From the NCBI GenBank assembly GCA_031459915.1, contig JAVKHO010000004.1, forward strand, positions 64,001-128,000: a stretch of DNA of 64,000 nt, in the 5' to 3' direction. The translations under genes were made by a program, and so were the position numbers. Within the stretch, counting starts at the first letter, position 1. Every line of letters begins with the position of its first letter. This DNA comes from Candidatus Tepidifontimicrobium thermophilum. GTDB taxonomy: Bacteria > Sysuimicrobiota > Sysuimicrobiia > Sysuimicrobiales > Sysuimicrobiaceae. The notes beneath the pieces are model-generated. The model searched no databases, was not told where the DNA came from, and worked only from the letters and a program-made list of their open reading frames with translations. Shown piece after piece: positions 1-64,000 of this stretch.

Positions 1-857
1 AAGCCCTCCGGGGCAGTGTACCAAGGCCGCTTCGCGAAGGGGACCTCCGGCACCCTACCCAGCACGGACCTCGCCCTCGGCACGATCGCCCGCGCGAGCT
101 CCTCGGAAGGATATTCCGTGAAGCGCCGGATGACGTTGACGTCCACGACTTTCATGTTCTTCGGGTCCCGCACGTCCAGGAACACGCTCAGGACCGCCAG
201 TTTCCCGTTCTCCTTGAAGTAGTAAATCGCGGGGGTGACCGTCCGCAGAGGCCGCTTCTTGTACGCGGTGATGACCTCCGCCACCTTCACCATGGGGTAC
301 CACGGCTTGCCCTCCAGCACCGCCTTGACCCTCGCGTCCTGCAGCACGACCCGGTGCCGAGCCACCGCGTCCGGACCCTCGTTCTTCGGAATCCGCTTCC
401 ACGTGACGTCCTTCGGTCTCGTGACCGTCAACGCCACGATCTGGTCATAGCGGCGGTCCACCAGGGCGTACACCACCTGGTGGCCGGCCGCGGTGATTTC
501 GAACCCGTTCTCCAGGTCCCCTTGCACCCGCATGTCCGTGGATCCCTGCAGGCTCACTGAGTCCAGGTCGTTGGTGAGCGGGTCGTAGGCTTCGAACGAC
601 GCGATCCAGCCGCGCGCGATACGGTTCACCTCGGGGTCCGCCAGCACCACCTCGACGGCCCTCCGCTGGCGGTAGAAGAAGAGGGACTTGTACGCGTCCC
701 GCCCCACGTCCCGGGACGTGAGCAGGCGGGCGGTGGCGATGCGCGGGGAGACCGCTTGGGCTTCCCCAGCGGGCGGGGACGCAGCGTGCACGCCCGCTAC
801 CACCAACCCCGAGGCCAGCAGCAGAAACGAACGGATCCCCCGCAAGAGTCCCCCCAT
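1..857 (-). CDS. Hypothetical exported protein, runs off the left edge (absent from ORF track because no stop lies in the window)
   Basis: Open frame read by hand from ATG 857 (or 863) to base 1: MGGLLRGIRSFLLLASGLVVAGVHAASPPAGEAQA...; signal-peptide-like N-terminus; GAGGGGTG RBS; GC-rich third codon positions. Confidence 0.75.
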   Translation of the reverse strand, partial: MGGLLRGIRSFLLLASGLVVAGVHAASPPAGEAQAVSPRIATARLLTSRDVGRDAYKSLFFYRQRRAVEVVLADPEVNRIARGWIASFEAYDPLTNDLDSVSLQGSTDMRVQGDLENGFEITAAGHQVVYALVDRRYDQIVALTVTRPKDVTWKRIPKNEGPDAVARHRVVLQDARVKAVLEGKPWYPMVKVAEVITAYKKRPLRTVTPAIYYFKENGKLAVLSVFLDVRDPKNMKVVDVNVIRRFTEYPSEELARAIVPRARSVLGRVPEVPFAKRPWYTAPEG

Positions 858-1007
858 TCCCATCACCCCTCTTCGCTTCGGAAGCCCCCCGGCACAGCCG
901 GCAGTCAAAGTCTTCTGTTAATTCTCCCCACGGCCCGGAGGGTTCCTGCGCCCCTTCCAGGATCCCGCCCGGGCACCCGGGTAAGCACTGCCGGTGCGAC
1001 CGGCCTA

Positions 1008-2138
1008 CTAAGGCCGTAAGCCCCGCGGGCCCTCGTACAGCACCCGGGGCCGGAACAGGCGGTTGTTCGCGTGTTGCTCCGTCACGTGGGCCACCAAGCC
1101 CGCGGTGCGCGCCACCAGGAAGATGGGGGTGTACAGCTCGATAGGGATGCCGAGGAGGTAGTAGATCAACCCCGCGGGGTAGTCCGCGTTCGGGTACAGC
1201 CCCTTCTCCCGTTGCATCACGCGCTCCACCACCCCGTGGATCCGCACCAGCTCCCCGCCCTCCGGCCGCCGCGACGCCAGGGCGGGGAGGAACTCCCGCA
1301 TGAGGAGGGCCCGGGGGTCGTACCGGCGCATGTACACCCGGTGCCCGAAGCCCATGATCCGCTCGCCGCGGCGCAGCCGCTCCAGTATGTAGGCCTCCGC
1401 GGCCTCCGCCCCCCCGTGCTGGAGGATGTCCAGCAGCATGTGGGCCACGGCCTCGTTGGCACCCCCGTGCAACGGCCCCTTCAGGGAGGCGGCCGCCCCC
1501 ACCAGGGCCCCGTACAGGTCGGAGAGGGTGGACGCGATGACCCGGGCCGCGAAGGTGGAGTTGGGCATCTCGTGCTCGATGTAGCAGGTCAGGGTGAGGT
1601 CGAACACCCGCACCGCCTCGGCGTCCGGCCGGCCGCCCGTGAGCATGTACAGGAAGCCCTCGGCAAAACCCAGGGACGGGTCCGGCCGGACCCTAGGCAG
1701 CCCGCGCAGGGCGCGGTAGGCGTTGGCGGTGATGGCGGGCATGCGGGCCAGCACCCGGACCCCCTTGCGGAGGTTGGCTTCCGGGGAGGAGTCCCGGAGT
1801 TCGTCGGGGTCCTCCAGCCCGGCCAGGAACGACAGCGCGGTGCGCTGCGCGTCCATCACGTGCATCCGGGGCGGCAGCAGCTCCAGCAGCCGGTACACCT
1901 CCTCCGGGAGCTCCGCTTCCGCCTTCAACTGCCCTTCGAAACCAACTAGCTCCTCTGCAGACGGCAGGTGACCGTACAGGGTCAGGTAGGCGACCTCGGT
2001 GTAGCGCCTGGTCCGCGCCAGCTCGATGAGGTCGTAACCCCGCAGCACGATCTGCTCGTGTTCCACGTCCAGGTAGGAGATGCCGGTGGCGGCGGCGATG
2101 ACCCCTTCCAACCCCGGGCTGTAGCTCGCCTGCGTCAT
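1008..2138 (-). CDS. prpC: 2-methylcitrate synthase / citrate synthase
   Basis: YSPGLEGVIA start, GPLHGGANE, MGFGHRVY, YPNADY motifs; ATGA overlap with prpB; next to prpB and prpD. Confidence 0.88.
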   Translation of the reverse strand: MTQASYSPGLEGVIAAATGISYLDVEHEQIVLRGYDLIELARTRRYTEVAYLTLYGHLPSAEELVGFEGQLKAEAELPEEVYRLLELLPPRMHVMDAQRTALSFLAGLEDPDELRDSSPEANLRKGVRVLARMPAITANAYRALRGLPRVRPDPSLGFAEGFLYMLTGGRPDAEAVRVFDLTLTCYIEHEMPNSTFAARVIASTLSDLYGALVGAAASLKGPLHGGANEAVAHMLLDILQHGGAEAAEAYILERLRRGERIMGFGHRVYMRRYDPRALLMREFLPALASRRPEGGELVRIHGVVERVMQREKGLYPNADYPAGLIYYLLGIPIELYTPIFLVARTAGLVAHVTEQHANNRLFRPRVLYEGPRGLRP

Positions 2139-3046
2139 CCCTGTCCTCCTTCCCGGAACCGCTGCGCCAGCTCGGCGTCCCACTCCTCGTAGGCGGCGTA
2201 GCCGATGCGGTCGTACAGCTCCGCGCGTGTCTGCAACCGGTCCAGAACCGCGACCTGCGTTCCGTCCCGGCGCAGCACCTCGAGGACCTCCTCCGCGGCC
2301 TTCATGGCCGCCCGCAGCGCGGTGACGGGGAAGATCACCACCCGGTAGCCGAGCTCCGCGAAGCGCTGGGCGGTCAGGTACGGGCTGCGGCCGAACTCCG
2401 TCATGTTGGCCAGCAGCCACCCGCCCACGCGTCGGGCGAACTCCGCGAACTCCGCCTCCGACTCCAGGGCCTCGGGGAAGAGAATGTCCGCCCCGGCCTC
2501 CCGGTACAGCAGGGCCCGCCTCACCGCGCCGTCCAACCCCTCCACCGCGCGCGCGTCCGTGCGGGCCACGATCAGGGCGTGTCTGCGGGCGGACGCCGCG
2601 GCCGCCACCTTCCGGGCCATCTCCTCGGACGGGACCACGGACTTTCCGGACAGGTGCCCGCACTTCTTCGGCAGCGGCTGGTCCTCCAGCTGGATCGCAG
2701 CCGCACCCGCCCACTCCAGCTCTCGCACCGCAGCGAGGACGTTCAGCGCTTCCCCGAAGCCGGTGTCCGCGTCCACCACCAGGGGAAGCCCGCACGCCCG
2801 GTAAACGCGCCGCACGAAATCCGCGAGCTCCGTCAGCGTGAACAAACCGAGGTCCGGCAGCGCCAGGCTCGCGGAGAAGGCGGCCCCGGACACGTACAGA
2901 GCCGTAAACCCCGCGCGCCGGGCCACCACCGCGCTCAGGGCGTTGAACACGCCAGGTGCCACCACCACGGGCTCGCGCTCCAGCAGCCGCCGCAGCACGA
3001 CTCCCGGCGGCTCCTCCGGACCCGGTCGCAGGAGCCAGGCGCTCAA
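2135..3046 (-). CDS. prpB: 2-methylisocitrate lyase
   Basis: DADTGFG, EDQ..PKKCGH, ARTDA, NMTEFG motifs. Confidence 0.92.
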   Translation of the reverse strand: MSAWLLRPGPEEPPGVVLRRLLEREPVVVAPGVFNALSAVVARRAGFTALYVSGAAFSASLALPDLGLFTLTELADFVRRVYRACGLPLVVDADTGFGEALNVLAAVRELEWAGAAAIQLEDQPLPKKCGHLSGKSVVPSEEMARKVAAAASARRHALIVARTDARAVEGLDGAVRRALLYREAGADILFPEALESEAEFAEFARRVGGWLLANMTEFGRSPYLTAQRFAELGYRVVIFPVTALRAAMKAAEEVLEVLRRDGTQVAVLDRLQTRAELYDRIGYAAYEEWDAELAQRFREGGQG

Positions 3047-3071
3047 GGCGAACCCGCACCCTCCCTCATCC

Positions 3072-4448
3072 CTACAGCCGCACCAGCCCGCCCAGCTCCC
3101 GCAGGCTCCGGTCCTCCAGGGTCCACACCGCCTCCACCACCCGCTGCGCCTGGGCCGGCGACAGCACCCCCTCCACGTTGGCCCGGAACTTGTTCACCAC
3201 CTCCGCGTCGCTGAGGGGGTTTTTGGCATGACCGCGGGGATACCGGACTTCCCGGGTGAACACCTGGCCCTCGTGGGTGCGGACCTCGATGCGGTTGGGG
3301 ATGCCGTCCGGATAACCCGCGGTGAGCTCGGGGTCCTCCTCCAGCTCCGTCCGCTCCTTCAGCATCCGCCGCACCTCCGGGTCGGTGAACCGCGCGGGGG
3401 AGAAGGAGGACCGGTCCACCCGGCCGTCCAGCAGCGCCACCACCACGATGTACGGCAGCGAGTGGTCCGCGGTCTCCCGGGTCTTGGGCTCCCACTTCTC
3501 GGGGTCCTTGGCGATGATCTCGTAGGCCGCGCGGAAGGTGGCGATGCGGACCGAGGCGATCCGGCCGGGGTCGTGCAGCTCCGCACGGAGCTGCAGCGCG
3601 GCGTCCACCGCGCTCTGGGCGTGGTACTCCACCGGCCAGTACTTAATGTACGTATCGAGGATCCGCCGGGGCGGCCGTTTGTCCCGTAGACCTCGCAGGG
3701 CCTGCTCCGCAAAGCCCTGCCCGCCCAGCAGCTGGCGGAAGAACCCCATCTCCCCCTCGAAGGGCTGGAAGGGCCCCGTCATCCCGGCCTCCGCCAGCAG
3801 CGCCCCGAACAGCGCGTGCCGGGCGGCGTTGGCCGCCGCGGCGCCTTTCCACATGGAGAGCTCCCCGGCCCGGGTCTGCCGCATGGCCGCGTGGGGCACG
3901 CACGCCAGGCTGATGGCGTGCTCGATGGCCTCCACGGGAAGGCCCAGCAGCCGTCCGGCCGCGGCCGCGGTAGCGACCCCGATGTAGTTCACGTGGTCCC
4001 AGCCCCACCGCCGCAGGCTCGCGGCGTCGCACAGGTTCACCCCCACCTCGTAGGCCACGGCCACCGACAGCAGAAAGTCGCGCGCGGGCAGGTCCCGCCA
4101 CTCCGCCAGGGCCCACAGGGCGGCGATGGTGTCGCTGGGGTGCAGGGGCTCTTGGGACAGGTACGTGTCGTTGAAGTCCAGGTAGCGGACCATCACACCG
4201 TTGCACAGCGCCGCGGCTTCCACGGGAGCCGTAAAGTTGGTGCCCCACAGGGTCGCGCCCCCGACCAGCGGCCAGTGGTAGGCGTACGCCCGCGCCGCCT
4301 TCGGCGCGGGCTCCGCGAAGGCTGCCAGCGCCACTCCCAGACTGTCCAGCACCCGTCGCTTGACCTCGTGCACCGTGGGTTCGGGCAGCTGCTCCCACTC
4401 CACGGCCGCCGCGTACTCCGCCAGCATCCGGCTGAACCGGTCGCTCAC
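3072..4448 (-). CDS. prpD: 2-methylcitrate dehydratase, MmgE/PrpD family
   Basis: RYLDFNDTY..HPSD, WDHVNY, RAGELSMWKG, IKYWPVEYHAQ motifs; prp cluster context. Confidence 0.88.
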   Translation of the reverse strand: MSDRFSRMLAEYAAAVEWEQLPEPTVHEVKRRVLDSLGVALAAFAEPAPKAARAYAYHWPLVGGATLWGTNFTAPVEAAALCNGVMVRYLDFNDTYLSQEPLHPSDTIAALWALAEWRDLPARDFLLSVAVAYEVGVNLCDAASLRRWGWDHVNYIGVATAAAAGRLLGLPVEAIEHAISLACVPHAAMRQTRAGELSMWKGAAAANAARHALFGALLAEAGMTGPFQPFEGEMGFFRQLLGGQGFAEQALRGLRDKRPPRRILDTYIKYWPVEYHAQSAVDAALQLRAELHDPGRIASVRIATFRAAYEIIAKDPEKWEPKTRETADHSLPYIVVVALLDGRVDRSSFSPARFTDPEVRRMLKERTELEEDPELTAGYPDGIPNRIEVRTHEGQVFTREVRYPRGHAKNPLSDAEVVNKFRANVEGVLSPAQAQRVVEAVWTLEDRSLRELGGLVRL

Positions 4449-4494
4449 GCTCCCTCCCTCGCGCGGTTCTGTGAGGGCTCCCTGCCGCCTGGTT

Positions 4495-5142
4495 CTACTT
4501 TGCCGACTCCGCTCGCCCCTCCTGCCCGTCCGGCGGCAGCAGTACCACGTGCACGATCCCCGGCCCGTGCACGCCTACCGCCAGGCTCATCTCGATGTCC
4601 GCGGACCGGCTGGGACCGCTGGCCAGCACCAGCGCGCTCGGCAGCCCTCCCAGCCGCTCCAACAGGTCGAAGAGGTCTGCGAGCACCCGGTCCTCCCGCA
4701 ACACCGCCACGTGCACAGGCGGGAGCAGGGACGCGGAACGGGGTCGGTTCGGGCGGGCCACCAGCACCAGGGTGGCGGACTCCGCGATCCCGTAGTCCGC
4801 GCCTGTGACGCCCACCTCCGCCTCCGACAACCGGTCCCAGTCCACGAGGGGCAGGCGCAGCTTCCGCAGCGAGACCCCGAGATCCCGCAGGGCCGGTTCC
4901 ACGTAGGTCCGCCTGCCGTCGCACAGCTGCGCCACGGCCGCGGCCAGCTCTCTAGGGTCCTCCAGGCGGTGCACACGGACGCCCAGCTCCTCCGCACGCC
5001 GGACGAACACGCCCACCGGGTCCGCTTGGAGCTGCCGACGGTAGCCCGCGGCCTCCGCGGGCGCCTCCGGGGAAGCCAGCTCGAGGGCCTCGCCGGACCG
5101 CGCGGACCGGACTGCCCGCAGGATCTCCTCGCGGCTGCTCAC
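4495..5142 (-). CDS. lutC: Lactate utilization protein C (LUD domain)
   Basis: GIAESATLV, SLLPPVHV, SGPSRSADIE...GVHGP; GTG start overlaps lutB stop. Confidence 0.85.
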   Translation of the reverse strand: MSSREEILRAVRSARSGEALELASPEAPAEAAGYRRQLQADPVGVFVRRAEELGVRVHRLEDPRELAAAVAQLCDGRRTYVEPALRDLGVSLRKLRLPLVDWDRLSEAEVGVTGADYGIAESATLVLVARPNRPRSASLLPPVHVAVLREDRVLADLFDLLERLGGLPSALVLASGPSRSADIEMSLAVGVHGPGIVHVVLLPPDGQEGRAESAK

Positions 5143-6518
5143 CTTCTGGCGGCCCGGTGGAAGGGTGTGGGGCTGAGGCGCGGCAGGTCCCGGCCGCGGG
5201 CCCAACGCCGCAAAGCGCCTACCGGGACGCGCCGGACCACGGGTTCCAGCACCCGCGCAGCCACGGAGGCCCAGCGGTACAGGCGCGGACGGCACAGCAG
5301 CCAGGCGGCCACACGTGCGGCCCTTCGCTCCCACCTGGCTTCCGCCGTCTGGCCGGCCCGCGCCCGCAGGGCCACCAGCATGCCGGGGATGTCGATGCGC
5401 ACCGGGCACACGTCCCTGCACGCCCCGCACAGGCTCGACGCGAAGGGTAGGTCCACTAGCCCCCGGCCGCCGGTGAGCGCGGGGGTCAGCACCGCGCCGA
5501 TAGGCCCCGAGTACACGGAGCCGTACGCGTGTCCGCCAGCCCGTTCGTACACCGGGCAGACGTTGAGGCAGGCGCTGCAGCGCACACACTGCAGGGCCTC
5601 CCGCAGCTCCGGGTCCGCCAGCACCCGGCTCCGCCCGTTGTCCACCAGCACCAAGTGGAAGGCGTCCGGCCCGTCCCGTTCCCCAGGCCCCCGCGGCCCC
5701 GTCAGCAACGACACGTACGCGGAAAGCCGCTGTCCGGTGGCGCTGCGGACCAGCAGGGGCAGGAACACCGCCAGGTCCGCCAGGCGGGGGAGGACCTTCT
5801 CGATCCCCGCCACCGCCACGTGGACCCGCGGAAGGCTGGTGACCATGCGGGCGTTGCCCTCGTTCTCCACCAGCACCACGGTACCGGTCTCCGCCACCAG
5901 GAAGTTGGCGCCCGTGATCCCCACGTCCGCCTGCAGGAACGCCTGGCGCAGGTGGGCGCGGGCCGCTGCGGTGAGGACCGGGACAGGGGCGTCCGCTGGG
6001 GTGCCCAGGTGGCGGCGGAACAGCTCGGCCACGTCCTCCCGCCGTTTGTGGATGATGGGCGCGATCAGGTGTGACGGGCGGTCGCCGCTGATCTGGACCA
6101 CGAACTCACCCAGGTCCGTCTCCACAGGCTCGATCCCGGCCTCCAGCAGGGCCCGGTTGAGCTCCACCTCCTCGGTGACCATGGACTTGCTCTTGACCAC
6201 CCGCCGGGCTCCCGCCTCGCGGCAGATCCGCACCACGCAGGCCGCCGCCTCCTCCGCGTCCCGGGCCCAGTGCACGTGTCCGCCTCGGGCGCGGACGGCT
6301 GCCTCCAGCTGCTCGAGGTACCGGTCCAGGTTTGCCAGGGTGTGCTCCTTGATGCGCTTGGCCCGGTCCCGCAGCACGTCGAAGTGGGGCAGTTCCGCGG
6401 TCACCTGCACCCGGCGGACGGCGAGGTTGTCGGTCACCCTCCGGATGGCCTCCCGCAACGCGGGATCCAGCACCGCGCGGGCGCTCGCTTCCCGGAAGCC
6501 GGCCGCGCTCGGGCTCAC
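5139..6518 (-). CDS. lutB: Lactate utilization protein B (Fe-S)
   Basis: KSKSMVTEE, ETDLGEF, CVRCSACLNVCP and SSLCGACRDVCP ferredoxin motifs. Confidence 0.9.
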   Translation of the reverse strand: MSPSAAGFREASARAVLDPALREAIRRVTDNLAVRRVQVTAELPHFDVLRDRAKRIKEHTLANLDRYLEQLEAAVRARGGHVHWARDAEEAAACVVRICREAGARRVVKSKSMVTEEVELNRALLEAGIEPVETDLGEFVVQISGDRPSHLIAPIIHKRREDVAELFRRHLGTPADAPVPVLTAAARAHLRQAFLQADVGITGANFLVAETGTVVLVENEGNARMVTSLPRVHVAVAGIEKVLPRLADLAVFLPLLVRSATGQRLSAYVSLLTGPRGPGERDGPDAFHLVLVDNGRSRVLADPELREALQCVRCSACLNVCPVYERAGGHAYGSVYSGPIGAVLTPALTGGRGLVDLPFASSLCGACRDVCPVRIDIPGMLVALRARAGQTAEARWERRAARVAAWLLCRPRLYRWASVAARVLEPVVRRVPVGALRRWARGRDLPRLSPTPFHRAARR

Positions 6519-7246
6519 GACCCGCCCAGTACCTCCGCCAGGTGCAGACACCGCAGCCGGACTCCCTTCCGGCTCAGCCCACCCGCCAGGTGCAGCAGGC
6601 AGCCCAGGTCGGTGGACACCAGCACCTCCGCTGTGGTGGCGCTGACGTCCTGCAGTTTGTCCCGGAGCATGGCCTCGGACACCTCCGGAAACTTGACGGA
6701 GAAGACCCCTCCGAACCCGCAGCACGCTTCCGGGTGGGCCAGGTCCACGAGCTCCAGACCCGCCACCCGCCGTAGGACAGCCCGCGCGCAGTCTGCGGCG
6801 CCGAGGCTCCTCAGCTGGTGGCAGGAGGCGTGAAGGGCCACGCGGTGAGGGAAACGGGCGCCGACGTCCTCCACCCCCAGCACCCGGACCAGGAACTCCG
6901 ACAGCTCGTAGGTGCGCTGGGCCACGGCCCGCGCGCGCCCCTCCCAGGGGCTTCCGGCCAACACCCGCGGGTAGAACTCCCGCACGGTGGCCACGCAGGA
7001 TCCCGAGGGAGCCACCACCGCGTCGAAGGGCTCGAACGTCTCCACCCACCGCCGGGCGAGCCGGGCCGCCTGGTCCGGGAAGCCGTCGTTCAGCAGGGGC
7101 TGGCCGCAGCAGGTCTGCCCCCCGGGGACTTCCGCGCGCAGCCCCACGCGCTCCAGCACCTGCAGCGTGCCCCGGGCGACGCTGGGTGCGAACTGGTCCA
7201 CCAGGCACGTGACGAAAAGGGCCACGCGGTGCGGGCGGTCAGGCAT
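6515..7246 (-). CDS. lutA: Lactate utilization protein A (CCG-domain Fe-S protein)
   Basis: LFVTCLVD, QTCCGQP, CCGFGGVFSVK, DLGCLLH motifs. Confidence 0.88.
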   Translation of the reverse strand: MPDRPHRVALFVTCLVDQFAPSVARGTLQVLERVGLRAEVPGGQTCCGQPLLNDGFPDQAARLARRWVETFEPFDAVVAPSGSCVATVREFYPRVLAGSPWEGRARAVAQRTYELSEFLVRVLGVEDVGARFPHRVALHASCHQLRSLGAADCARAVLRRVAGLELVDLAHPEACCGFGGVFSVKFPEVSEAMLRDKLQDVSATTAEVLVSTDLGCLLHLAGGLSRKGVRLRCLHLAEVLGGS

Positions 7247-7322
7247 CCCAGGGGAGGTTACGCGCTCCGGGCCCCAGGGTCCTGCGCCCGGCGCTGCCAG
7301 AGGGCCTGTGGATCGGACGTCG

Positions 7323-9638
7323 CTACCGTCCCGCCCGCAGGGCGCGCCACACCCGCTCTGCGGTGAAGGGGAAGTCCAGGTGCCGCACCCCGAAGGGCTC
7401 CAGGGCGTCCAGCACCGCGTTGGCGATGGCGGGCGGTGCGCCGATGGTCCCCGCCTCACCCAGACCCTTCGCTCCCAGCGGGTTCAGGGGAGAGGGTGTC
7501 TCCAGGAACTCGCTGACGAGGGGAGGCGCGTGCACCGCCCGCGGGAGCCCGTACTCCGCCAGGCTGGACGCCAGGGGCTGTCCCTGGTCGTCGTACTCGA
7601 AGGCCTCGGTGAACGCCTGTCCCAGCGCCTGCACCACGCTGCCCGAAATCTGGCCTTCCGCCAGGAGGGGGTTGACGATGCGGCCCGCGTCGTCCACCGC
7701 CACCAGCTTTAACACCTTCACTTCCCCCGTCTCCGGGTCCACCTCCACCACCGCGCCGTACGCGCCGTAGGGGAACACCGGACGCGGGATGGCGAAGTAC
7801 CCCACCGCCTCCAGGCCCATCTCCAGATCCGGCGGCAAGCGGTGCGGCTGGTAGGCCGCGGAGGCCACGTCGCGCCAGGAGACTACGCGCTCGGGCACCC
7901 CCCGAACCCAGATCCGACCGTCCTGCCAGTCCAGGTCGTCGGGAGAAGCCTCCAGCAGGTGCGCGGCGATAAGCTTGGCCTTCGCCCGGATTTTCTCCGC
8001 GGCCACCACGATGGCGGAGCCTCCCAGGGTGGTGGACCGGCTCCCGAACGTGCCGATGCTGCGGCCCAGCAGGTTCGTATCGCCGTACTGCACCAGGACG
8101 TCGTCCGGGTGCACCTGTAACAGGTCCGCGGCGATCTGCGCGAAGGAGGTCTCGTGGCCCTGCCCGTGGGGCACGGAGCCCGTGCGGACCACCACCCGGC
8201 CCGTGGGCTCCACCACCACCGCGGCGCTCTCCCAGAGCTGGCTCGCGGCCCGCTCCACGTAGAACGCCACCCCCACTCCCACGAGCCGGCCGTTGGCCCG
8301 GGCGCGCTCCTGCTCCTCCCGCCAGCGGTCGTACTCCAGCAGCTCCCGCAGCCTTTCCAGGGCCCGCGGGTAGTCGCCGGAGTCGTAGACGAATCCCAGG
8401 GGGTTGCGGTACGGGAACGCGTCGGGTCGGACCAGGTGCCGCATCCGGAATGCCACGGGGTCCTCGTGGAGCTCCCGGGCCACCAGTTCCGCCATCCGCT
8501 CCACCAGGTAAGCGGCCTCGGGCCTTCCGGCACCCCGGTACGGACCCGTGGGCACCTTGTTGGTGGCCACGCCCAGCAAGACCACGTGCGCGTGCGGGAT
8601 GGCGTACGCGCCCGTCATGAGCATGGCGGTGTTCACGGGCGGGACGGGCGTGGAGGGATACAAGTAGGCACCCGCGTCCGCCAGTAGACGGGCCCGCAGC
8701 GCCACCATCCGGTTTCCCCGGACGGCCACCTCTACCTCCGCGACCATTCCTCGCCCCTGGTAGCTGGCCAGAAGGTTCTCCCGGCGATCCTCCACCCACT
8801 TGACCGGGCAGCCCAGCACCAGGGCCGCCCAGGCGGCCAGCACGGTCTCCGGAGAGACCCCGAACTTGCTCCCGAAAGCCCCTCCCACGTCGGGCACGAT
8901 GAAGCGGATGCGCTCCTCCGGCCGCCGCAGGATGCGGCTCAACTGCTCGCGCGGCCGGTGGGTGCCCTGGGCGGACGCCCACACCGTCAGCAGGTCGGAT
9001 CCCGGCTCGTAGACGGCGACCGCGCCCCGGGTCTCCATGGGTACCGCGGCCAAGCGGGGAATCCGGAACTTCTGGCGCACCACCCGGTCCGCACGGGCGA
9101 ACTCGCCGTCCGGGTCTCCTCCCTTGCCTTCCCACCGGAACAGGACGTTGTCCGGAAGCTGCTCGTGCAGCCGCACCGCCCCCGCCAGCGACTCCTCGGG
9201 ATCCACCACGGCGGGTAAGGGATCGTAGTCCACCTCCACCACGGCTGCCGCGTCCTCCGCGGCCGCGCGCGTCTCTGCCACCACTGCGGCCACGGGTTCG
9301 CCCACGTAGCGGACCCGGTCGGTGGCGAGGACGGGGTGGGGGACCTGTTCCACCCGCGTGCCTTCCACTCCGGCCAGCGCGTACTGCCCGAGCCTGCCCG
9401 CTAGGTCCCGGCCGGTGAACACCGCCACCACGCCGGGTGTCGCCCGTGCCGCCTCCACCCGGACCCCGAGGACCCGGGCGTGGGCGTAGGGACTGCGCAC
9501 CACCACCAGGTGCAGCATTCCGGGCAGCTTCAGGTCGTCCACGTACCGCGCCTGGCCCCGCAGGAAGCGGCCGTCTTCCTTGCGCCTCAGGGGACGGCCG
9601 ACCCACCCTCCCGCAGGCGGAGCGTGCTCAACCCTCAC
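7323..9638 (-). CDS. Xanthine dehydrogenase family molybdopterin-binding large subunit (CoxL/CutL-like, not form I)
   Basis: RKEDGRFLRGQARYVDD, DVGGAFGSK, PYRGAGRPEA, HGQGHETSFAQI, GAKGLGEAG. Confidence 0.9.
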   Translation of the reverse strand: MRVEHAPPAGGWVGRPLRRKEDGRFLRGQARYVDDLKLPGMLHLVVVRSPYAHARVLGVRVEAARATPGVVAVFTGRDLAGRLGQYALAGVEGTRVEQVPHPVLATDRVRYVGEPVAAVVAETRAAAEDAAAVVEVDYDPLPAVVDPEESLAGAVRLHEQLPDNVLFRWEGKGGDPDGEFARADRVVRQKFRIPRLAAVPMETRGAVAVYEPGSDLLTVWASAQGTHRPREQLSRILRRPEERIRFIVPDVGGAFGSKFGVSPETVLAAWAALVLGCPVKWVEDRRENLLASYQGRGMVAEVEVAVRGNRMVALRARLLADAGAYLYPSTPVPPVNTAMLMTGAYAIPHAHVVLLGVATNKVPTGPYRGAGRPEAAYLVERMAELVARELHEDPVAFRMRHLVRPDAFPYRNPLGFVYDSGDYPRALERLRELLEYDRWREEQERARANGRLVGVGVAFYVERAASQLWESAAVVVEPTGRVVVRTGSVPHGQGHETSFAQIAADLLQVHPDDVLVQYGDTNLLGRSIGTFGSRSTTLGGSAIVVAAEKIRAKAKLIAAHLLEASPDDLDWQDGRIWVRGVPERVVSWRDVASAAYQPHRLPPDLEMGLEAVGYFAIPRPVFPYGAYGAVVEVDPETGEVKVLKLVAVDDAGRIVNPLLAEGQISGSVVQALGQAFTEAFEYDDQGQPLASSLAEYGLPRAVHAPPLVSEFLETPSPLNPLGAKGLGEAGTIGAPPAIANAVLDALEPFGVRHLDFPFTAERVWRALRAGR

Positions 9639-9710
9639 AGACTCGACCTCCTCACCTCGCGCGAACTCCCGAGCACACGCACCAGTATACGCCGGAGCCC
9701 CGGGGTCGCC

Positions 9711-10166
9711 TCAGCCGCGCCACGTGCAGGCCGGGCCCAGGAACACCGTCTCGTGCCGTCCCTGGGAGAAGTACTCCAGGAATGTGAGCTCGGAGTCCGG
9801 GTCCGCCAGGAGCTGGTGGATGTCTCCCTCCGCCACCCACACCACCGAGCCCGCGCGCAGGGGGAATTCGGCGTCCCCGATGCGGATGCGGCCGCGGCCG
9901 GCCAGTACGAGGAAGAAGTGTTCGGTTCCCCTGTGGAGGTGTACGGGGGAGGCCGAGCCAGGGGCCACGGTCACCACGTCCACCAGCAGGGAGCTGCCCG
10001 TGTTGGTGTGGTTGAGCAGGACACGCTTTCTCCGCCCGTCGTGCACGGATACGAGCTCAGGGACCTCCTCCAGGTGGAACACCTTGGAACCCGGACCCCG
10101 GCCCACCACCTGCTCGGCGTCCGCCAGCGCCTCGTGGGGCACGGCGGCCCGCTGGGTCTCCGCCAT
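9711..10166 (-). CDS. Cupin domain protein
   Basis: PVHLHRGTEHFF...G.G and EGDIHQL cupin motifs; AAAGGAGG RBS before ATG 10166. Confidence 0.8.
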   Translation of the reverse strand: MAETQRAAVPHEALADAEQVVGRGPGSKVFHLEEVPELVSVHDGRRKRVLLNHTNTGSSLLVDVVTVAPGSASPVHLHRGTEHFFLVLAGRGRIRIGDAEFPLRAGSVVWVAEGDIHQLLADPDSELTFLEYFSQGRHETVFLGPACTWRG

Positions 10167-10192
10167 CGCTACGGCCTCCTTTCCGTCCGTCC

Positions 10193-10585
10193 CTAGTGCC
10201 AGCGGGGATCTCCGGACCACTTGCCCAGCTTTGTGAGACAGGCCCGCGTGAACCCCCACTCCACCGCCCGCTCGTAGGTGGGCCGCTCCACCGCCGAAAT
10301 GTTGCCGATCTGCCACACCGTCTTCCAGGGGAGCAGGCCGAAGTGCTGGAACACCATGGCCACCTCGGGTCGCGGACCGCGGACCTGCTCGCCGTCCACC
10401 CACACCCTCCCTTCGTCCGGGGGCACCAGGCCCGCGAGGATCCGTAGCAGGGTGGTCTTCCCGCACCCGCTGGGCCCGATCACGCAGAGGAACTCGTTGG
10501 GCTGCACCTGCACCGAGCACGGCCCCAGCGCGCTGACGTCACCGAAACGCTTGGTCACACCCTCCACGACCATCTTCGCGGTCAT
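10193..10585 (-). pseudogene. Truncated TauB/SsuB-type ABC ATPase fused to an unrelated C-terminal fragment
   Basis: Walker A GPSGCGKTT and Q-loop MVFQHFGLLPWKTV are present; no LSGGQ signature, Walker B or H-loop; ends after 130 aa. Confidence 0.75.
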
Positions 10586-11667
10586 CCCGCGCCTCCGGAG
10601 CTCGCCCCCAGCTGCTCGGCCATCCAGTCCGCCACCAGGGGCCGGTACTTGTAGGGGATGTTGTTGCACACGTGGTTGCCCTCGGGGTACAGCACGAACT
10701 CCCCCCGGGGCGCCTCCCGCGCTACCCGCTCCGCGTCCTGCCAGGGGAACAGGGCGTCCTGCTGCCCGAACACCACCAACAGCGGCTGCTGCAGCCTCGG
10801 CAGCACCGGCCCCAGGTCCAGCTCCAGGGCCCGACGCCGTGCCTCCGAGTCGTCAGCCGCGCCCGCGTGGTACCGGAACGTCTCCCTCGTCAGGACCGGC
10901 AGCCGCTCCCACGCGGCCCCGAAGTTGTAGGGCCCTCCGATGGCGGCCACCGCCCGGATCCGCGGCTCAAACGCCGCGGCCCGGGGCGCGTAGTAGCCGC
11001 CCAGGCTGACCCCCACCGCCCCCACCCGGTCCAGGTCCAGGTCGAAGTTTGCCGACAGGTGGTCCAGCACCGCCCGCACCGCCGCCTCGTAGTCGGGCCG
11101 GATGCGGGTGTGGAAACCCGTCTCACCCTGGCCAGGGCCGTCCACGGATACCGTGGCCATCCCCCGCACCAGGAAGGTGTTCTCCCAGTGGAAGAACTCC
11201 TCTTTGGTGGAGTCCAGGCCCGGGATCAGCAGCACCACAGGCGGCCGCTGGCGGCCCTGGGGCCTGCGCAGGTTCGCGAACAGCATCGTGTCCTCGAAGG
11301 GGATCTCCAGACGGCGCGCGGTAGCGTCGAGGTGTCTGTGGGCCGCCCGGAGGGCCTCCACGGACCGCACCGTGGTCTCCCGGTACCGCTGAGGATCCAC
11401 CGTCCACACGAACTTCGCGAAGTGGTAGCACAAGGCCGCCCGCACCCACGCCTCGCCCGCGGTGATCCGCCGTCCCCGGGCCTCCGCCTCGCGGGCCAGC
11501 TCCGCGTGGACGTCTCCGGTCCGCACCCACGCCTCCAGCCACTCCTCCCAGCGCGTGATGGAAGCGGTCGCGCGGACGAAGTCGTTGTAGTCCACCCCCT
11601 GGGCGATCATCCGTGGGGCCCAGTTCTGCACCACCGCCTGAACCCTCGTGTCCCCCCGCCCGCTCAC
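10582..11667 (-). CDS. Alpha/beta hydrolase, 2,6-dihydroxypseudooxynicotine (DHPON) hydrolase-like
   Basis: GLDSTKEE, RGMAT..DGPGQGE, nucleophile GVSLGG, GNHVCNN; layout recalls the Arthrobacter DHPON hydrolase. Confidence 0.8.
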   Translation of the reverse strand: MSGRGDTRVQAVVQNWAPRMIAQGVDYNDFVRATASITRWEEWLEAWVRTGDVHAELAREAEARGRRITAGEAWVRAALCYHFAKFVWTVDPQRYRETTVRSVEALRAAHRHLDATARRLEIPFEDTMLFANLRRPQGRQRPPVVLLIPGLDSTKEEFFHWENTFLVRGMATVSVDGPGQGETGFHTRIRPDYEAAVRAVLDHLSANFDLDLDRVGAVGVSLGGYYAPRAAAFEPRIRAVAAIGGPYNFGAAWERLPVLTRETFRYHAGAADDSEARRRALELDLGPVLPRLQQPLLVVFGQQDALFPWQDAERVAREAPRGEFVLYPEGNHVCNNIPYKYRPLVADWMAEQLGASSGGAG

Positions 11668-12653
11668 GTCCGCACCTCCAGGCCCAGGGCCCGGGCCGCG
11701 TTGTCCCGCAAGACCCTGGCTTCCGCCTCCTCCCCCAGCTCTGCCCGGCGGACGAACTCCACCGGCTGCGCCAGTCCCATGTCGAAGGGGTAGTCGGACC
11801 CCAACACCACCTGCTCCGAGCCCACCCACTCCACCAGCTGCCTCAGCAGCACGGGGTCGTGGGTGACGGTGTCGTAGTAGAAGCGCCGCAGGCACACTTC
11901 CACGTCCTCCCGCAGTCTCGCCCGCGCCTTGGGTTGGAAGGTGTGGGCGTGGCGCAACCGGCCCCGCAGGGCGGGCAGAGCACCACCCCCGTGGGCCAGG
12001 ATGACCACAAGCCGCGGATGACGCTCCAGCACCCCGCTCATCACCAGGTGCCCGGCGGTCATGGCGGTCTCCACGGGGTTGCCGACCGTGTTCCACAGGT
12101 AGTACTCGTGCAGTTCGGGGATCCCGAACCCTCGGGTGGTGGGGTGCACGAACACGCCGAGTTTCAAGGCTTCTGCAGCCTCCCATACGGGCTCGAACGC
12201 ATCCTCCCCCAATAACCGGCCTCCGACCCTGGCGGTGACCTCCACGCCCACCAGCCCCGGCCGGCCCCGCACGTCCTCCAGCAACCGCGCGGCCTCCTCC
12301 GGAGCCTGGAGGGGGACCGCCCCGAACGCCCACACCCGGCCTGGGCGGCGCGCACAGACCCGGGACAGCCCCTCGTTCCACGCCTTGCAGACCTCCCGGG
12401 CCAGCCCCACGTCCTGCTCCTCGTACGGCAGCATCGAGACCCAGGGCGAGAGGATCACGGCGTCCACGCCTACCCGGTCCAAGTCCTCCAGGGTCGCCTC
12501 GGGGTCCGCCAGCGCCCCCACCGCGGAGAGAACCCGCTGCCCGCGCCACTCCACGACGTCGCGGTCGCCCTCCCGGACCCGCCGCGCCCGCCAGTCCCCT
12601 TCGCCCACCAGCTCGGGGACGACGACGTGGCAGTGGACGTCGACCGCGTTCAC
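11664..12653 (-). CDS. Amidohydrolase_2 family protein (ACMSD-like decarboxylase/hydratase)
   Basis: DVHCH, VFVHP, GNPVET, AHGGG, LGSDYPFDMG. Confidence 0.85.
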   Translation of the reverse strand: MNAVDVHCHVVVPELVGEGDWRARRVREGDRDVVEWRGQRVLSAVGALADPEATLEDLDRVGVDAVILSPWVSMLPYEEQDVGLAREVCKAWNEGLSRVCARRPGRVWAFGAVPLQAPEEAARLLEDVRGRPGLVGVEVTARVGGRLLGEDAFEPVWEAAEALKLGVFVHPTTRGFGIPELHEYYLWNTVGNPVETAMTAGHLVMSGVLERHPRLVVILAHGGGALPALRGRLRHAHTFQPKARARLREDVEVCLRRFYYDTVTHDPVLLRQLVEWVGSEQVVLGSDYPFDMGLAQPVEFVRRAELGEEAEARVLRDNAARALGLEVRT

Positions 12654-13240
12654 CGGCGACCTGCCACCCCCTTGGTGCCGGGCTTCAACCCCACAGCGGT
12701 GTCCGCCAGCACCTCGCCGTGCCGAATGCCCAGGGTTTTGATCCACCGCTGCTGCCCGAGGGTGAGGGCGACGAAGAAGCCCAGTTCCACGATTTCCGGA
12801 ACGGTGAACTGCTCATAGAGCTTCGCCCACAGGGCGTCGTCCGCGATCTCCGCGTTCCACACGATGGCACTGGTGTACCGCAACGCCACCTTCTCCCGCT
12901 CCGTGAAATGTTCGGACTCCTCAAAGTGCAGCAGCTCCTCGTACTTCTCCTCCGTCAGGCCCTTCCGTCCAGCCTGGACGGATCGCTGGACCCCTCAGTA
13001 CTCGCACTCGATGGACTTCGAGACGTAGACGCGACACAGCTCCTTGATGGAGTGGTCCAGCACCCCCTGCCGGAAGGTGAGCTCCCACGCCTGGCTGAAA
13101 GCCCGGATGACGTTGGGGCTGTGGGCCCGGATGGCCTGGCTTTCCGGCCTCGGGGTGCCCTCCCGCCGGGCGCGCTCCAGATACCCCAGAATCTCCGGGT
13201 CCTTTACGGTGTCAGGGTCTACGTACGGAATCCTCGGCAT
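12650..13240 (-). CDS. AhpD/carboxymuconolactone-decarboxylase-like selenoprotein (196 aa, Sec at TGA 12995-12997)
   Basis: Track ORFs 12995..13240 and 12650..12889 are one reading frame broken only by TGA in C-E-Y-TGA-G (CxxU); stem-loop starts 12 nt downstream. Confidence 0.8.
12955..12994 (-). promoter_or_regulatory. Bacterial SECIS-like hairpin
   Basis: Minus strand TGA-GGGGTCCAGCGA-TCCGTCC-AGGCT-GGACGGA-AGGGCCT: 7-bp perfect upper stem (12964-12982), G-containing apical loop, possible lower stem GGGTCC/GGGCCT. Confidence 0.7.
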
Positions 13241-13254
13241 CCTCCCACCTCCCG

Positions 13255-14430
13255 CTATCCCACACGGCGCAAGCCCCGGGGATACCCGTGCACAGGCTCT
13301 ACGCCGTCCTCCCTCAGCACCACCAGCTCCCCGGTCTGCACGCCGGCTCGGGCGTCCGGGGTCACCACGTTGGGCTGGATCACCAGGGCCATGCCGGGCC
13401 GCAGGATCAGCTCCGCGTCCTGCGGGTTGTCGAATCCCTCAGGCCCCAGCACAGGCGGCAGGTAGCCGCCTCCGTACCCGTGCACGAGGTCGTCATACAC
13501 CGTGAACCCTGCCCGTCGGATCCCCTCCAGCACCCGCAGGAGTTCCCCCGCGCGGATCCCCGGCCGCAGGACGCGCAGCGCGTGCTCAAACGCCTCCTCC
13601 GCCACCCGGTGCAGCTCGCGAAACAGGGGCGTCGGCTCTGCCCCCACCACAAACGTTCGCAGGAGCTGCCCCGCATAGCCCCAGAAGGCCGCGCTGATCT
13701 CACACACCACCACGTCCCCTACCCGCACCCGGCGGCCGGAGGGGTACTGCGCGGGGACGCACCGGTCAGGATCGGTCATGGAAGTGACGGAGAGGAAGTG
13801 GATGTGGGTGCTTCCGCCCAACGGCACGTACGCCCGCTCCACGACGTCCACCAGCTCGAACTCGCTCACCCCGGGGCGGAGGGCTGCCTCCAGGGCCCGT
13901 ACCGCGCGGTCGGTGAGCTCGGCCCCCGCCCGCAACCACGCGAGCTCCTCCTCCGACTTCACCAGCCGCAACGACACGTAGGAGGGGGTCAGGTCCACCA
14001 CCTGCCGCACGCGCGTGGCCAGGGGATGCCACGCAGAACCGGGCAGGGGTCCCACCACACCCACCCGCTGCTGTTCACCCCCTCGCCGGACCAGCTCCTC
14101 GGCCACGGTTCGGGCGGTTGCTGGCCCTGCCCAGACCACCTGGACGTCCGAGGCCACGGCGCGCCGGGCCGTAGGCACGTGGTTCCGGTACTGGACGAAC
14201 AGCTTCACGGCCTCCCCGGGGGCCCACACCACCGCTGCCTCCCGCGTCACCGGCCATCCGGTGAACCACTGGACGGCGTCGCCGCTGCCCGCATTCCCGT
14301 ACAGCACGAGCCGGTCCACCCCGCTCCGCTCCACCAGTTGCGCCAGCTGCGCCCGACGGCGGCGCACCTCGTCGTCGGAGAAAAGCGGGTAGCCATCCTC
14401 TGCCCACACTGCCCGCCAGGAGGACCCCAT
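13255..14430 (-). CDS. M24 (creatinase/prolidase-fold) hydrolase with non-canonical metal site
   Basis: Creatinase-like N-domain, LRLVKSEEEL, GYAGQLLRTF, HGYG, LVIQPN. Confidence 0.8.
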   Translation of the reverse strand: MGSSWRAVWAEDGYPLFSDDEVRRRRAQLAQLVERSGVDRLVLYGNAGSGDAVQWFTGWPVTREAAVVWAPGEAVKLFVQYRNHVPTARRAVASDVQVVWAGPATARTVAEELVRRGGEQQRVGVVGPLPGSAWHPLATRVRQVVDLTPSYVSLRLVKSEEELAWLRAGAELTDRAVRALEAALRPGVSEFELVDVVERAYVPLGGSTHIHFLSVTSMTDPDRCVPAQYPSGRRVRVGDVVVCEISAAFWGYAGQLLRTFVVGAEPTPLFRELHRVAEEAFEHALRVLRPGIRAGELLRVLEGIRRAGFTVYDDLVHGYGGGYLPPVLGPEGFDNPQDAELILRPGMALVIQPNVVTPDARAGVQTGELVVLREDGVEPVHGYPRGLRRVG

Positions 14431-14432
14431 CC

Positions 14433-15875
14433 CTAGCCGTCCGCGGGATTGAGCACCACGATCCGCAGGTCCGTCATCTCCTCGATGGCGTATCGGGGTC
14501 CCTCCCGGCCGATCCCGCTCCGCCGGATCCCACCGTAGGGCATAAGGTCCACGCGGAACCCCGACGTGTCGTTGACGATCACCCCGCCCATGCGGAGAGT
14601 CCGGGCCGCCTTCATGGCACGGTCCAGGTTCCGGGTGAACACCCCCGCCTGCAACCCGTACTCCGTGTCGTTGGCCTGCCGCAGGGCCTCCTCGAAGCTC
14701 GAGCAGGCCACCACGGACGCCACGGGCCCGAACACCTCCTGGCAGACCACCTTCATCTCCGGCCGCACGTCGGTCAGCACCGTGGCCGGGTAGAGGACCC
14801 CCTGCCGCGGCCCGCCCAGCGCGCGCCGGGCGCCTCCCTGCACCGCTTCCTCCACCCAGGCCTCCACGCGCCGCGCGTCGTCCTCAGAGATCAGGGGCCC
14901 GATGTCCGTGTCGGGATCCTCGGGGTCGCCCAGCTTCATGGCCCGCGCGGCCGCCACGAACTTCTCGAGAAACGGCTCGTAGGCCGGCTCCTCCACGTAG
15001 ATGCGCTGCACGGAGATGCAGAACTGACCCGCGTAGAGATACGCGAACCGGGCCAGCAGCTGCGCCGCCTGGTCCAGGTTCGCGTCCTGGGCGACGATGT
15101 TCGGGGAGTTGTTCCCCAGCTCCAGGATCACCCGCCGCAGGCCTGTGGCGGCCTTGATGCGCTCCCCCACCTCGGGGCTGCCGGTGAAGGTGTACAGGGC
15201 GATCCCGGGGTGACGCAGCAGGGCCTCGCCCACGGTCCGCCCGCCGCCGACGACCACGTTGAGGTACCCCGGGGGAAGCCCGGCCTCTTCCAGGAGCTGG
15301 GCCAGCATCAGGCTCGTGAGGGGCGTGTAGGTGGCCGGTTTCAGGACGACGGCGTTCCCTGCGGCCAGGGCGGGCCCCACCTTGTGCGCCACCAGGTTCA
15401 GGGGGAAGTTGAAGGGGGAGATGGCGCACACCACACCTACTGGAACCCGGAGGGTGAAAGCCAGGCGTCCTTCGCCGCCCGGGGCGGCTTCCACGGGCAC
15501 CTGCTCCCCGTGGATCCGCTTGGCCTCCTCCCCGCTGAGGGAAATGGTCTGGAGCGCGCGGTCCACTTCCACCCGTGCGTACTTCAGGGGTTTGCCGGCC
15601 TCCCGGGCGATGGTCAGCGCGAACTCCTCGCGCCGCTGGCTCAACAGGTCCGCGGCGCGGCGCAGGATCTCGAACCGTCGGTACGGGGAAAGCGGACGCT
15701 CCTCCAGGGCCCGCTGCGCCGCCTGCACCGCCTCGTCCACGAGGGCCTCGTCCGCCTCCACCACCTCCGCCAGGACCTCCTGCCGGTACTTGTGCAGCAC
15801 CGGCACGGTACGCGGGCCGTCGCGCCACCTGCCGTCGATGTACAAGCCCCATCGGGGTACTGTCACCGTGGCCAC
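14433..15875 (-). CDS. Aldehyde dehydrogenase
   Basis: ISPFNFP, FTGS, LELGNN (Glu), GQFCIS (Cys), EVFGP, PYGG..SG.GREG; GAGGAGG RBS. Confidence 0.92.
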   Translation of the reverse strand: MATVTVPRWGLYIDGRWRDGPRTVPVLHKYRQEVLAEVVEADEALVDEAVQAAQRALEERPLSPYRRFEILRRAADLLSQRREEFALTIAREAGKPLKYARVEVDRALQTISLSGEEAKRIHGEQVPVEAAPGGEGRLAFTLRVPVGVVCAISPFNFPLNLVAHKVGPALAAGNAVVLKPATYTPLTSLMLAQLLEEAGLPPGYLNVVVGGGRTVGEALLRHPGIALYTFTGSPEVGERIKAATGLRRVILELGNNSPNIVAQDANLDQAAQLLARFAYLYAGQFCISVQRIYVEEPAYEPFLEKFVAAARAMKLGDPEDPDTDIGPLISEDDARRVEAWVEEAVQGGARRALGGPRQGVLYPATVLTDVRPEMKVVCQEVFGPVASVVACSSFEEALRQANDTEYGLQAGVFTRNLDRAMKAARTLRMGGVIVNDTSGFRVDLMPYGGIRRSGIGREGPRYAIEEMTDLRIVVLNPADG

Positions 15876-15882
15876 GTCCTCC

Positions 15883-16920
15883 TCACCTCCCCTCGGCTCC
15901 CTCTCCCTCACCTTCCCGGACGTAGATCCGGGGTGCCGAAGCGTTCACCCGGAGCTGGAAGACGTCCGGCCGGTTGTAGTGGCCCGCGAAGTCGTGGCGG
16001 ACCTTCTCTGCCACGCACTCGTTCAGGTCCGCCTGGAACACCAGGACGCCCTCCTCCGCGCCCATGGGGCCCGCCACCACAGATCCGCCCGGGCCCACAA
16101 TGTTGGAGCCTCCCGTGCTGCGGTCGTCCCACAGGATCGCCCGGTCCTCCTCCGTGTACACCAGCAGCTCCCGCATCTCGTCCGTCAGGGTCCCGCACGC
16201 GTTCACCACGAACGCTTTGGTGGCGAGTGCCAGGGCCCGGCCCACCACGAGGGCCCGTTCCGGGCACGACATTCCCCGTTTCGGGAACCGGTTCGGCCAG
16301 CTGACGGCCAGCACGTGCGGGTACTCGGCCATGAGGGCGAACACCGCCAGCGGGTTGGAGCTCTCCCCACAGATCAACCCGCCCACGCGGCCGAAGTCCG
16401 TGGGGAAGGTCCTCAGGGTGTCCCCGAACCCGCCGGTGTGCACCAGACGCTCCCCCACGGTGGGGACGAGCTTCCGGTGCTTGCCGAGGAGCGTCCCGTC
16501 GGGGGCGATGAACAGCTGCGTGTTGTACAGGGTCCCGAACGTGCCCGGCCGACGCTCGCACAGGCCCATGATCACGTACACCCCGGCCTCCCGGGCGGAC
16601 TCGCACAGGGCCTCGGTGGTCCGGCTGGGAATCTCCACGGAGTTCAGGAACAGCCGTGTGGCCAGCTCGCCGCTCCTGGGGTCGGTGGCGGGGTAGAAGT
16701 GGTACCACAAGGGATGGCCCGGGATGAACCCCTCGGGGAAAACCACGAGCTTCGCGCCCCGGCGCCCGGCTTCCAGGATCCACTCGCAGGCACGCTCCGT
16801 GGTGCGCTCGCGGTTCAGGAACACCGGAGCTGCCTGCACCGCGGCCAGCTTCACCCGCGGGAGGCGGTCACCACCCCCCGGCTCGGCCTCCACCACGCTC
16901 TCCAGCTCCACCAGACGCAT
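15883..16920 (-). CDS. Nitrilase / carbon-nitrogen hydrolase
   Basis: E-K-C triad in VFPEG, HRKLVPT, GLICGE; DFAGHYNRPDVF nitrilase tail. Confidence 0.9.
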   Translation of the reverse strand: MRLVELESVVEAEPGGGDRLPRVKLAAVQAAPVFLNRERTTERACEWILEAGRRGAKLVVFPEGFIPGHPLWYHFYPATDPRSGELATRLFLNSVEIPSRTTEALCESAREAGVYVIMGLCERRPGTFGTLYNTQLFIAPDGTLLGKHRKLVPTVGERLVHTGGFGDTLRTFPTDFGRVGGLICGESSNPLAVFALMAEYPHVLAVSWPNRFPKRGMSCPERALVVGRALALATKAFVVNACGTLTDEMRELLVYTEEDRAILWDDRSTGGSNIVGPGGSVVAGPMGAEEGVLVFQADLNECVAEKVRHDFAGHYNRPDVFQLRVNASAPRIYVREGEGEGAEGR

Positions 16921-16933
16921 CTCCGCCTCCCGT

Positions 16934-17647
16934 TCACGGTTGCTCCCCGCTCAAACCGACCACCACCCGTCCGAGTCCTGCAAGCTCGAACTCCACGGAT
17001 CGGTCCGCAGGGTCCAGGGACAGGGGAGGGATCACGGACCCGCAGATGACCAAGTCTCCGGCCCGCAGACGCTCCCCCACGGAGGCCAGCACCCGCGCCA
17101 TCTCCCCCAGCACGTCCACCACCCGCCCCGGAAAAGCCTCCAGGTCTTCCACCCCCGCGGACTCCCCGCCGTTGCGGAACACCCGTCCCACCGTGCCCGC
17201 CAGGCTGCCCGTGAAGGGCACGGTCCGCATGTCCCCGACGACCGCGTATCGGTGGAAGATGTTTCCGGCCAGCACCGCCTCCAGGTCCTCCTCGGGTGCG
17301 CGGTCTGGGTCGACCAGCTCGATGGCGGGCGCCACCCCGGTCACCGCGGCGGCCACCGCCTCCGGCGAGCTGTCGGGCAGCACGTCCTGTCCCAGCCGCA
17401 CCGCCACCTCCGGTTCTGCCACCGGCCGGCGCCACCCTCGCACGGACACGGTAACACCGGAGGGCAGCACCGTCCGGTCGGTGAGGAAGCCCGCCAGAAG
17501 GTGGGGAAGCCCGAGTCGCTGCTTCGCCTGCGAAGAACCGAAGGCGGCTTTCCAGCCCAAAGGCCTTGCCCCCGACCCCACCAGCTCCCGCCTCTTTTCC
17601 AGCAGCCGCTGGAGGCCGCTGCGCACCGCGGGATGGACCTCCGTCAC
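16934..17647 (-). CDS. Fumarylacetoacetate hydrolase family / 2-keto-4-pentenoate hydratase-like protein
   Basis: GWKAAF, AEPEVAV, PAIELVD, LRAGDLVICGS. Confidence 0.75.
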   Translation of the reverse strand: MTEVHPAVRSGLQRLLEKRRELVGSGARPLGWKAAFGSSQAKQRLGLPHLLAGFLTDRTVLPSGVTVSVRGWRRPVAEPEVAVRLGQDVLPDSSPEAVAAAVTGVAPAIELVDPDRAPEEDLEAVLAGNIFHRYAVVGDMRTVPFTGSLAGTVGRVFRNGGESAGVEDLEAFPGRVVDVLGEMARVLASVGERLRAGDLVICGSVIPPLSLDPADRSVEFELAGLGRVVVGLSGEQP

Positions 17648-17660
17648 CTTGCACCTCCGG

Positions 17661-18062
17661 CTAGGTCCGCTCCGGAGCCACCTCGTAACCCGAGGCCTCC
17701 AGGGAGCCCGCTCCGATCCAGCCCCAGACCAGCACCGCGTCCTCTGGGCCGGTGTTCACGAAGCCGTGCCAGCCGCCGCGGGGGATGTACACCACGTCCC
17801 CTTCTGCGGCGGGCTCGCGGCCCGCGTCGGTGTAGATCTCGCCCCGCCCCTTCAGCACCACGAAGAACTCGTCGCAGTTGCGGTGCAGGTGCCGTTCGTG
17901 CCGGGCGCCCGGCCGGAACACCGTCCAGCCCAGGGTGAAGTCCTTCGCCCCCGCGGTCGCCTCGTCCACCAGGAACCGCACCACCATGTCCACCCAGCCA
18001 TCCTCCCGCGCCAGGCCTCCGCGCGGCGCCACCTTCTCCACGTGGGTCCGGTACAGCTTCAC
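17661..18062 (-). CDS. Cupin domain protein
   Basis: HERHLHRNCDEFF...G.G, PRGGWHGFVN; GTG start overlaps upstream stop. Confidence 0.82.
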   Translation of the reverse strand: MKLYRTHVEKVAPRGGLAREDGWVDMVVRFLVDEATAGAKDFTLGWTVFRPGARHERHLHRNCDEFFVVLKGRGEIYTDAGREPAAEGDVVYIPRGGWHGFVNTGPEDAVLVWGWIGAGSLEASGYEVAPERT

Positions 18063-18946
18063 GCTCCTCCACCTCCCAGCTTGCGGTAGACCCGGTGCGT
18101 GGCCACGAAGTCCAGGCGGTCGAGCCCCAGGCCCCGGCAGGCGTTCATCATCTCGTTGGCCGCCGCGGCCAGGGGCACCGGGCTGCCCAGCCTGCGCGCC
18201 AGGTCCAGGACCAGCAGCATGTCCTTCTGCTGCAGGTTCACGTCCGCCAGCGGGGTCTCCGGCATCTTCCCCTCCAGGATGAAGGGGCCACGGTAGGCCA
18301 GCACCGGGGAGGCCGCCACGCTGTTCAGGATCGCCTCCACCGCCACCGCGCGGTCCACCCCGGCCTTCTCCGCCAGCGCCACTGCCTCGCCGAAGGCGAT
18401 GACCTCCACCATGAGCAGCAGGTTCACGGCCAGCTTCATGGCGCACGCCGTACCGTTGGGCCCCACGTAGAGCACCCTGGGGCCGATGGCGAGGAGCACG
18501 GGCCGGACCCGCTCGTACACCCGCGGGTCCCCGCCCACCATCAAGGACGCCTTTCCGTCCCGTACCGTGGGCGGCGCCCCGGAGATGGGGGCGTCGAGCA
18601 TGAACCGGCCTGCCCTGTGGAATTCCTCGGCCACGGCGCGGCTCGTGTCGGGGTCGATGGTGCTCATGTCCACGTAGACGCCTCCCGGCGGCAGCCCGTG
18701 CAGGACGCCTTTCGGTCCGAGGGCTACCTCCCGCACCGCCTGGCCGTCGGTCACGATGCTGAACACCACCTCGCTCTGCTCCGCCACCGCGCGGGGACTG
18801 CTGGCCCACCGCATGCCCGCCTCCACCAGGGGCTGGGCTTTTGACTGCGTGCGGTTCCAGCCCACCACGGAGTAACCTGCCTGCAGCAGGCGCGGCACGA
18901 TCACCGCCCCCATGGCCCCCAGTCCGACAAACCCTACGCGCTCCAT
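18059..18946 (-). CDS. NAD(P)-dependent beta-hydroxyacid dehydrogenase (3-hydroxyisobutyrate/tartronate semialdehyde reductase family)
   Basis: GFVGLGAMG, DMSTI, LDAPISG, MKLAVN. Confidence 0.88.
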   Translation of the reverse strand: MERVGFVGLGAMGAVIVPRLLQAGYSVVGWNRTQSKAQPLVEAGMRWASSPRAVAEQSEVVFSIVTDGQAVREVALGPKGVLHGLPPGGVYVDMSTIDPDTSRAVAEEFHRAGRFMLDAPISGAPPTVRDGKASLMVGGDPRVYERVRPVLLAIGPRVLYVGPNGTACAMKLAVNLLLMVEVIAFGEAVALAEKAGVDRAVAVEAILNSVAASPVLAYRGPFILEGKMPETPLADVNLQQKDMLLVLDLARRLGSPVPLAAAANEMMNACRGLGLDRLDFVATHRVYRKLGGGGA

Positions 18947-18969
18947 GTACACGCTCCCCTGGTCTGTGC

Positions 18970-20133
18970 TCAGCGCCCGAAGTCCAAAAGGGCCAGCGGC
19001 TCCTCCACCCACGCCGCCAGGGTTTCCAGGAAACGGGCCGCCCGGGCGCCGTCCAGGACCCGGTGGTCGCACGCGAGCCCCAGGCTCAAAGTCGGGCGCA
19101 CCACGGGCCGGCCCTCCTCCGCCACCACCCGGTCTGCCAGCCGTCCCACGCTGAGGATGGCCGCCTGCGGCGCGTTCACCACGGCCAGGAACCGGTCCAC
19201 CCCGTACATGCCGAGGTTCGAGATCGTGAACGTCCCGCCGTCCACGTCCTCCGGGCGCAGCCGGCCCGCACGGGCACGGTCCACGAGCTCCGCGCGGCGC
19301 TGCGCGATCCGCTCCACAGGTAGCTCGTCGGCGCGATGCACCACGGGCACCACCAGCCCGTGTTCCGTGGCCACCGCGATCCCCACGTTGACGTCCGGGA
19401 GACGCCGGATCCGGCCGTCCTCCCAGCGCGCGTTGACCTCCGGGTGAGCTCGCAGCGCCGTGGCTACCAGCTTCACCAACAGGTCGGTGTAAGTCAGCTC
19501 GACCTGCAGGCGCTGCCGCAGGGCCTGGTGCCAGGCCACGAGCCGGTCCGCCCGTACGTCCCGCTGGAGGAAGAAGTGGGGGACGGTGCTCCAGGCCCGC
19601 GCGGTGCGCTCCGCCATGAGCTTCCACACGTGCGGGAGCTCGGAGGCGGGGGCGGCCTCAGTCAGCCGCTGTAAGTCCGAGGCGAGGATGGCGCCCCCGG
19701 GGCCCGATCCCTGGACCGACCGCAGGTCCACTCCCATCTCTCGGGCGAGCCGGCGGGCTTTGGGAGAGGCCCGGGGCCTCACGGGTGCCGGCTCCGCCAC
19801 CGTCGGCGGCCCGAGGACCTCCTCCGTGGACACGGCTGCAGCCGCCGCTGCGGGCGCACTCACCGGCGCGGCCGGCAGCTCGGAGGGTTCCTCCCCGGGG
19901 AGGAGGATCCAGCCGATCACCTGGCCCACGGGGACTTCGTCTCCCTCGCGAGCCAGCACCCGCGCCAGGACGCCGGAGGCGGGGGACTCGATCTCCACGT
20001 TGGCCTTGTCGGTCTCCACCTCCAGCAGCGGCTCGCCCTGCCGGACTTCCTCGCCCTCCGAGCGCCACCACCGCAGGACTTTGCCCGTTTCCTGGGCCAT
20101 GCCCAGGGCGGGCATGATCACCTCCCTCGGCAC
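18970..20133 (-). CDS. Dihydrolipoamide acyltransferase E2
   Basis: Lipoyl VETDKAN, E3-binding ASPKARRLA..GSGPGG, catalytic DHRVLDG. Confidence 0.92.
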   Translation of the reverse strand: MPREVIMPALGMAQETGKVLRWWRSEGEEVRQGEPLLEVETDKANVEIESPASGVLARVLAREGDEVPVGQVIGWILLPGEEPSELPAAPVSAPAAAAAAVSTEEVLGPPTVAEPAPVRPRASPKARRLAREMGVDLRSVQGSGPGGAILASDLQRLTEAAPASELPHVWKLMAERTARAWSTVPHFFLQRDVRADRLVAWHQALRQRLQVELTYTDLLVKLVATALRAHPEVNARWEDGRIRRLPDVNVGIAVATEHGLVVPVVHRADELPVERIAQRRAELVDRARAGRLRPEDVDGGTFTISNLGMYGVDRFLAVVNAPQAAILSVGRLADRVVAEEGRPVVRPTLSLGLACDHRVLDGARAARFLETLAAWVEEPLALLDFGR

Positions 20134-20143
20134 CGCTCCCTCC

Positions 20144-21481
20144 TCAGGGACGTATGCCTTCTACCGCCGCGGACGCCACCACCGCCTCCAGGGGCGGGGT
20201 CGTGCGGTTCAGCTGCGACTGCACCTCCCGGGTGGTGGGAAGCGGCCCGTCCACGGTCCAGTACCGGGTGCCCGCCACCAGCAGCGTCTCCGCCGGGAAG
20301 CGGGTGATCACCTCGCAGCCGTCCTTGGTCACCACCAGCTGCTCCTCGATGCGGGCCGCGGACCACCCGTCCCGGGCCGGCCAGAAGGTCTCCAGGGCGA
20401 ATACCATCCCCTCCTCGATGACCTCCGGGTGGTCGAAGGACACCAGGCGGCTGAAGATGGGTTTCTCCCAGATCGAGAGCCCTACCCCGTGGCCGTACTG
20501 AAGGGCGAAGGCGGCTTCCTCGTTGGCAAACCCGAACTCCTCCGCCCTGGGCCACACCTTCACCACGTCCGCGGTGGTCACCCCCGGCCTGATGAGGCTG
20601 ATGGCCGCGTCCAGGTAGTCCCGGCAGCGCTTGTAGGCGTCCACCATGGCCGGGGAGGCGCTCCCCACCACGAAGGTGCGGTAGTAACAGGTCCGGTAGC
20701 CGTTGAAGCTGTGGAGGATGTCAAAGTACACGGGGTCCCCGGGCCGCAGCACGCGGTCCGTGTACACGTGCGGGTGCGGATTGCACCGCTCCCCGCTGAT
20801 GGCGTTGACGCCCTCCACGTGCTCGGAGCCCAGGTCGTAGAGGATCTTGGCCACCAGCCCCACGCACTCGTTCTCCCGTACGCCCGGGCGCAGGAACTTG
20901 TACAGTTCCTCGTACGCCGCGTCCACCATCATGCAGGCGGTCGCCAGCAGGGTGATCTCGTCCTGGGTCTTGATCTTGCGGGCCTCCTGCATGAGGGGCT
21001 GGCCGTCCACCACCCGCAACCCCTCCTCCTGCAGGGCGAACAGCACGGGCGGCTCCACCACGTCCACGCCCACGGGTTCCCGGTGCAGCCCGCGGGCCTC
21101 CAGCTCCACCCGGATCTTGCGGGCCACGTCCCTGGCCCGCTCGGGGTAGGCGCCCCGGAGGGTGGAGATCCCCGCCCTCGACCGCTCGCCCAGCCACGGG
21201 CAGTACAGCTGGTGGTGGCGCGCCGCGGAGCCGAAGTCCCACAGGAGAGGCTCGTCGTCCTGCGGCAGCAGGCAGAAGCGCACCAGCTTGTCCATGGCCC
21301 AGGTGCCGATGTGGGTGGCGGTGATGTACCGGATGTTGTTCATGTCGAAACACAGCAGGGAGCCCAGCTCGGACTGCTTCAGCAGCCCCTTGACCCGTGC
21401 CAGCCGCTCCCGGCGCAGGCGCTCGTAATCCACTCGCGCCTCCCAGTCCACCCCCATGAGGCCGTACGTCTTGATTCCCAT
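20144..21481 (-). CDS. M24 (Xaa-Pro peptidase-fold) hydrolase
   Basis: ARKIKTQDEI, FDIL...GYRTCYYRTF, GHGVGL, FALET, ARIEE. Confidence 0.82.
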   Translation of the reverse strand: MGIKTYGLMGVDWEARVDYERLRRERLARVKGLLKQSELGSLLCFDMNNIRYITATHIGTWAMDKLVRFCLLPQDDEPLLWDFGSAARHHQLYCPWLGERSRAGISTLRGAYPERARDVARKIRVELEARGLHREPVGVDVVEPPVLFALQEEGLRVVDGQPLMQEARKIKTQDEITLLATACMMVDAAYEELYKFLRPGVRENECVGLVAKILYDLGSEHVEGVNAISGERCNPHPHVYTDRVLRPGDPVYFDILHSFNGYRTCYYRTFVVGSASPAMVDAYKRCRDYLDAAISLIRPGVTTADVVKVWPRAEEFGFANEEAAFALQYGHGVGLSIWEKPIFSRLVSFDHPEVIEEGMVFALETFWPARDGWSAARIEEQLVVTKDGCEVITRFPAETLLVAGTRYWTVDGPLPTTREVQSQLNRTTPPLEAVVASAAVEGIRP

Positions 21482-21508
21482 CGCCCGCACCTCCTTTCCA
21501 CGCCCGGC

Positions 21509-22534
21509 CTAGTTCCGGCCACAGAGCTCCCGCGCCACCGACGCCACCTGCTCCGGGGTGGGCACCGTCTGGTCCTCCAGGACCGGCGAGAACGGGACCG
21601 GCACGTCCAGGGCCCCGACCCGGCGCACAGGGGCCTCCAGGTCGTAAAAGGCCTCCTCCGCGATGGTCGCCGCCAGCTCCGCGGTGACCCCGTACCGGCG
21701 GTGCCCCTCGTCCACCACCACCACCCTTCCCGTCTTCCGCGCGCTCCGCACCAGGGTCTCCACGTCCAGGGGGAAGATCGTACGGGGGTCCACCACCTCT
21801 GCGGAGATCCCGTCCTGCTCCAGCAGCTCGGCGGCCTCCAGGGCCACGTACACCATGCTGCTGGTGGCCACCAGGGTGACGTCCCGCCCCGGCCGCTTCA
21901 CGTCCGCCACCCCGAAGGGGATGGTGTACTCCTCCTCCGGGACCGGACCCTTGACCTGGTACATCATCTTGTCCTCGAAGAACAGCACCGGGTTGTCGTC
22001 ACGGATGGCGGTCTTCAGCAGGCCCTTGGCGTCGTAAGGGGTGGAGGGGACCGCTACCTTCAAACCCGGGATGTGGGCGAACCAGGCGTGCAGGCTCTGG
22101 CTGTGTTGCGCCGCGGAACGCCGGGTGGCCCCCAGGGTGGTTCGGATCACCAGCGGGACTTTCAGCTTGCCGCCGGACATGTAGTGCACCTTGGCCGCCT
22201 GGTTCACGATCTGGTCCATAGCCAGGGTCAGGAAGTCCCCGAACATGATGTCCACCACGGGGCGCATGCCGGTCATGGCGGCACCGACCGCGATCCCCAC
22301 GAAGCCCGCCTCGGAGATGGGGGTATCGATCACCCGCTGCGGCCCGAACTCGTCCACGAGTCCTGAAAGGACCTTAAAGGGGGTGCCGGCTTCTGCCACG
22401 TCCTCGCCCAGGAGGAACACCCGGGGGTCCCGGCGCATCTCCTCGGCCAACGCCTCTCGGATCGCCTGGGCCAGGGTGATCTCCCGGACCGTACCGACTG
22501 CGGGCCCGCGCGCCGCCGCGCTAGGCGTAGACAT
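21509..22534 (-). CDS. TPP-dependent 2-oxoacid/acetoin dehydrogenase E1 beta
   Basis: GEDVA, DTPISEAG, AQHSQS, DNPVLFFE. Confidence 0.92.
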   Translation of the reverse strand: MSTPSAAARGPAVGTVREITLAQAIREALAEEMRRDPRVFLLGEDVAEAGTPFKVLSGLVDEFGPQRVIDTPISEAGFVGIAVGAAMTGMRPVVDIMFGDFLTLAMDQIVNQAAKVHYMSGGKLKVPLVIRTTLGATRRSAAQHSQSLHAWFAHIPGLKVAVPSTPYDAKGLLKTAIRDDNPVLFFEDKMMYQVKGPVPEEEYTIPFGVADVKRPGRDVTLVATSSMVYVALEAAELLEQDGISAEVVDPRTIFPLDVETLVRSARKTGRVVVVDEGHRRYGVTAELAATIAEEAFYDLEAPVRRVGALDVPVPFSPVLEDQTVPTPEQVASVARELCGRN

Positions 22535-23534
22535 GCTGCGTCACCTCGCTGGGGTCCGGGTAGGGCGCTTGCAGGGCGTAGGCCACGCCCTGGGCCACCT
22601 CCTCCCGGGCTGCGCGTTCTGCGGCTTCGAACTCCTCCGGGGACGCTAGCCCGGCTGCGGTCATCCAGCCCCTCAGCAGCTTCAGGGGGTCGCGTTGCGC
22701 CTTCCAGGTCTCCTCCTCCTCCCGGCTCCGGTAGTAGGAGCGGTCCACGTCGCCCACGTGATGCCCGAAGTACCGGTAGGTGTTGCACAGGAGGAAGCTG
22801 GGGCCGTCCCCCCGACGCGCCCGGGCCACCGCGCGCCGCGCCGCCGCCAGCACCTGGCGCACGTCCTGTCCGTCCACTTCCTCCGCGGGGATGCCGAACG
22901 CCCGCGGCCGCGCTAGGATGTCCCCCGCGGTGGTCTCCCGGTAGTGGGTGTACTCGTTGTACAGGTTGTTCTCGCAGACGTACACCACGGGCAGCTTCCA
23001 CAGGGAGGCCATGTTCATGACCTCGTACAGCAACCCCTGACCCAGGGCTCCTTCCCCGAAGAAGCACACCGACACCTGGTCCGTGCCGCGCAGCTTCGCC
23101 GACAGGGCCGCCCCCGTGGCGATGCCCGCGCTCCCGCCCACGATGGCGTTGGCGCCCAGGTTGCCGGACTCTGGGTCTGCGATGTGCATGGACCCGCCCT
23201 TCCCCCGGCAGTACCCCTCCGCCTTGCCCAACAGCTCGCAGAACATGCGGTCCACCCGGGCGCCCTTGGCCAGGCAGTGGCCGTGGCCGCGGTGGGTGCT
23301 GGTGATGGTGTCCTCAGGACGCAGGGCCTCACACACCCCCACCGCTACGGCTTCCTCACCGATGTACAGGTGCGCCAGCCCGGGCATCCGCCGGCTCAGG
23401 TACAGCTCGTTGACCTGCTCCTCGAAGGCCCGGATGGTGGCCATCAGTCGGTACATCCGCAGCCAGTCCACGGCGGAGAGGTCCTGGACCTCTTCGGGCA
23501 GCTCCGCTTGGTTCACGGTGACCGGTGTGTGCAT
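22521..23534 (-). CDS. TPP-dependent 2-oxoacid/acetoin dehydrogenase E1 alpha
   Basis: HLYIGEEA, STHRGHGH, GKGGSMH, TPP motif FGEGA...ENN, YRYFGH. Confidence 0.92.
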   Translation of the reverse strand: MHTPVTVNQAELPEEVQDLSAVDWLRMYRLMATIRAFEEQVNELYLSRRMPGLAHLYIGEEAVAVGVCEALRPEDTITSTHRGHGHCLAKGARVDRMFCELLGKAEGYCRGKGGSMHIADPESGNLGANAIVGGSAGIATGAALSAKLRGTDQVSVCFFGEGALGQGLLYEVMNMASLWKLPVVYVCENNLYNEYTHYRETTAGDILARPRAFGIPAEEVDGQDVRQVLAAARRAVARARRGDGPSFLLCNTYRYFGHHVGDVDRSYYRSREEEETWKAQRDPLKLLRGWMTAAGLASPEEFEAAERAAREEVAQGVAYALQAPYPDPSEVTQHVYA

Positions 23535-23546
23535 CCCTTCCCCTCC

Positions 23547-24437
23547 TCACCGGAGCTCTGGGTCACGGCCTGCCAGCCGAGAGAGCACCTCGAACAGCAC
23601 CGCGAAGTCGTAGCCCGCCAGCCCGAGCCCGCGGGCCGCGGTCAGGTACTCGTTGGTGGTGGCGGTGGTGGGCAGGGGGACGTTGAGCTCCCGGCCCATC
23701 TCCAGCGCCAGCAGGAGGTCCTTCTGCATCATGTTGACGTCGAACCACGCCTCCTCCGGCATCCGCAGCACGAAGGGACCTCGGTACTTCAGCATGGGCG
23801 AGGCGGCGACGCTGTTCAGCAGCACGTGCACCGCGGTCTCCCGGGGAATCCCGCCGCGCTCGGCCAACAGCAGCCCCTCGCTGAAGGCCAGCATCTGCAC
23901 CGCGAGGCTCAGGTTCGTGGCCACCTTCATGAGCACCGCCTGGCCGTTGCCGCCCACGTGGGTCACCACGGGCCCGATGTCCTGCAGGATAGGGCGGACG
24001 CGCTCGAAGGCGTCGCGGTCTCCGCCCACCATGATGGACAGGCGCCCCTCCTCCAGGGTCACCACGCTGCCCGACACCGGAGCGTCCAGCATCTGCGCAC
24101 CCCGCTGGCGGACCCGCTCCGCCAGGGCCCGGCTGGCCGCGGGGCTCACGGTGCTCATGTCCACGTACACCTTGCCCGGGCCCAGCCCCGCCAGGATCCC
24201 GTCCGGCCCCTCCGTGACCGCCTGCAGGGCCTTCGTGTCGGTGACCATGGAGAACACCACGTCCGCGGCCTCCGCCACCTGTCGGGGGCTTCCGGCCCAC
24301 TCCATCCCGAGATCCACCAGCCACTGGGCCTTGGCCCGGGTCCGGTTGTAGCCCACCACGCGCCGGCCCGCGTCCAGCAGGCGTTTCACCATACGGCTGC
24401 CCATGACCCCCAGGCCCACGAACCCGATCCTGTCCAA
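23547..24437 (-). CDS. NAD(P)-dependent beta-hydroxyacid dehydrogenase (paralogue of 18059..18946)
   Basis: GFVGLGVMG, DMSTV, LDAPVSG, MKVATN. Confidence 0.88.
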   Translation of the reverse strand: MDRIGFVGLGVMGSRMVKRLLDAGRRVVGYNRTRAKAQWLVDLGMEWAGSPRQVAEAADVVFSMVTDTKALQAVTEGPDGILAGLGPGKVYVDMSTVSPAASRALAERVRQRGAQMLDAPVSGSVVTLEEGRLSIMVGGDRDAFERVRPILQDIGPVVTHVGGNGQAVLMKVATNLSLAVQMLAFSEGLLLAERGGIPRETAVHVLLNSVAASPMLKYRGPFVLRMPEEAWFDVNMMQKDLLLALEMGRELNVPLPTTATTNEYLTAARGLGLAGYDFAVLFEVLSRLAGRDPELR

Positions 24438-24440
24438 GTC

Positions 24441-25163
24441 TCACCCTCCTCCCGTGCGGCCGTCGCTGCCGTCGGTGTGCAGGACCCTGCGGATGTCCTC
24501 GTGAACCCGCCCCAGGTGCTCCGCCATGCGCAGCCGCGCTGCGCCCGGATCCCCCGCCCGCACCGCCTCCAGGATCGACCGGTGCTGCGCCAGGGACTTC
24601 TGGGGACTTCCGGGGATGTAGTAGACGCTGGCCAGCGCCCGGTGAAGGGGATCCCGGATGGCCCGCATCACGTATACCGCCACCCGGTTGCGGGTCGCCT
24701 CGGCCACCGTGAGGTGGAACCGCAGGTCCGCCTCGATGTAGTGCGTCTGCGAACTCAAGCCCGCTTCCATCTGGCGGATGGCCTCCTCCATCCGGAGGAG
24801 GTGGCCGTCCGTGCGGCGGGCCGCCGCCAGGGCCGCGAACTCCGTCTCCAGCACCTTCCGGATCTCGTACAGCTCCTCCAGGTCGAAGGCCTCCAAGGTG
24901 AGCAGGAAACGGACCGAGTCCACCAGGGCGTTGCCGTACTCCGCCACCACGAAGGAGCCGTGCCCCGCGGACCGGATCACGCCCTTGGACTCCAGCAGCC
25001 GTAGCGCCTCCCGCACGGAGGACCGCCCGACCCCGTACCGCCGGGCCAGCTCGTGCTCCGGAGGGAGGCTGTCGCCCGGGCTCAGACGGCGCTGGCGGAT
25101 CTGGTGCAGCAGGCGTTCCGCCACCAGCTGGTATACCTTCGGGCGCTGGACGGGCTCGTACAC
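24441..25163 (-). CDS. GntR/FadR-family transcriptional regulator (FCD domain)
   Basis: LPPEHELARRYGVGRSSVREAL wHTH; D.RFH...N, H..I...I, MAEHL FCD motifs. Confidence 0.92.
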   Translation of the reverse strand: MYEPVQRPKVYQLVAERLLHQIRQRRLSPGDSLPPEHELARRYGVGRSSVREALRLLESKGVIRSAGHGSFVVAEYGNALVDSVRFLLTLEAFDLEELYEIRKVLETEFAALAAARRTDGHLLRMEEAIRQMEAGLSSQTHYIEADLRFHLTVAEATRNRVAVYVMRAIRDPLHRALASVYYIPGSPQKSLAQHRSILEAVRAGDPGAARLRMAEHLGRVHEDIRRVLHTDGSDGRTGGG

Positions 25164-25164
25164 G

Positions 25165-27063
25165 TCAGTCCACCACCGGTTTTCCGGTTAGCTCCACGGG
25201 TTGCGGGACCAGCGGAGGACGCTTCAGGAGCCTGTGGCGCTGCCACAGGTAGACCAGGACGAACAGCCCGATGCCGGCGAGGTCCGTTCCCAGGGTGGGG
25301 ATGAAGCACAGGACCGTGGCCGCGGCCAGCACCAGCCACTCCAGCAGGTTGGTCCGGACCAGGAAGTACGCTGTGCTCATGATGGAAAACGCCACCGTGC
25401 CCACTACGGAGGAGATGGCGGCCCACAGGTTCTCCTGCCACGTGCCCGTCATGAGGACGTGGGTGTACGCGAACAGGACCGGCATGACGTAGATCATCTT
25501 CGCGAAACGGAAGCTATTCCAGCCGGTCCTCCACGGGTCCGCCTGGGCCAGGGCCGCTGCGGTGTACGCCCCCAGGGCCACGGGCGGGGTGATGTTGGAG
25601 TCCAGACTCAGCCAGAAGATGATCATGTGAGCCGACAGCAACGGGATGCCCATCTGCACCAGGGCGGGTGCCGCCACCACCGCCAGCACGAGGTAGGCGG
25701 CCGTGATGGGCATACCCATTCCCAGCACGAAACTCGCGGCGGCCACCAGCAGCAGCGCCACCGGTAGACTCCCTCCGGACACCTCCAGCACCAGCTGGCT
25801 GAACCGCACCCCGATCCCCGTAAGGGTCACCACGGCCACCACGATCCCGATGGCTCCCGTGGCCGCCGCCACATAGGTGCTGTTGCGGCCCGCGTCCACC
25901 AACGCCTCCCACAGCTCCCGGGGGCCCATGCGGGTCTCCCGCCGCAGCCAGCTGACCGCCACGGTGCTCAGGATGCTGGCGATCACCGCCAGGGACGCGG
26001 ACGTGGTGCGCACGAGAACCGCCACGAGAACCACCACGGGAAGCAGCAGGTACCAGCCCCCCTTCAGCACGTCCCGCAACCGGGGGATCTGCTCCGGCGG
26101 GAGCCCTTCCAGCCCGAGCTTGCGCGCCTCGCAGTACACCATCACCCCCACCCCGAGGAAATAGAGGAGGCCGGGGAGCATGGCGATGGCCGCGATGCGG
26201 GCGTACGGGGTCTGGGTGAGCTCCGCCATGATGAAGGCCCCCGCACCCATGACGGGAGGCAGGATCATCCCGCCCGTGGACGCCGCGGCCTCCACGGCTG
26301 CAGCGATGTGCGGGGGAAACCCACACCGCTTCATCAGGGGGATGGTGAAGGCGCCGGTCGTGGCGGTGTTGGCCACGGGACTGCCGTTGATGGACCCGAA
26401 CAGGGCGCTGCTGACCACCGCGACCTGGGCGGGCCCCCCCCGCATCCGCCCTACCAGGGCTACGGACAGGTCCATGAAGAACTTGGCCACCCCTGCCCGC
26501 ATGAGGAACGCGCCGAAGGCCACGAAGGGCAGGATGTAGGTCCCCAGGATGTCCGGCATGACGCCGAACAGACCCTCCGGGGTCAGGTAGAAGTACTCGA
26601 CCACCCTCCGCAGGCTGAAGCCGCGGTGGCCCACCACCGACGGCAGGTAATTCCCCCACAGGGCATAGGCCACGAGGAGCAGCGCCACCACCGTCATGGA
26701 CGCCCCCAGGACCCGGCGGGTGGTCTCCACCGCCAGGGCTAGGGCTACCACCCCCATGGCCACGTCCACGGCACTGAAGCTGCCCGCACGGTAGGCGAGG
26801 CCCTCGTACTGGACGATCCAGTAACCGGCCACCACGCAGCCCGCCGCAGCCAGCAGCACGTCCGCCCAGCTGGGCCGGTCCGCAGGCGAGCGCCGGGTGC
26901 CCCGGTGGAGGAGGAAGGCGGCTGCGAAGGCGTAGGCCACCGCCACCCCGCGGTGGTACTGAAGGCTGGTGACCCCGAAGGCGGCGGTCCACAGGTAGTA
27001 CACGACCGCGGCCGCCAGCCCCAGCTGGACGAACCGGTCCCAGGGGGGTGTCAGGTTACGCAT
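25165..27063 (-). CDS. TRAP transporter fused 4TM/12TM permease
   Basis: GGPAQVAVVSS..FGSINGS, EAAASTGG, LGMGMP..AAY, TPPVAL. Confidence 0.92.
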   Translation of the reverse strand: MRNLTPPWDRFVQLGLAAAVVYYLWTAAFGVTSLQYHRGVAVAYAFAAAFLLHRGTRRSPADRPSWADVLLAAAGCVVAGYWIVQYEGLAYRAGSFSAVDVAMGVVALALAVETTRRVLGASMTVVALLLVAYALWGNYLPSVVGHRGFSLRRVVEYFYLTPEGLFGVMPDILGTYILPFVAFGAFLMRAGVAKFFMDLSVALVGRMRGGPAQVAVVSSALFGSINGSPVANTATTGAFTIPLMKRCGFPPHIAAAVEAAASTGGMILPPVMGAGAFIMAELTQTPYARIAAIAMLPGLLYFLGVGVMVYCEARKLGLEGLPPEQIPRLRDVLKGGWYLLLPVVVLVAVLVRTTSASLAVIASILSTVAVSWLRRETRMGPRELWEALVDAGRNSTYVAAATGAIGIVVAVVTLTGIGVRFSQLVLEVSGGSLPVALLLVAAASFVLGMGMPITAAYLVLAVVAAPALVQMGIPLLSAHMIIFWLSLDSNITPPVALGAYTAAALAQADPWRTGWNSFRFAKMIYVMPVLFAYTHVLMTGTWQENLWAAISSVVGTVAFSIMSTAYFLVRTNLLEWLVLAAATVLCFIPTLGTDLAGIGLFVLVYLWQRHRLLKRPPLVPQPVELTGKPVVD

Positions 27064-27069
27064 CCGGGA

Positions 27070-28071
27070 TTAGCGGGCCCGGATGGACTCCGGGATGTCC
27101 AACCCGACCGACCGCCAGTGGGCTTCCGCACCGGGGTGCAGCGGGATGCTCACCCCGAGGAGCGCCCGGCGGCTGGTCATGTCCGCCGAGGCGCCGTGGA
27201 CCTGCAACATGTGCGCGTGGCCCTCTCGGCTGTAGGCGGCGGCCACCAGCCGTCGTACCAGGTCTGCGGGCACGTCCTTGTGGACGAACCACAGACCCGG
27301 CAGCCCGACCGTGGTAACGGAGTCGGTGAGGCCGTTGTAGCCGCGGGCCGGTACCACGTACCGGGTGAAGTACGGGTACTTACGGAAGAAGTCGGTCCGG
27401 GAAAGCGGCCCGTACAGGTCCAGGAGCTGGACTTCCTTGGCGATGGCGGCCTCGATGGTGGCCCGGTCCGGGTAGGGGCCGGTGTAGTAGAAGGCCTCCA
27501 CGCGCCCGTCCCGCAGGGCTCCGGCGGCCGCAGAGCCAAGCAGGGGAACCCGCTGGATGCGGTCCCACAGGCCGAGCTCGCCAAAGATCCGCTGGGCGTT
27601 GCTGAACGTTCCAGAGCCGGGAGAGCCCACGGCCACCCGCTTACCGGCCAGGTCTGCCACCGCGCGGATGCCGCTGTCCCTGTACGTCACCAGGTGCCCC
27701 ACTCCCACGAACAACAGGCCGACGGCCCGGATGTTCCGCTGGGGACTGCCCTGGAAGGCCTCTACCCCGAAGTACCCCTCGTGGACGTCGCTGGCGAAGG
27801 CCACGGCCATCTCCGCGTCCCCGGCGTTCACGCGGCGCACGTTCTCCACGGAGCCGCCGGTGGCCGCCACGCTCACCTCCACCCCGGGCACGTTGCGGGA
27901 CAGGAATGTGGCCAGGCCAGTGGCGAACACGTTGAAGATCCCTGCAGCAGGGCCCCCGAGGATGGTGACCCGGGCCGTGGCGGGCCCGGCGAGGGCCCCA
28001 CCGGACGAGGAGGCCACCAGCATCAGCACACACGTCAAGCCCAGGACCCTGGCCCAGCTCCACCGCCGCAT
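27070..28071 (-). CDS. TAXI-family TRAP solute-binding protein
   Basis: Signal peptide, ATGGSVENV, DLAGKRVAVGSPGSGT, IPLHPGA. Confidence 0.92.
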   Translation of the reverse strand: MRRWSWARVLGLTCVLMLVASSSGGALAGPATARVTILGGPAAGIFNVFATGLATFLSRNVPGVEVSVAATGGSVENVRRVNAGDAEMAVAFASDVHEGYFGVEAFQGSPQRNIRAVGLLFVGVGHLVTYRDSGIRAVADLAGKRVAVGSPGSGTFSNAQRIFGELGLWDRIQRVPLLGSAAAGALRDGRVEAFYYTGPYPDRATIEAAIAKEVQLLDLYGPLSRTDFFRKYPYFTRYVVPARGYNGLTDSVTTVGLPGLWFVHKDVPADLVRRLVAAAYSREGHAHMLQVHGASADMTSRRALLGVSIPLHPGAEAHWRSVGLDIPESIRAR

Positions 28072-28097
28072 AGGACGTCCCCCCTTCTCCACCGGTC

Positions 28098-28114
28098 GGT
28101 CTGATTGTCAGACA
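28098..28114. promoter_or_regulatory. Putative GntR/FadR operator upstream of the catabolic operon
   Basis: GGTCTGATTGTCAGACA: inverted repeat GTCTGA-N3-TCAGAC overlapping the palindrome TGTC-A-GACA. Confidence 0.55.
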
Positions 28115-28165
28115 GTCTTATTCGCGCATCCTGGGGGAGACTCCTTCCGCGTTGACAGGGAAAGT

Positions 28166-28522
28166 TGGTGGAGGCGGCGGGAATCGAACCCGCGTCCTGA
28201 ACAGGTGAGGGCGAGGCGTCTACGCGCGTAGCCTGCGATTTGCTCTCGCCTGGGGCTCTCCCGCAGGCGGGATAGCCCGAGGCCCAGCTCCTTGGTTCTT
28301 AGCCCGGCCGCCCGGAGCGCGGCGACCGGGAGCAGCCGGCCTGGTCACGCCCCCTCCGGGCTCGCCGGCGGAGCCCAGGGAGACGGCCGCGGGGCTTAGG
28401 CCGCGGCAGCGAGAACAGGCTGGTTGACGCTTATTCGCGTCCGGTAGGTTGTTTTACGAGGATCCTACCAACCTCGGCGCGCAGCCCCGCTGCTTCCTGC
28501 CCAGTCGAGACCGTTCGCCCCC
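28166..28522 (-). ncRNA. ssrA: tmRNA
   Basis: 5' GGGGGCGAACGGTCTCGAC, 3' GGACGCGGGTTCGATTCCCGCCGCCTCCACCA; tag reading frame 28428-28396 VNQPVLAAAA*; directly downstream of smpB; TGnTAGAAT extended -10 at 28553-28561. Confidence 0.95.
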
Positions 28523-28558
28523 ACGGGAGAAACGGCCCACAGGGCCAGTTTCATTCTA

Positions 28559-29035
28559 TCACGCCCTGGCAGGCCGCCGCCGGCCCGCCAGGGCCCGGGC
28601 GATCTGTCGCTGCGCCTCCCGCTTCCGGATGTCCGCGCGCTTGTCGTACTGCTTCTTGCCCCGCGCCAGGGCCAGCTCCACCTTGGCGAGCCCCCTGCGG
28701 AAGTACACCCGCAGGGGGACCAGGGTGTAGCCACGCTCCTTGACCTTGCCCACCAGCCGCCGGATCTCCGCTCGGTGCAGCAGGAGCTTCCTGGGCCTCA
28801 GGGGGTCGTGGTTGAAGGGGCCCGCCTGCTCGTACGGCGCGATGTGCATGTTGACCAGCCACACCTCCCCGCCCCGCACCTTCGCGTACGCGTCCTGCAA
28901 CGAGGCGCGGCCGGCCCGCAGGCTCTTCACCTCACTGCCCAAAAGCTGCAGCCCGGCCTCGTACGTCTCCTCCAAGTGGTAGTCGTGGCGGGCCCGGCGG
29001 TTGGCGACTACCGTGCGCTCCCCTTCAGCGGGCAT
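28559..29035 (-). CDS. smpB: SsrA-binding protein
   Basis: NRRARHDY, EAG..L.GSEVKSLR, RKLLLH, GKKQYDKR. Confidence 0.97.
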   Translation of the reverse strand: MPAEGERTVVANRRARHDYHLEETYEAGLQLLGSEVKSLRAGRASLQDAYAKVRGGEVWLVNMHIAPYEQAGPFNHDPLRPRKLLLHRAEIRRLVGKVKERGYTLVPLRVYFRRGLAKVELALARGKKQYDKRADIRKREAQRQIARALAGRRRPARA

Positions 29036-29432
29036 CAGCCACCTCCCGGAGGGAGCCGCGCACGAAAACCCCCAGTCCGCTGCACACCACCTCGCCGTCC
29101 CGGACCAGCTCCGCGCGGGTCGTGATGGTCCGGCTGTCCTCCGAGGCGACCCACGCGCGCACCTGTAGCCGCTCGCCCGGGCGGACGGGCCTGCGGAAGC
29201 GTACCTCCATGCGGGCGGTGAGGGCCTGGTACCCCTGCAGGTAGAACACGTTGCCCATGGCGTCGTCCAGTACCGCCGCCAGGATCCCGCCGTGGACGAT
29301 CCCTTCCCAGCCCACGTGCTCCTCCCTGGGGACGAACTCCGCGGTCACCGCCTCGCCGTCCCGGGTGAAGCGCAGCCGCAGCCCCACGGGGTTGTCCGGG
29401 CCGCACACGAAACAGCGGTTCGCCACCGTCAC
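29025..29432 (-). CDS. PaaI/hotdog-fold thioesterase
   Basis: CFVCGPDNPVGL, GIVHGGILAAVLDD. Confidence 0.85.
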   Translation of the reverse strand: MTVANRCFVCGPDNPVGLRLRFTRDGEAVTAEFVPREEHVGWEGIVHGGILAAVLDDAMGNVFYLQGYQALTARMEVRFRRPVRPGERLQVRAWVASEDSRTITTRAELVRDGEVVCSGLGVFVRGSLREVADAR

Positions 29433-29917
29433 TCGCTTCCCGGTCTGCGGTACTCCCCTGAACGACCGCCCGCCTTGTGCTCCAGCCACACGTCGGTGAT
29501 CACCATGTCCCGGTCTGCGGCCTTGCACATGTCGTACACGCACAGGCAGGCGGAGACCACCGCGCACAGCGCCTCCATCTCCACGCCGGTCCGCGCCACG
29601 GCCCGCACCGTGGCGCGGACCTCTACCGCAGGAGGCTCGTCCCGCAGGTGGAACTCCACGTCCACTCCCGAGAGGGGAATCGGGTGGCAGAGGGGCACCA
29701 GCTCCCAGGTGCGCTTGGCGCCCTGGATCGCTGCCAGCTGGGCGCTAGCCAGCACGTCGCCCTTGGCCACCTGTCCGGCCCGGATGAGAGCCAGGGTCTC
29801 GGGCCGCACGCGGACCTCGCCGCGGGCGGTGGCCACCCGCAGGGTCTCCCCCTTTTCAGACACGTCCACCATGCGGGGGCGGCCCGCTGGGTCCAGGTGG
29901 GTGAGGGGCTCGGTCAC
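29429..29917 (-). CDS. moaC: Cyclic pyranopterin monophosphate synthase
   Basis: LTHLD..G.PRMVDVSEK, KGDVL, LVPLCH, TGVEMEAL, YDMCKA. Confidence 0.95.
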   Translation of the reverse strand: MTEPLTHLDPAGRPRMVDVSEKGETLRVATARGEVRVRPETLALIRAGQVAKGDVLASAQLAAIQGAKRTWELVPLCHPIPLSGVDVEFHLRDEPPAVEVRATVRAVARTGVEMEALCAVVSACLCVYDMCKAADRDMVITDVWLEHKAGGRSGEYRRPGSE

Positions 29918-30297
29918 CAGTCCTCCCAGTCCCGGAGGGGGGCGTTCCAGTCCGTGGGCCCCGGAGGTTTGATGGACAGGTGGCAACAGGACCGGCCCTT
30001 GTTGGCGCCATGCCAGTGCCAGGTGCCCGCGGGCACCCACACCACCTCGCCCGCTTGCACCACCCGGCGCTCGGTCTCCGTGGCCACCACGCCCTCGCCC
30101 TCCAGGAACACCAGGACCTGGTCGGTGCTGTGCACGTGCGGCCGGGTGCGGGCGCCCTCCTCGAAGAACACCGCCACCACCTCCACGGCCCCCGGTTGGT
30201 CGGTCCGCCGCAGAGCTTGCATCCACACCGGGCCCGCGAAGTCCTGAGGCCGCTCGGGCGCGCCTGCCTTGCCCCTCTCGGGTTTCAGCAGCAGCAT
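29914..30297 (-). CDS. Cupin domain protein
   Basis: GARTRPHVH..DQ, PAGTWHWHGA. Confidence 0.85.
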   Translation of the reverse strand: MLLLKPERGKAGAPERPQDFAGPVWMQALRRTDQPGAVEVVAVFFEEGARTRPHVHSTDQVLVFLEGEGVVATETERRVVQAGEVVWVPAGTWHWHGANKGRSCCHLSIKPPGPTDWNAPLRDWEDW

Positions 30298-30323
30298 GGT
30301 TCCTCCTTAAAAACTTAAGACTC

Positions 30324-31559
30324 TCAGTCGAACAGGCGGACCTGCACCTGGGTGCCGGCCTCGACCCGGGTCCCCATAGGCACCCGCACGTAGCCGTCCG
30401 CGCGGGTCATGGTGGTGATCATCCCCGACTTGCCCAGGACCGGCTCTGCGGCCAGCACGTCCTCCTGCCAGCGCACCCGGACCCGGACGAACTCGTCCCG
30501 GTCCTGCGGGGCAACCAGCGGCGCCACTAGGTTGGCGGGGACTGTGCGGGGCCCGCGCAGCTCCGGCCGCAGCCCCAGCATGGCCTCCAGCACCGGGCGT
30601 ACGAGGAGATCGAACACCACCATGGCGGAGACGGGGTGTCCCGGCAGCCCCACCACCACCCTCCCGTCGCAGAAGGCCAGGATCGTGGGCTTGCCAGGCT
30701 TGATGGCCACTCCGTGCACCACCACCCCGGGGTCGCCCAGCCGGGGCACCACCTCACCGAGGACATCCAGCGTGCCCACAGAGCTACCTCCTGAAGCCAA
30801 CACCACGTCCGCGGTCCGCATGGCGTCCCGCAGGGCAGCCTCCACGGCGCCTGCCTGGTCGGGCAGGATCCCCCCGAATCTGGGGACCGCGCCCAGCCGG
30901 GCGACCTGCGCGGTGAGCGTGTACGCGTTCATATCCCGGATCTGGCCCGGCCGCGGCTGGTGATCCGGGGGTACGAGCTCGTCGCCCGTGGAGAAGACCG
31001 CCACTCTGGGCGGCAGGTAACAGGGGACGTCCACCACCCCCAGACCCGCCAGCAGGCCCAGCTCCTGCGGGCGCAGGCGCGTGCCCCGGGGGATGACCAC
31101 CTCCCCCCGGCGGGCGTCCTCGCCCTGGTGCAACACGTTCTCGCCCGGAGGCACCGGACGGAGGACGTAAACGGACTCGCCGTCGACGCGCGTGTGCTCC
31201 TGCATGACCACGGCGTCGGCCCCCGCGGGCACCATGCCGCCCGTGGGAACCCGGGCGCACTGGCCGGGTTCTACCCGCACTTCCGTGCGCTCCCCCATGC
31301 GCACCGCTCCCACCAGCTGCAGGCCCACGGGGTCGCGCGGGGATGCGTGCAGCAGGTCCTGCGACCGGACCGCGTAGCCGTCCACGGTCGACCGGTGGAA
31401 GGGCGGCAGGTCCTCCCCGGCCCGGACGTCCGCCGAGCAGACCCGGTCCAGGGCCCGCTCGAGGGGGGCTACCTCCTCCCCCCGTGGCCGTGGCCGCACC
31501 ACGCTGAGGTAGCGGTCCAGGGCCTCCTCCAGCGTGAGGATCTCCCCGAACGCCTTCAC
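30324..31559 (-). CDS. moeA: Molybdopterin molybdotransferase (gephyrin-like)
   Basis: PPFHRSTVDGYAV, TGG..P.GADAVVMQE, STGDEL, SGGSSVG, IKPGKP, GLPGHP. Confidence 0.95.
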   Translation of the reverse strand: MKAFGEILTLEEALDRYLSVVRPRPRGEEVAPLERALDRVCSADVRAGEDLPPFHRSTVDGYAVRSQDLLHASPRDPVGLQLVGAVRMGERTEVRVEPGQCARVPTGGMVPAGADAVVMQEHTRVDGESVYVLRPVPPGENVLHQGEDARRGEVVIPRGTRLRPQELGLLAGLGVVDVPCYLPPRVAVFSTGDELVPPDHQPRPGQIRDMNAYTLTAQVARLGAVPRFGGILPDQAGAVEAALRDAMRTADVVLASGGSSVGTLDVLGEVVPRLGDPGVVVHGVAIKPGKPTILAFCDGRVVVGLPGHPVSAMVVFDLLVRPVLEAMLGLRPELRGPRTVPANLVAPLVAPQDRDEFVRVRVRWQEDVLAAEPVLGKSGMITTMTRADGYVRVPMGTRVEAGTQVQVRLFD

Positions 31560-31598
31560 CCCGACCCCCGCGCTCCTGGCTTCCCGGCAACCCCCGCA

Positions 31599-31946
31599 CT
31601 AGGGGGACGGAGAGGGCGAGGGGAGCAGCTCAATGGGAACCAGGCGCGAGGGCTCCCCCCGGCGCTGTACGATCTCCCACTTCCTGCCGTCGTAGCGGAC
31701 CTTGTCCCCGACCTTCACGTCCTGGTAGAAGGGGTAAGGCACGTAGTACGGGGCCCGGTCCACCACGATCACGTACAGGGTCCCGGCCTCGCTCTCGATG
31801 TACTTGTCCTCCACCCAGCCCAGCACCACCCGGCTCTGAGACTCACAGGAGGGGATGAGGTCGGCGAACACCACGAGCAGCAGCGACGCTACCACCGCCA
31901 AGCCTTTCAAGGTTACCACCTCCAGGTGTCGGACGCCTTCCATCAT
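31599..31946 (-). CDS. Hypothetical small membrane-anchored protein
   Basis: N-terminal hydrophobic segment, then a beta-rich region; plausible coding bias. Confidence 0.6.
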   Translation of the reverse strand: MMEGVRHLEVVTLKGLAVVASLLLVVFADLIPSCESQSRVVLGWVEDKYIESEAGTLYVIVVDRAPYYVPYPFYQDVKVGDKVRYDGRKWEIVQRRGEPSRLVPIELLPSPSPSP

Positions 31947-32016
31947 AGGGTCCGCAGGCCGTGGGCGTCCATCTCACCTGTGCTATGCTGCCCGTAGACC
32001 CATCGTGGAGGTACCC

Positions 32017-33609
32017 ATGAAGCTGGCCGACGCGCGGCCCACTCCGCTACCTTTCCCGGCCCACGGGGCGGTGTACTGGAACCTCACGGTACCCGAGCTG
32101 GTGGAGCACGCCCTCAGGCGCCGGGAGGGGATGCTGGCGGAGGGGGGCGCATTCGTGGCCGTCACCGCGCCCCACACGGGCCGCTCCCCTCAGGACAAGT
32201 TCGTGGTACGGGAGCCGGGGGTCGCAGACCAGATCTGGTGGGGTCCGGTCAACCAGCCCATGGAGCCGGAGGCCTTCGCGTCCCTGCGGGACCACGCCTT
32301 CCGATGGGCGTCTACCCGCGACCTGTACGTGCAGGACGTGGCGGTATGCGCCCACCCCCGGTACCGGGTGTCCGTGAGGGTGATCACCGAGCTCGCATGG
32401 CACAGCCTGTTCAGCCGCCACCTGTTCCTCAGGCCCGAGGGGGTACAGTCCGTCGTCCAGCCACCCGCGTTCACGGTCCTCTGCCTGCCCAGCTGCAAGG
32501 CGGAGCCCTCCCGACACGGCACCCGGTCGGAGACCTTCATCGTCCTCAGCTTCACGCAGGGTCTGGTGCTCATCGGCGGCACCCTGTACGCGGGGGAGAT
32601 CAAGAAGTCGGTGTTCACCCTGATGAACTACCTGCTGCCCCAGCGCGGGGTGGCGTCTATGCACTGCGCGGCCAACGTGGGGCCAGATGGACGGAGCGCG
32701 CTCTTTTTCGGCCTTTCCGGCACCGGCAAGACCAGCCTGTCCACCGACCCCCAGAGGTACCTGGTGGGGGACGACGAACACGGCTGGGCGGACGACGGGA
32801 TCTTCAACCTGGAAGGGGGCTGCTACGCCAAGGTGGTGCGACTTTCACCGGAGGCGGAGCCGGAGATCTACGCCACCACCCGACGGTTCGCCACGGTGCT
32901 GGAGAACGTGGTGGTGGACCCGCTGACCCGGGAGCTGGACCTGCACGACGACCGCGTCACCGAGAACACCCGGGCCGCCTACCCCCTCAGCTACCTGTCC
33001 CAGGTGGTCCCGGACGGCCGCGCTGCGCACCCTACGGACGTGGTGTTCCTGACCGCGGACGCCTTCGGGGTGCTGCCCCCCATCGCCCGTCTGGACTACG
33101 ACCAGGCCCTGTACCACTTCCTGTCCGGTTACACCGCCAAGGTGGCGGGCACGGAGAAAGGGGTGCGGGACCCGCAGGCTACCTTCAGCGCGTGTTTCGG
33201 CGCCCCGTTTCTGCCTCTGCCGCCGGCCCGGTACGCGGAGCTGCTGGGCGACCGCCTGGAGCGGCACCGGGCCCGGGTGTGGCTGGTGAACACCGGCTGG
33301 ACCGCAGGGCCCTTCGGGGTCGGGCACCGGATCCCCATCCAGTACACCCGGGCCATGGTGCGGGCCGCCCTGTCGGGCGCCCTGGACGAGGTGTCGTACT
33401 GGGAGGAGCCGCGCTTCCGGCTCAAGGTCCCCGAGCGGGTGCCAGGCGTGCCCGCGGAGATCCTGGTCCCCCGGAACACCTGGCCGGACCCGCAGGCGTA
33501 CGACGAACAGGCCCGCAGGCTCGCCCGGATGTTCGCGCAGAACTTCGAACGGTTCGCGGGGCAGGTGCCGGTGGAAGTGCGGCGCGCGGGGCCGTTGGTG
33601 GACGGCTGA
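32017..33609 (+). CDS. pckA: Phosphoenolpyruvate carboxykinase (ATP)
   Basis: TGRSPQDK, YAGEIKKS, MHCAAN, FFGLSGTGKT, GDDEHGW, EGGCYAK, NTRAAYP; GGAGG RBS; TGcTATGCT extended -10 at 31981. Confidence 0.96.
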   Translation: MKLADARPTPLPFPAHGAVYWNLTVPELVEHALRRREGMLAEGGAFVAVTAPHTGRSPQDKFVVREPGVADQIWWGPVNQPMEPEAFASLRDHAFRWASTRDLYVQDVAVCAHPRYRVSVRVITELAWHSLFSRHLFLRPEGVQSVVQPPAFTVLCLPSCKAEPSRHGTRSETFIVLSFTQGLVLIGGTLYAGEIKKSVFTLMNYLLPQRGVASMHCAANVGPDGRSALFFGLSGTGKTSLSTDPQRYLVGDDEHGWADDGIFNLEGGCYAKVVRLSPEAEPEIYATTRRFATVLENVVVDPLTRELDLHDDRVTENTRAAYPLSYLSQVVPDGRAAHPTDVVFLTADAFGVLPPIARLDYDQALYHFLSGYTAKVAGTEKGVRDPQATFSACFGAPFLPLPPARYAELLGDRLERHRARVWLVNTGWTAGPFGVGHRIPIQYTRAMVRAALSGALDEVSYWEEPRFRLKVPERVPGVPAEILVPRNTWPDPQAYDEQARRLARMFAQNFERFAGQVPVEVRRAGPLVDG

Positions 33610-33679
33610 GTCCTTTTACCGTCCCGTGACACGCCCCGGGGACGGTGGGGTGGGGCCCAGCAGGCCTCGGGGTGCAGGC

Positions 33680-34408
33680 TTGCAGCAGAAGGTCCTGGTG
33701 GTCGACGACGAGCCCCACATCGTGGAGCTCGTCCGCTACAACCTGGAGCGGGAGGGCTTCCAGGTCAGCGTGGCCTACGACGGCCACGAGGCGCTCCAGC
33801 GGGCGCGCGCGGAGCGGCCGGACCTCATCGTGCTGGACCTGATGCTCCCCTACGTGGACGGCCTGGAGGTGTGCAGGGCCCTCCGTCGGGAGAGTACGGT
33901 CCCCATCCTGATGCTCACCGCCAAGGACGGCGAGCTGGACCGGGTGCTGGGGCTGGAGACCGGCGCGGACGACTACGTCACCAAGCCCTTCAGCCCCCGG
34001 GAGCTGGTGGCCCGCGTGCGGGCGATCCTGCGGCGGGCGCGTCCCGAGTCCGCGGCGGGAGCGGGTCAGCCTCAGCTGGTGGCGGGTGACCTGGTTCTGG
34101 ATCCCAACACCCGCGAGGTCTTCCTGGCGGGCCGTCCTGTAGACCTCACCACGAAGGAGTTCGACCTCCTGCGGCTGCTCATGGCCCACCCGAACCGGGT
34201 GTTCACGCGGGACGCGCTCCTGGAGCACGTGTGGGGCTACGACTACTTAGGGAGTACCCGGACCGTGGACATGCACATCAGCCGGCTCCGGGACAAGATC
34301 GAGGACGACCCCGCCTCGCCCACCTACATCGTCACGGTCCGGGGGGTGGGCTACAAGTTCAAGGTCCCGGAAGCCGGCCGGAAGACTCGGAGGCCCGGCA
34401 CCCGTTGA
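33680..34408 (+). CDS. OmpR/PhoB-family response regulator (PhoP/WalR-like); start approximate
   Basis: VLVVDDE, LDLMLP, GADDYVTKPF, RTVDMHISRLRDKIE, TVRGVGY. Confidence 0.92.
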   Translation: MQQKVLVVDDEPHIVELVRYNLEREGFQVSVAYDGHEALQRARAERPDLIVLDLMLPYVDGLEVCRALRRESTVPILMLTAKDGELDRVLGLETGADDYVTKPFSPRELVARVRAILRRARPESAAGAGQPQLVAGDLVLDPNTREVFLAGRPVDLTTKEFDLLRLLMAHPNRVFTRDALLEHVWGYDYLGSTRTVDMHISRLRDKIEDDPASPTYIVTVRGVGYKFKVPEAGRKTRRPGTR

Positions 34409-36171
34409 GCCTGCAGGCCCGGCTGCTCGGCAGCTACGTGGCGGTGGTGGCGCTGGCGCTGCTGGTGGCCGGGGCCTACGCGGTCCGGCAGATCGAGCAG
34501 CGGTACACCCGCGCGTACGCCCTCAGCCTCGAAGCTCAGGCTCGTGTCATCGCCCAGGCGGTGCGGCCGCACCTGGCCGAGGGCCGCGAGTTCCGGGCTG
34601 TAGAGCAGCTGGCGAAGGTGTACGAGTGGCGTCAGGGCGTGTACGTGGGCATCCGGGACCCCCGAGGCGCCAAGCCGCACCTGGGCGCAGACCAGCCCCC
34701 GCCGCCCCCCGAAGTCCTCCAGGCCCTGCAGGGGCAGGTGGCCACCTCCCAGCGCTGGGACGAATGGACCCAGGAGGTCCGGATCTTCGCAGCCGCCCCC
34801 GTGGTGGACGGCGGCCGTCTGATCGGCGTGGTGCACGTGTCCGCGCCGAGGCTGTGGGTGGAGCGCCAGCTCCAGCAGATCTGGTGGGCTTTCGCGGCCG
34901 CGGGGGCCCTGGCCCTGGCCACCGGGACCTTCCTCGGCCTGCGGATCAGCCGGTCCGTGACCCGGCCTCTCCGGGAGCTGGAGCAGGGCGCCCAGGCCAT
35001 CAGCCGGGGGGAGTACGGCCGGCAGGTCCCCGTCTACGGTGCGGACGAGGTGGGGCGGCTCGCGGAGGCCTTCAACCGCATGGCCCAGCAGCTGGCCCAG
35101 ACCATCGATCGGATCCGGGAAGAACGCAACCGCATGGAGGCAGTCCTCTCTAGCCTGCGGGACGCGGTGGTGGCCGTGGGGCCCGGCGGCGAGGTGCTGC
35201 TGGCGAACCGATCCGCGGAGGAGCTCCTCGGCGTCGGGCCGGAGGCCCTCGGACGGCCCCTGCGGGAGGTGGTGCAGCTTCCCGCCCTGGCCCAGCTGCT
35301 GGAAGCCGCGGCCCGTGGGCAGGAACAGTCAGAGGAGCTGGCGCTGCCCGGCGGCAGGGTGGTGGAGGTGACCTGTAGCCCCATCCGCGGCAACGCCCAG
35401 CCCGCAGGCGCGGTGGCGGTGGTCCGGGACGTCACGGAGCTGCGACGGTCCGAGCGGCTGCGCCGGGAGCTGGTGGCCAACGTGTCCCACGAGCTGCGCA
35501 CGCCCCTCACGTCCATCAAGGGGTTCGCGGAGACCCTCCTGGCGGGAGCCCTTCGCGACGAGCAGAACAGCCGGCGGTTTTTGGAGATCATCGAGGCCGA
35601 GACCAACCGACTCACCAAGCTGGTGGACGACCTGCTGGAGCTCTCGCGGCTGGAGTCTAAAGGGGTCACCTTCCGCCTCCAGCCTGTGGACCTCGGGGAG
35701 CTGTGCCGAGCCCTGGTGGGCCGTCAGCAACCTCGGGCGGAACGTGCAGGGGTGGAGCTCACCTGCTCCGCGGAACCCGGCGCCGTGGTGCTGGCGGACC
35801 CGGACCGTGTAGAGCAGGTGCTCACCAACCTGGTGGACAACGCCCTCAAGTTCACCCCCGAGGGCGGGCGCATCCACGTGCAGGTCGGTCGCCAGGGCTC
35901 GGAGATCTGGGTCTCGGTGGCGGACACCGGCCGGGGCATCCCCCCTGACGACCTGCCGCACGTGTTCGAACGCTTCTACCGCGCGGACCGCTCCCGCACC
36001 CGCACCAGCGGAGGCTCCGGCCTGGGCTTGGCCATCGCCAAGCACCTGGTGGAGATGCAGGGCGGCCGGATCTGGGCGGAGAGCAGGCCCGGTCATGGCA
36101 GCGTCTTCTCCTTCGCCCTCCCCCTGCTCCCCGCAACCGCACACCCTTCCGCCGAACGCAGAGAAGCCTGA
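34405..36171 (+). CDS. Sensor histidine kinase (2TM-HAMP-PAS-HisKA-HATPase, PhoR/WalK-like)
   Basis: DEVGRLAEAFN HAMP, ANVSHELRTPL, NLVDNALKF, DTGRGI, GSGLGLAI. Confidence 0.92.
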   Translation: MSLQARLLGSYVAVVALALLVAGAYAVRQIEQRYTRAYALSLEAQARVIAQAVRPHLAEGREFRAVEQLAKVYEWRQGVYVGIRDPRGAKPHLGADQPPPPPEVLQALQGQVATSQRWDEWTQEVRIFAAAPVVDGGRLIGVVHVSAPRLWVERQLQQIWWAFAAAGALALATGTFLGLRISRSVTRPLRELEQGAQAISRGEYGRQVPVYGADEVGRLAEAFNRMAQQLAQTIDRIREERNRMEAVLSSLRDAVVAVGPGGEVLLANRSAEELLGVGPEALGRPLREVVQLPALAQLLEAAARGQEQSEELALPGGRVVEVTCSPIRGNAQPAGAVAVVRDVTELRRSERLRRELVANVSHELRTPLTSIKGFAETLLAGALRDEQNSRRFLEIIEAETNRLTKLVDDLLELSRLESKGVTFRLQPVDLGELCRALVGRQQPRAERAGVELTCSAEPGAVVLADPDRVEQVLTNLVDNALKFTPEGGRIHVQVGRQGSEIWVSVADTGRGIPPDDLPHVFERFYRADRSRTRTSGGSGLGLAIAKHLVEMQGGRIWAESRPGHGSVFSFALPLLPATAHPSAERREA

Positions 36172-36190
36172 CCGCGGACATCCGATTTTC

Positions 36191-36225
36191 TTGACAGCGA
36201 CTGCAACCGGTGCGACGGTTGCGAC
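36191..36225 (+). promoter_or_regulatory. Putative cox promoter: TTGACA followed by three 9-bp-period TGCRAC direct repeats
   Basis: TTGACA 36191-36196; TGCAAC 36202, TGCGAC 36211, TGCGAC 36220. Confidence 0.5.
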
Positions 36226-36237
36226 GAGCCGGGCGCC

Positions 36238-37383
36238 ATGGCCGACCGCGACGAGTACCTCACGGTGCCGGAAGTCGCCCAGCTGCTCCGGGTGCACCGC
36301 GCCACCGTGTGGCGCTGGATCGTGGCGGGCAAGCTGCCCGCGGTCCGGCTGGGGGACCGGACGCTGCGGGTGCGCGGCGACGACGTGGCGGGTTTGCTGC
36401 GGCCGGCGGCGACGACCAAGCGGGCATCGGGGGTGCCACGGCAGCCGCCCGCAGCGGCGCCAGAGTTCGGATCGTGCTGGGCCGTGCTGTCCGCCACAGG
36501 GGGGAGGGGAGCCGGGATGTACCCGCCCAGGTTCGACTACGCGGTCGCCGCCAGCCTCGACGAAGCTGTCGAACAGCTCGCCCGATACGGGGACGACGCC
36601 AAGGTTCTCGCCGGGGGCCAGAGCCTCATCCCGCTGATGAAACTGCGCTTCGCACAGCCCGCGCGGTTGGTGGACATCAACCGCCTCACGGACCTGAGGT
36701 ACCTGCACGAGGAGGCAGAAGGCCTGCGGGTCGGCGCCCTCTGCCGCCACCGGGACGTCGAACGGTCCGAGTGGCTCCGGGCCCGCTACCCCACCCTCGC
36801 GGCGTGCGCACCGCAGGTGGCGGACCCCCTGGTCCGCAACCTCGGGACGCTGGCGGGCAGCCTCTGCCACGCGGATCCGCAGGGGGACTGGGGAGCGGTG
36901 GCCGTCGCCCTGGAGGCCCAGCTGGTCGCCCGCAGTGCCCGGGGCCAACGGACCCTCCCCGCCACCGGGTTCTTCCTGGGCCCCCTCACTACGGCTCTGC
37001 GGCCCGACGAGCTGGTTACCGAAGTCCGCTTTCCCGCGCCCAAGGGCCATGCCTTCGGCACCTACCTGAAACTGGAGCGCAAGGTCGGGGACTTCGCCAC
37101 CGTGGGGGTGGCGGTGTTCGTAGACCTGCAGGACGGGCGGGTAACCCGCGCGGGCATCGGGTTGGCCGCGGTGGGCCCTACCTACGTGAAGGCCCGCGCC
37201 GCTGAGTCCCTCCTGGTGGGCAACGCCCTGACGGATGCTCTGGTGACGGAGGCAGCCATCAAGGCCGCGGAGGAGGCGGACCCTGCCAGCGACCACCGGG
37301 GCAGCGCCCACTACAAGCGCCAGGTGGTTCGCGTGTTCGTGGGGCGGGCGCTCCGCCAAGCCATGGCCGCACACGCCGCGTGA
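36238..37383 (+). CDS. coxM: CO dehydrogenase medium (FAD) subunit with in-frame N-terminal excisionase-like HTH_17 domain (canonical CoxM start at 36517)
   Basis: [32 protein letters not shown], then [44 protein letters not shown]. Confidence 0.88.
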
Positions 37384-37393
37384 GGAGGTTGCC

Positions 37394-37882
37394 ATGGAGC
37401 ACAGGATCACGGTCACCGTGAACGGCGTGCCCTACACCGCAGAGGTCGAGCCCCGCCTTCTGCTGGTCCACTTCCTCCGCGAGACGCTGAACCTCACGGG
37501 CACCCACATCGGCTGCGACACCACATCCTGCGGGGCGTGCGCGGTGCTGCTGGACGGCCTCCCTATCAAGTCCTGCACCTTCCTCGCGGTGCAGGCGGAC
37601 GGCCACAGCGTCACCACGGTGGAGGGACTGGCCCGGGACGGCCACCTGCACCCCATCCAGCAGGGCTTTAAGGAGGAACATGGGCTGCAGTGCGGGTTCT
37701 GCACGCCAGGGATGATGCTGGTGGCGAAAGCCCTGTTGGAGGAGAACCCGGATCCTACAGAGGAGCAGATCCGGTGGGCCATCTCCGGCAACCTGTGCCG
37801 GTGCACGGGCTACCAGAACATCGTGAAGGCCATCCAGTGGGCCGCTCGGCGGCTGCGCGAGCCGGCCCCCGCGGGGAGGTGA
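37394..37882 (+). CDS. coxS: CO dehydrogenase small (2Fe-2S) subunit
   Basis: [27 protein letters not shown]. Confidence 0.93.
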
Positions 37883-37886
37883 GGGC

Positions 37887-40238
<2,352 letters not shown>

Positions 40239-40240
40239 CC

Positions 40241-41266
40241 ATGCGATGGGAAGTGGAACGCCGCGCGGAGGAGCTGCGCCGGCAGGGCCAGCCCTTCGTG
40301 CTGGCCACGGTGGTGCGGGTCGAAAGGCCCGCGTCCACACGCCCGGGAGACCGGGCCCTGGTGACCCCGGACGGCCGACTGGAGGGATGGGTGGGGGGCG
40401 CCTGCTCCGAGCCCGTGGTCGTGCGCGAGGCCCTGCGGGCCCTGGTGGACCGACAGGCGAGGCTGGTCCGGATCGCGCCTGAAGCGGGCGGCGCCTCGGA
40501 GGGCTGGGTGTCCGCGGTCACCACGTGCCCGTCGGGCGGCACAGTGGAGCTGTTCCTGGAGCCGGTGGAGCCCGACCCGCACCTCGTGGTGTTCGGCGAG
40601 AGCCTCGTGGCCCGGACCCTGGTCCGGCTTGCCAGGACGGTAGGCTACCGTGTCACCTCCGTGGTGGGCGCTGAGAGTGTGGGCGCCGACGCGGACGCTC
40701 TGTTCGTACGAGCCCTTCCGTCCGCAGCCACGTCCAGCGTGGACGGGGCCGTGGTGGCCACCATGGGTCACTGGGACGAAGAGGCGCTCGCCGAGGCGCT
40801 GCGCACGCCCGCGGGGTACGTCGCCCTGGTGGCGAGCCGCCGCCGGGCTTCCTCGGTCCTGAACGAGCTGCGGCGTCGAGGGTTCCGGGAGGAGGACCTG
40901 GCCCGGGTGCGGGCTCCCGCAGGCCTGGACCTGGGGTCCCCTAGCCAGGAGGAGATCGCCCTGGCGGTGCTGGCGGAGTTCACGCAGCTGCGCCGGGCGC
41001 CAACCAGCCGCCCGCACCCCCTTCTACCCGAGGAAGCCACGGACCCCGTGTGCGGGATGACGGTGAGCGTCCGGGGCGCCCTGCACACGTACGCCCACCG
41101 GGGCACCACGTACTATTTCTGTTGCCCCCATTGCCGGGAGCAGTTCGCCCTGGATCCGGACCGCTACCTGGCGCAGCCCGCGGACACGGCTCACACAGGC
41201 GGCTGGAACCGACCGTCCACCGCGGTCCAGCCGCCGTCCACCACCAGCACCGACCCGGTCACGTAG
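40241..41266 (+). CDS. XdhC/CoxF-like Mo-cofactor chaperone with C-terminal YHS domain
   Basis: GWVGGAC, TCPSGG.VELFLEP, PAGLDLG...EEIALAVLAE; DPVCGM...YYFCCPHC...F..DP.RY. Confidence 0.85.
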   Translation: MRWEVERRAEELRRQGQPFVLATVVRVERPASTRPGDRALVTPDGRLEGWVGGACSEPVVVREALRALVDRQARLVRIAPEAGGASEGWVSAVTTCPSGGTVELFLEPVEPDPHLVVFGESLVARTLVRLARTVGYRVTSVVGAESVGADADALFVRALPSAATSSVDGAVVATMGHWDEEALAEALRTPAGYVALVASRRRASSVLNELRRRGFREEDLARVRAPAGLDLGSPSQEEIALAVLAEFTQLRRAPTSRPHPLLPEEATDPVCGMTVSVRGALHTYAHRGTTYYFCCPHCREQFALDPDRYLAQPADTAHTGGWNRPSTAVQPPSTTSTDPVT

Positions 41267-41982
41267 CTGGCGGCGTCCGAGGCCAGGAACACCACGGCGC
41301 CCGCGATCTCCTCCGGCCTGGCCCACCGGCCCAGGGCGGGCTTTTCCGCGTACGCCCGGTACCACGCGGGGTCCCGCTGGATCGGCGCGGTCAGCGGGGT
41401 TTCCACGATCCCCGGGGCCACCGCGTTCACCCGTACCCCGAAAGGCCCCAGCTCCGCGGCCAGGGCCCGGGCCAGCTGCACCACGCCCGCCTTCGTGGCC
41501 GCGTACACCCCCTGCCCGGGCTCCACCACCTGCGCGCGGATGGAAGCCAGGACCACGATGCTGCCGCGGCCCTGCTCCGACATCACACGTCCTGCCGCAC
41601 GCAGCACGTGGAAGGTGCCCTTGAGGTTGACCGCCACCACCCGGTCGAACTCCTCGTCCCCGTACTGGACTAGGGGCTTGCGCACGTTGATCCCCGGCGT
41701 CACCACCACCGCGTCCAGGGACTCCCACCGCCTGCGGACTTCGTCCACCAACGCCGCCGTGGCGGCAGGGTCCGTGGCGTCCACGTAGAACGCCTCCGAG
41801 CGCCCGCCGGCCCGGCGGATGGCTTCCGCCGTAGCGCGGGCCGCGTCCTCGCGGACGTCCGCGCACGCCACCAGAGCGCCGTGCGCGGCCAGAGCCTCCG
41901 CGGCGGCAGCCCCGATCCCGGAGCCCGCACCCACTACCAGCGCCACGCGCCCGTCCAGTCGGAACATCCGGCTGTAGTCCAA
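41191..41982 (-). CDS. Short-chain dehydrogenase/reductase
   Basis: GAGSGIG, YAATK, VNAVAPG, VDGGWTA. Confidence 0.9.
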   Translation of the reverse strand: MDYSRMFRLDGRVALVVGAGSGIGAAAAEALAAHGALVACADVREDAARATAEAIRRAGGRSEAFYVDATDPAATAALVDEVRRRWESLDAVVVTPGINVRKPLVQYGDEEFDRVVAVNLKGTFHVLRAAGRVMSEQGRGSIVVLASIRAQVVEPGQGVYAATKAGVVQLARALAAELGPFGVRVNAVAPGIVETPLTAPIQRDPAWYRAYAEKPALGRWARPEEIAGAVVFLASDAASYVTGSVLVVDGGWTAVDGRFQPPV

Positions 41983-42041
41983 ACCCCTGACCTCCTTCCG
42001 TGCGAGCCTCCGGCGAAGGCACGCGTGCCCCGCACGGCGAC

Positions 42042-43295
42042 TTACCCGCCCAGGGCGTACACCACCGCGGCCGCGTAGATGCGCGCAGCCTCCACGAGCT
42101 CGTCCACGTCCACGTACTCGTCCACCTGGTGCGGGACCTCACGCTTGCCGGGGCCCAGCACCACCACGGGCAGTCCGGCCCACGCCTGCAGGAACGTGCC
42201 GTCGGTGCATCCCGGGACGCCGCCGTACCGGGGCTCCCGGCCTGTCACCAGCCGCACCGCCCGGTCCACGGCCTGCACCACCGGCGCGTCCCGCGGGGTC
42301 TCCGTCCACGGCCGGTCCTCGACCAGCTCCGTGCGGGCCTCCACGCCCTCCTCAGCTGCCGCGGCCCGTTCCGCGAGGTCCTGTAGCGCCGCGAGAAGGG
42401 CTCCGTGGTCCTGACCGGGCACCGTCCGCAGGTCCACGGTGACGTGCGCTTCTCCTGCCATCACGTTGAACTGGGCGTCCCCGTAAGCCGGCGCGCGGAC
42501 GGTGGTGGGCGTGATCCACGGAAGGCCCAACAGAGGGTGGGCGCCGGTGCGGCGCTGCTCCGCCGCCTGCAGCTCGGACAGCGCCAGGACGAAGCGTGCG
42601 GCCGCGGGCAGCGGGTTCGCCCCCGCGTAGGGCATCGCCCCGTGCGCCTGCCTGCCCCGGAAGACGGCCAGCACCCGCAACGCGCCCTTCTGCGCCAGAC
42701 ACACCTCGTTCTCTTCCGGCTCGCAGACTACGGCCCCGTCAAAACCGTCTGCCAGCCCTGCCCGCACGAAGGCCTTGACTCCCTCCATCATCCCTTCTTC
42801 GTCCACGAGGGCCGCCAGCCGGACCCGACCCCGGAGCCCGCGCCCCGCCTGCCGCACCGCGTCCAGGGCCACCACCGCGGCCGCCAGCCCTCCCTTCATG
42901 TCGCACGCGCCGCGGCCGTACAGGCGGCCGCCCACCACCTCCCCTCCGAAGGGGTCGTACGACCAAGCGCTCCGGTCGCCCTCCGTGACCACGTCCGTGT
43001 GCCCCTCCACGATGAGCCCGAAGCCCGGCTCGCCCGTGTCCCAGTCCGCCACCACGTTGGGCCGGCCGGGTGCTGCCTCCTGCACGGACACGGTCCACCC
43101 GCGGCGCTCCAGCTCCTCCGCGAGGAAGGCGGCCACCTGAGCCTCGTTGGCCCGCGGGTCGCCCGGCCGGACCACGCTGGGGATGCGGATCAAGCGCCGG
43201 GCCAGCTCCACCACCTGCGCCGGGTCCACCGCGGCGGCGACCCGCCGCGCCTGTTCATCCAGGGGAGCTCTCTCCGACATCCAGGCCAGCTCCAT
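42042..43295 (-). CDS. M20 family metallo-deacylase (ArgE/DapE-like); alternative start at 43280
   Basis: EGHTDVV, YGRGACDMKGG, VDEE, CEP, PHQVDEY. Confidence 0.9.
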   Translation of the reverse strand: MELAWMSERAPLDEQARRVAAAVDPAQVVELARRLIRIPSVVRPGDPRANEAQVAAFLAEELERRGWTVSVQEAAPGRPNVVADWDTGEPGFGLIVEGHTDVVTEGDRSAWSYDPFGGEVVGGRLYGRGACDMKGGLAAAVVALDAVRQAGRGLRGRVRLAALVDEEGMMEGVKAFVRAGLADGFDGAVVCEPEENEVCLAQKGALRVLAVFRGRQAHGAMPYAGANPLPAAARFVLALSELQAAEQRRTGAHPLLGLPWITPTTVRAPAYGDAQFNVMAGEAHVTVDLRTVPGQDHGALLAALQDLAERAAAAEEGVEARTELVEDRPWTETPRDAPVVQAVDRAVRLVTGREPRYGGVPGCTDGTFLQAWAGLPVVVLGPGKREVPHQVDEYVDVDELVEAARIYAAAVVYALGG

Positions 43296-43379
43296 CTCCG
43301 GAGGGCGATGCCACCGTCTTCCACACCGGTCCGCTCCGCCCCTCCCGCAGGGGGAAAGCCCCTCGTCTTCCCGGGAGCT

Positions 43380-44492
43380 TCAGCCGGCCTCGTCCTCGGA
43401 AAGGAGCGGGAGCGACACGGGCGCTTTCTTCCGGGCCGACAGGTCGAAGGCCTTGCTCACCATGAGACGGTGGTGGGCCTCCGCCGCCGTGGCGTGGGGC
43501 GTCGACACGCCCGTGGAGACGCGATCCAGCCAGGCCACGGTCTCGTCCCGCATGGGCCCCCACAGCTCGCCGAACGCCACGTCACCGGGCGGGTAGCTGC
43601 CCAGGAAGTCCACCAGCCGGCTCTCGTGGGGGTTGTAGCCCTCCATCTGCGGGGCGCTGACGGCCAGGACCACGTCCCGGTGGGTGTCGTCCACCGTCAG
43701 GACCCCTTCGGTCCCCACGATGCCTACCTCGACGCTGTACACCGCCCCCGGCCACGTGACCGGCAAAGCCCAGGACACCGCCATGTGCAGCAGGGTCCCG
43801 TCGTCGAAGACCACCGTCCCCACCGTGGCGTCGATGCCCGAGTATAGGGGGCCCAGCACCCGGTCCACCGCCCGGGCGTGGACCTCCACGGCGGTCTTCC
43901 CCTCCAGGAACCACAGGCACAGGTCCAGGGCGTGGGTTCCGGAGATGACCATGGGGGAAATCCGGGTCGGGTCGTCCGTCCTCCGGTAGTTGTCCAGCGC
44001 CACCAGCCGGTTCAGGAAAGCGCGGGCGGTGACGAGGGTGACCTCCCCCAGGGCTCCCGTCCGGCACTTCTCCTTCGCCGCAAGCCACCTGCGCCGGAAC
44101 CGCTGGGTGTAACCCACTACCGCGTCGACGCCGGACTCCTCGATGGCCCGGAGGATCCGCGCGGAGTCCCGGAGGGTGGTGGCCAAAGGCTTCTCCACCA
44201 ATAACGGCAGCCGCCGCTCCACCGCGGCGAGGACGGGGTCCGCGTGCAGGTGCTCGTCCGTGGCCACCACCACGCAGGTGACCTCGGGGCGTGCCAGCAG
44301 CTCCCGGAAGTCCGTGGTCACGTAGTCGGCGCCGATGCGCTGCGCCAGCGCCTCTCCGCGTTCGGGGACCCGCTCCGCCAGCCCGATCCAGTCCACCGCG
44401 GGGTGCCGGGCCGCGATCTGCGCCCGGAACGTCCCCACGCGCCCCGCCCCTACCACCGCGACCCCGAGCCGCCGTACGGTCTTCCCCCGCAT
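43380..44492 (-). CDS. Gfo/Idh/MocA family oxidoreductase
   Basis: VVGAGRVG, VEKPLA, VGYTQRF, GTHALD. Confidence 0.88.
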   Translation of the reverse strand: MRGKTVRRLGVAVVGAGRVGTFRAQIAARHPAVDWIGLAERVPERGEALAQRIGADYVTTDFRELLARPEVTCVVVATDEHLHADPVLAAVERRLPLLVEKPLATTLRDSARILRAIEESGVDAVVGYTQRFRRRWLAAKEKCRTGALGEVTLVTARAFLNRLVALDNYRRTDDPTRISPMVISGTHALDLCLWFLEGKTAVEVHARAVDRVLGPLYSGIDATVGTVVFDDGTLLHMAVSWALPVTWPGAVYSVEVGIVGTEGVLTVDDTHRDVVLAVSAPQMEGYNPHESRLVDFLGSYPPGDVAFGELWGPMRDETVAWLDRVSTGVSTPHATAAEAHHRLMVSKAFDLSARKKAPVSLPLLSEDEAG

Positions 44493-44570
44493 CCCTGCCT
44501 CCTCGCTGACCCCGTGTCAGATTTCGACGTTCACGCCCGCCAGTGTACCAGGCTTCCCTCGGCCCGCGGT

Positions 44571-44599
44571 TTGACGGCCGTCCCGGGCGGCCGTAGAAT
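44571..44599 (+). promoter_or_regulatory. Sigma70-type promoter of tRNA-Ile
   Basis: TTGACG-17 bp-TAGAAT. Confidence 0.85.
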
Positions 44600-44609
44600 A
44601 CGGTGTCGC

Positions 44610-44686
44610 GGGCCCTTAGCTCAGGTGGTCAGAGCGCGGTCCTGATAAGACCGAGGTCCGTGGTTCGAGTCCACGAGGGCCCACCA
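44610..44686 (+). tRNA. tRNA-Ile (GAT)
   Basis: Acceptor GGGCCCT/AGGGCCC, anticodon arm CGGTC-CTGATAA-GACCG, T-loop GTTCGAG, encoded CCA. Confidence 0.97.
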
Positions 44687-44757
44687 CCTCGTTCCGCCAC
44701 AGCCGGTGGGACTTGAGCGTCCAGGAGGCTCCGGGCCCCTCGCGTGTCCCCCTCAGC

Positions 44758-44773
44758 TTAAGCCCGCTTTAAG
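44758..44773 (+). promoter_or_regulatory. Direct-repeat box 1 (TTAAG-N6-TTAAG)
   Basis: TTAAGCCCGCTTTAAG, upstream of the 44788 gene. Confidence 0.65.
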
Positions 44774-44787
44774 CCTGGTGCGCTTTC

Positions 44788-45360
44788 ATGGGTGTCGGGA
44801 TGACGCGGGCCCTCCTCGTCGCCACGGTTCTCCTGCTCGCCGGGGTCCCCGGCGGACTGCGCGCCCGGGCATACGAGGTGCGGACCGTGGGTGGCTGGGA
44901 GCGGGAGCTGCGCGCGGGAGCTGTAGTCCGCACCGCGCCCCCGTCCCAGCAGATCTTCTTCCGGGTGGAACGGACCGCCGACGGCCGGTACCGCAACGCG
45001 TCGCAGGGCCTCCTGCTGAGCCCCCGCTGCGAGATCCTGGACCCCTCCGGGAAGCCCACCGGGCTGGACGCGTGGCTCTGTCCGGTCGACCCCGACAAAT
45101 CCCGCTTGCAGGTCCCTTTGAAGCCTGACGACCCCAAGGCCGTCCTGCCGCTGCGGCGCGGCACGGTGGACGTGGACCTGGACGGAGACGGGGTCACCAA
45201 CGAACGGGGCTACCTGCTCGTGACGGAGACCGCCATCTTCGTGGTGGCCTACAGCGCGCACACCCGCCTGCTGAAGTTCGACTTCGTACGGCTGGGTGAC
45301 CCGCAGAAGGTCCGCGTCCTGCAGACCCTGCGGCGCTACCAGGTACGTGTCGTCCCGTAG
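44788..45360 (+). CDS. Hypothetical secreted protein with DxDxDG motif
   Basis: Signal peptide MTRALLVATVLLLAG...ARA; DVDLDGDG; two Cys. Confidence 0.7.
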   Translation: MGVGMTRALLVATVLLLAGVPGGLRARAYEVRTVGGWERELRAGAVVRTAPPSQQIFFRVERTADGRYRNASQGLLLSPRCEILDPSGKPTGLDAWLCPVDPDKSRLQVPLKPDDPKAVLPLRRGTVDVDLDGDGVTNERGYLLVTETAIFVVAYSAHTRLLKFDFVRLGDPQKVRVLQTLRRYQVRVVP

Positions 45361-45448
45361 GGTCGGCCAGGCGCAGCCTGGCGTAGCCAGCGCCTCCCGA
45401 CTCTCACCGCCTCTTCCCGGCAGGCCGCACGCTGGCCTCGGCCGTGAC

Positions 45449-45926
45449 CTACGGCCCGGGCTGAAATTCGAGGAGTCGCTCCTCTTCTTTGTAGACTCCG
45501 TCAGTTTCGTCAGAGGACTCCTGATACCGCCCCAACACATAAGATCTGAGCCCGAAGAAGGGCTTGCGGCGAAGGGCCCACTCCTCCAGGACCGCGGTCC
45601 CGACCCACAGGGGGATAGTTGACAGCATCAGCGACGCCCAGAGCACCACGAACCATTCCGACGTGAACGCCGCGTCTGACCGTCCGAAACGTACCGACTC
45701 AACCAGGAACGCCACGGCGGCCGCAACCGCGCCGACCGGGATGAGCAGAAGCAAAAAATACACCGTATCCTGTTCGCTGATGCGCGCGGGGGAGATCCAC
45801 TCGCGCGACCCGGGCGATCCGCCTCCGCTCCTGCTCGGGGTCGCGCACGAGGGACAGCAGGTCCGCGAGCGCGGCGTCGATTCCACCGCGGAGCGATTCC
45901 CGGAGCCCGCGGGACCCCTCGCCCAC
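45449..45926 (-). pseudogene. Frameshifted two-TM membrane protein, apparent short paralogue of the N-terminus of the upstream DUF3137-like gene
   Basis: Track ORF 45699..45926 joins the TM-coding frame ending at 45449 if one T is removed from the T6 run at 45753-45758. Confidence 0.5.
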
Positions 45927-45936
45927 GGCCCCCCGT

Positions 45937-47049
45937 TCACCACGGCCTGTGGCGGAGCCGCTCCAGCAGCCGCTCGCCGGGAATCCCGCTTGCCAGGCCG
46001 GCCAGGTACGTCACCCGCAAGAGAGCCTGCAGATCCCCCACGGCCCTGTCGCGGACCCACCGGGCGTCCATGCGGCGCCAGGGGCTTGGTTCCAGAAAGT
46101 CCCTCCACGGAAGGAGTGCGAGTACGTACCCCTCCTGCACGGCCAGGAAAGGCTTCCAGGGAAGTTCGCGGGCGAGCTGCAGGAGGGCACTCCGGACCTC
46201 GAACCCGAGGGCACCGTGGACCCCAGCCGGCTCCGGTGCGTACACCTCGAACCGGCCGTCGAACTCCGGGTCCCCGGTGGGCACCGTGTCCCAGCGGTCG
46301 AGCCCCGACCGCAGCCCGGGTTCCCATTCGGCGAAACGCCCCAGCACCCCCGACCTCGGCAGGACCGCGAGCGGAACGAGATCCGGGCCACCCTCCGCGA
46401 CCGCCACCAGTCCGTAGAACTGGCGCCCGCTGCGCCCCGGCGGCCCGGGCTGCGTGAACCCCCTCCTTTTCGGGATCGCGGACAGGACATCCGCCTCGCC
46501 CGCGACCACGCGACGCGAGTCCAGCTGGAATTCCACGGCGAGCCGGACCGCAGGACGACGGCCTCCGACCAAGAGGTGGACCGTCTGCTGGAAGGGCTTG
46601 CCGAACCGTACGGGGTCGTTGCTCTCCGGCTCGGGCTGGAACGGAACGAATCCGAACGCCGGGCCCAGCGCACCGATCAGCTGGGACCGGATGCGGAGCG
46701 ACTGTCGGTCCCGCACGGGGGCGTAGAGGATCCAAGCCAGGACCAGGACCGGGACGTACAGAAAAGCGGGCACCAGCGGCGACGCGACGAGCCACAAGCC
46801 CAGGTACAGCACCGCGTCCAGGTCCGGCCGCACCCGGGACAGCACGAGCCCCAGCCCCGCGGTCAGCACCCCGACGCCCACCACCAGAGCCGCCAGCGCG
46901 AGCGGGACCAACGCCACCAAGGCAGGTAGCCGGAGCTTCCGACGCTCCGCCTCCAACCCGGAAAGCACCCCCTTCATGGCGGGCAGGACCGCTTCAATCC
47001 GTTCGGCCACCTCACGGTCGAGGGAGTCCAAAATCTGCGGAGGGGTCAC
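45937..47049 (-). CDS. Two-TM membrane protein, DUF3137-like
   Basis: LEAERRK plus two TM, then F.GLV, DPEFDGRFEVYA....A...L pattern. Confidence 0.65.
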   Translation of the reverse strand: MTPPQILDSLDREVAERIEAVLPAMKGVLSGLEAERRKLRLPALVALVPLALAALVVGVGVLTAGLGLVLSRVRPDLDAVLYLGLWLVASPLVPAFLYVPVLVLAWILYAPVRDRQSLRIRSQLIGALGPAFGFVPFQPEPESNDPVRFGKPFQQTVHLLVGGRRPAVRLAVEFQLDSRRVVAGEADVLSAIPKRRGFTQPGPPGRSGRQFYGLVAVAEGGPDLVPLAVLPRSGVLGRFAEWEPGLRSGLDRWDTVPTGDPEFDGRFEVYAPEPAGVHGALGFEVRSALLQLARELPWKPFLAVQEGYVLALLPWRDFLEPSPWRRMDARWVRDRAVGDLQALLRVTYLAGLASGIPGERLLERLRHRPW

Positions 47050-47594
47050 GGCGAGTTCCCTCCTGTCCGCTCCCGCAGGGCAAAAGGGACGATCAGGAGC
47101 AGCGCCTCACGACCCTCCCATGGAGCGACCAGGCCGAACCCGTAGAGTCCCGCAGCGGCTGTGGAGAAAGACACCACCCGCTGGCCCCTGTGCACCCCGG
47201 CGACCGACCGACGGAGGCGGTGCACCAGGTCGCGTCCGGTGACGGGCGTCAGCTGCTGTCCCGGATGAATTCGGAAGACCGCCGCGAACACCTCGACGTC
47301 TCGGGGCAATCCGCGCCACCTCAGACCGTACGCGAACGGGACGGAGGCGCCCGCTGAGAACGTTCCACCGCCCACCGCCGTCCCTTCCACGGACAACCCG
47401 GGGATCTGCTGCGGGCAGAATCCCCGTCCCAGGTCCTCCGGTCTACTAGACACGGGACCCGGCAGGCATCCCTGGCCCCCCGTCACCGGTCCTACGGCCG
47501 TGTAGACCAGGAGCCCCGCGACCACCAGCACGACCGCCACCAGCGTCAGACACCCACAGCCCAGGGCCCCGAACAGCAAACTGCGGCCTGTCAC
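47046..47594 (-). CDS. Single-pass membrane protein with GCGCL motif (paralogue A)
   Basis: VTGRSLLFGALGCGCLTLV..., PEDLGRGFCPQQIPG, GLYGF...VPFAL; GGAGG RBS. Confidence 0.72.
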   Translation of the reverse strand: MTGRSLLFGALGCGCLTLVAVVLVVAGLLVYTAVGPVTGGQGCLPGPVSSRPEDLGRGFCPQQIPGLSVEGTAVGGGTFSAGASVPFAYGLRWRGLPRDVEVFAAVFRIHPGQQLTPVTGRDLVHRLRRSVAGVHRGQRVVSFSTAAAGLYGFGLVAPWEGREALLLIVPFALRERTGGNSP

Positions 47595-47596
47595 GG

Positions 47597-48799
47597 CTAA
47601 CCTCCTGGCCCGTCCTCGCGCATCTCCGCGGGGGCTCGCAGCCGGTCCCGCAGCCGCTGCCGGAGCTCCCGCAGGCGCGACCGGTACCGGTCCAGTTCCC
47701 GCGGGTCGCGGGTCCCCCCCGCGGCCCCGTGCTTGGCAAAGGCGAAGTCGACCGCCAGGTCGTAGTAGGCCCGCAGGTCCCGCCAGGCCCCCACGCCCCG
47801 ACGGGTGAGAGCCTCCCACAGGGCACGGAACCGGAGCGCGGGTGACAGCAGCGCCGGGAAATCCTCCTCTGCCACGACGTCGGTCTCCCCCGACAGCTGA
47901 GCCCGGACCAGGAAAGCCTCCCGTCTCCACGAGAGGTAAGCGATAACTCCGAGGGTGACCCAGGCAGGGGCCTCGAGGAGGCCCCACGTGAGCGGCAGCA
48001 CGACGAACAGGTCGACCCACACGTTCCCACGCGAAAGACGCGTGAGCCACGGGTCCAGGAAGGTGGCGGTGAAGTTCCAGGCGAAGTGCAGGAACACCGC
48101 ACACGCGAACCCTACCAGGGGAGCCGCGACCCTCCCCGCCGGACTTTTCGCCTCCCGCGCGTATCCCAGGCCGGCCCCCGTGCAGGCGGTGTAGGCGGAG
48201 TGGCCCAGCCCGCCGACCAGCGCCCGCGCGTAGAACGACACCGCCAGTCCCGGAAGCCCGCCTCTTTCCAGCGCCCGGAGGAAGTAGTGCACGTTCTCCA
48301 CCGCGGTGAATCCCAGGCCGGCCAGCGCTCCGTACACGACCCCGTCCAGGGTGTTGTTGAACTCGTGGCGCCACAGGAGGGCCACCAGGAGCACGGCGGC
48401 CCCCTTGGCGGTCTCCTCCGTCACCGGCGCCACGAAAGGCCCGACTAACTTTGCCCCCAGCTCCCGACCTAGAACAGCCTGAAGGATCGCGGAAGCCAGG
48501 GAGTTGGCGACGCCCGCACACAGGGTGGCCACCGCGGCACCCCAGAAGAAGGCCGCCAGGAGGAGCCACCCGGGTTCCCGCTCGTGTCGGTCCAGCCACA
48601 GGATCAGCAGGGCGTAGAACGGCACCACGGAAAACGCCGCCGCCGCGCTGAGGAGGAAGGAGGCGACGCTGTCCGCCCGACTGAGGCTCAGGGCGAGGTT
48701 GAGGGCACCCGCGACGACGATCGCACCCGCCAGAACCAGGGCGCCGGCCCAGCGCGCCAGCGGGAAAGCCTCCGGATACCGCAGCTCCTCTGCCGTCAT
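47597..48799 (-). CDS. PrsW-family intramembrane protease (copy A)
   Basis: DRHEREP, EETAK, GFTAVEN, GHSAYT, LHFAWN. Confidence 0.9.
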   Translation of the reverse strand: MTAEELRYPEAFPLARWAGALVLAGAIVVAGALNLALSLSRADSVASFLLSAAAAFSVVPFYALLILWLDRHEREPGWLLLAAFFWGAAVATLCAGVANSLASAILQAVLGRELGAKLVGPFVAPVTEETAKGAAVLLVALLWRHEFNNTLDGVVYGALAGLGFTAVENVHYFLRALERGGLPGLAVSFYARALVGGLGHSAYTACTGAGLGYAREAKSPAGRVAAPLVGFACAVFLHFAWNFTATFLDPWLTRLSRGNVWVDLFVVLPLTWGLLEAPAWVTLGVIAYLSWRREAFLVRAQLSGETDVVAEEDFPALLSPALRFRALWEALTRRGVGAWRDLRAYYDLAVDFAFAKHGAAGGTRDPRELDRYRSRLRELRQRLRDRLRAPAEMREDGPGG

Positions 48800-48806
48800 C
48801 TCCAGG

Positions 48807-49319
48807 TCAGCGGGACCGTGAATAGGAGGCGCGCATGCTGCGAAACACCCCGAGGAGTCCGGAGAACTCGGACTCAGCGGCCTCGCCCGACAGGAAAGTC
48901 ACCTCCGTGACGCCACCGGTTCCGGGAGAGGACCGGATCCAGAACACCATGCGGGTACGAGAAGGGCCCGTACCCCAGCGGGACTCCCCTCCCACGGCCC
49001 ACGGGTGTCCGCCCAGCTCCCACCGAAACCCCGGGCGCCGGTCCAGCCCCAGCAGGTCGCCCAACACACGGCGCGCTGCCTCGCGCGGCCGCAGGCGGCC
49101 CTGCACGGGAAGATCCGGAAGCACCACAAAGCGAGGCGGGCGGAACGGCCCGCGGGCGTGGAAGATCACAAGCCCCAGGTCCTCCGCCCGGTGCACCCTC
49201 CAGGAAGCGGGCCGGAGGATCCGGAATCCCCACTCCGGATCCACGTAAGGCTTCAGGGCTACGACCTGCGACGCGAAGCCGACGAGAAGAAGGGTCGACA
49301 CCAGGCCCGCGTGGATCAC
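48807..49319 (-). CDS. Exported PsbP/DcrB-like protein
   Basis: Signal-like N-terminus, YVDPEWGFRILRPASWRV, C-terminal F..M.ASY helix; GTGA overlap. Confidence 0.6.
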   Translation of the reverse strand: MIHAGLVSTLLLVGFASQVVALKPYVDPEWGFRILRPASWRVHRAEDLGLVIFHARGPFRPPRFVVLPDLPVQGRLRPREAARRVLGDLLGLDRRPGFRWELGGHPWAVGGESRWGTGPSRTRMVFWIRSSPGTGGVTEVTFLSGEAAESEFSGLLGVFRSMRASYSRSR

Positions 49320-50455
49320 GTCCAGGCAATCCCGAGTGACTCCAGACGCGCCCGGAGCTGGACAAGCTGTCCCCTGAGCTGGTCCTCGGAGGCCCCTGCC
49401 GGCCTCCCCCGGGAGGCCCGCCACCGCGCGAAGGCGAGCTCTGCCAGCGTGTCGTAGAACTGGCGGAGAACCAGCCACCCAGCGGGTCCCTTCCGCGTGA
49501 AAGCCTCCCAGAGCCGGCGGGACTTGACCCCACTTGTGGCCACCGCCCGCAGCTCTTCCTCCGTGAGGATTCCCGAGGAGACCAGGTCCACCAGGTGTGT
49601 GCGGATCAGCTCCCGTTCCCGCCGCTCCGCGAGGAAGGCCAGGAGCCCGAGCACGACGAGGGGCGGGAGCAGGATGATCCCGAACAGCACCGGGATCAGA
49701 AACAACTCTCTTTCTCCAACCGCGGCAACGACCGCGAGGTTGCTGGAGTTCCACAGGGCGTGCAGGAAAACCGCCCCGAGATACCCGACCGGTGGGGCTA
49801 CGAACCGGGCCGCTCCCCCGCGCTCGCGCGCGTAGCCCAGGGCAGCCCCCGTGCATCCCGTCCAGACGGAGTGCATGAGGCCTAGGAGGATCACGCGCAG
49901 GAAGAACAGGACGATGAGCGTCCCCAGCCCACCCTCCGTATAGCCACGGCCCAGGTACAGCACGTTCTCCGCCACCCCGAAGCCCAGCCCCACCAGCGCC
50001 CCATACACCAGGCCGTCCGTGAGGTTGTCGAACTCCTCGCGGAGGAAGGCCGCCATGCCGAGGAGTGCCACTCCCTTCGCGGTTTCCTCCACCAGGGGTG
50101 CCACGAGTCCGAGGGTGACCCGGAGCGCCCACTGGGGCCCCAAGACTGCCTTCAGGACAGCCATCCACAGCTGGTTGAAGACAAAGGCGAGCAGCACGGA
50201 CACCGTGGAGCCCCAGAAAAAGGCAGCCAGCAGCAGCCAGCCCGGCTCCTTCTCGTGCCGGTCCAGCCACAGGATGGCGGTGACGTACACAGGCACGGGG
50301 AGCACAGCCAGACCGGCACCGAGCAAGAACGCGACCGGCCCCTCGAGGCCCACGAGGATCAAAAGCACCAACAGCCCCACGAAGCTGAACAGGCCCAGCA
50401 GCGACAGCTGCAGGAACAGGTAGGGGTTCCTCGCCCGGACCGACCCGACCGGCAC
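49316..50455 (-). CDS. PrsW-family intramembrane protease (copy B)
   Basis: DRHEKEP, EETAK, GFGVAEN, MHSVWT, LHALWN; GGAGG RBS before GTG 50455. Confidence 0.9.
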   Translation of the reverse strand: MPVGSVRARNPYLFLQLSLLGLFSFVGLLVLLILVGLEGPVAFLLGAGLAVLPVPVYVTAILWLDRHEKEPGWLLLAAFFWGSTVSVLLAFVFNQLWMAVLKAVLGPQWALRVTLGLVAPLVEETAKGVALLGMAAFLREEFDNLTDGLVYGALVGLGFGVAENVLYLGRGYTEGGLGTLIVLFFLRVILLGLMHSVWTGCTGAALGYARERGGAARFVAPPVGYLGAVFLHALWNSSNLAVVAAVGERELFLIPVLFGIILLPPLVVLGLLAFLAERRERELIRTHLVDLVSSGILTEEELRAVATSGVKSRRLWEAFTRKGPAGWLVLRQFYDTLAELAFARWRASRGRPAGASEDQLRGQLVQLRARLESLGIAWT

Positions 50456-50460
50456 GGCCG

Positions 50461-51021
50461 CTAGCCTCCCATCCACTTGAAGTCCCGCAACATCTCCGTC
50501 AGGGTGCGTTCCCACCGCGGCCACTCCCGCTCCGGCGCCTGGGCCAGGACCAGGTAAAAGACCAGGGTGTCCCCACCGTGCACCGGCGGCCTGGCCACGA
50601 CGGTCAAGAACACCGCCCGCATGGGGATGTCGGCCGCACCCCTCCAGGTCACCTCTCCCCGGACGGTGTAGATCCCCTGACCTTGCGGCGTGATCCGCTG
50701 CCGCAGGCGGACGTCCGCCGACCGGCCGAGTCCCGCTTCGCGCATCAACGTCTCCCGGACCGCCACCTCCGGTTCGAGGTCTCCGCTCAGGCGCGTGCCG
50801 GGGAATACCACGAACGCCGTCCCCTCCCGCGGACGGTCTCGGTAGAAAGCCACCCAGCCGTCCACCGGGTCCTCCTGGATATGCCAGCCGCGGGGATAGC
50901 GAACCGAGAAACGAGCAGAGGGGTCCACGTACACGACCCAATCACTGGAGAAGGGCAGCCCCAGAGCGAGGCTCAGGAAAACCCCCAGCGCACTAACCCC
51001 TCTCTTTCCGGCTACCGGCAC
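50461..51021 (-). CDS. Exported PsbP/DcrB-like protein
   Basis: Signal-like N-terminus, YVDPSARFSVRYPRGWHI, AQAPEREW...L..ML.DF. Confidence 0.68.
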   Translation of the reverse strand: MPVAGKRGVSALGVFLSLALGLPFSSDWVVYVDPSARFSVRYPRGWHIQEDPVDGWVAFYRDRPREGTAFVVFPGTRLSGDLEPEVAVRETLMREAGLGRSADVRLRQRITPQGQGIYTVRGEVTWRGAADIPMRAVFLTVVARPPVHGGDTLVFYLVLAQAPEREWPRWERTLTEMLRDFKWMGG

Positions 51022-51842
51022 AGGGCCTCCTCCCTGGGACGTCCCTCAGTCGGCTTCTGAGGGAGGAAAGCGTGGCTGCGCGCCATGTGCTGGAACACGG
51101 GGACCAAGCTCGGCCACGCCACCCGCTGTGCCTGAAACGCTTTGAAGTGCTTCATCGAGAAGTTGGCCACGCGCGAGTGCAGGTACACACCCAGCAGAAC
51201 CCCGTGCATGGGCTCACCACGACCGTTGGTCCAGGAGGCCTCCAGGAAGGCGGACTCGCTGTCCTGGGGCATGGGCCGGATCTGCAGCGTCTCTACCCGC
51301 AAGTCCGGGTACTGTCTGCGCATGCGCCCCACCAACCCGTCGAGATCCTGTTGGGCGGGCACCACCCGGCCGTACGTCGCCAGCATCCGCGAGAAGGACG
51401 CAGAGCTACCGTCTGACGAATCCTCACCGGGCGGCGTGAAACTCACCCCCGACTCCCCCGGCAACACCCGCCAGCCCGAGGGGTACTGGACGCAGAACTC
51501 CCCGCCCGGGTCGAGGTACCACGAGTAAGAAACCTGAGGCGGCGGGCCCGCAGGCTGGCCGCCGGCAGGTGAGGGCCCCGAAGGCGAAGACGGCCACGGC
51601 TGCCCGGCGGGAAACGAGGGCTGCGGTCCGGGGCGTGCTGGCGTCGCGGGACGCGCAGGCTGCGGGGCCGGCTCCTGGCCGGGCTGCAGAGCGGGAGGGG
51701 GCGGAGCCGGACGCCGGGCGAGCACGTACCACGCCACCCCTCCGATCCCCAGCATCACGAAGAACCCCACCGCCAGGACAGCCAGGATGGCCACCACGGC
51801 CCACGGACTTAGCCCAGCCTGATCGGTGAGTGTCCTCCTCAT
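51012..51842 (-). CDS. Single-pass membrane protein with Pro-rich linker and PsbP/DcrB-like domain
   Basis: TM, PAPPPP linker, YLDPGGEFCVQYPSGWRV, FQAQRVAW...F.HMARS; ATGA overlap. Confidence 0.7.
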   Translation of the reverse strand: MRRTLTDQAGLSPWAVVAILAVLAVGFFVMLGIGGVAWYVLARRPAPPPPALQPGQEPAPQPARPATPARPGPQPSFPAGQPWPSSPSGPSPAGGQPAGPPPQVSYSWYLDPGGEFCVQYPSGWRVLPGESGVSFTPPGEDSSDGSSASFSRMLATYGRVVPAQQDLDGLVGRMRRQYPDLRVETLQIRPMPQDSESAFLEASWTNGRGEPMHGVLLGVYLHSRVANFSMKHFKAFQAQRVAWPSLVPVFQHMARSHAFLPQKPTEGRPREEALCR

Positions 51843-53002
51843 CCCACAAGCCCCAACGCGGCGGCCCGTTCGCGGAGCGCCTGCACCCGTTCGCGGAGCA
51901 CCTGGACATCGCGTCCGGCTTCCCCGCGCCGTTGCCGCCAGAGGGCGAAGGCCAGGTCCACCTCGGCGTCGTACAGCTGCCGCAGCAGGTTCCACGCGCC
52001 CGGCCCCTTTGCGGTCAACACCGACCACAGGCGGCGGCTCCGCTCCCGCGGCCGCGTGAGGAGCTCCACGTGTTCCGGCAGCATCCTGCCTGCCTCCACC
52101 TCCTCTTGCAGGCCCTCTCGGATGGCGGTCACCTCCCGCTTCCAGGCGAAGTACGCCAGGGCCACCAGCAAGAGCAGCGGGATCCCTGCGATGAAGAAGG
52201 ACATCAACGGAACAACCAGGAGCCCCGCGGCACCCGCAGACCGGACCGCGGCCGGAACCGCAAAGCTCGCCAACAGGTTCCAGAGGAAGTGCAGGAACAT
52301 GGCGCAGAAGTAGCCCGCCACCGGAGCCACGAAGCGTGCCGCTCCCTGGCTCTCCCGGGCGTACCCCAGACCCGCTCCCGTGCAGGCGGTGTAGACGGAA
52401 TGGTTCAGGCCGCCCACCACTGCCCGCAACACGAAACCCACAGTCAGGGCCGCGATGCCTCCCTCGCGGAGGAAGCGGGCGAAGTACAGGATGTTCTCCG
52501 TGGCCGCAAAGCCCAGCCCGGCCAGGGCCCCGTACACGATGCCGTCCACGGTGTTCGTGAACTCGCGCCGCCAGAACAGGAAAACGAGCAGAACCGCAAG
52601 CCCCTTGCTGGTCTCCTCCGTCAGGGGGGCCAGCAGGGGCCCGGTCAGCTGTTTGCCCAGCTGAGGGCCGAACACGAGCTGGAAGACCTCCCCGCCGAGG
52701 GAGTTGAAGATCAAGCTGAAGAAGGTGGCCACCACCCCACCCCAAAGTAGGGCTCCGAGCAGCAGCCCCCCCGGCTCCTTCTCGTGCCGGTCCAGCAGGA
52801 GGATCAGGCCCGCGTAAAAGGGCACCACGGACAGCGCGGCGAAACACGCCATGAGGAACCGGCCCAGTCCTCCTGCGGATTGGTAGAAGAGGAGCATCTG
52901 CAGCAGGGCCAGCACGAACAGCACCAGCCCTCCCGCCACAAGCCCCGCAGCCTTCAGGAAGGTGTCCGTGCCGAAGCCTGACCGCGCAGTGCCGGCTGCC
53001 AT
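51839..53002 (-). CDS. PrsW-family intramembrane protease (copy C)
   Basis: DRHEKEP, EETSK, GFAATEN, NHSVYT, LHFLWN. Confidence 0.9.
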   Translation of the reverse strand: MAAGTARSGFGTDTFLKAAGLVAGGLVLFVLALLQMLLFYQSAGGLGRFLMACFAALSVVPFYAGLILLLDRHEKEPGGLLLGALLWGGVVATFFSLIFNSLGGEVFQLVFGPQLGKQLTGPLLAPLTEETSKGLAVLLVFLFWRREFTNTVDGIVYGALAGLGFAATENILYFARFLREGGIAALTVGFVLRAVVGGLNHSVYTACTGAGLGYARESQGAARFVAPVAGYFCAMFLHFLWNLLASFAVPAAVRSAGAAGLLVVPLMSFFIAGIPLLLLVALAYFAWKREVTAIREGLQEEVEAGRMLPEHVELLTRPRERSRRLWSVLTAKGPGAWNLLRQLYDAEVDLAFALWRQRRGEAGRDVQVLRERVQALRERAAALGLVG

Positions 53003-53011
53003 ACTGTGCTC

Positions 53012-53662
53012 CTACTGCAGGGCGAACGGCACCAGCAGCACGACCGCAGGTTGACCGCCCTGAGGGACTGCCAAGACAAACCCGTATAGCCCAGACGAGC
53101 CCCCTTGCGTGTCCAGGGTGTAAAGGGTGCGTCCTGGCTTTTCCACAGGCTGCGGGTTGGTGACGGGGACCACCCGTTCCTGGGACTCGATCTTTACCAC
53201 CAGCGTGACCACCTGAGTTTCCATCCGGCGGACGCCAAAGAGGATCCCCACGGGCTCACCCACCCGGAAGGTCCCGGCTGGCTCCGTGGGCTTTCCGTCC
53301 GGCCCAAGACGCACGGCCATCCCGCCCTCCACCTCCACCCCTGGGACCTGCTGGGGGCAGATGCCCTTACCGAGGTCCTCGGGGCCCCTGGGAGGTGTCT
53401 GGGGGCAGGGACCCGCCTGCGGGCCCGGTGCTGAAGGCTGGGCCGGCGTCGATGGCTGGGCCGGCGCAGGGGCCGGGGGCGCAGGCTGGGACACCGGGCC
53501 CGTGGGTTGAGACCCGGGCTGTGCAGGGGCGGCCGCAGGGGTCGGCGCGGGGGAAGGTTTCGGCCTCGCGAAGACCACCAGCGCGGCCACGACCGCCACC
53601 ACCGCGAGCAGGGTGAGACACCCGCAGCCCAGTCCACCGCCGATCAGCAGGTTCCGGTTCAT
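53012..53662 (-). CDS. Single-pass membrane protein with GCGCL motif and Pro-rich linker (paralogue B)
   Basis: MNRNLLIGGGLGCGCLTLL..., PEDLGKGICPQQVPG, GLYGF...VPFAL; ATGA overlap. Confidence 0.75.
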   Translation of the reverse strand: MNRNLLIGGGLGCGCLTLLAVVAVVAALVVFARPKPSPAPTPAAAPAQPGSQPTGPVSQPAPPAPAPAQPSTPAQPSAPGPQAGPCPQTPPRGPEDLGKGICPQQVPGVEVEGGMAVRLGPDGKPTEPAGTFRVGEPVGILFGVRRMETQVVTLVVKIESQERVVPVTNPQPVEKPGRTLYTLDTQGGSSGLYGFVLAVPQGGQPAVVLLVPFALQ

Positions 53663-54708
53663 CGTCCGACCTCCCGGATCCGGTCGCGATACACCTGCAG
53701 CTCCGCTTCGCTGGCGAGCCCGCGCTCCAGCCGGCGCCGGGCGAAGGCCAGCTCCGCGAGGGACTGGCGCGCGGCCTTCGGGACCGTACCCCACCGGCCC
53801 CGCGCGGCCGCTTCCGCGTACTCCTCGGGGATGTGGCCTTCCCGCGCCTCCACAGGCAGGTAGCGGGCTAGGACGTTACGTTCGTGGCGCAGAGCCCAGG
53901 CCACGATGACCACCAACGCGGCAACCCCTGCCCAGTCGGCCACCGTCCGCACGGCCGCCAGCAACCCGGAAGGGCCCGTTCCGGACCCGATCAGGGCGGC
54001 GAGGGCGTCGTAGGCGGCGTGGTACAGGGCCGCCACCGCGAACCCGCCCACCGGCAGCCACCACGCCGCCGAGCCCGTCAGCCTGAACTCCCGCACCGCG
54101 CCCAGGGAGGCGCCGAAGAGGGCGCCGAAAGCGCTGTGGGTGAGGCCGGTGAGGAGGATGCCGAAGAACATCCCCGCGCTGATGCCGCCTCCCAGTCCGG
54201 ATTTCGAGAGGTCCCACAGGTACACCGCGGACTCCGCCAGGGCGAACCCCGCCCCGACGATCCCTCCGTATACGACCCCGTCCAGGGTCCCGTCGAACTC
54301 GCGGGGAAGGGACCGGAAGAGGGCCAGGATCACCAGGGCCTTCATGCCCTCCTCCACCACCGCGCCGGCAGGGTTGGGTCCGAAGAGCGCGGCGTTCAGG
54401 GCGTGGAAGCTCGCCGGGTAGACGGACATCCGGATCCCCGTCAGGCGCTCCACGATCACGGTCAGCACGGGCGCCGCCACCGCCCCTCCCAGCAGTGCCG
54501 CAGCCAGCACGCTGGCGGGCTCCTTCTCGTGCCGGTCCGCCCAGTAGAGGACGGCCACGTACAGGGCCGTGAGCACCACCACGATGAGGACGCCCAGCAG
54601 GACCCCGCTCCCCCCGGCTTCGAGCGCGCCGGTGAACTCCGGCGCGGGCGACTTCTCGATGGGGAACGGGAAAAAAGGACGGGGCGGGACGGTAAGAAGC
54701 AACTCCAT
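53659..54708 (-). CDS. PrsW-family intramembrane protease (copy D)
   Basis: DRHEKEP, EEGMK, GFALAES, THSAFG, YHAAYD; GAGGAGG RBS. Confidence 0.88.
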   Translation of the reverse strand: MELLLTVPPRPFFPFPIEKSPAPEFTGALEAGGSGVLLGVLIVVVLTALYVAVLYWADRHEKEPASVLAAALLGGAVAAPVLTVIVERLTGIRMSVYPASFHALNAALFGPNPAGAVVEEGMKALVILALFRSLPREFDGTLDGVVYGGIVGAGFALAESAVYLWDLSKSGLGGGISAGMFFGILLTGLTHSAFGALFGASLGAVREFRLTGSAAWWLPVGGFAVAALYHAAYDALAALIGSGTGPSGLLAAVRTVADWAGVAALVVIVAWALRHERNVLARYLPVEAREGHIPEEYAEAAARGRWGTVPKAARQSLAELAFARRRLERGLASEAELQVYRDRIREVGR

Positions 54709-54769
54709 GGCGACCCTCCTCACCTCTGACCGCGTGCGTGTGTGTTCCGCAACACAGCCCCCGCTGGCT

Positions 54770-55147
54770 CTAACGCGCCCCTTCCCCCGGGGGCCTTAAC
54801 CAGGGTCCCTTCCCCTGCAGGAAGGCGTAGGTGTTGACCGCCGCCGCGGCGAACCACGCGAGAAAGCCCAGGAAGTTCCAGCCAAGCCCTCCCAGGGTCA
54901 CCACTCCCGCTAACGTCCGGTTCCCTGTGGCACCCGCGATCAGCATGAACAGCAGGGGCAGGAAGCCGAACACCACCGACAGGCCGACGCCCCAGCCGAG
55001 GGCCCAGGCTGCGTGGCGCCGCACAAGCGGGTGTGGCGGCTTGAGGAAGAACCCCGCGATGGCGATCCACCACAGCCACCACCCCCCGATGGCCACCAGG
55101 CGCTGAACCTGCGTGACCTCCGTACCGTGCTGGCTTTCTAGCGACAT
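54770..55147 (-). CDS. Small multi-TM membrane protein, DUF4870/Tic20-like
   Basis: P.VRRHAAWAL and A..G..P patterns with three hydrophobic segments; GGAGGG RBS. Confidence 0.6.
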   Translation of the reverse strand: MSLESQHGTEVTQVQRLVAIGGWWLWWIAIAGFFLKPPHPLVRRHAAWALGWGVGLSVVFGFLPLLFMLIAGATGNRTLAGVVTLGGLGWNFLGFLAWFAAAAVNTYAFLQGKGPWLRPPGEGAR

Positions 55148-55216
55148 CAGTACCCTCCGGCAACCGGCTCGAAGCCCGGAACGCGGGCCCCCAAGGCCGG
55201 ACGTAACCAGGAGGGA

Positions 55217-55232
55217 CTTAAAACCCGCTTAA
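55217..55232 (-). promoter_or_regulatory. Direct-repeat box 2 (TTAAG-N6-TTAAG)
   Basis: Minus strand TTAAGCGGGTTTTAAG, about 70 bp upstream of the PrsW operon; includes the TAA stop of the regulator gene. Confidence 0.65.
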
Positions 55233-57949
55233 CGCCGGCGGCGGTCTAGCAGGGCGGGACGGAGATAGTCCTGGACGAGCGCCCGGGTCTCTGGCAGGGG
55301 AGCCACGCCGACCTCCTCCCGAAGGCGCTCCTCGAAGTCCCGATAGAAGCGCAGGACGGCCTGCCGGTGGCCCAGGCTCAGGAGGTGTCGCAGGAGGGCT
55401 TGCAGGGCGGGTTCGTGGGTGGGGTCCAGCTCGAGGACCCGCTCCAAGTAAGCGATGCCCTCCTCCGGAGCCGCGTCGCGGCCCGCCTGGTACAGACAGT
55501 GCACTACCCGCCGTTGCAGGGCGTACCGGACTTCGTCCACCGCCGGGAGGTCCACCCCCGGTGCCAGCGGCTCTCGGTACAGCCTCAGAACGGACTTCGC
55601 GTCCTCCTGCTGCAGGGCCGCTTCCAGATCCCAGAAGTCCACCCGGGTGTTCCGCAGCGCGTTCCCCGCCAAGTACGTGGGGACCCGCCAGGGCTGCAAG
55701 GCCCTGCGGAGGTGGTGCAGCTGCACGTGGAGGTTGTTGCGGGCCTGGTCGGCGTCCGCGTCCGGCCACAGCTGGCCCGCTACTTCCTCCAGCTCCCGAC
55801 CCATGACCAGGAGCACCAGCAGGGCCCGGGCCGTGGGCGACAGCGACAGCTCCTCCCCGACACGTGTCAACCGGAAGCGTCCCAGGATCTCCACCACCAG
55901 AGGCGGGACTTCGTCCAACCTCCGCTCGACCGCCTCTTTCCAACCGGCCCGCAGCACCGCCTCGATGGGGTAGGCGTCTGCCAGCTCAGGGCGGTGCGGG
56001 GGAAGCTCTGAGACCGACAACAGGGCCGGCAGGATCCGGGAGCCCAGGGAAGTCAGCCCGCACAGCGCCTCCAGATCCTCTTCGCGTCTCAGGATCCGGT
56101 AGCGGGCCGCGTGGTAATAGGCACGCTCCTCCCGGTCGTAGGGAGGGGAGGGCAGTGAGGCGACGGCTTCGTCCCCTCTTCCGAGGTGCCAGAGGCTGAG
56201 GGCCAACTCCAGCTGGCTCCAGAAACCCCGCGCGGGCCGGACGACCTGGGCGGCCTCGTCTACACAACCCGTCTCTCGCAGGGTCCGGGCCCAGAGCCCC
56301 CGCACCGCGTCCTCAAGCTCCGGGTTCTCTGACGTTTCGGCAAGGGTGACCAGCCGCTCGAAAGGCTCGCATTTCCGCTCCAGGCAGGCCTGCCAGGCGG
56401 CCGCCAGGGCCTCGGCCCAGAAGTTCCGCCCCGGCTGGGCCTGGGCGGTGCGGAAACAGGTCAGCGCCTCTTCCCGTCGGCCTGCCAGCAGCAGGAGGCG
56501 GCCGGTCTGCAGGAGGGTGAGCGGGAGGTTGTGGGAGCGTTCCCGCTCCTGAGCTTCCGCGGTGCGGCGGTTGTACGCCAGATAGTAGTCCAGGTCGCCC
56601 TGTTGCTGCCAGCGGAGGAACGCCAGGTTGTACCCGATGGGGTGGAACACGTAGGGGTCGTCCGCCGGAAGGAGACTGCGGGCTTCCTCCAGGACCGCCT
56701 GGAACCGCTCCAGCTGGCGGGCCTTCCACAACGGCCAGCAGGTCCAGTTCAGGAACCGAGCGGCCGAGTGCGGATCCACACGGGGCACGAGCCTGTACCC
56801 CTCGTCCACCGCCCGCAGCGCAAGCTCCAGGTCCACCTCAGGGGCGTTGTAGGCGATCAACCCCCAGGCCCGGATCGCCACCTCCGGGTCCAGGCGGTCC
56901 GCTTCCCGGGCGAGCCGCTCCAGGCGGTGGAATGCCTCCCCGAGCCGACCCGTCAGGCAGAGGGCCATTCCGTAGCCCAGCCTCCGCCAGGGTCCCCCCA
57001 TCCCCGGCAGGGCTCGACACCACCTGACCAGGGAAGACGGGACGGTGGAAGCGAGATCCAGGGCCGCGGGAGATTCCAGGAGCGCCTCCAGTTCCCTCCA
57101 CAGGGCCGCCCGCAGGTAGGCCTCCGCCCGCAGTTCGAGGGGCAGGTCGGCAGCCCGCCGGCGCACCGACTCCTGGATCTCGGTCCACGCGCAGGCGTGC
57201 AGCACCTCGGTAAACAGGGCGTGGAGGCGGAACCCCTGGGCAGTCCGCTGAACGAACCCCGAGGCCTGGAGCCGCCGCAGGGGACCCTCCGCCAGCTCCT
57301 CCGGGAGGGCCGGCACAGCCGACAGAAGCAACAAAACCTCCCACTCCTGCTGCCCTAAAGACTCGCGCACCCCCTGCGCGAGCGCACTCTGCAGGTCCAA
57401 GGTGCCCGTCAGGGCGGCCACGTGGACGGCGATGGGCCAGCCTCCCGTACGCTCCCAGATCTCGTACGCTCTGGCTCCGTCTGCCAACAGCTGCTGGACC
57501 TCCGCCAGACGGAAGCGGAGGTCGTCTGCGGTCAGGTGAACCAGCCGCCCCGCGGTCCTCGCGCGGGGGAGCTCCGGCCACCTGAGCTCACCGCGGCTGG
57601 CCAGGCCCAGCAGTAGGTTTTCCGAGGGGAGCCGGAGGGAAAGGAGGGTATCCGGGGTCAGGTCGTCCAGCACCAGCACCGTGGGGCTTTCCGTCAGCAC
57701 GCACTGCAACAGCGCCCACGAGGGGAGCCCCGGAAGGCCCAACATCCGTCCCAGCTGTTCGAGGAGGGATCCGGTCGCGGCGTCGGCCCACAACACCCGC
57801 CACCCGTGGGCGCGAAGCCTGTCCGTCCACTGCTGGAGCAGGACGGTCTTGCCGTAGCCGTAGGGGGCCTGCAGCCACACCACATACCCGCCCCGCGTCG
57901 GGAGGGCTTCCAGCAGGCGCGGCCGCAAGACCCAGGTTGCGTGCTCCAT
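55229..57949 (-). CDS. MalT-like STAND ATPase-TPR-wHTH/BTAD transcriptional regulator
   Basis: RPRLL..L, Walker A APYGYGKT, Walker B LVLDD, DLRF, TGGWP; C-terminal LG.F, LWPD, NNLHVQLHHLRRAL, DPTHE, L..E.GV.PLPET (BTAD). Confidence 0.85.
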   Translation of the reverse strand: MEHATWVLRPRLLEALPTRGGYVVWLQAPYGYGKTVLLQQWTDRLRAHGWRVLWADAATGSLLEQLGRMLGLPGLPSWALLQCVLTESPTVLVLDDLTPDTLLSLRLPSENLLLGLASRGELRWPELPRARTAGRLVHLTADDLRFRLAEVQQLLADGARAYEIWERTGGWPIAVHVAALTGTLDLQSALAQGVRESLGQQEWEVLLLLSAVPALPEELAEGPLRRLQASGFVQRTAQGFRLHALFTEVLHACAWTEIQESVRRRAADLPLELRAEAYLRAALWRELEALLESPAALDLASTVPSSLVRWCRALPGMGGPWRRLGYGMALCLTGRLGEAFHRLERLAREADRLDPEVAIRAWGLIAYNAPEVDLELALRAVDEGYRLVPRVDPHSAARFLNWTCWPLWKARQLERFQAVLEEARSLLPADDPYVFHPIGYNLAFLRWQQQGDLDYYLAYNRRTAEAQERERSHNLPLTLLQTGRLLLLAGRREEALTCFRTAQAQPGRNFWAEALAAAWQACLERKCEPFERLVTLAETSENPELEDAVRGLWARTLRETGCVDEAAQVVRPARGFWSQLELALSLWHLGRGDEAVASLPSPPYDREERAYYHAARYRILRREEDLEALCGLTSLGSRILPALLSVSELPPHRPELADAYPIEAVLRAGWKEAVERRLDEVPPLVVEILGRFRLTRVGEELSLSPTARALLVLLVMGRELEEVAGQLWPDADADQARNNLHVQLHHLRRALQPWRVPTYLAGNALRNTRVDFWDLEAALQQEDAKSVLRLYREPLAPGVDLPAVDEVRYALQRRVVHCLYQAGRDAAPEEGIAYLERVLELDPTHEPALQALLRHLLSLGHRQAVLRFYRDFEERLREEVGVAPLPETRALVQDYLRPALLDRRRR

Positions 57950-57992
57950 AAGGTGCAGCGTCTATCCTCGCGCCGCCGCTCGTTTCGCGCGT

Positions 57993-58008
57993 TTAATGCG
58001 ATTTTAAG
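57993..58008 (+). promoter_or_regulatory. Direct-repeat box 3 (TTAAT-N6-TTAAG)
   Basis: TTAATGCGATTTTAAG in the divergent gap between the regulator and PrsW copy E. Confidence 0.62.
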
Positions 58009-58046
58009 CCGGCCTGTCACCACTGTGGAACCGGAGGGCAACAGGA

Positions 58047-58970
58047 TTGCCAGCTCCCGCATGGATCCTCAACCTGTGCGTCCTGGTGTACGCTTTCCTG
58101 TTGTGGTGGCCGGTGCGCCACGAACACCGGTTGCCTGCCCTTTGGGCCCTCCTGGCGGCCGGCGGCGCGGTGGGCGCCATTCAGCGAGCCCTCCTGGGGA
58201 TCCTGTTCCCTGAGTCCGCCGGGTCCTGGCCTCCGTTTGCCGCCGCGTGGGTGGGGGCACCGGTGGCTGCCTGGCGCGGGGGCGTGGAAGAGCTGTCCAA
58301 AGCCGTGGTGGTTCTCGCGATCCGGGCACGGGCCGGCCGGTGGTTCGAGGACGCGCTCCACGGGGTGGTGGCAGGGAGCCTCGTGGGGCTCGGATACGCG
58401 CTAGCCGGCGTGGGACTGGCAGCGTTCAGGGACGCGATGCTGCCGGACGACCCCGGGAGGCTGGTGCACCTGCTCGGAGGTTGCCTGGCGCAGGGAGTCT
58501 ACCCTGCCCTGCTGGGCGCCGCACTGGGATGGACTCCGGCCGACCGCGGCAAGCGGGCGCGTGTCCTCCGGGCGCTGGGCGGAGTCCTGGGCGCGGCGGC
58601 GGGCCACGCTCTGTACCTGGGGTTGGCCCAGGCCTTCCGGCCTGGGCAGGAGCCCTCGGGGATGGCGGTCGCCGGCCTTCTGGCCTTGGAGTGGGGCGGG
58701 GCCGCGGTGCTTGTGGTTGTGTGGGTCTGGGGTGCACGCCGACAGCGGGCGCTGCTGGCCAGCTATCTATGGGGAGAGGTCGCCCTGGGGACCCTCACTG
58801 ACGACGAGTTCCATGCGGTGATCCGCGATGGGAGCCGGCTTGGGGGACCCCTGAGGTCGGCGCTCGTGCAGCTCGCCCTCGCCAAGCGAAGGCTCGTGCG
58901 GGGGGAGGGCCGAGAAGAGGAGGTCCAGGCTTGGCGGGATCGCGTGGCGGCGTTGCGGCGCAGGCGTTGA
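58047..58970 (+). CDS. Degenerate PrsW-family protein (copy E)
   Basis: EELSK kept; the F/Y...E motif reads GYALAG and the first His is replaced (AQGVYP); shares the family C-terminal tail. Confidence 0.75.
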   Translation: MPAPAWILNLCVLVYAFLLWWPVRHEHRLPALWALLAAGGAVGAIQRALLGILFPESAGSWPPFAAAWVGAPVAAWRGGVEELSKAVVVLAIRARAGRWFEDALHGVVAGSLVGLGYALAGVGLAAFRDAMLPDDPGRLVHLLGGCLAQGVYPALLGAALGWTPADRGKRARVLRALGGVLGAAAGHALYLGLAQAFRPGQEPSGMAVAGLLALEWGGAAVLVVVWVWGARRQRALLASYLWGEVALGTLTDDEFHAVIRDGSRLGGPLRSALVQLALAKRRLVRGEGREEEVQAWRDRVAALRRRR

Positions 58971-60805
58971 GAGCCCTCCGGAGGGTCAGCGCACGCGGGG
59001 TGCAGGCGCTGGACGCCGTGGGCCAGCACCTCGGGGTGCCCGTCAAGTGGAAAGACCTCCGGCAGGCGGCAGAAGGCCTCCTGGGCCTTCTTCGGCTGGG
59101 TCCCTGGGGCGCCCTGGCCCTGGCCCTTTTCCTGGCGACCCTGGCCGGGTTCGCGGCGGTGCTACGGGAGCCTCCCGCGCAGCGGGCTCAGCCGCTGGGG
59201 ACGCCCGCCGGCCTCGCGTTGCTCGGCTGCATCGCCGCTGTCTCGTTCTCTCTTCTCCTGTCCGGGATCCGCTCCGCCCATCCCTCGGTCCGCTTCGTGG
59301 CCGGACTGTACGGCCTCTGGTATCTCCTCCTGCCCCCGGTGCTGGCTCTCCCTCGGTGGGTGGCGCTCCTGCCCGCCTGGGCTCTGTACGCGGTCGAAGC
59401 AGCCCGCCTGGCGGCCGACCGGAAAACACCCCTCTGGCTGATCCCCTGGGCTCTGCTGCTGGGACGTCTCAGCCCACCGCTGACGCGGCAGGTGTGGGCT
59501 TCCGTGACGGCCTGGGCCCTTCTGTACTTGGCGGTCGGCACCATTCTCTTCCGGACGGTACGTCGCCCTCCTCCGGAGCGTACGGTGCTGTTCTGGAGCA
59601 TGGCGGGAGTCTACGCCTGGGGTATTCTCCAGAGCCCCGGTCGGTTCGGCGAAGCCCTGCACATGGGCTACTCGGCCCTGTTCACCTTCCTCGGGCTGTT
59701 CTGGATGTGGCTGGCCGCGGACCTGGTGGACGACGCCTCGGAGCTCGCCGAGCGGGCGGTGGGCCGGCTGCGGAGGCTGCTGGGAGGCCGGTGGGGACGC
59801 TACGGGGTCAGCGGGGCTCTGGCGCTTGTGGGAGGCACATCCCTGTTGGCGGCCCTGCTGCCGCGGGTCGTACTGGAGGCCCTGCCGCTACCCGTCCTCC
59901 GGCTGGTGGCGAGGTTCCTCCAGAGCGCCTGGACGGACGGGCTGGCGGTGTGCGGTGCTTTGATGGTGTTCACGGGGGCCGCGACATGGCTGCGGGGGAC
60001 CCGGGATCCCGCGGACGCAGCCGCGGACGGCCTGGCCTCCGGAGTCGTCCTCGTTCTCGTCTACTGGGCCGGGACACAGGCGTGGGCCGGGCTGTCGGAA
60101 GTGGAGGAGCCGTCGGGCTGGTGGCCGCTCGTGCTGGCGTCGGCGCCCGTGCTGCTGGAGGAGTTCAAACAGACGGCCAAGGGGGTGAGGGAAGGCCCTG
60201 CGGCTGCAGCCCTGATGGTGGTGGCGGTGGCCCTCCTGGGGATCGCTGCCACCGCGTTCCAGTTCGTCTCGGACCCGCGCGAGGCTGTGCGGGACACCAC
60301 CCTCTACCCCTTTCTCGGAATGGTGCTGTGGGGGCTTCCACACCTCCTGGTCAGGCTGGTGGCTGGGTGGAACGCGCAGGTCCAGTCGGTTCGCCTGTTC
60401 CTGGTGGGCTACTCCTCGGCCCTGCCGGCGGCCCTCGTCTTCCCGGACCTCCGGAGCGGAGCACCGGCGCTGGCGGTGCTCCTGTGGCCGCTGGCCCTGC
60501 GCGTCAGTGGCCGGCCACGGGGTGACTCCCTCGGCCTGCGCGCGGCTTCCGGGATCTTGCTGGCGAGCGGGACGCTGGCGTTTTTCTACGAGCCCCTGCC
60601 CGTGCCGGTACCCTTCGCTCCTTGGACCGATGCGCTCATCCGGAGGCTTGGGGCAGTGCAGGCTACCGAGTGGCTGAGCTGGGCCCAGCTGGTGGCCTGG
60701 TTGGGAGCCGCCCTGGCCGGAGCGGCCTTCGCGGTCCTCGGCCGCGCGGGCTGGGCCGGTGCGGCGCTGCTGTGGGCCCTGTGGAACCGGCTCTTTCTCC
60801 GCTGA
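58967..60805 (+). CDS. Large polytopic membrane protein of unknown function; start approximate
   Basis: About 610 aa, many Trp/Leu-rich hydrophobic segments; TTGA overlap with copy E. Confidence 0.7.
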   Translation: MRALRRVSARGVQALDAVGQHLGVPVKWKDLRQAAEGLLGLLRLGPWGALALALFLATLAGFAAVLREPPAQRAQPLGTPAGLALLGCIAAVSFSLLLSGIRSAHPSVRFVAGLYGLWYLLLPPVLALPRWVALLPAWALYAVEAARLAADRKTPLWLIPWALLLGRLSPPLTRQVWASVTAWALLYLAVGTILFRTVRRPPPERTVLFWSMAGVYAWGILQSPGRFGEALHMGYSALFTFLGLFWMWLAADLVDDASELAERAVGRLRRLLGGRWGRYGVSGALALVGGTSLLAALLPRVVLEALPLPVLRLVARFLQSAWTDGLAVCGALMVFTGAATWLRGTRDPADAAADGLASGVVLVLVYWAGTQAWAGLSEVEEPSGWWPLVLASAPVLLEEFKQTAKGVREGPAAAALMVVAVALLGIAATAFQFVSDPREAVRDTTLYPFLGMVLWGLPHLLVRLVAGWNAQVQSVRLFLVGYSSALPAALVFPDLRSGAPALAVLLWPLALRVSGRPRGDSLGLRAASGILLASGTLAFFYEPLPVPVPFAPWTDALIRRLGAVQATEWLSWAQLVAWLGAALAGAAFAVLGRAGWAGAALLWALWNRLFLR

Positions 60806-60810
60806 CGGGT

Positions 60811-62397
60811 CTACCTCCTTACGAGCCTGCGGACCAGCTGCGCGGCCCGTCTTCCCGTCTGTGCGGCTCCGTTCATGTAGCCCTGGTAGTCGAGGCTGGT
60901 GTGCTCGCCCGCGAACAGGAGCCTGCCCACGGGCTCGAACTCTGCACCCGCGATGGTGGTGTACTGCCCCACCTTCCAGCACGCGTAACTGCCCCGCACG
61001 AAGGGGTCCGAGGGCCAGTGCCACCGCGCGACCCGGCCGGTGTAGGCCCCGCGAACTCCCGGGAAGACCCGCTCCAGGTCCGGGAGCACCCTCTGCGCCT
61101 GCTCGCGCGCCAGCCCCTCGCCCACATCCACGCCCGCCCGGCCGCCGAGGAACACGGTGTACGTGCCCGCCGTCCCCGGCCTTCCCCGGCTGCTGTCCCA
61201 CCCGGTCTGGAGCGGGAGGTCGGTGAACAGCTCGCCTGACGAATCTGCCTTGCGCCACGCCCGCTCCCGGAACCCGAGGATCAGTTTGCTGTTCGTGCCG
61301 TACCCCAGCTCCTGGATGGCGCGCCGCTTGACCGGCGGGAGGTCAACCTGCAGTTCCACCTCCCGCAGGAGGGTGAAGGGGACGGTGAGGATCACGAAGT
61401 CCGCGTCCGCCTCCACCACCCCCGCTCCCCGCCGCTCGAAAACCAGACGGTAACCGCCGCCCCGCGGCCGGACCGCCACCAGACGGTGACCCAGGTGCAG
61501 GGAGGATTGCAGGAGAAGGGCCAGCCGGTCGCAGACCTGCTGGTTCCCACCCCGCACGCTGTAGCGCTCGTCGCTGTCCCCGTAGACCTCAAACGTGGTG
61601 CTCGGCTCCGTGCCGATCAGGAGGACGAGGTTGAGAGCGGACTGTTCGCCCGCGTCCAGCCCGTACTCCGCGACGTACGCGACTTCCAGCAGCTCCTTCA
61701 CCCATCCGGAAGCTCCCACGCGGTCCAGGTACTCGGACACGGACATGCGATCCAGCTCCCGGGCCCGCGGGGTGTGCCGGCGGTAGGTGACGACGTCGCC
61801 CAAGGCGTCCTGGTCCTGCCGGATCCGTCGGGCGAGGGGCTGAAAGTTGCGCACGACCTCCGACTCGGAGATCCGACGGCCGTCGAAGTAGAAGGTGGGA
61901 CGCAGCCTGGCTTCCGAACCGTGCTGGAGGTCGATCAGCTCCAGACCCAGGGAGCGTACCAGACGGTGCATGTCCTCGTGGCCTGTGTCGATGAACTCCC
62001 CGCCGAATTCGGTCACCAGGCCCGGGACCACGGCTCCCGCCACGGAGAACATGCGGCCCCCTGTGCGGGTGCTGGCCTCGTAGATCCGGGGCCGGATCCC
62101 GGCTTGGCGCAGGGAGTAGCCGGCGACCAGTCCGGCGATCCCGGCGCCCACGATGACCACCCGCGGTGCCTGGGGTCCTGCTAGGGCTTCTGTAGGGCGC
62201 AGCAGCTCCGCAACAGCTGCCAGGGCCGCCCCACCCGCAGCCCGTAGGAACTCCCTGCGCCTGACCCGCCGCTCCCAGGTGGACTCCACCAGCTCCTCCA
62301 CACCTGGAGCTCCAGGCTGGTTCGCGAGGTCCGCAAGCCGCAGCCAGTGCCGTACCCAGGAGAACGTGACTGTCCGGGCACCGCCCTTTCCACGCAT
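60811..62397 (-). CDS. Flavin monoamine oxidase family protein with twin-arginine-like motif
   Basis: IVGAGIAGL, EAS.RTGGR, EFGGEFID, FAGEHTS...GYMNGA; RRREFL before a hydrophobic stretch. Confidence 0.88.
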   Translation of the reverse strand: MRGKGGARTVTFSWVRHWLRLADLANQPGAPGVEELVESTWERRVRRREFLRAAGGAALAAVAELLRPTEALAGPQAPRVVIVGAGIAGLVAGYSLRQAGIRPRIYEASTRTGGRMFSVAGAVVPGLVTEFGGEFIDTGHEDMHRLVRSLGLELIDLQHGSEARLRPTFYFDGRRISESEVVRNFQPLARRIRQDQDALGDVVTYRRHTPRARELDRMSVSEYLDRVGASGWVKELLEVAYVAEYGLDAGEQSALNLVLLIGTEPSTTFEVYGDSDERYSVRGGNQQVCDRLALLLQSSLHLGHRLVAVRPRGGGYRLVFERRGAGVVEADADFVILTVPFTLLREVELQVDLPPVKRRAIQELGYGTNSKLILGFRERAWRKADSSGELFTDLPLQTGWDSSRGRPGTAGTYTVFLGGRAGVDVGEGLAREQAQRVLPDLERVFPGVRGAYTGRVARWHWPSDPFVRGSYACWKVGQYTTIAGAEFEPVGRLLFAGEHTSLDYQGYMNGAAQTGRRAAQLVRRLVRR

Positions 62398-62473
62398 GGT
62401 CCCCTCCCTGTAAAGAAGGTGGGATCGCCCGCCCGTGCGAAGCAGGGTCGGCTCCAAGTCAACACGGAATCGC

Positions 62474-62489
62474 CTTAACGGGAGCTTAA
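62474..62489 (-). promoter_or_regulatory. Direct-repeat box 4 (TTAAG-N6-TTAAG)
   Basis: Minus strand TTAAGCTCCCGTTAAG, about 77 bp upstream of the amine oxidase ATG. Confidence 0.62.
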
Positions 62490-62523
62490 CGCCGGGGTGG
62501 GGACGTCTCGCCTCCGCGGCCTC

Positions 62524-62919
62524 CTACCGGTCCAGCGTCCCCGTCTGATACGCCCGCAGCATCAGGGCCGCCACCGTGAGGGAGACCAGGGCCACCGCCC
62601 GGGCCTCCCGGCCTGCCGGGATCGACGCACGAAGGAAGCCGCCGGGCCGCAGGCCGAAAGCCGCTACACCCCCCGCCAGGGACAAAAGCCCGTAGACCAA
62701 GTGGAGACTGTCCGGCGGTCTAGAACCCGACACGTAAAGGGCGACGCCCGACAGGCCCTGGACCACCACCATCGCCGCCGCGGGCAGGTAGACGCCCCAC
62801 AGCCAGCCGGGCAGCCGCCGCCGGGCGAGGTCCAGCGCGAACGCCGCGAGGAACACCGCGGCGTGAATTGCTACCGCGGCCCACAGGAGGGTCCGGAAGG
62901 CGTGCACCGCTGAAGCCAC
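62524..62919 (-). CDS. Hypothetical four-TM membrane protein
   Basis: Q...G..L...G.RP...LH.VYG pattern; hydrophobic; ends RAYQTG. Confidence 0.65.
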   Translation of the reverse strand: MASAVHAFRTLLWAAVAIHAAVFLAAFALDLARRRLPGWLWGVYLPAAAMVVVQGLSGVALYVSGSRPPDSLHLVYGLLSLAGGVAAFGLRPGGFLRASIPAGREARAVALVSLTVAALMLRAYQTGTLDR

Positions 62920-62956
62920 ACCGCGGAGTTCGGCGCCCGGCGCCCCACTCCTCCAG

Positions 62957-62992
62957 AAAAGACGCGGGGGAGGGCCTTGCGGCCCTCCCCCG
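62957..62992 (-). terminator. Rho-independent terminator of groEL
   Basis: 12-bp stem CGGGGGAGGGCC/GGCCCTCCCCCG with a 4-nt loop, followed by CGTCTTTT on the minus strand. Confidence 0.8.
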
Positions 62993-63009
62993 GCTGTCCG
63001 CCGTGCGCA

Positions 63010-64000
63010 CTAGGTCTTCTGTTCCTCCTCCTCCTTCTGCTCCACCACCAGGGCCTCCGTGGTGATGAGCAGACCGGCGATGGAGGCCGCGTTCTGGAGA
63101 GCCGAGCGCACTACCTTCGCGGGGTCCACGATCCCGGCCTTGAACATGTCCTCGAACTGGCCGGTGAGCACGTTGTAGCCCACGTTGGGGTCCTTCTGCT
63201 GCCGGACCTTCTCCACGATGATGGACCCCTCCTGACCGGCGTTCACCGCCAGCTGCTTCAGCGGCTCCTCCAGGGCGCGGCGGACGATGCTGGCGCCCAC
63301 GGCCTCGTCGCCCTCCAGCTTGAGCGCGTCCACCGCCTCCTGCGCCCGCACCAGGGCCACGCCGCCTCCGGGGACGATCCCCTCCTCCACCGCGGACCGC
63401 GTGGCCGAGAGGGCGTCCTCCACCCGGGTCTTCTTGTACTTCATCTCCGTCTCGCTGGCGGCCCCGATGCGGATCACCGCCACGCCGCCCACCAGCTTGC
63501 CCAGCCGCTCCTGGAGCTTTTCCCGGTCGTAGTCGGAGTCCGTCTCCTCGATCTGCTTGCGGATCTGCTGGATCCGCTTCTCGATCTCCTTCGGGTCGCC
63601 GGCGCCGCCGACGATGATGGTCTCCTCCTTCCGGACCCGGACCTGCTTGGCGCGGCCCAGCTGGGAGATGTCCGTGTTCTCCAGCTTGAGGCCCAGCTCC
63701 TCGCTGATCACGGTCCCGCCCGTGAGGATGGCGATGTCCTGCAGGATCGCCTTCCGCCGCTCCCCGAAGGCGGGCGCCTTCACCGCGCAGACGCTGAGGG
63801 TGCCCCGCAGCTTGTTCACCACCAGGGTGGCCAGGGCCTCCCCCTCCACGTCCTCCGCGATGACCAAAAGAGGCTTGCCCGTCTGGACGGTCCGCTCCAG
63901 CACGGGCAGGAGGTCCCGCACCGAGGAGACCTTCCGGTCGGTGATCAGGAGGTAGGGCTCCTCCAGCACCGCCTCCATCTTCTCGGGGTCGGTGACGAAG
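63010..64000 (-). CDS. groEL: Chaperonin GroEL (3' part; starts beyond the right edge)
   Basis: [61 protein letters not shown]. Confidence 0.97.

Follow-up and report, generated by a model that had tools for sequence, protein, structure and literature searches.

A predicted AhpD/CMD-fold selenoprotein with Arg at the relay-His position, encoded inside a catabolic operon

Insertion of selenocysteine (Sec) in bacteria relies on SelB and Sec-tRNA acting at a hairpin located 3' of the UGA codon. Among enzymes of the AhpD fold, Bmp8 is a reductive debrominase in which the His three residues past the second Cys is catalytic. Selenoproteins of the AhpD-like (COG2128) or CMD-domain (PF02627, "AhpD-like 2") type bearing a CxxU motif have been predicted in the Sargasso Sea, in GOS and in genome surveys (PMC1088965, PMC2398784, PMC1794560, PMC13188914), which agrees with an earlier note on the present DNA that Sec-containing AhpD-like proteins had already been predicted; the cited passages assign no activity to any of these AhpD-like selenoproteins and link none to a catabolic module. 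In the sections cited here, the relay His of AhpD-like peroxidases is described as invariant and essential (PMC3141380), and a lipoyl precedent is given in which electrons run from NADH through Lpd, DlaT and AhpD to AhpC (PMC12028322). Our literature searches on selenoproteins with CMD and operon, on selenoprotein pseudogenes, on CMD within pyridine clusters and on the signature peptide of the subfamily described below returned nothing relevant. Nor did the published survey supplements that were searched contain its signature peptides, and members may already be listed in BSepDB.

The window, that is, the whole stretch of 64,000 nucleotides analysed, carries on its minus strand a gene for an AhpD/CMD-fold protein at 13240-12650, read as an open reading frame of 196 codons (196 aa). 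It starts with an ATG at 13240, preceded at 7 nt by a GGAGG ribosome-binding site (13248..13252), and ends with a TGA at 12652-12650 that overlaps the start of the downstream amidohydrolase gene as GTGA (12653-12650). An in-frame TGA occupies codon 82 (12997-12995, minus strand), at the second Cys of the AhpD-type CxxC, in the context SKSIECEY-TGA-GVQRSVQAGRK; the first residue of the resulting CxxU, Cys79, is encoded at 13004..13006 of the same strand, and the active-site motif reads E67-x11-C79-E-Y81-U82-G-V-Q85-R86-S87. The span and frame that the earlier note had given, running through the TGA to a stop overlapping the next start, were right; the strand had been left unstated, and a plus-strand frame across 12650-13240 is not the gene. 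As had been anticipated, gene callers do split or mistranslate it.

We hold it nearly certain, from sequence comparison, that codon 82 is read as Sec, the SelB-Sec-tRNA complex binding the hairpin downstream and inserting Sec. All 80 of the nearest genome loci keep the TGA. At this column 108 of 120 protein hits show Cys and 11 show W, and there is no TGG among 170 DNA loci; every one of the 11 W-labelled hits carries the SECIS-encoded peptide, and in these entries a gene caller probably translated the TGA as Trp. Sequencing error does not account for the TGA, because contigs of 4/4 runs, from four studies, show no other letter there (three of these contigs are near-identical and possibly the source of the window DNA). 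The host genome contains selA, selB, selC and selD, all scoring over curated cut-offs and clustered on contig C16 (4772-10929). A second tRNA-Sec proposed by ARAGORN (C5:39873-39964) was discarded, being absent from the Rfam RF01852 matches and apparently overlapping a protein start. Relative to related loci, dN/dS ranges from 0.05 to 0.25 on the 5' side of the UGA (10 loci) and from 0.07 to 0.24 on the 3' side (computable for 9 of the 10), values that show, at the level of codon substitutions, purifying selection on both halves. No ATG, GTG or TTG falls within codons 83-100 in 41/90 TGA loci, and the TGA loci share no conserved restart after the UGA. As for the distribution of selA, it was found in 48/50 TGA genomes and also in 50/60 relatives and 7/9 Cys-form genomes, the last count being the reason why it was dropped as a marker separating the two forms. 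A contig from an RNA library matches 12728-13047 without difference, a kind of match that cannot show transcription, strand or polarity.

The hairpin TCCGTCC-AGGCT-GGACGGA (12982-12964, minus strand) follows the TGA after a 12-nt spacer, with the perfect 7-bp stem and AGGCU loop reported before, or with eight pairs if an A-U pair closes a GGC loop. It agrees with the bacterial SECIS model as given in the cited part of PMC13188914, which asks for a loop of 3-9 nt, a stem of 4-16 bp, a G within the first two loop positions, a distance of 16-37 nt from the UGA and an energy of at most -7.5 kcal/mol; here the loop starts 19-20 nt past the UGA and the energy is -11.7 kcal/mol. Folding energy alone is weak evidence: over 71 nt it is not significant (z = -0.77; 48/200 shuffles as good) and was dropped as an argument, and the better value in a 27-nt window (z = -3.2; 2/200 shuffles) comes from a window centred by choice on the hairpin. 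The strong evidence is comparative pairing. The 6-bp core of the stem is paired in 82/82 distinct TGA genes versus 0/74 distinct Cys genes, two-sided compensatory changes are present among the TGA genes, and the synonymous positions in the hairpin are nearly fixed. Thus, the 196-aa CxxU selenoprotein with a SECIS that had been proposed as hidden at this locus was supported by every sequence-based test run, and no absence of Sec machinery, no TGG codon at the site and no TGC or TGT in the runs was found.

PF02627 (CMD family) scores 29.8 bits against a gathering cut-off of 23, and the structure predicted for the Cys-read sequence (pLDDT 87.9) resembles AhpD-like structures at Z 15-17; in this model the chain adopts the all-helical AhpD fold, catalytic hairpin included. 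Residues E67, C79 and Y81 of the relay and both positions of the CxxU/CxxC are kept in 170/170 loci. The distal relay-His position, four residues past the second Cys, is occupied by Arg in 168/170 loci and by His in none; in our gene it is Arg86 (12983..12985, minus strand), aligned to His55 of PA0269 and to His137 of M. tuberculosis AhpD (PMC3141380, in the part cited). Judging from the alignments, Arg86 is not an adaptation to Sec, because the Cys forms share it. Gln85, three residues past the second Cys, is present in 169/170 loci, and over 40 positions of the family are invariant, the majority of them polar, which suggests a defined substrate pocket. None of the NCBIfam models reaches its curated cut-off for this subfamily (bits/cut-off: NF053654 58.4/310, TIGR01926 23.4/81.8, TIGR04169 19.1/120, NF041047 16.1/110). 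In a tree built quickly from a subsample of 86 rows (10/83 branches starred, outgroups unreliable), the Sec forms are placed amid the Cys ones and some proteins labelled as Cys fall within the Sec group; we claim no order of events from it.

All genes of the surrounding cluster lie on the minus strand. Directly upstream of the selenoprotein gene is an M24-fold enzyme (M24a, 13255..14430; PF00557), preceded by an aldehyde dehydrogenase, a nitrilase-fold hydrolase, an FAH-fold enzyme and a cupin (14433..18080; profile matches), a lipoyl-domain E2 acyltransferase (18970..20133; PF00364, PF02817, PF00198 and a lipoyl motif), a DddP-like M24-fold enzyme (M24b, 20144..21490) between E2 and E1beta, the E1beta and E1alpha of a 2-oxoacid/acetoin-dehydrogenase-like complex (21509..23534), and a beta-hydroxyacid dehydrogenase, a GntR/FCD regulator and a fused TRAP permease (23547..27063). 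Downstream are an amidohydrolase-2 enzyme (11664..12653; PF04909) with ACMSD-type decarboxylases as nearest solved relatives, an alpha/beta hydrolase (10582..11667) whose start overlaps the upstream stop as GTGA and whose nearest solved relative is 2,6-dihydroxypseudooxynicotine hydrolase (2jbw, E 1e-49), and a CoxL-type molybdenum hydroxylase large subunit (7323..9638). The best hits of these enzymes point to the breakdown of N-heteroaromatic or hydroxyaromatic compounds, none of them reaching a family cut-off. No E3 motif was found in the cluster, the only convincing Lpd-type motif hit being on contig C5; the cluster showed no AhpC gene, and a peroxiredoxin motif scan of the genome gave only noise. 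A scan of 9000-28500 revealed no promoter-like site, and terminator-like sites occurred at chance level.

At first we read this neighbourhood as not conserved beyond the genus, a reading revised after module genes were found beside homologues elsewhere. An uncharacterised module (E1alpha/E1beta/E2 without E3, an M24-fold enzyme, the amidohydrolase and CoxL) turns up again, with its genes reordered, next to Sec as well as Cys homologues in Actinomycetota and Chloroflexota. In G366, G100, G104 and G109, at least three close relatives of cluster genes are found no more than about 17 kb from the family gene, in differing orders; the last three genomes show no E2 within their 20 kb flanks. E1beta is directly upstream of the family gene on the same strand in four loci (L129, L152, L156, L163) and within 1.5 kb of it in three others (L238, L239, L244). 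In an evenly drawn phylum sample the gene was present in 14/401 genomes, six of the 14 having a cluster-gene relative (at least 40% identity) within 1.5 kb. Relatives of M24b (53-98% identity, E <= 1e-100) occur in 42 of 52 genomes carrying the selenoprotein gene, and M24b is far commoner than that gene (102 vs 5 of 294 genomes; 36 vs 9 intact of 60). In the flanks covered, close relatives of cluster genes appear at only 11 of the 94 loci of at least 6 kb, and 83 are without the module; most copies in Binatia and Rokubacteria adjoin other genes (glyoxalase, a distant amidohydrolase, MurJ, adenylate cyclase), and a divergent LysR gene adjoins 26 Cys loci. The placement inside a catabolic operon claimed earlier is correct and holds beyond the genus, with a role that looks accessory. 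The selenoprotein step is dispensable to the module, many occurrences of which lack the gene.

The same-genus genome G004 (95% complete) illustrates the loss of the Sec trait and then of the gene, in an operon that is otherwise retained. No selA, selB, selD, true tRNA-Sec or FdhA was found in it; it keeps the operon in order, although the nitrilase was not found there, and its selenoprotein copy is a pseudogene with deletions of 1 nt and 143 nt, the larger of which took out C69, C79 and the UGA. Read from its ATG, this upstream copy ends early at a TAA, and the amidohydrolase, whose GTGA overlap is also present in G004, stays whole. The remnant has a dN/dS of 0.20, no higher than that of its neighbours, and the case is that of a single genome as represented by its metagenome assembly. 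The order selenoprotein gene to amidohydrolase gene was seen only in the host's genus; the overlap itself is real, and the proposed influence of selenium supply on the gene coupled to it downstream is not supported.

The best explanation, to which we give a probability of roughly 0.5 on sequence evidence, is that the protein serves the uncharacterised module around it as an accessory redox enzyme of the thiol/selenol kind, its substrate and activity being putative. By analogy with the fold's known members, the Sec82 selenolate would probably attack an oxidised substrate, be it a peroxide, a disulfide or an intermediate of the pathway in oxidised form, and Cys79 would resolve the product to a selenenylsulfide; Arg86 with Gln85 may hold the anionic nucleophile or the substrate instead of serving a proton relay. 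More tentatively, the dihydrolipoyl arm of the cluster's E2, a candidate electron donor, might re-reduce the selenenylsulfide, as DlaT does for M. tuberculosis AhpD, a step that would also give the E3-less complex an electron outlet. A broader proposal, which we regard as unlikely, is that the His-less, Arg-bearing subfamily provides a widespread thiamine/lipoyl cleavage complex lacking E3 with its electron outlet, electrons passing from dihydrolipoyl-E2 through Cys79/Sec82 to be spent on a specific intermediate or by-product of an undescribed catabolic route. If true, this would be a selenoenzyme integrated into carbon catabolism, and one that a lineage drops instead of reverting it to Cys upon loss of selenium use.

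In rival readings the TGA is a true stop, a Trp codon or an error, and the locus a pair of small genes, a pseudogene or a case of code reassignment. Such readings could draw on the W in protein hits, on codon 84 being a possible start in 40/90 TGA loci and on four TGA-bearing assemblies in which selA was not found (G061, G065, G003, G024); they are hardly credible given the absence of TGG, the SECIS peptide in the W hits, a tRNA-Trp(CCA) that is the only tRNA-Trp in the genome, TGA terminating the selenoprotein gene itself and neighbouring genes, a hairpin that tracks the TGA and the agreement among runs, and in G001 the missing selA and selB are explained by a contig ending inside the tRNA-Sec gene. 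It is also very improbable that the protein is a non-redox decarboxylase or tautomerase of the CMD fold using Sec or Cys as acid/base or covalent nucleophile: Pfam does assign the CMD family, and decarboxylase-like and hydrolase-like enzymes are among the neighbours, but both CxxU/CxxC positions are kept throughout, true gamma-CMDs are described without CxxC (PMC3141380, in the part cited) and small gamma-CMD structures match weakly (Z 3-5).

Within redox readings, the protein could instead be a general stress peroxidase or thiol-disulfide reductase hitch-hiking in catabolic islands and fed by thioredoxin or small thiols. The 83 loci without the module, the 26 with a LysR neighbour and the weak peroxidase or adaptor activities reported for characterised fold members in the cited part of PMC3141380 fit this idea, which we consider somewhat doubtful, since a shuffled gene set recurs beside the gene in three phyla, the relay His held to be invariant and essential in that source is absent, and the invariant polar positions may form a specific pocket. 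A committed, substrate-specific reductive step in the manner of Bmp8 appears improbable. Bmp8 is the best profile match among solved structures and a joint best fold match, and the gene's coupled position within the operon also fits; against this, G004 keeps its operon despite the broken copy, three genomes (G008, G010, G011) have the E1/E2/M24b/CoxL part without the gene, and Gln stands where Bmp8 has its catalytic His.

As a re-annotation the result is sound but ordinary, CxxU AhpD/CMD selenoproteins having been predicted since 2005. What is added is the replacement of the relay His by Arg, the recurring module link and the decayed copy in a Sec-less genome of the same genus. The Sec clade, spread, by record title, over at least six phyla, is nearly absent from protein collections because gene callers split or mistranslate the gene. 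A handle on function is offered by the altered active site, by the Actinomycetota Cys twins, which are easier to express, and by the recurring partner module, which points to lipoyl-E2 as a specific donor candidate.

Compared with known systems, the subfamily shares its superfamily with the YciW-related (seleno)protein family NF053654, a (seleno)protein by name and the best NCBIfam hit for 70/70 aligned members, yet it is not that family, because its 58.4 bits lie far under the cut-off. With PA0269 of P. aeruginosa (2O4D/2IJC; Z 15.6) and M. tuberculosis AhpD (1GU9) it has in common the helical hairpin and the Glu/Cys/Tyr/Cys-or-Sec relay (E67, C79, Y81, U82); it differs in the Arg at their His55/His137, in an identity of about 25% and in a longer chain of the 190-aa class. 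Bmp8 (6OHI/6OHJ) belongs to the same 190-aa fold class and has the CxxC (family-profile E 4.6e-11, Z 16.9), but identity is 15-16%, the His after its CxxC is Gln here and no halogenase context is present. The gamma-carboxymuconolactone decarboxylase of the PcaC type is described as short and without CxxC (PMC3141380, in the part cited), in contrast to the 196-aa CxxU protein. The predicted CxxU AhpD/CMD selenoproteins, in their published descriptions as far as cited here, share the fold, Sec at the second position, a SECIS 3' of the UGA and Cys homologues; of three published sequences compared, two keep a His 3-4 residues past Sec, whereas the one from Rubrobacter, like our protein, is without it.

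The gene lies on the minus strand at 13240-12650, where an ATG at 13240, with GGAGG 7 nt before it, opens a frame that hits a TGA at codon 82 (12997-12995) and, if read through, yields a product of 196 aa ending at the TGA stop at 12652-12650. The earlier note had claimed that the frame stays open to a stop overlapping the next start and that gene callers would split it; indeed, the 196-aa frame shares a GTGA with the start of the amidohydrolase gene, whose own stop overlaps the following start in the same way, and a plain ORF caller returns only an 81-aa stub. The same note had named a sequencing error, seen as TGC or TGT in reads, as grounds for dropping the idea. TGA and hairpin were unaltered in contigs of 4/4 public runs from 4 studies. 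Three of these are nearly identical and possibly the origin of the window DNA; the fourth has 3 differences in 458 nt.

The hairpin announced 12 nt past the TGA, a 7-bp stem with an AGGCU loop, was found as described (TCCGTCC-AGGCT-GGACGGA, 12982-12964, minus strand); it can be extended to 8 bp by an A-U pair, leaving a GGC loop, and agrees with the bacterial SECIS model as published in PMC13188914. Its folding energy, taken alone, is unremarkable. After removal of duplicates, the 6-bp core (+14 to +19 with +25 to +30) was fully paired in 82/82 TGA genes vs 0/74 Cys genes, with compensatory changes from C-G to U-A in eight and from U-A to C-G in two, and the outer seventh pair was kept in only 39 of the 82. 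The covariation score exceeded those of 500/500 shuffles and of every slid control, as a score from 24 hand-picked, related sequences that is not to be read as a probability. At codons 87, 88, 90, 91 and 92, the commonest codon accounts for 87-100% of sequences; for 79 further degenerate positions the median is 52%. In L246 and L248, two TGA genes that are more distant, another stem, closed by a GUG loop, stands in the same place.

Homologues had been expected to show Cys or TGA at this column, and the DNA loci bore this out: all 80 top-ranking genome loci out of 215 have TGA at codon 82, a search seeded with a Cys homologue gave 80 loci carrying TGC or TGT, and TGG was found in none of the genome loci of either search. 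In the 120 best protein matches out of 5030, column 82 holds Cys in 108, Trp in 11 (P0004-P0007, P0012, P0013, P0026-P0028, P0030 and P0085) and a gap in one. As the hairpin-encoded peptide of the S-V-Q-A-G-R type occurs in 11/11 Trp entries and in only 2/108 Cys entries, the Trp entries are most likely TGA genes whose TGA was translated as Trp, a reading taken from the peptide at the protein level. Through this peptide, the SECIS makes Sec genes recognisable in protein sequences. The dN/dS ratio is about 0.1 both before and after the TGA, and no restart codon past it is conserved among the homologue loci. One TGA-form locus, L123 (G219:C221), whose similarity ends a few codons past the TGA and which lacks the hairpin in a genome with selA, is either a truncated copy or a misassembly.

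The genes selA, selB, selC and selD, which the earlier note proposed to look for, all scored over their cut-offs in the host genome (96% complete) and are grouped on contig C16 at 4772-10929: selA 559 bits (cut-off 268), selB 367 (242), tRNA-Sec 81 (47) and selD 385 (125). The selD gene (C16:10899) itself has an in-frame TGA with a downstream hairpin, and a loose genome scan gave two frames interrupted by TGA, apparently formate dehydrogenase alpha subunits (C16:11688 and C23:184001), also with downstream hairpins; one formate dehydrogenase operon adjoins the sel cluster. A second tRNA-Sec proposed by ARAGORN (C5:39873-39964) was rejected, being without Rfam support and overlapping an apparent protein start. 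The selA gene was found in 48/50 TGA genomes (50 of the 80 were searched), but it is frequent in these lineages regardless (50/60 relatives, 7/9 Cys-form genomes); the tallies of this analysis include the unpublished genomes G078, G080 and G023 and, in the survey of 294 genomes for the M24 gene, G119, G199, G269, G289 and G342, all of which affect only the counts. Sec insertion at codon 82 is near certain, and the selenoprotein call is correct, well supported and of a known kind.

Within the genus, G006 combines the Sec genes with an intact TGA gene. In G001 the gene is likewise intact and selD is present, and the missing selA and selB are explained by a contig that ends inside tRNA-Sec; G003, at 72% completeness, is uninformative. 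In G004 (95% complete, no contamination), no selA, selB, selD, true tRNA-Sec or FdhA was found; the operon order is kept except for the nitrilase, and the neighbours have no internal stops. Its AhpD-like copy bears a 1-nt deletion and a 143-nt deletion that took out C69, C79 and the UGA. The 5' end of this copy is altered, the invariant W138 and Q164 are changed, and it stops early from its own ATG; its dN/dS is not raised as yet. A remnant of the SECIS persists, and the ancestor was therefore the Sec form. The amidohydrolase gene persists behind this prematurely terminating copy, which speaks against the suggestion that selenium controls the downstream gene. For decay that followed loss of the Sec trait, the subfamily offers one clear case, G004, a metagenome assembly whose deletions are known from the assembly alone. 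That selenoproteins are lost together with the Sec trait has been described before (PMC1794560). G007 (96% complete) holds only remnants of selB, selD and selC, the last a degenerate tRNA-Sec (on C64 and C20, with no selA found), lacks the gene and the amidohydrolase and has other cluster genes fragmented too; judged by these remnants, its Sec trait appears caught in decay.

On the same strand, the gene is preceded by a TRAP permease, GntR, a hydroxyacid dehydrogenase, E1alpha, E1beta, a DddP-like M24 enzyme, E2, a cupin, a FAH-fold enzyme, a nitrilase, an aldehyde dehydrogenase and a second M24 enzyme, and followed by an ACMSD-like amidohydrolase, a hydrolase nearest to 2,6-dihydroxypseudooxynicotine hydrolase, a cupin and CoxL; past CoxL come putative lactate-utilisation subunit genes and methylcitrate-cycle genes. 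No E3 motif was found inside the cluster. Encoded between E1beta and E2 of this E3-less dehydrogenase-like complex (18970-23534, minus strand), the DddP-like M24 enzyme is highly conserved, with 77-87% identity in several phyla. Immediately upstream of the cluster there is a tmRNA gene (28166-28522, minus strand), with a tRNA-Ile gene (44610-44686, plus strand) further on. A collapsed ABC transporter stands at 10193-10560 (minus strand), where the start of an ATP-binding subunit is fused to the apparent end of a later gene. The corresponding matches in G007 are separated by about 2.2 kb that holds ATPase-, permease- and binding-protein-like frames, and the host genome seems to have a deletion here.

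A relative of a cluster gene (at least 40% identity) occurs in the flanks of only 11/94 loci of at least 6 kb, the remaining homologues adjoining varied catabolic, transport or housekeeping genes. Four genomes (G366, G100, G104 and G109), from a set of seven with the gene in fetched regions and picked as promising, each have at least three cluster genes within about 17 kb in shuffled order, and in four Cys loci the gene directly upstream is E1beta. When one phylum was sampled evenly, the gene was present in 14/401 genomes, six of them with a cluster-gene relative within 1.5 kb, which was E1beta in three. The DddP-like M24 gene is much commoner than the selenoprotein gene (102 vs 5 of 294 genomes; 36 vs 9 of 60), which makes the selenoprotein optional within the module. 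A second context recurs, with a LysR regulator beside the gene in 26 Cys-form loci (25 directly upstream and divergent), and a bicupin directly follows the gene in 10 Cys-form loci; L167, L166, L126 and L132 are among the loci with this context.

The protein passes the Pfam CMD cut-off, no NCBIfam model reaches its own (the best, a YciW-related (seleno)protein family, scores 58 vs 310), and the predicted model (pLDDT 87.9, Sec modelled as Cys) matches 2PRR (Z 17.3), Deinococcus radiodurans AhpD (17.2), Bmp8 (16.9) and PA0269 (15.6). It is thus a CMD superfamily member and a bacterial selenoprotein, expected by analogy to work like an AhpD-fold thiol redox enzyme. Given this fold and the fixed Cys/Sec pair, the redox cycle would quite probably run through a Cys79-Sec82 selenenylsulfide, and the same pair makes non-redox catalysis improbable. 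For the biological role we favour an accessory reductase of the module, at a probability of about 0.5. The varied neighbours of most homologues would suit a stress peroxidase that merely hitch-hikes with the cluster, an unlikely reading beside the recurring cluster genes; a committed pathway step of the Bmp8 kind, for which the fold match speaks, is less likely still, the gene being optional. As an accessory reductase, the protein would likeliest receive its electrons from the dihydrolipoyl arm of E2, a proposal drawn from the analogous Lpd-DlaT-AhpD route (PMC12028322) and the repeated E1beta adjacency; against it counts that in G100, G104 and G109 the search around the gene turned up no E2.

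AhpD-like and CMD-domain CxxU selenoproteins were counted in Sargasso Sea data (27 and 4; PMC1088965) and GOS data (299 and 70; PMC2398784) and appear in a table of a 2026 review (PMC13188914). Searches for this subfamily's signature peptides gave no match in supplements (including those of PMC1088965 and PMC2398784 and part of that of PMC13326102) or in full-text literature, a scope that stops short of BSepDB entries and subscription papers. The Sec call itself is of a known type; the subfamily has a variant active site and is repeatedly linked to an orphan catabolic module. Sister AhpD-fold selenoproteins at about 30% identity (L100-L105, in family f4 genomes) share CxxUxxxR, in the motif CxYUSxVRS, with their own different conserved hairpin, and many further weak matches in that family also have one in-frame TGA. 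In Mycobacterium tuberculosis AhpD it is the second Cys that attacks, and Sec needs no base to be ionised at neutral pH. The relay of PA0269 consists of Glu36, Cys48, Tyr50, Cys51 and His55, the His being termed invariant and essential (PMC3141380). Four of the five correspond to E67, C79, Y81 and U82 of our protein, whereas the relay His is replaced by Arg86 (Arg in 168/170 loci, His in none) and the position of the Bmp8 His is occupied by Gln85. Since the Cys forms have the same Arg, Arg86 is a subfamily trait that is not tied to Sec use. The protein is not classed with the His-relay AhpD peroxidases.

Follow-up and report, generated by a model that had tools for sequence, protein, structure and literature searches.

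A 17.8-kb island adjoining tRNA-Ile has at its core an array of PrsW-family genes and genes for putative partner proteins; the box TTAAG-N6-TTAAG precedes every transcription unit of the island and occurs only in genomes carrying its STAND-BTAD regulator, a pattern that is new here. The reading we favor, at a probability of about 0.45, is an activator-switched surface kit. A SARP-like STAND-wHTH-BTAD activator would bind the box before all four transcription units and induce a cell-surface remodelling kit, in which four intact PrsWs likely act on the single-pass Ig-like and PsbP-like proteins encoded alongside them, cutting these at their membrane-proximal stalks, and the motif-degenerate PrsW-E would act as a non-catalytic partner. 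Its purpose is likely an induced response to an envelope threat or to competitors, as the box is also found ahead of the gene for an exported oxidase here and, in relatives, ahead of genes for secreted S8/S46 proteases.

The island spans ~44690–62540 of the window (the whole 64,000-nt stretch analysed), a larger unit than the 45449–60805 given in an earlier note on this DNA. tRNA-Ile(GAT) (44610–44686, + strand) forms the left border, and the right end lies near 62540, just beyond the operator box of the oxidase gene. At empty sites in G007, G005 and G003, the tRNA is followed within ~30–60 nt by the gene found right of 62540 here. A neighborhood search recovered the multi-PrsW locus with identical gene order in five further family genomes, and the island is absent from 5/12 family genomes; it is accessory gain-or-lose DNA that is conserved in the family. 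The open reading frames, order and strands listed previously were all confirmed, as was the near-abutting layout, with gaps of −10 to +9 nt at all 10 minus-strand junctions from prsW-D to the terminal gene fragment. Larger gaps separate the regulator gene from the 3-TM gene (81 nt) and the latter from prsW-D (61 nt); prsW-E and the adjoining polytopic gene overlap by 40 nt. The host is an uncultured hot-spring-type bacterium with a 2.6-Mb genome.

The genome's five PrsW genes all sit in the island, with no sixth above the PF13367 cut-off (23.5 bits): prsW-A (47597–48799, −; 162 bits), prsW-B (49316–50455, −; 151), prsW-C (51839–53002, −; 160), prsW-D (53659–54708, −; 93) and prsW-E (58047–58970, +; 37). 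The motifs EExxK, FxxxE, H and HxxxN/D, the catalytic set according to the available text of PMC12943098, are all present in A, B, C and D, whereas E lacks the motif-2 Glu, motif-3 His and motif-4 Asn/Asp. Across relatives, they are intact in 25/25 A/B/C-type and 9/9 family-f1 D copies, with motif 4 of D degenerate in other families, and in 0/10 E orthologues, each of which has lost three motifs, the motif-2 Glu in 10/10. Five genes thus belong to the family as previously claimed, but four, not five, look like active proteases. In the tree, A, B, C, D and E are each an orthologous clade, with A, B and C separate across two genera; E is a fast-evolving pseudo-protease of the D clade (40% identity between orthologues). 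Expansion by duplication, proposed earlier, is supported by this topology; it is old rather than recent. B. subtilis PrsW cuts RsiW on the outer side, and together with the loop charge pattern this suggests that the active sites here face outwards. PF13367 was the only Pfam domain found on the A–E proteins, with no fused C-terminal toxin domain.

The two GCGCL proteins combine a GCGC-TM anchor with an Ig-like ectodomain. GCGCL-B (53012–53662, −) has a conserved GCGC-TM N-terminus and a Pro-rich stalk; its paralogue GCGCL-A (47046–47594, −) carries a beta-sandwich ectodomain, and GCGC-TM is N-terminal in all aligned full-length GCGCL proteins. PsbP-like protein 1 (psbp1; 51012–51842, −) comprises a prepilin-like leader lacking Glu5, a TM helix, a Pro-rich stalk and a PsbP domain. 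A relaxed leader motif ([QEKR]xG followed directly by [FLVISA][ST]), composed post hoc and with Glu5 absent, matches 5/5 f1 psbp1 proteins vs 6/555 background ORFs. The exported psbp2 (50461–51021, −) passes the PF01789 cut-off (E 1.7e-5), and psbp3 (48807–49319, −) is an exported protein of PsbP/DcrB fold; both resemble signal-peptide proteins without a stalk. A profile from all three PsbP partner types matches the solved PsbP structure 2xb3 (E 3.9e-5), in agreement with the original label. The stalked partners are probably N-in/C-out with exposed Pro-rich stalks. Further along the array, the 2-TM "DUF3137-like" protein (45937–47049, −) matches PF11335 at a sub-threshold E of 6e-4 in the window, and two orthologues score above the cut-off. 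The supposed paralogue fragment (45449–45940, −) is what a frameshift has left of a 2-TM protein gene, a distant relation of the DUF3137-like one, with only weak likeness to one relative's 2-TM protein (E 8e-4). The frameshift position shows a one-base difference in an independent, near-identical strain.

A core of prsW-D > GCGCL > prsW-C > PsbP-like is also seen in further families and, in a single case, in a different phylum. Of 15 genomes with a D-type gene, 12 have D and GCGCL side by side or as a fusion, in line with the expected co-occurrence of partners and proteases (the D-type gene of G031 comes with no GCGCL, and the GCGCL-like gene of G056 with no D). Adjacent glutamic protease–client pairs are described as a hallmark of processing systems in the accessible parts of 10.1101/2023.06.07.544157 and PMC11980579. 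Pairing is fixed only for D and mostly for C (G006 lacks psbp1). The proposal that each protease has its own partner is not supported, for B and A precede different genes in different genomes: B is followed by a PsbP gene in most loci and by DUF3137 in L008 and L161, and A by GCGCL-A only in the host locus.

This reshuffling of the distal array, reminiscent of a variable cassette, favors a tentative second explanation, in which the partners would be accessory or sensor subunits presenting captured peptides, toxins or damaged proteins to the PrsWs, as induced immunity or quality control of a CPBP/Abi-like kind. Natural fusions, which also speak for the protease–partner link of the favored reading, bear on this as well: L035 joins PrsW-D, GCGC-TM and an Ig domain in frame, and L017 and L025 join PrsW-F to a DcrB/PsbP domain. 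These fused forms are motif-degenerate (L035 lacks the motif-3 His and motif-4 Asn/Asp; F-type copies, 0/9 intact), so a complex subunit fits better than a substrate. PsbP ectodomains diverge faster (44–55% orthologue identity) than proteases (70–77%), and the available text of PMC3482391 places PsbP/MOG1 domains in conflict systems as adaptors and immunity-protein fusions. The GCGCL-B ectodomain, however, is conserved like the proteases (71%), and Pfam and NCBIfam profile searches of the island turned up neither a toxin gene nor a toxin domain. PADLOC 2.0 anti-phage HMMs matched 0/13 array and regulator proteins; the 14th protein, the oxidase, matched only a generic desaturase model. A further, unlikely reading is a new signalling circuit in which regulated intramembrane proteolysis (RIP) feeds into an NLR-like transcription factor in place of an ECF sigma factor. 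A ligand on an Ig-like or PsbP-like ectodomain would make an ensemble of active and pseudo PrsWs cut the partner; the freed, conserved GCGC N-terminal piece would switch on the STAND-TPR-BTAD activator, which would amplify both the island and a regulon of secreted proteases and oxidase. If true, protease output feeding the regulator would constitute a proteolysis-to-NLR signalling route without sigma factors.

The surface-kit reading depends on the regulator (55229–57949, −), a STAND NTPase-TPR-wHTH-BTAD protein and the sole BTAD gene of the genome. Its BTAD scores above cut-off, its NTPase domain just under (33.1 vs 34), and its wHTH at E 0.048 here and above cut-off in 4 orthologues. TTAAG-N6-TTAAG lies before the exported 190-aa protein (44758–44772, +), the array operon (55218–55232, −) and the oxidase (62475–62489, −), and within the divergent regulator/prsW-E promoter (57993–58007), giving 4 window sites vs 0.00 expected. 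Genome-wide, TTAA repeats number 5 at spacer 7 and 0–1 at every other spacer from 3 to 12. Box positions are kept in L001, L003, L005, L006/7, L008, L010 and metagenome loci L160–L166, and a −10-like TA lies 11–12 nt past the box in the array promoter here and in 6/6 array promoters overall; AfsR repeats similarly lie 8 nt before the −10, according to the accessible part of PMC11301090. TTAAG-type boxes occur in 8/12 family genomes, precisely those with the regulator family, and in 0/4 without it. Direct repeats and −10-like spacing are present and co-occur with the regulator; this phylogenetic footprint and the SARP precedent make it likely that the activator binds the box, and they support the earlier view of STAND-BTAD as part of the system. 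In 3/4 f5 loci, a second STAND-BTAD family with an 11-bp GGAACG repeat precedes the D-GCGCL-C-PsbP core. The two architectures are unrelated, each with its own 11-bp candidate operator. Under a loose pattern, the GGAACG repeat showed no genome-wide enrichment, and the regulator paralogue of G003 has no box alongside.

The fifth TTAA-N7-TTAA site, the sole one off the island, lies inside the pstSCAB operon, and the motif also occurs at copper islands; another OmpR-type regulator could be its binder. A rather improbable extension of this makes the island a member of the PhoB phosphate-starvation regulon, remodelling the surface under P limitation, with STAND-BTAD as a target, not the binder. TTAA-N7-TTAA flanks pstS in all relatives examined, including those without any BTAD gene, and a PhoBR-like pair lies at 33626–36171 of the window (PhoB, 33626–34408). 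The available texts report that cyanobacterial PhoB binds TTAA repeats (PMC11126600) and that Streptomyces AfsR and PhoP have common boxes (PMC4415409). The oriented flanks nevertheless differ: gene-oriented half-sites read TTAAG in 41/42 island cases vs 0/28 at pst, where a related TTAAC box marks the genes (the genomes are kin and not independent, and the Fisher value is overstated accordingly). TTAAG boxes also track the STAND family, and f5 modules carry no TTAA box.

Classical RIP in trans, in which the PrsWs would be site-1 proteases of anti-sigma factors whose genes lie outside the locus, with only a tuning role for the neighbors, has still poorer odds. In B. subtilis, too, prsW and sigW lie apart, and the missing linkage here is compatible with action in trans. 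Nine sigma-70/ECF matches above cut-off all lie on other contigs, and the available text of PMC12943098 lists this as the sole characterised role of PrsW. Yet TIGR02937 finds no sigma gene on the island contig C28 (19 matches elsewhere), extending to the whole contig the earlier remark that no ECF sigma is visible; the PrsW equivalog NF033739 scores 43–50 bits vs a cut-off of 225; and in the 5/12 family genomes missing the island, the sigma factors would stand without the protease. Least probable is mostly neutral tandem expansion of one PrsW–partner cassette, now decaying, with the function of a single copy: distal genes are frameshifted or truncated here and in several relatives, intact copy number varies (3 to 4) and in-situ reads are few, but A, B and C persist as intact clades over two genera and boxes are retained at all promoters.

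A literature search found no matching system described, as the earlier note had supposed. With B. subtilis PrsW (YpdC)-RsiW-SigW, the island shares PF13367, the four motifs in A–D and single-pass neighbors of anti-sigma-like topology; it differs in that its paralogues number five and end in a helical tail of ~100 aa, and in partners with almost no cytoplasmic domain, and the NF033739 scores and the lack of a linked ECF sigma/anti-sigma speak against the cascade. PrsW-dependent polymorphic toxin export (Zhang et al. 2012, PMC3482391), as far as its available text describes it, likewise links PrsW to a downstream exported domain, fused in relatives here. The island's domains are Ig-like or PsbP/DcrB-like rather than nucleases or deaminases, no toxin–immunity pair is present, and tandem proteases come with a dedicated activator; a toxin exporter was rejected, as A–E carry no toxin domain and relatives' fusions carry Ig-like or DcrB-like domains. 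Myxosortase/JDVT-CTERM systems (CPBP), in the accessible text of PMC11980579 and 10.1101/2023.06.07.544157, place a glutamic-type intramembrane protease beside a client with a Cys motif near a TM helix, an adjacency that D-GCGCL shares. The island enzymes, however, are PrsW (PF13367), not CPBP (PF02517, no island match at E≤0.1), and GCGC stands N-terminally in an N-in anchor and is not part of any C-terminal tripartite tag; myxosortase was excluded on these grounds, GCGCL having no C-terminal Cys motif/TM/basic tail. AfsR and the large SARPs of Streptomyces, per the available text of PMC11301090, share the OmpR-type wHTH, BTAD, STAND NTPase and TPR, a −10-like element preceded closely by 11-bp direct repeats, and a box outline in common with Pho boxes. 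The domain order is reversed here (NTPase first, wHTH-BTAD last), and the predicted targets are genes for membrane proteases and for exported proteins, not antibiotic genes.

PrsW proteases are widespread and, to our knowledge, RsiW is the only characterised substrate. The island nominates possible substrates or cofactors, namely GCGCL-B for D and TM-PsbP for C, and with its natural pseudo-proteases and fusions it opens PrsW specificity to direct tests in E. coli or Thermus. An operator can now be predicted for a STAND-BTAD family that is uncharacterised and has a 40% identical member in the genetically tractable Thermus thermophilus HB8/HB27, a host in which ligand and regulon are within reach. 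The uncharacterised BTAD loci on Thermus megaplasmids (e.g., TTH_RS10180) encode this full-length regulator next to homologues of two island exported proteins and bear one-mismatch boxes, but lack PrsW; none was found near regulator homologues in the 7 loci scanned (Thermus and others).

Among the remaining genes, the 3-TM protein opening the array operon (54770–55147, −) has no Pfam or NCBIfam match at E≤0.1, and the name "DUF4870-like" is dropped. The 624-aa polytopic membrane protein (58931–60805, +) belongs to no known family and shows a weak profile match to the polytopic neighbor of f5 modules. The oxidase (60811–62457, −) is of the TAT-signal flavin amine/L-amino-acid oxidase family. 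The exported 190-aa all-beta protein (44788–45360, +; AF2 pLDDT 92) is absent from 5/5 island-less genomes searched, and structure comparison gave no clear fold match; it has an invariant Cys pair and a DxDxDG motif, and its homologue adjoins the Thermus regulator.

The protease array lies in a ~17.8-kb island (44690–62540) that is real, conserved, regulated and apparently undescribed, with a putative function. All named ORFs were recovered in the order stated by the earlier note. Products of the five PrsW-family genes (prsW-A to -E, PF13367) score above the Pfam PrsW cut-off, and a whole-genome profile search finds no sixth in the source genome. As proposed, stops and starts nearly abut or overlap, the ten junctions from prsW-D to the last fragment (a frameshifted remnant) ranging from −10 to +9 nt; the DUF4870 label for the first gene found no support in family searches. 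The four PrsW catalytic motifs quoted for B. subtilis YpdC in an excerpt of PMC12943098 are intact in prsW-A, -B, -C and -D, whereas prsW-E keeps EExxK and has lost the motif-2 Glu, motif-3 His and motif-4 Asn/Asp. Across all aligned copies, motifs are intact in 25/25 A/B/C-type proteins and in D from the source family (9/9), and in none of the D copies elsewhere (0/9), E (0/10) or a third PrsW type, F (0/9). A tree built by a quick method resolves A–E as orthologous clades (SH-aLRT 99–100), placing the duplications before the split of the two genera, and nests prsW-E copies on long branches in the D clade. Orthologue identity is 70–77% for the proteases, 71% for the domain of GCGCL-B (GCGC-TM anchor plus Ig-like ectodomain), 44–55% for PsbP domains and 40% for E.

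The flanking genes, encoding a 190-aa exported protein (44788–45360) and an oxidase (60811–62457), were not found in 5/5 array-less genomes searched, and in G003, G005 and G007 the gene right of 62540 directly follows tRNA-Ile; the island borders were set from these observations. Neither an integrase nor an att-like repeat matching the 3′ end of the tRNA was seen at these borders, and GC content is like that of the surroundings. Seven of 12 family genomes, the source included, have the array: its core order is kept in G001, G004, G006, G008 and G010 and, up to a contig end, in part in G002. Metagenome loci L160, L161, L163, L165 and L166 carry it too. Contigs of independent run X1, possibly DNA, cover 30/30 bins, 18/22 at ≥99% identity. 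The X1 strain departs from the window at 45474, 45788 and 61047: it has a 16-nt insertion and has lost single bases at two places, the fragment's frameshift and the interior of the oxidase gene. Coverage by raw reads of one RNA run from a hot spring is thin (0–2.8 deep in island bins vs 30 for groEL); most of these reads have the expected strand, a few on GCGCL-B being antisense. RNA runs X3 and X4 contain too few reads to be informative. A term search of the text of PMC11604079, on CSP1-3/Sysuimicrobiota, turned up neither proteases nor PrsW.

Comparison across genomes separates a conserved core from a variable tail. D-type genes occur in 15/94 phylum genomes (E < 1e-60), and GCGCL is adjacent or fused to D on the same contig in 12 of these 15; G016 has the two at ends of different contigs, the G084 contig stops after D, and G031 has D without GCGCL. 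G056 carries a GCGCL-like gene without D. The order STAND-BTAD regulator, D, GCGCL, C, TM-Pro-PsbP recurs in another family, f5 (L017, L018, L019), while f5 locus L016 has D, two GCGCL and C without regulator or PsbP gene. C–D–GCGCL appears in L034, a record labelled Gemmatimonadota, and L035 joins D, GCGC-TM and Ig domain in a single frame. Longer PrsW-D fusions were absent from 8000 candidates of 616–2000 aa, a weak result, the known 517-aa fusion being below that range. F-type PrsW is fused to a DcrB/PsbP domain in L017 and L025; L018, L026 and L110–L112 encode that domain as a gene of its own. Gene order varies past C: the gene after B encodes PsbP or DUF3137, prsW-A is found in some genomes only, and GCGCL-A follows A solely in the window. 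The proposed protease–partner pairing is borne out for D–GCGCL, but not for B and A, whose following genes vary. Outside the phylum, among the matches listed, the nearest relatives (best 80 of 154 loci) are mostly single Chloroflexota genes, and most of the 74 farthest loci are lone PrsW genes of Chloroflexota with none of these partners.

Other PrsW neighbourhoods were also observed. A second module shared with Chloroflexota combines a motif-degenerate PrsW (QE for EE), fused or split DcrB/PsbP and an exported trypsin-like protease (L017:4930–7496, L018:13355–15868, L025, L026, L110–L112, L078, L086, L095, L104, L106). Between it and the f5 PsbP gene lies a conserved 61–71-aa protein of no known family (L017:7493–7678, L018:13124–13339). 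In L013, L015, L021 and L022 a third PrsW type adjoins STAND-BTAD regulators, DUF350, DUF3592, a 178-aa exported protein and vWA/discoidin-like exported proteins; PrsW–STAND-BTAD linkage is seen again with different subfamilies.

From loop charges (DRHEKEP, RREF and YARE inside), the active-site residues are predicted to lie close to the outer face. An N-in anchor followed by a Pro-rich stalk is predicted for both GCGCL-B and psbp1 (TM, Pro-rich stalk, PsbP domain), and is implied by the L035 fusion as well. The simplest use of four outward-facing PrsWs with translationally coupled partners would be juxtamembrane processing (shedding or maturation), with prsW-E as a non-catalytic modulator; we give this a probability of roughly 45%. 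It is a good deal less likely that the partners are accessory subunits and the substrates come from outside, a reading favoured by the motif-degenerate state of the fused versions and by the loose pairing, both of which count against processing. Complex prediction for prsW-D (30–349) with GCGCL-B scored 0.14 vs a mark of 0.32 and carries no weight here for either reading.

Among the partners, psbp2 exceeds the Pfam PsbP cut-off, and a profile built from all three PsbP-like types together matches solved PsbP. For the GCGCL C-domain, structural similarity (TM about 0.6) is to beta-sandwich models, DUF2914 and MG2 among them. By a pattern defined post hoc, the leader of psbp1 is prepilin-like, though Glu5 is lacking, and may tie the protein to type IV pilus machinery. 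Type IV minor-pilin genes adjoin an f5 PrsW module (L016:13150–17627) and a regulator paralogue in G003 (L177:1192–1581). The oxidase carries a twin-arginine leader in 4/4 copies checked, its best solved relatives being L-amino-acid oxidases. The 190-aa protein gave a confident model, with a best Z of 7.3 at rmsd 5.2, inside the background range; structure comparison assigned no fold and gave no usable Atlas match. The polytopic protein was modelled at pLDDT 51 with no Foldseek match at E ≤ 0.001; its homology to an f5 polytopic neighbour is unproven (BLASTP not significant; profile–profile probability 23%, reversed control 1%).

Four TTAA-N7-TTAA sites (44758, 55218, 57993, 62475) lie one ahead of each transcription unit, against 0.00 expected from shuffles; the source genome has five such sites vs 0–1 at other spacers. 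Orthologous loci with flank sequence all have boxes at the same positions, with extra boxes inside the distal array. The fifth site is in pstSCAB, and relatives without a BTAD gene also have pst sites, which makes the core a Pho-like box too; the idea that it is unique to the island was dropped, given sites at pst genes and copper islands. Synechocystis PhoB binds TTAA repeats, according to part of PMC11126600. In gene orientation, 41/42 half-sites of non-divergent island boxes are TTAAG, against 0/28 half-sites of pst boxes (kin are not independent). TTAAG-type boxes were found solely in the eight of 12 family genomes that carry the regulator family, itself found nowhere else among 94. Among these is G003, where a stand-alone paralogue accompanies boxes upstream of genes for a secreted S8 protease and for an exported lipoprotein-like product. 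Further boxes lie ahead of a two-component cluster and of genes encoding an S46-like peptidase and a 520-aa exported protein. PhoB control of the island is improbable beside this distribution. The regulator, a STAND NTPase-TPR-wHTH-BTAD protein, would bind the boxes, and this regulon part of the explanation, taken alone, is probably right.

A −10-like TA follows the box by 11–12 nt at 8/21 island sites, including 6/6 array promoters, vs 2/21 on the other side. This is the repeat-to-−10 geometry of AfsR in the available portion of PMC11301090, and island control resembles an AfsR-like switch. TTAA boxes are missing from the f5 modules. Instead, a GGAACG 11-bp repeat, followed by TA at 9–10 nt in 4/4 sites, adjoins a regulator of different domain order and, by a loose pattern, is not enriched genome-wide. 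Since similar TGGTTAAG repeats occur in copper/OmpR islands of f5 and a further family, f6, and the source genome has five chromosomal OmpR-type regulators, proteins other than the STAND-BTAD regulator may bind the boxes. AfsR–PhoP cross-talk offers a precedent for shared boxes (PMC4415409, in part).

Copper/heavy-metal islands with OmpR-type two-component genes (L151, L152, L153–L157) contain multiple TGGTTAAG 11-bp repeats, likely a CopR-like operator in f5 and f6. The family's predicted Pho box consists of cTTAAC repeats with 11-bp period, upstream of pstS and between pstS and pstC (G000:C14:29008 and 30330–30355; L120, L121, L124, L126, L129, L133, L135, L137, L139, L144). It is absent from the pstS regions examined in four f5 genomes (L140–L143) and from L145. 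A PhoB/PhoR-like pair at 33626–36171, with PhoB at 33626–34408, present in 12/12 family genomes by its wHTH, is a candidate binder of the pst boxes.

Sixteen Thermus plasmid records carry full-length regulator homologues (39–41%), and a seventeenth has a partial copy. Nearby genes encode homologues of the 190-aa protein (E 4e-13) and of an exported protein from the G008 island (48%), as well as YbjN-domain and Pro-rich exported proteins. Neighbours judged PsbP-like by eye pass profiles in 1/4 cases (E 2e-4), and none of the DUF3137-like ones do. One-mismatch boxes occur in 2/3 loci read, and PrsW in none of seven scanned. Given these exported-protein homologues and boxes without PrsW, the island looks like a merger of a Thermus-type exported-protein regulon with a D–GCGCL–C–PsbP protease core. 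A tractable model for the regulator family is the T. thermophilus HB8 pTT27 locus (L182:5294–12592; similarly L183, L184), where genes for exported proteins (Pro-rich, YbjN-domain, lipoprotein) and TTAA boxes with one mismatch surround an uncharacterised BTAD regulator.

Among known systems, the island would work most like myxosortase/JDVT-CTERM protease–client pairs, but differs in Pfam family and tag position, as far as the consulted parts of 10.1101/2023.06.07.544157 and PMC11980579 describe them. It would also work like PrsW site-1 proteolysis but has no sigma pair, and anti-sigma cleavage in trans is a doubtful account; neutral expansion of the array is more doubtful still. Unlike the PrsW-linked toxins in the main text of PMC3482391, it has no toxin domain. 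Consistent with the earlier note, tandem PrsW arrays or such a regulon were not found in open full-text literature (few subscription journals, no supplements); Additional file 1 of PMC3482391, outside that scope, may list such architectures.

Elsewhere in the window, tmRNA (tag VNQPVLAAAA) lies directly 3′ of smpB (28166–28522 and 28559–29035). The cluster at 36238–41266, whose large subunit has an AYRCSFR motif, is presumably an aerobic carbon-monoxide-dehydrogenase-like coxMSL cluster; the next gene is XdhC/CoxF-like and encodes a YHS domain, and an excisionase-like HTH may open the coxM frame.
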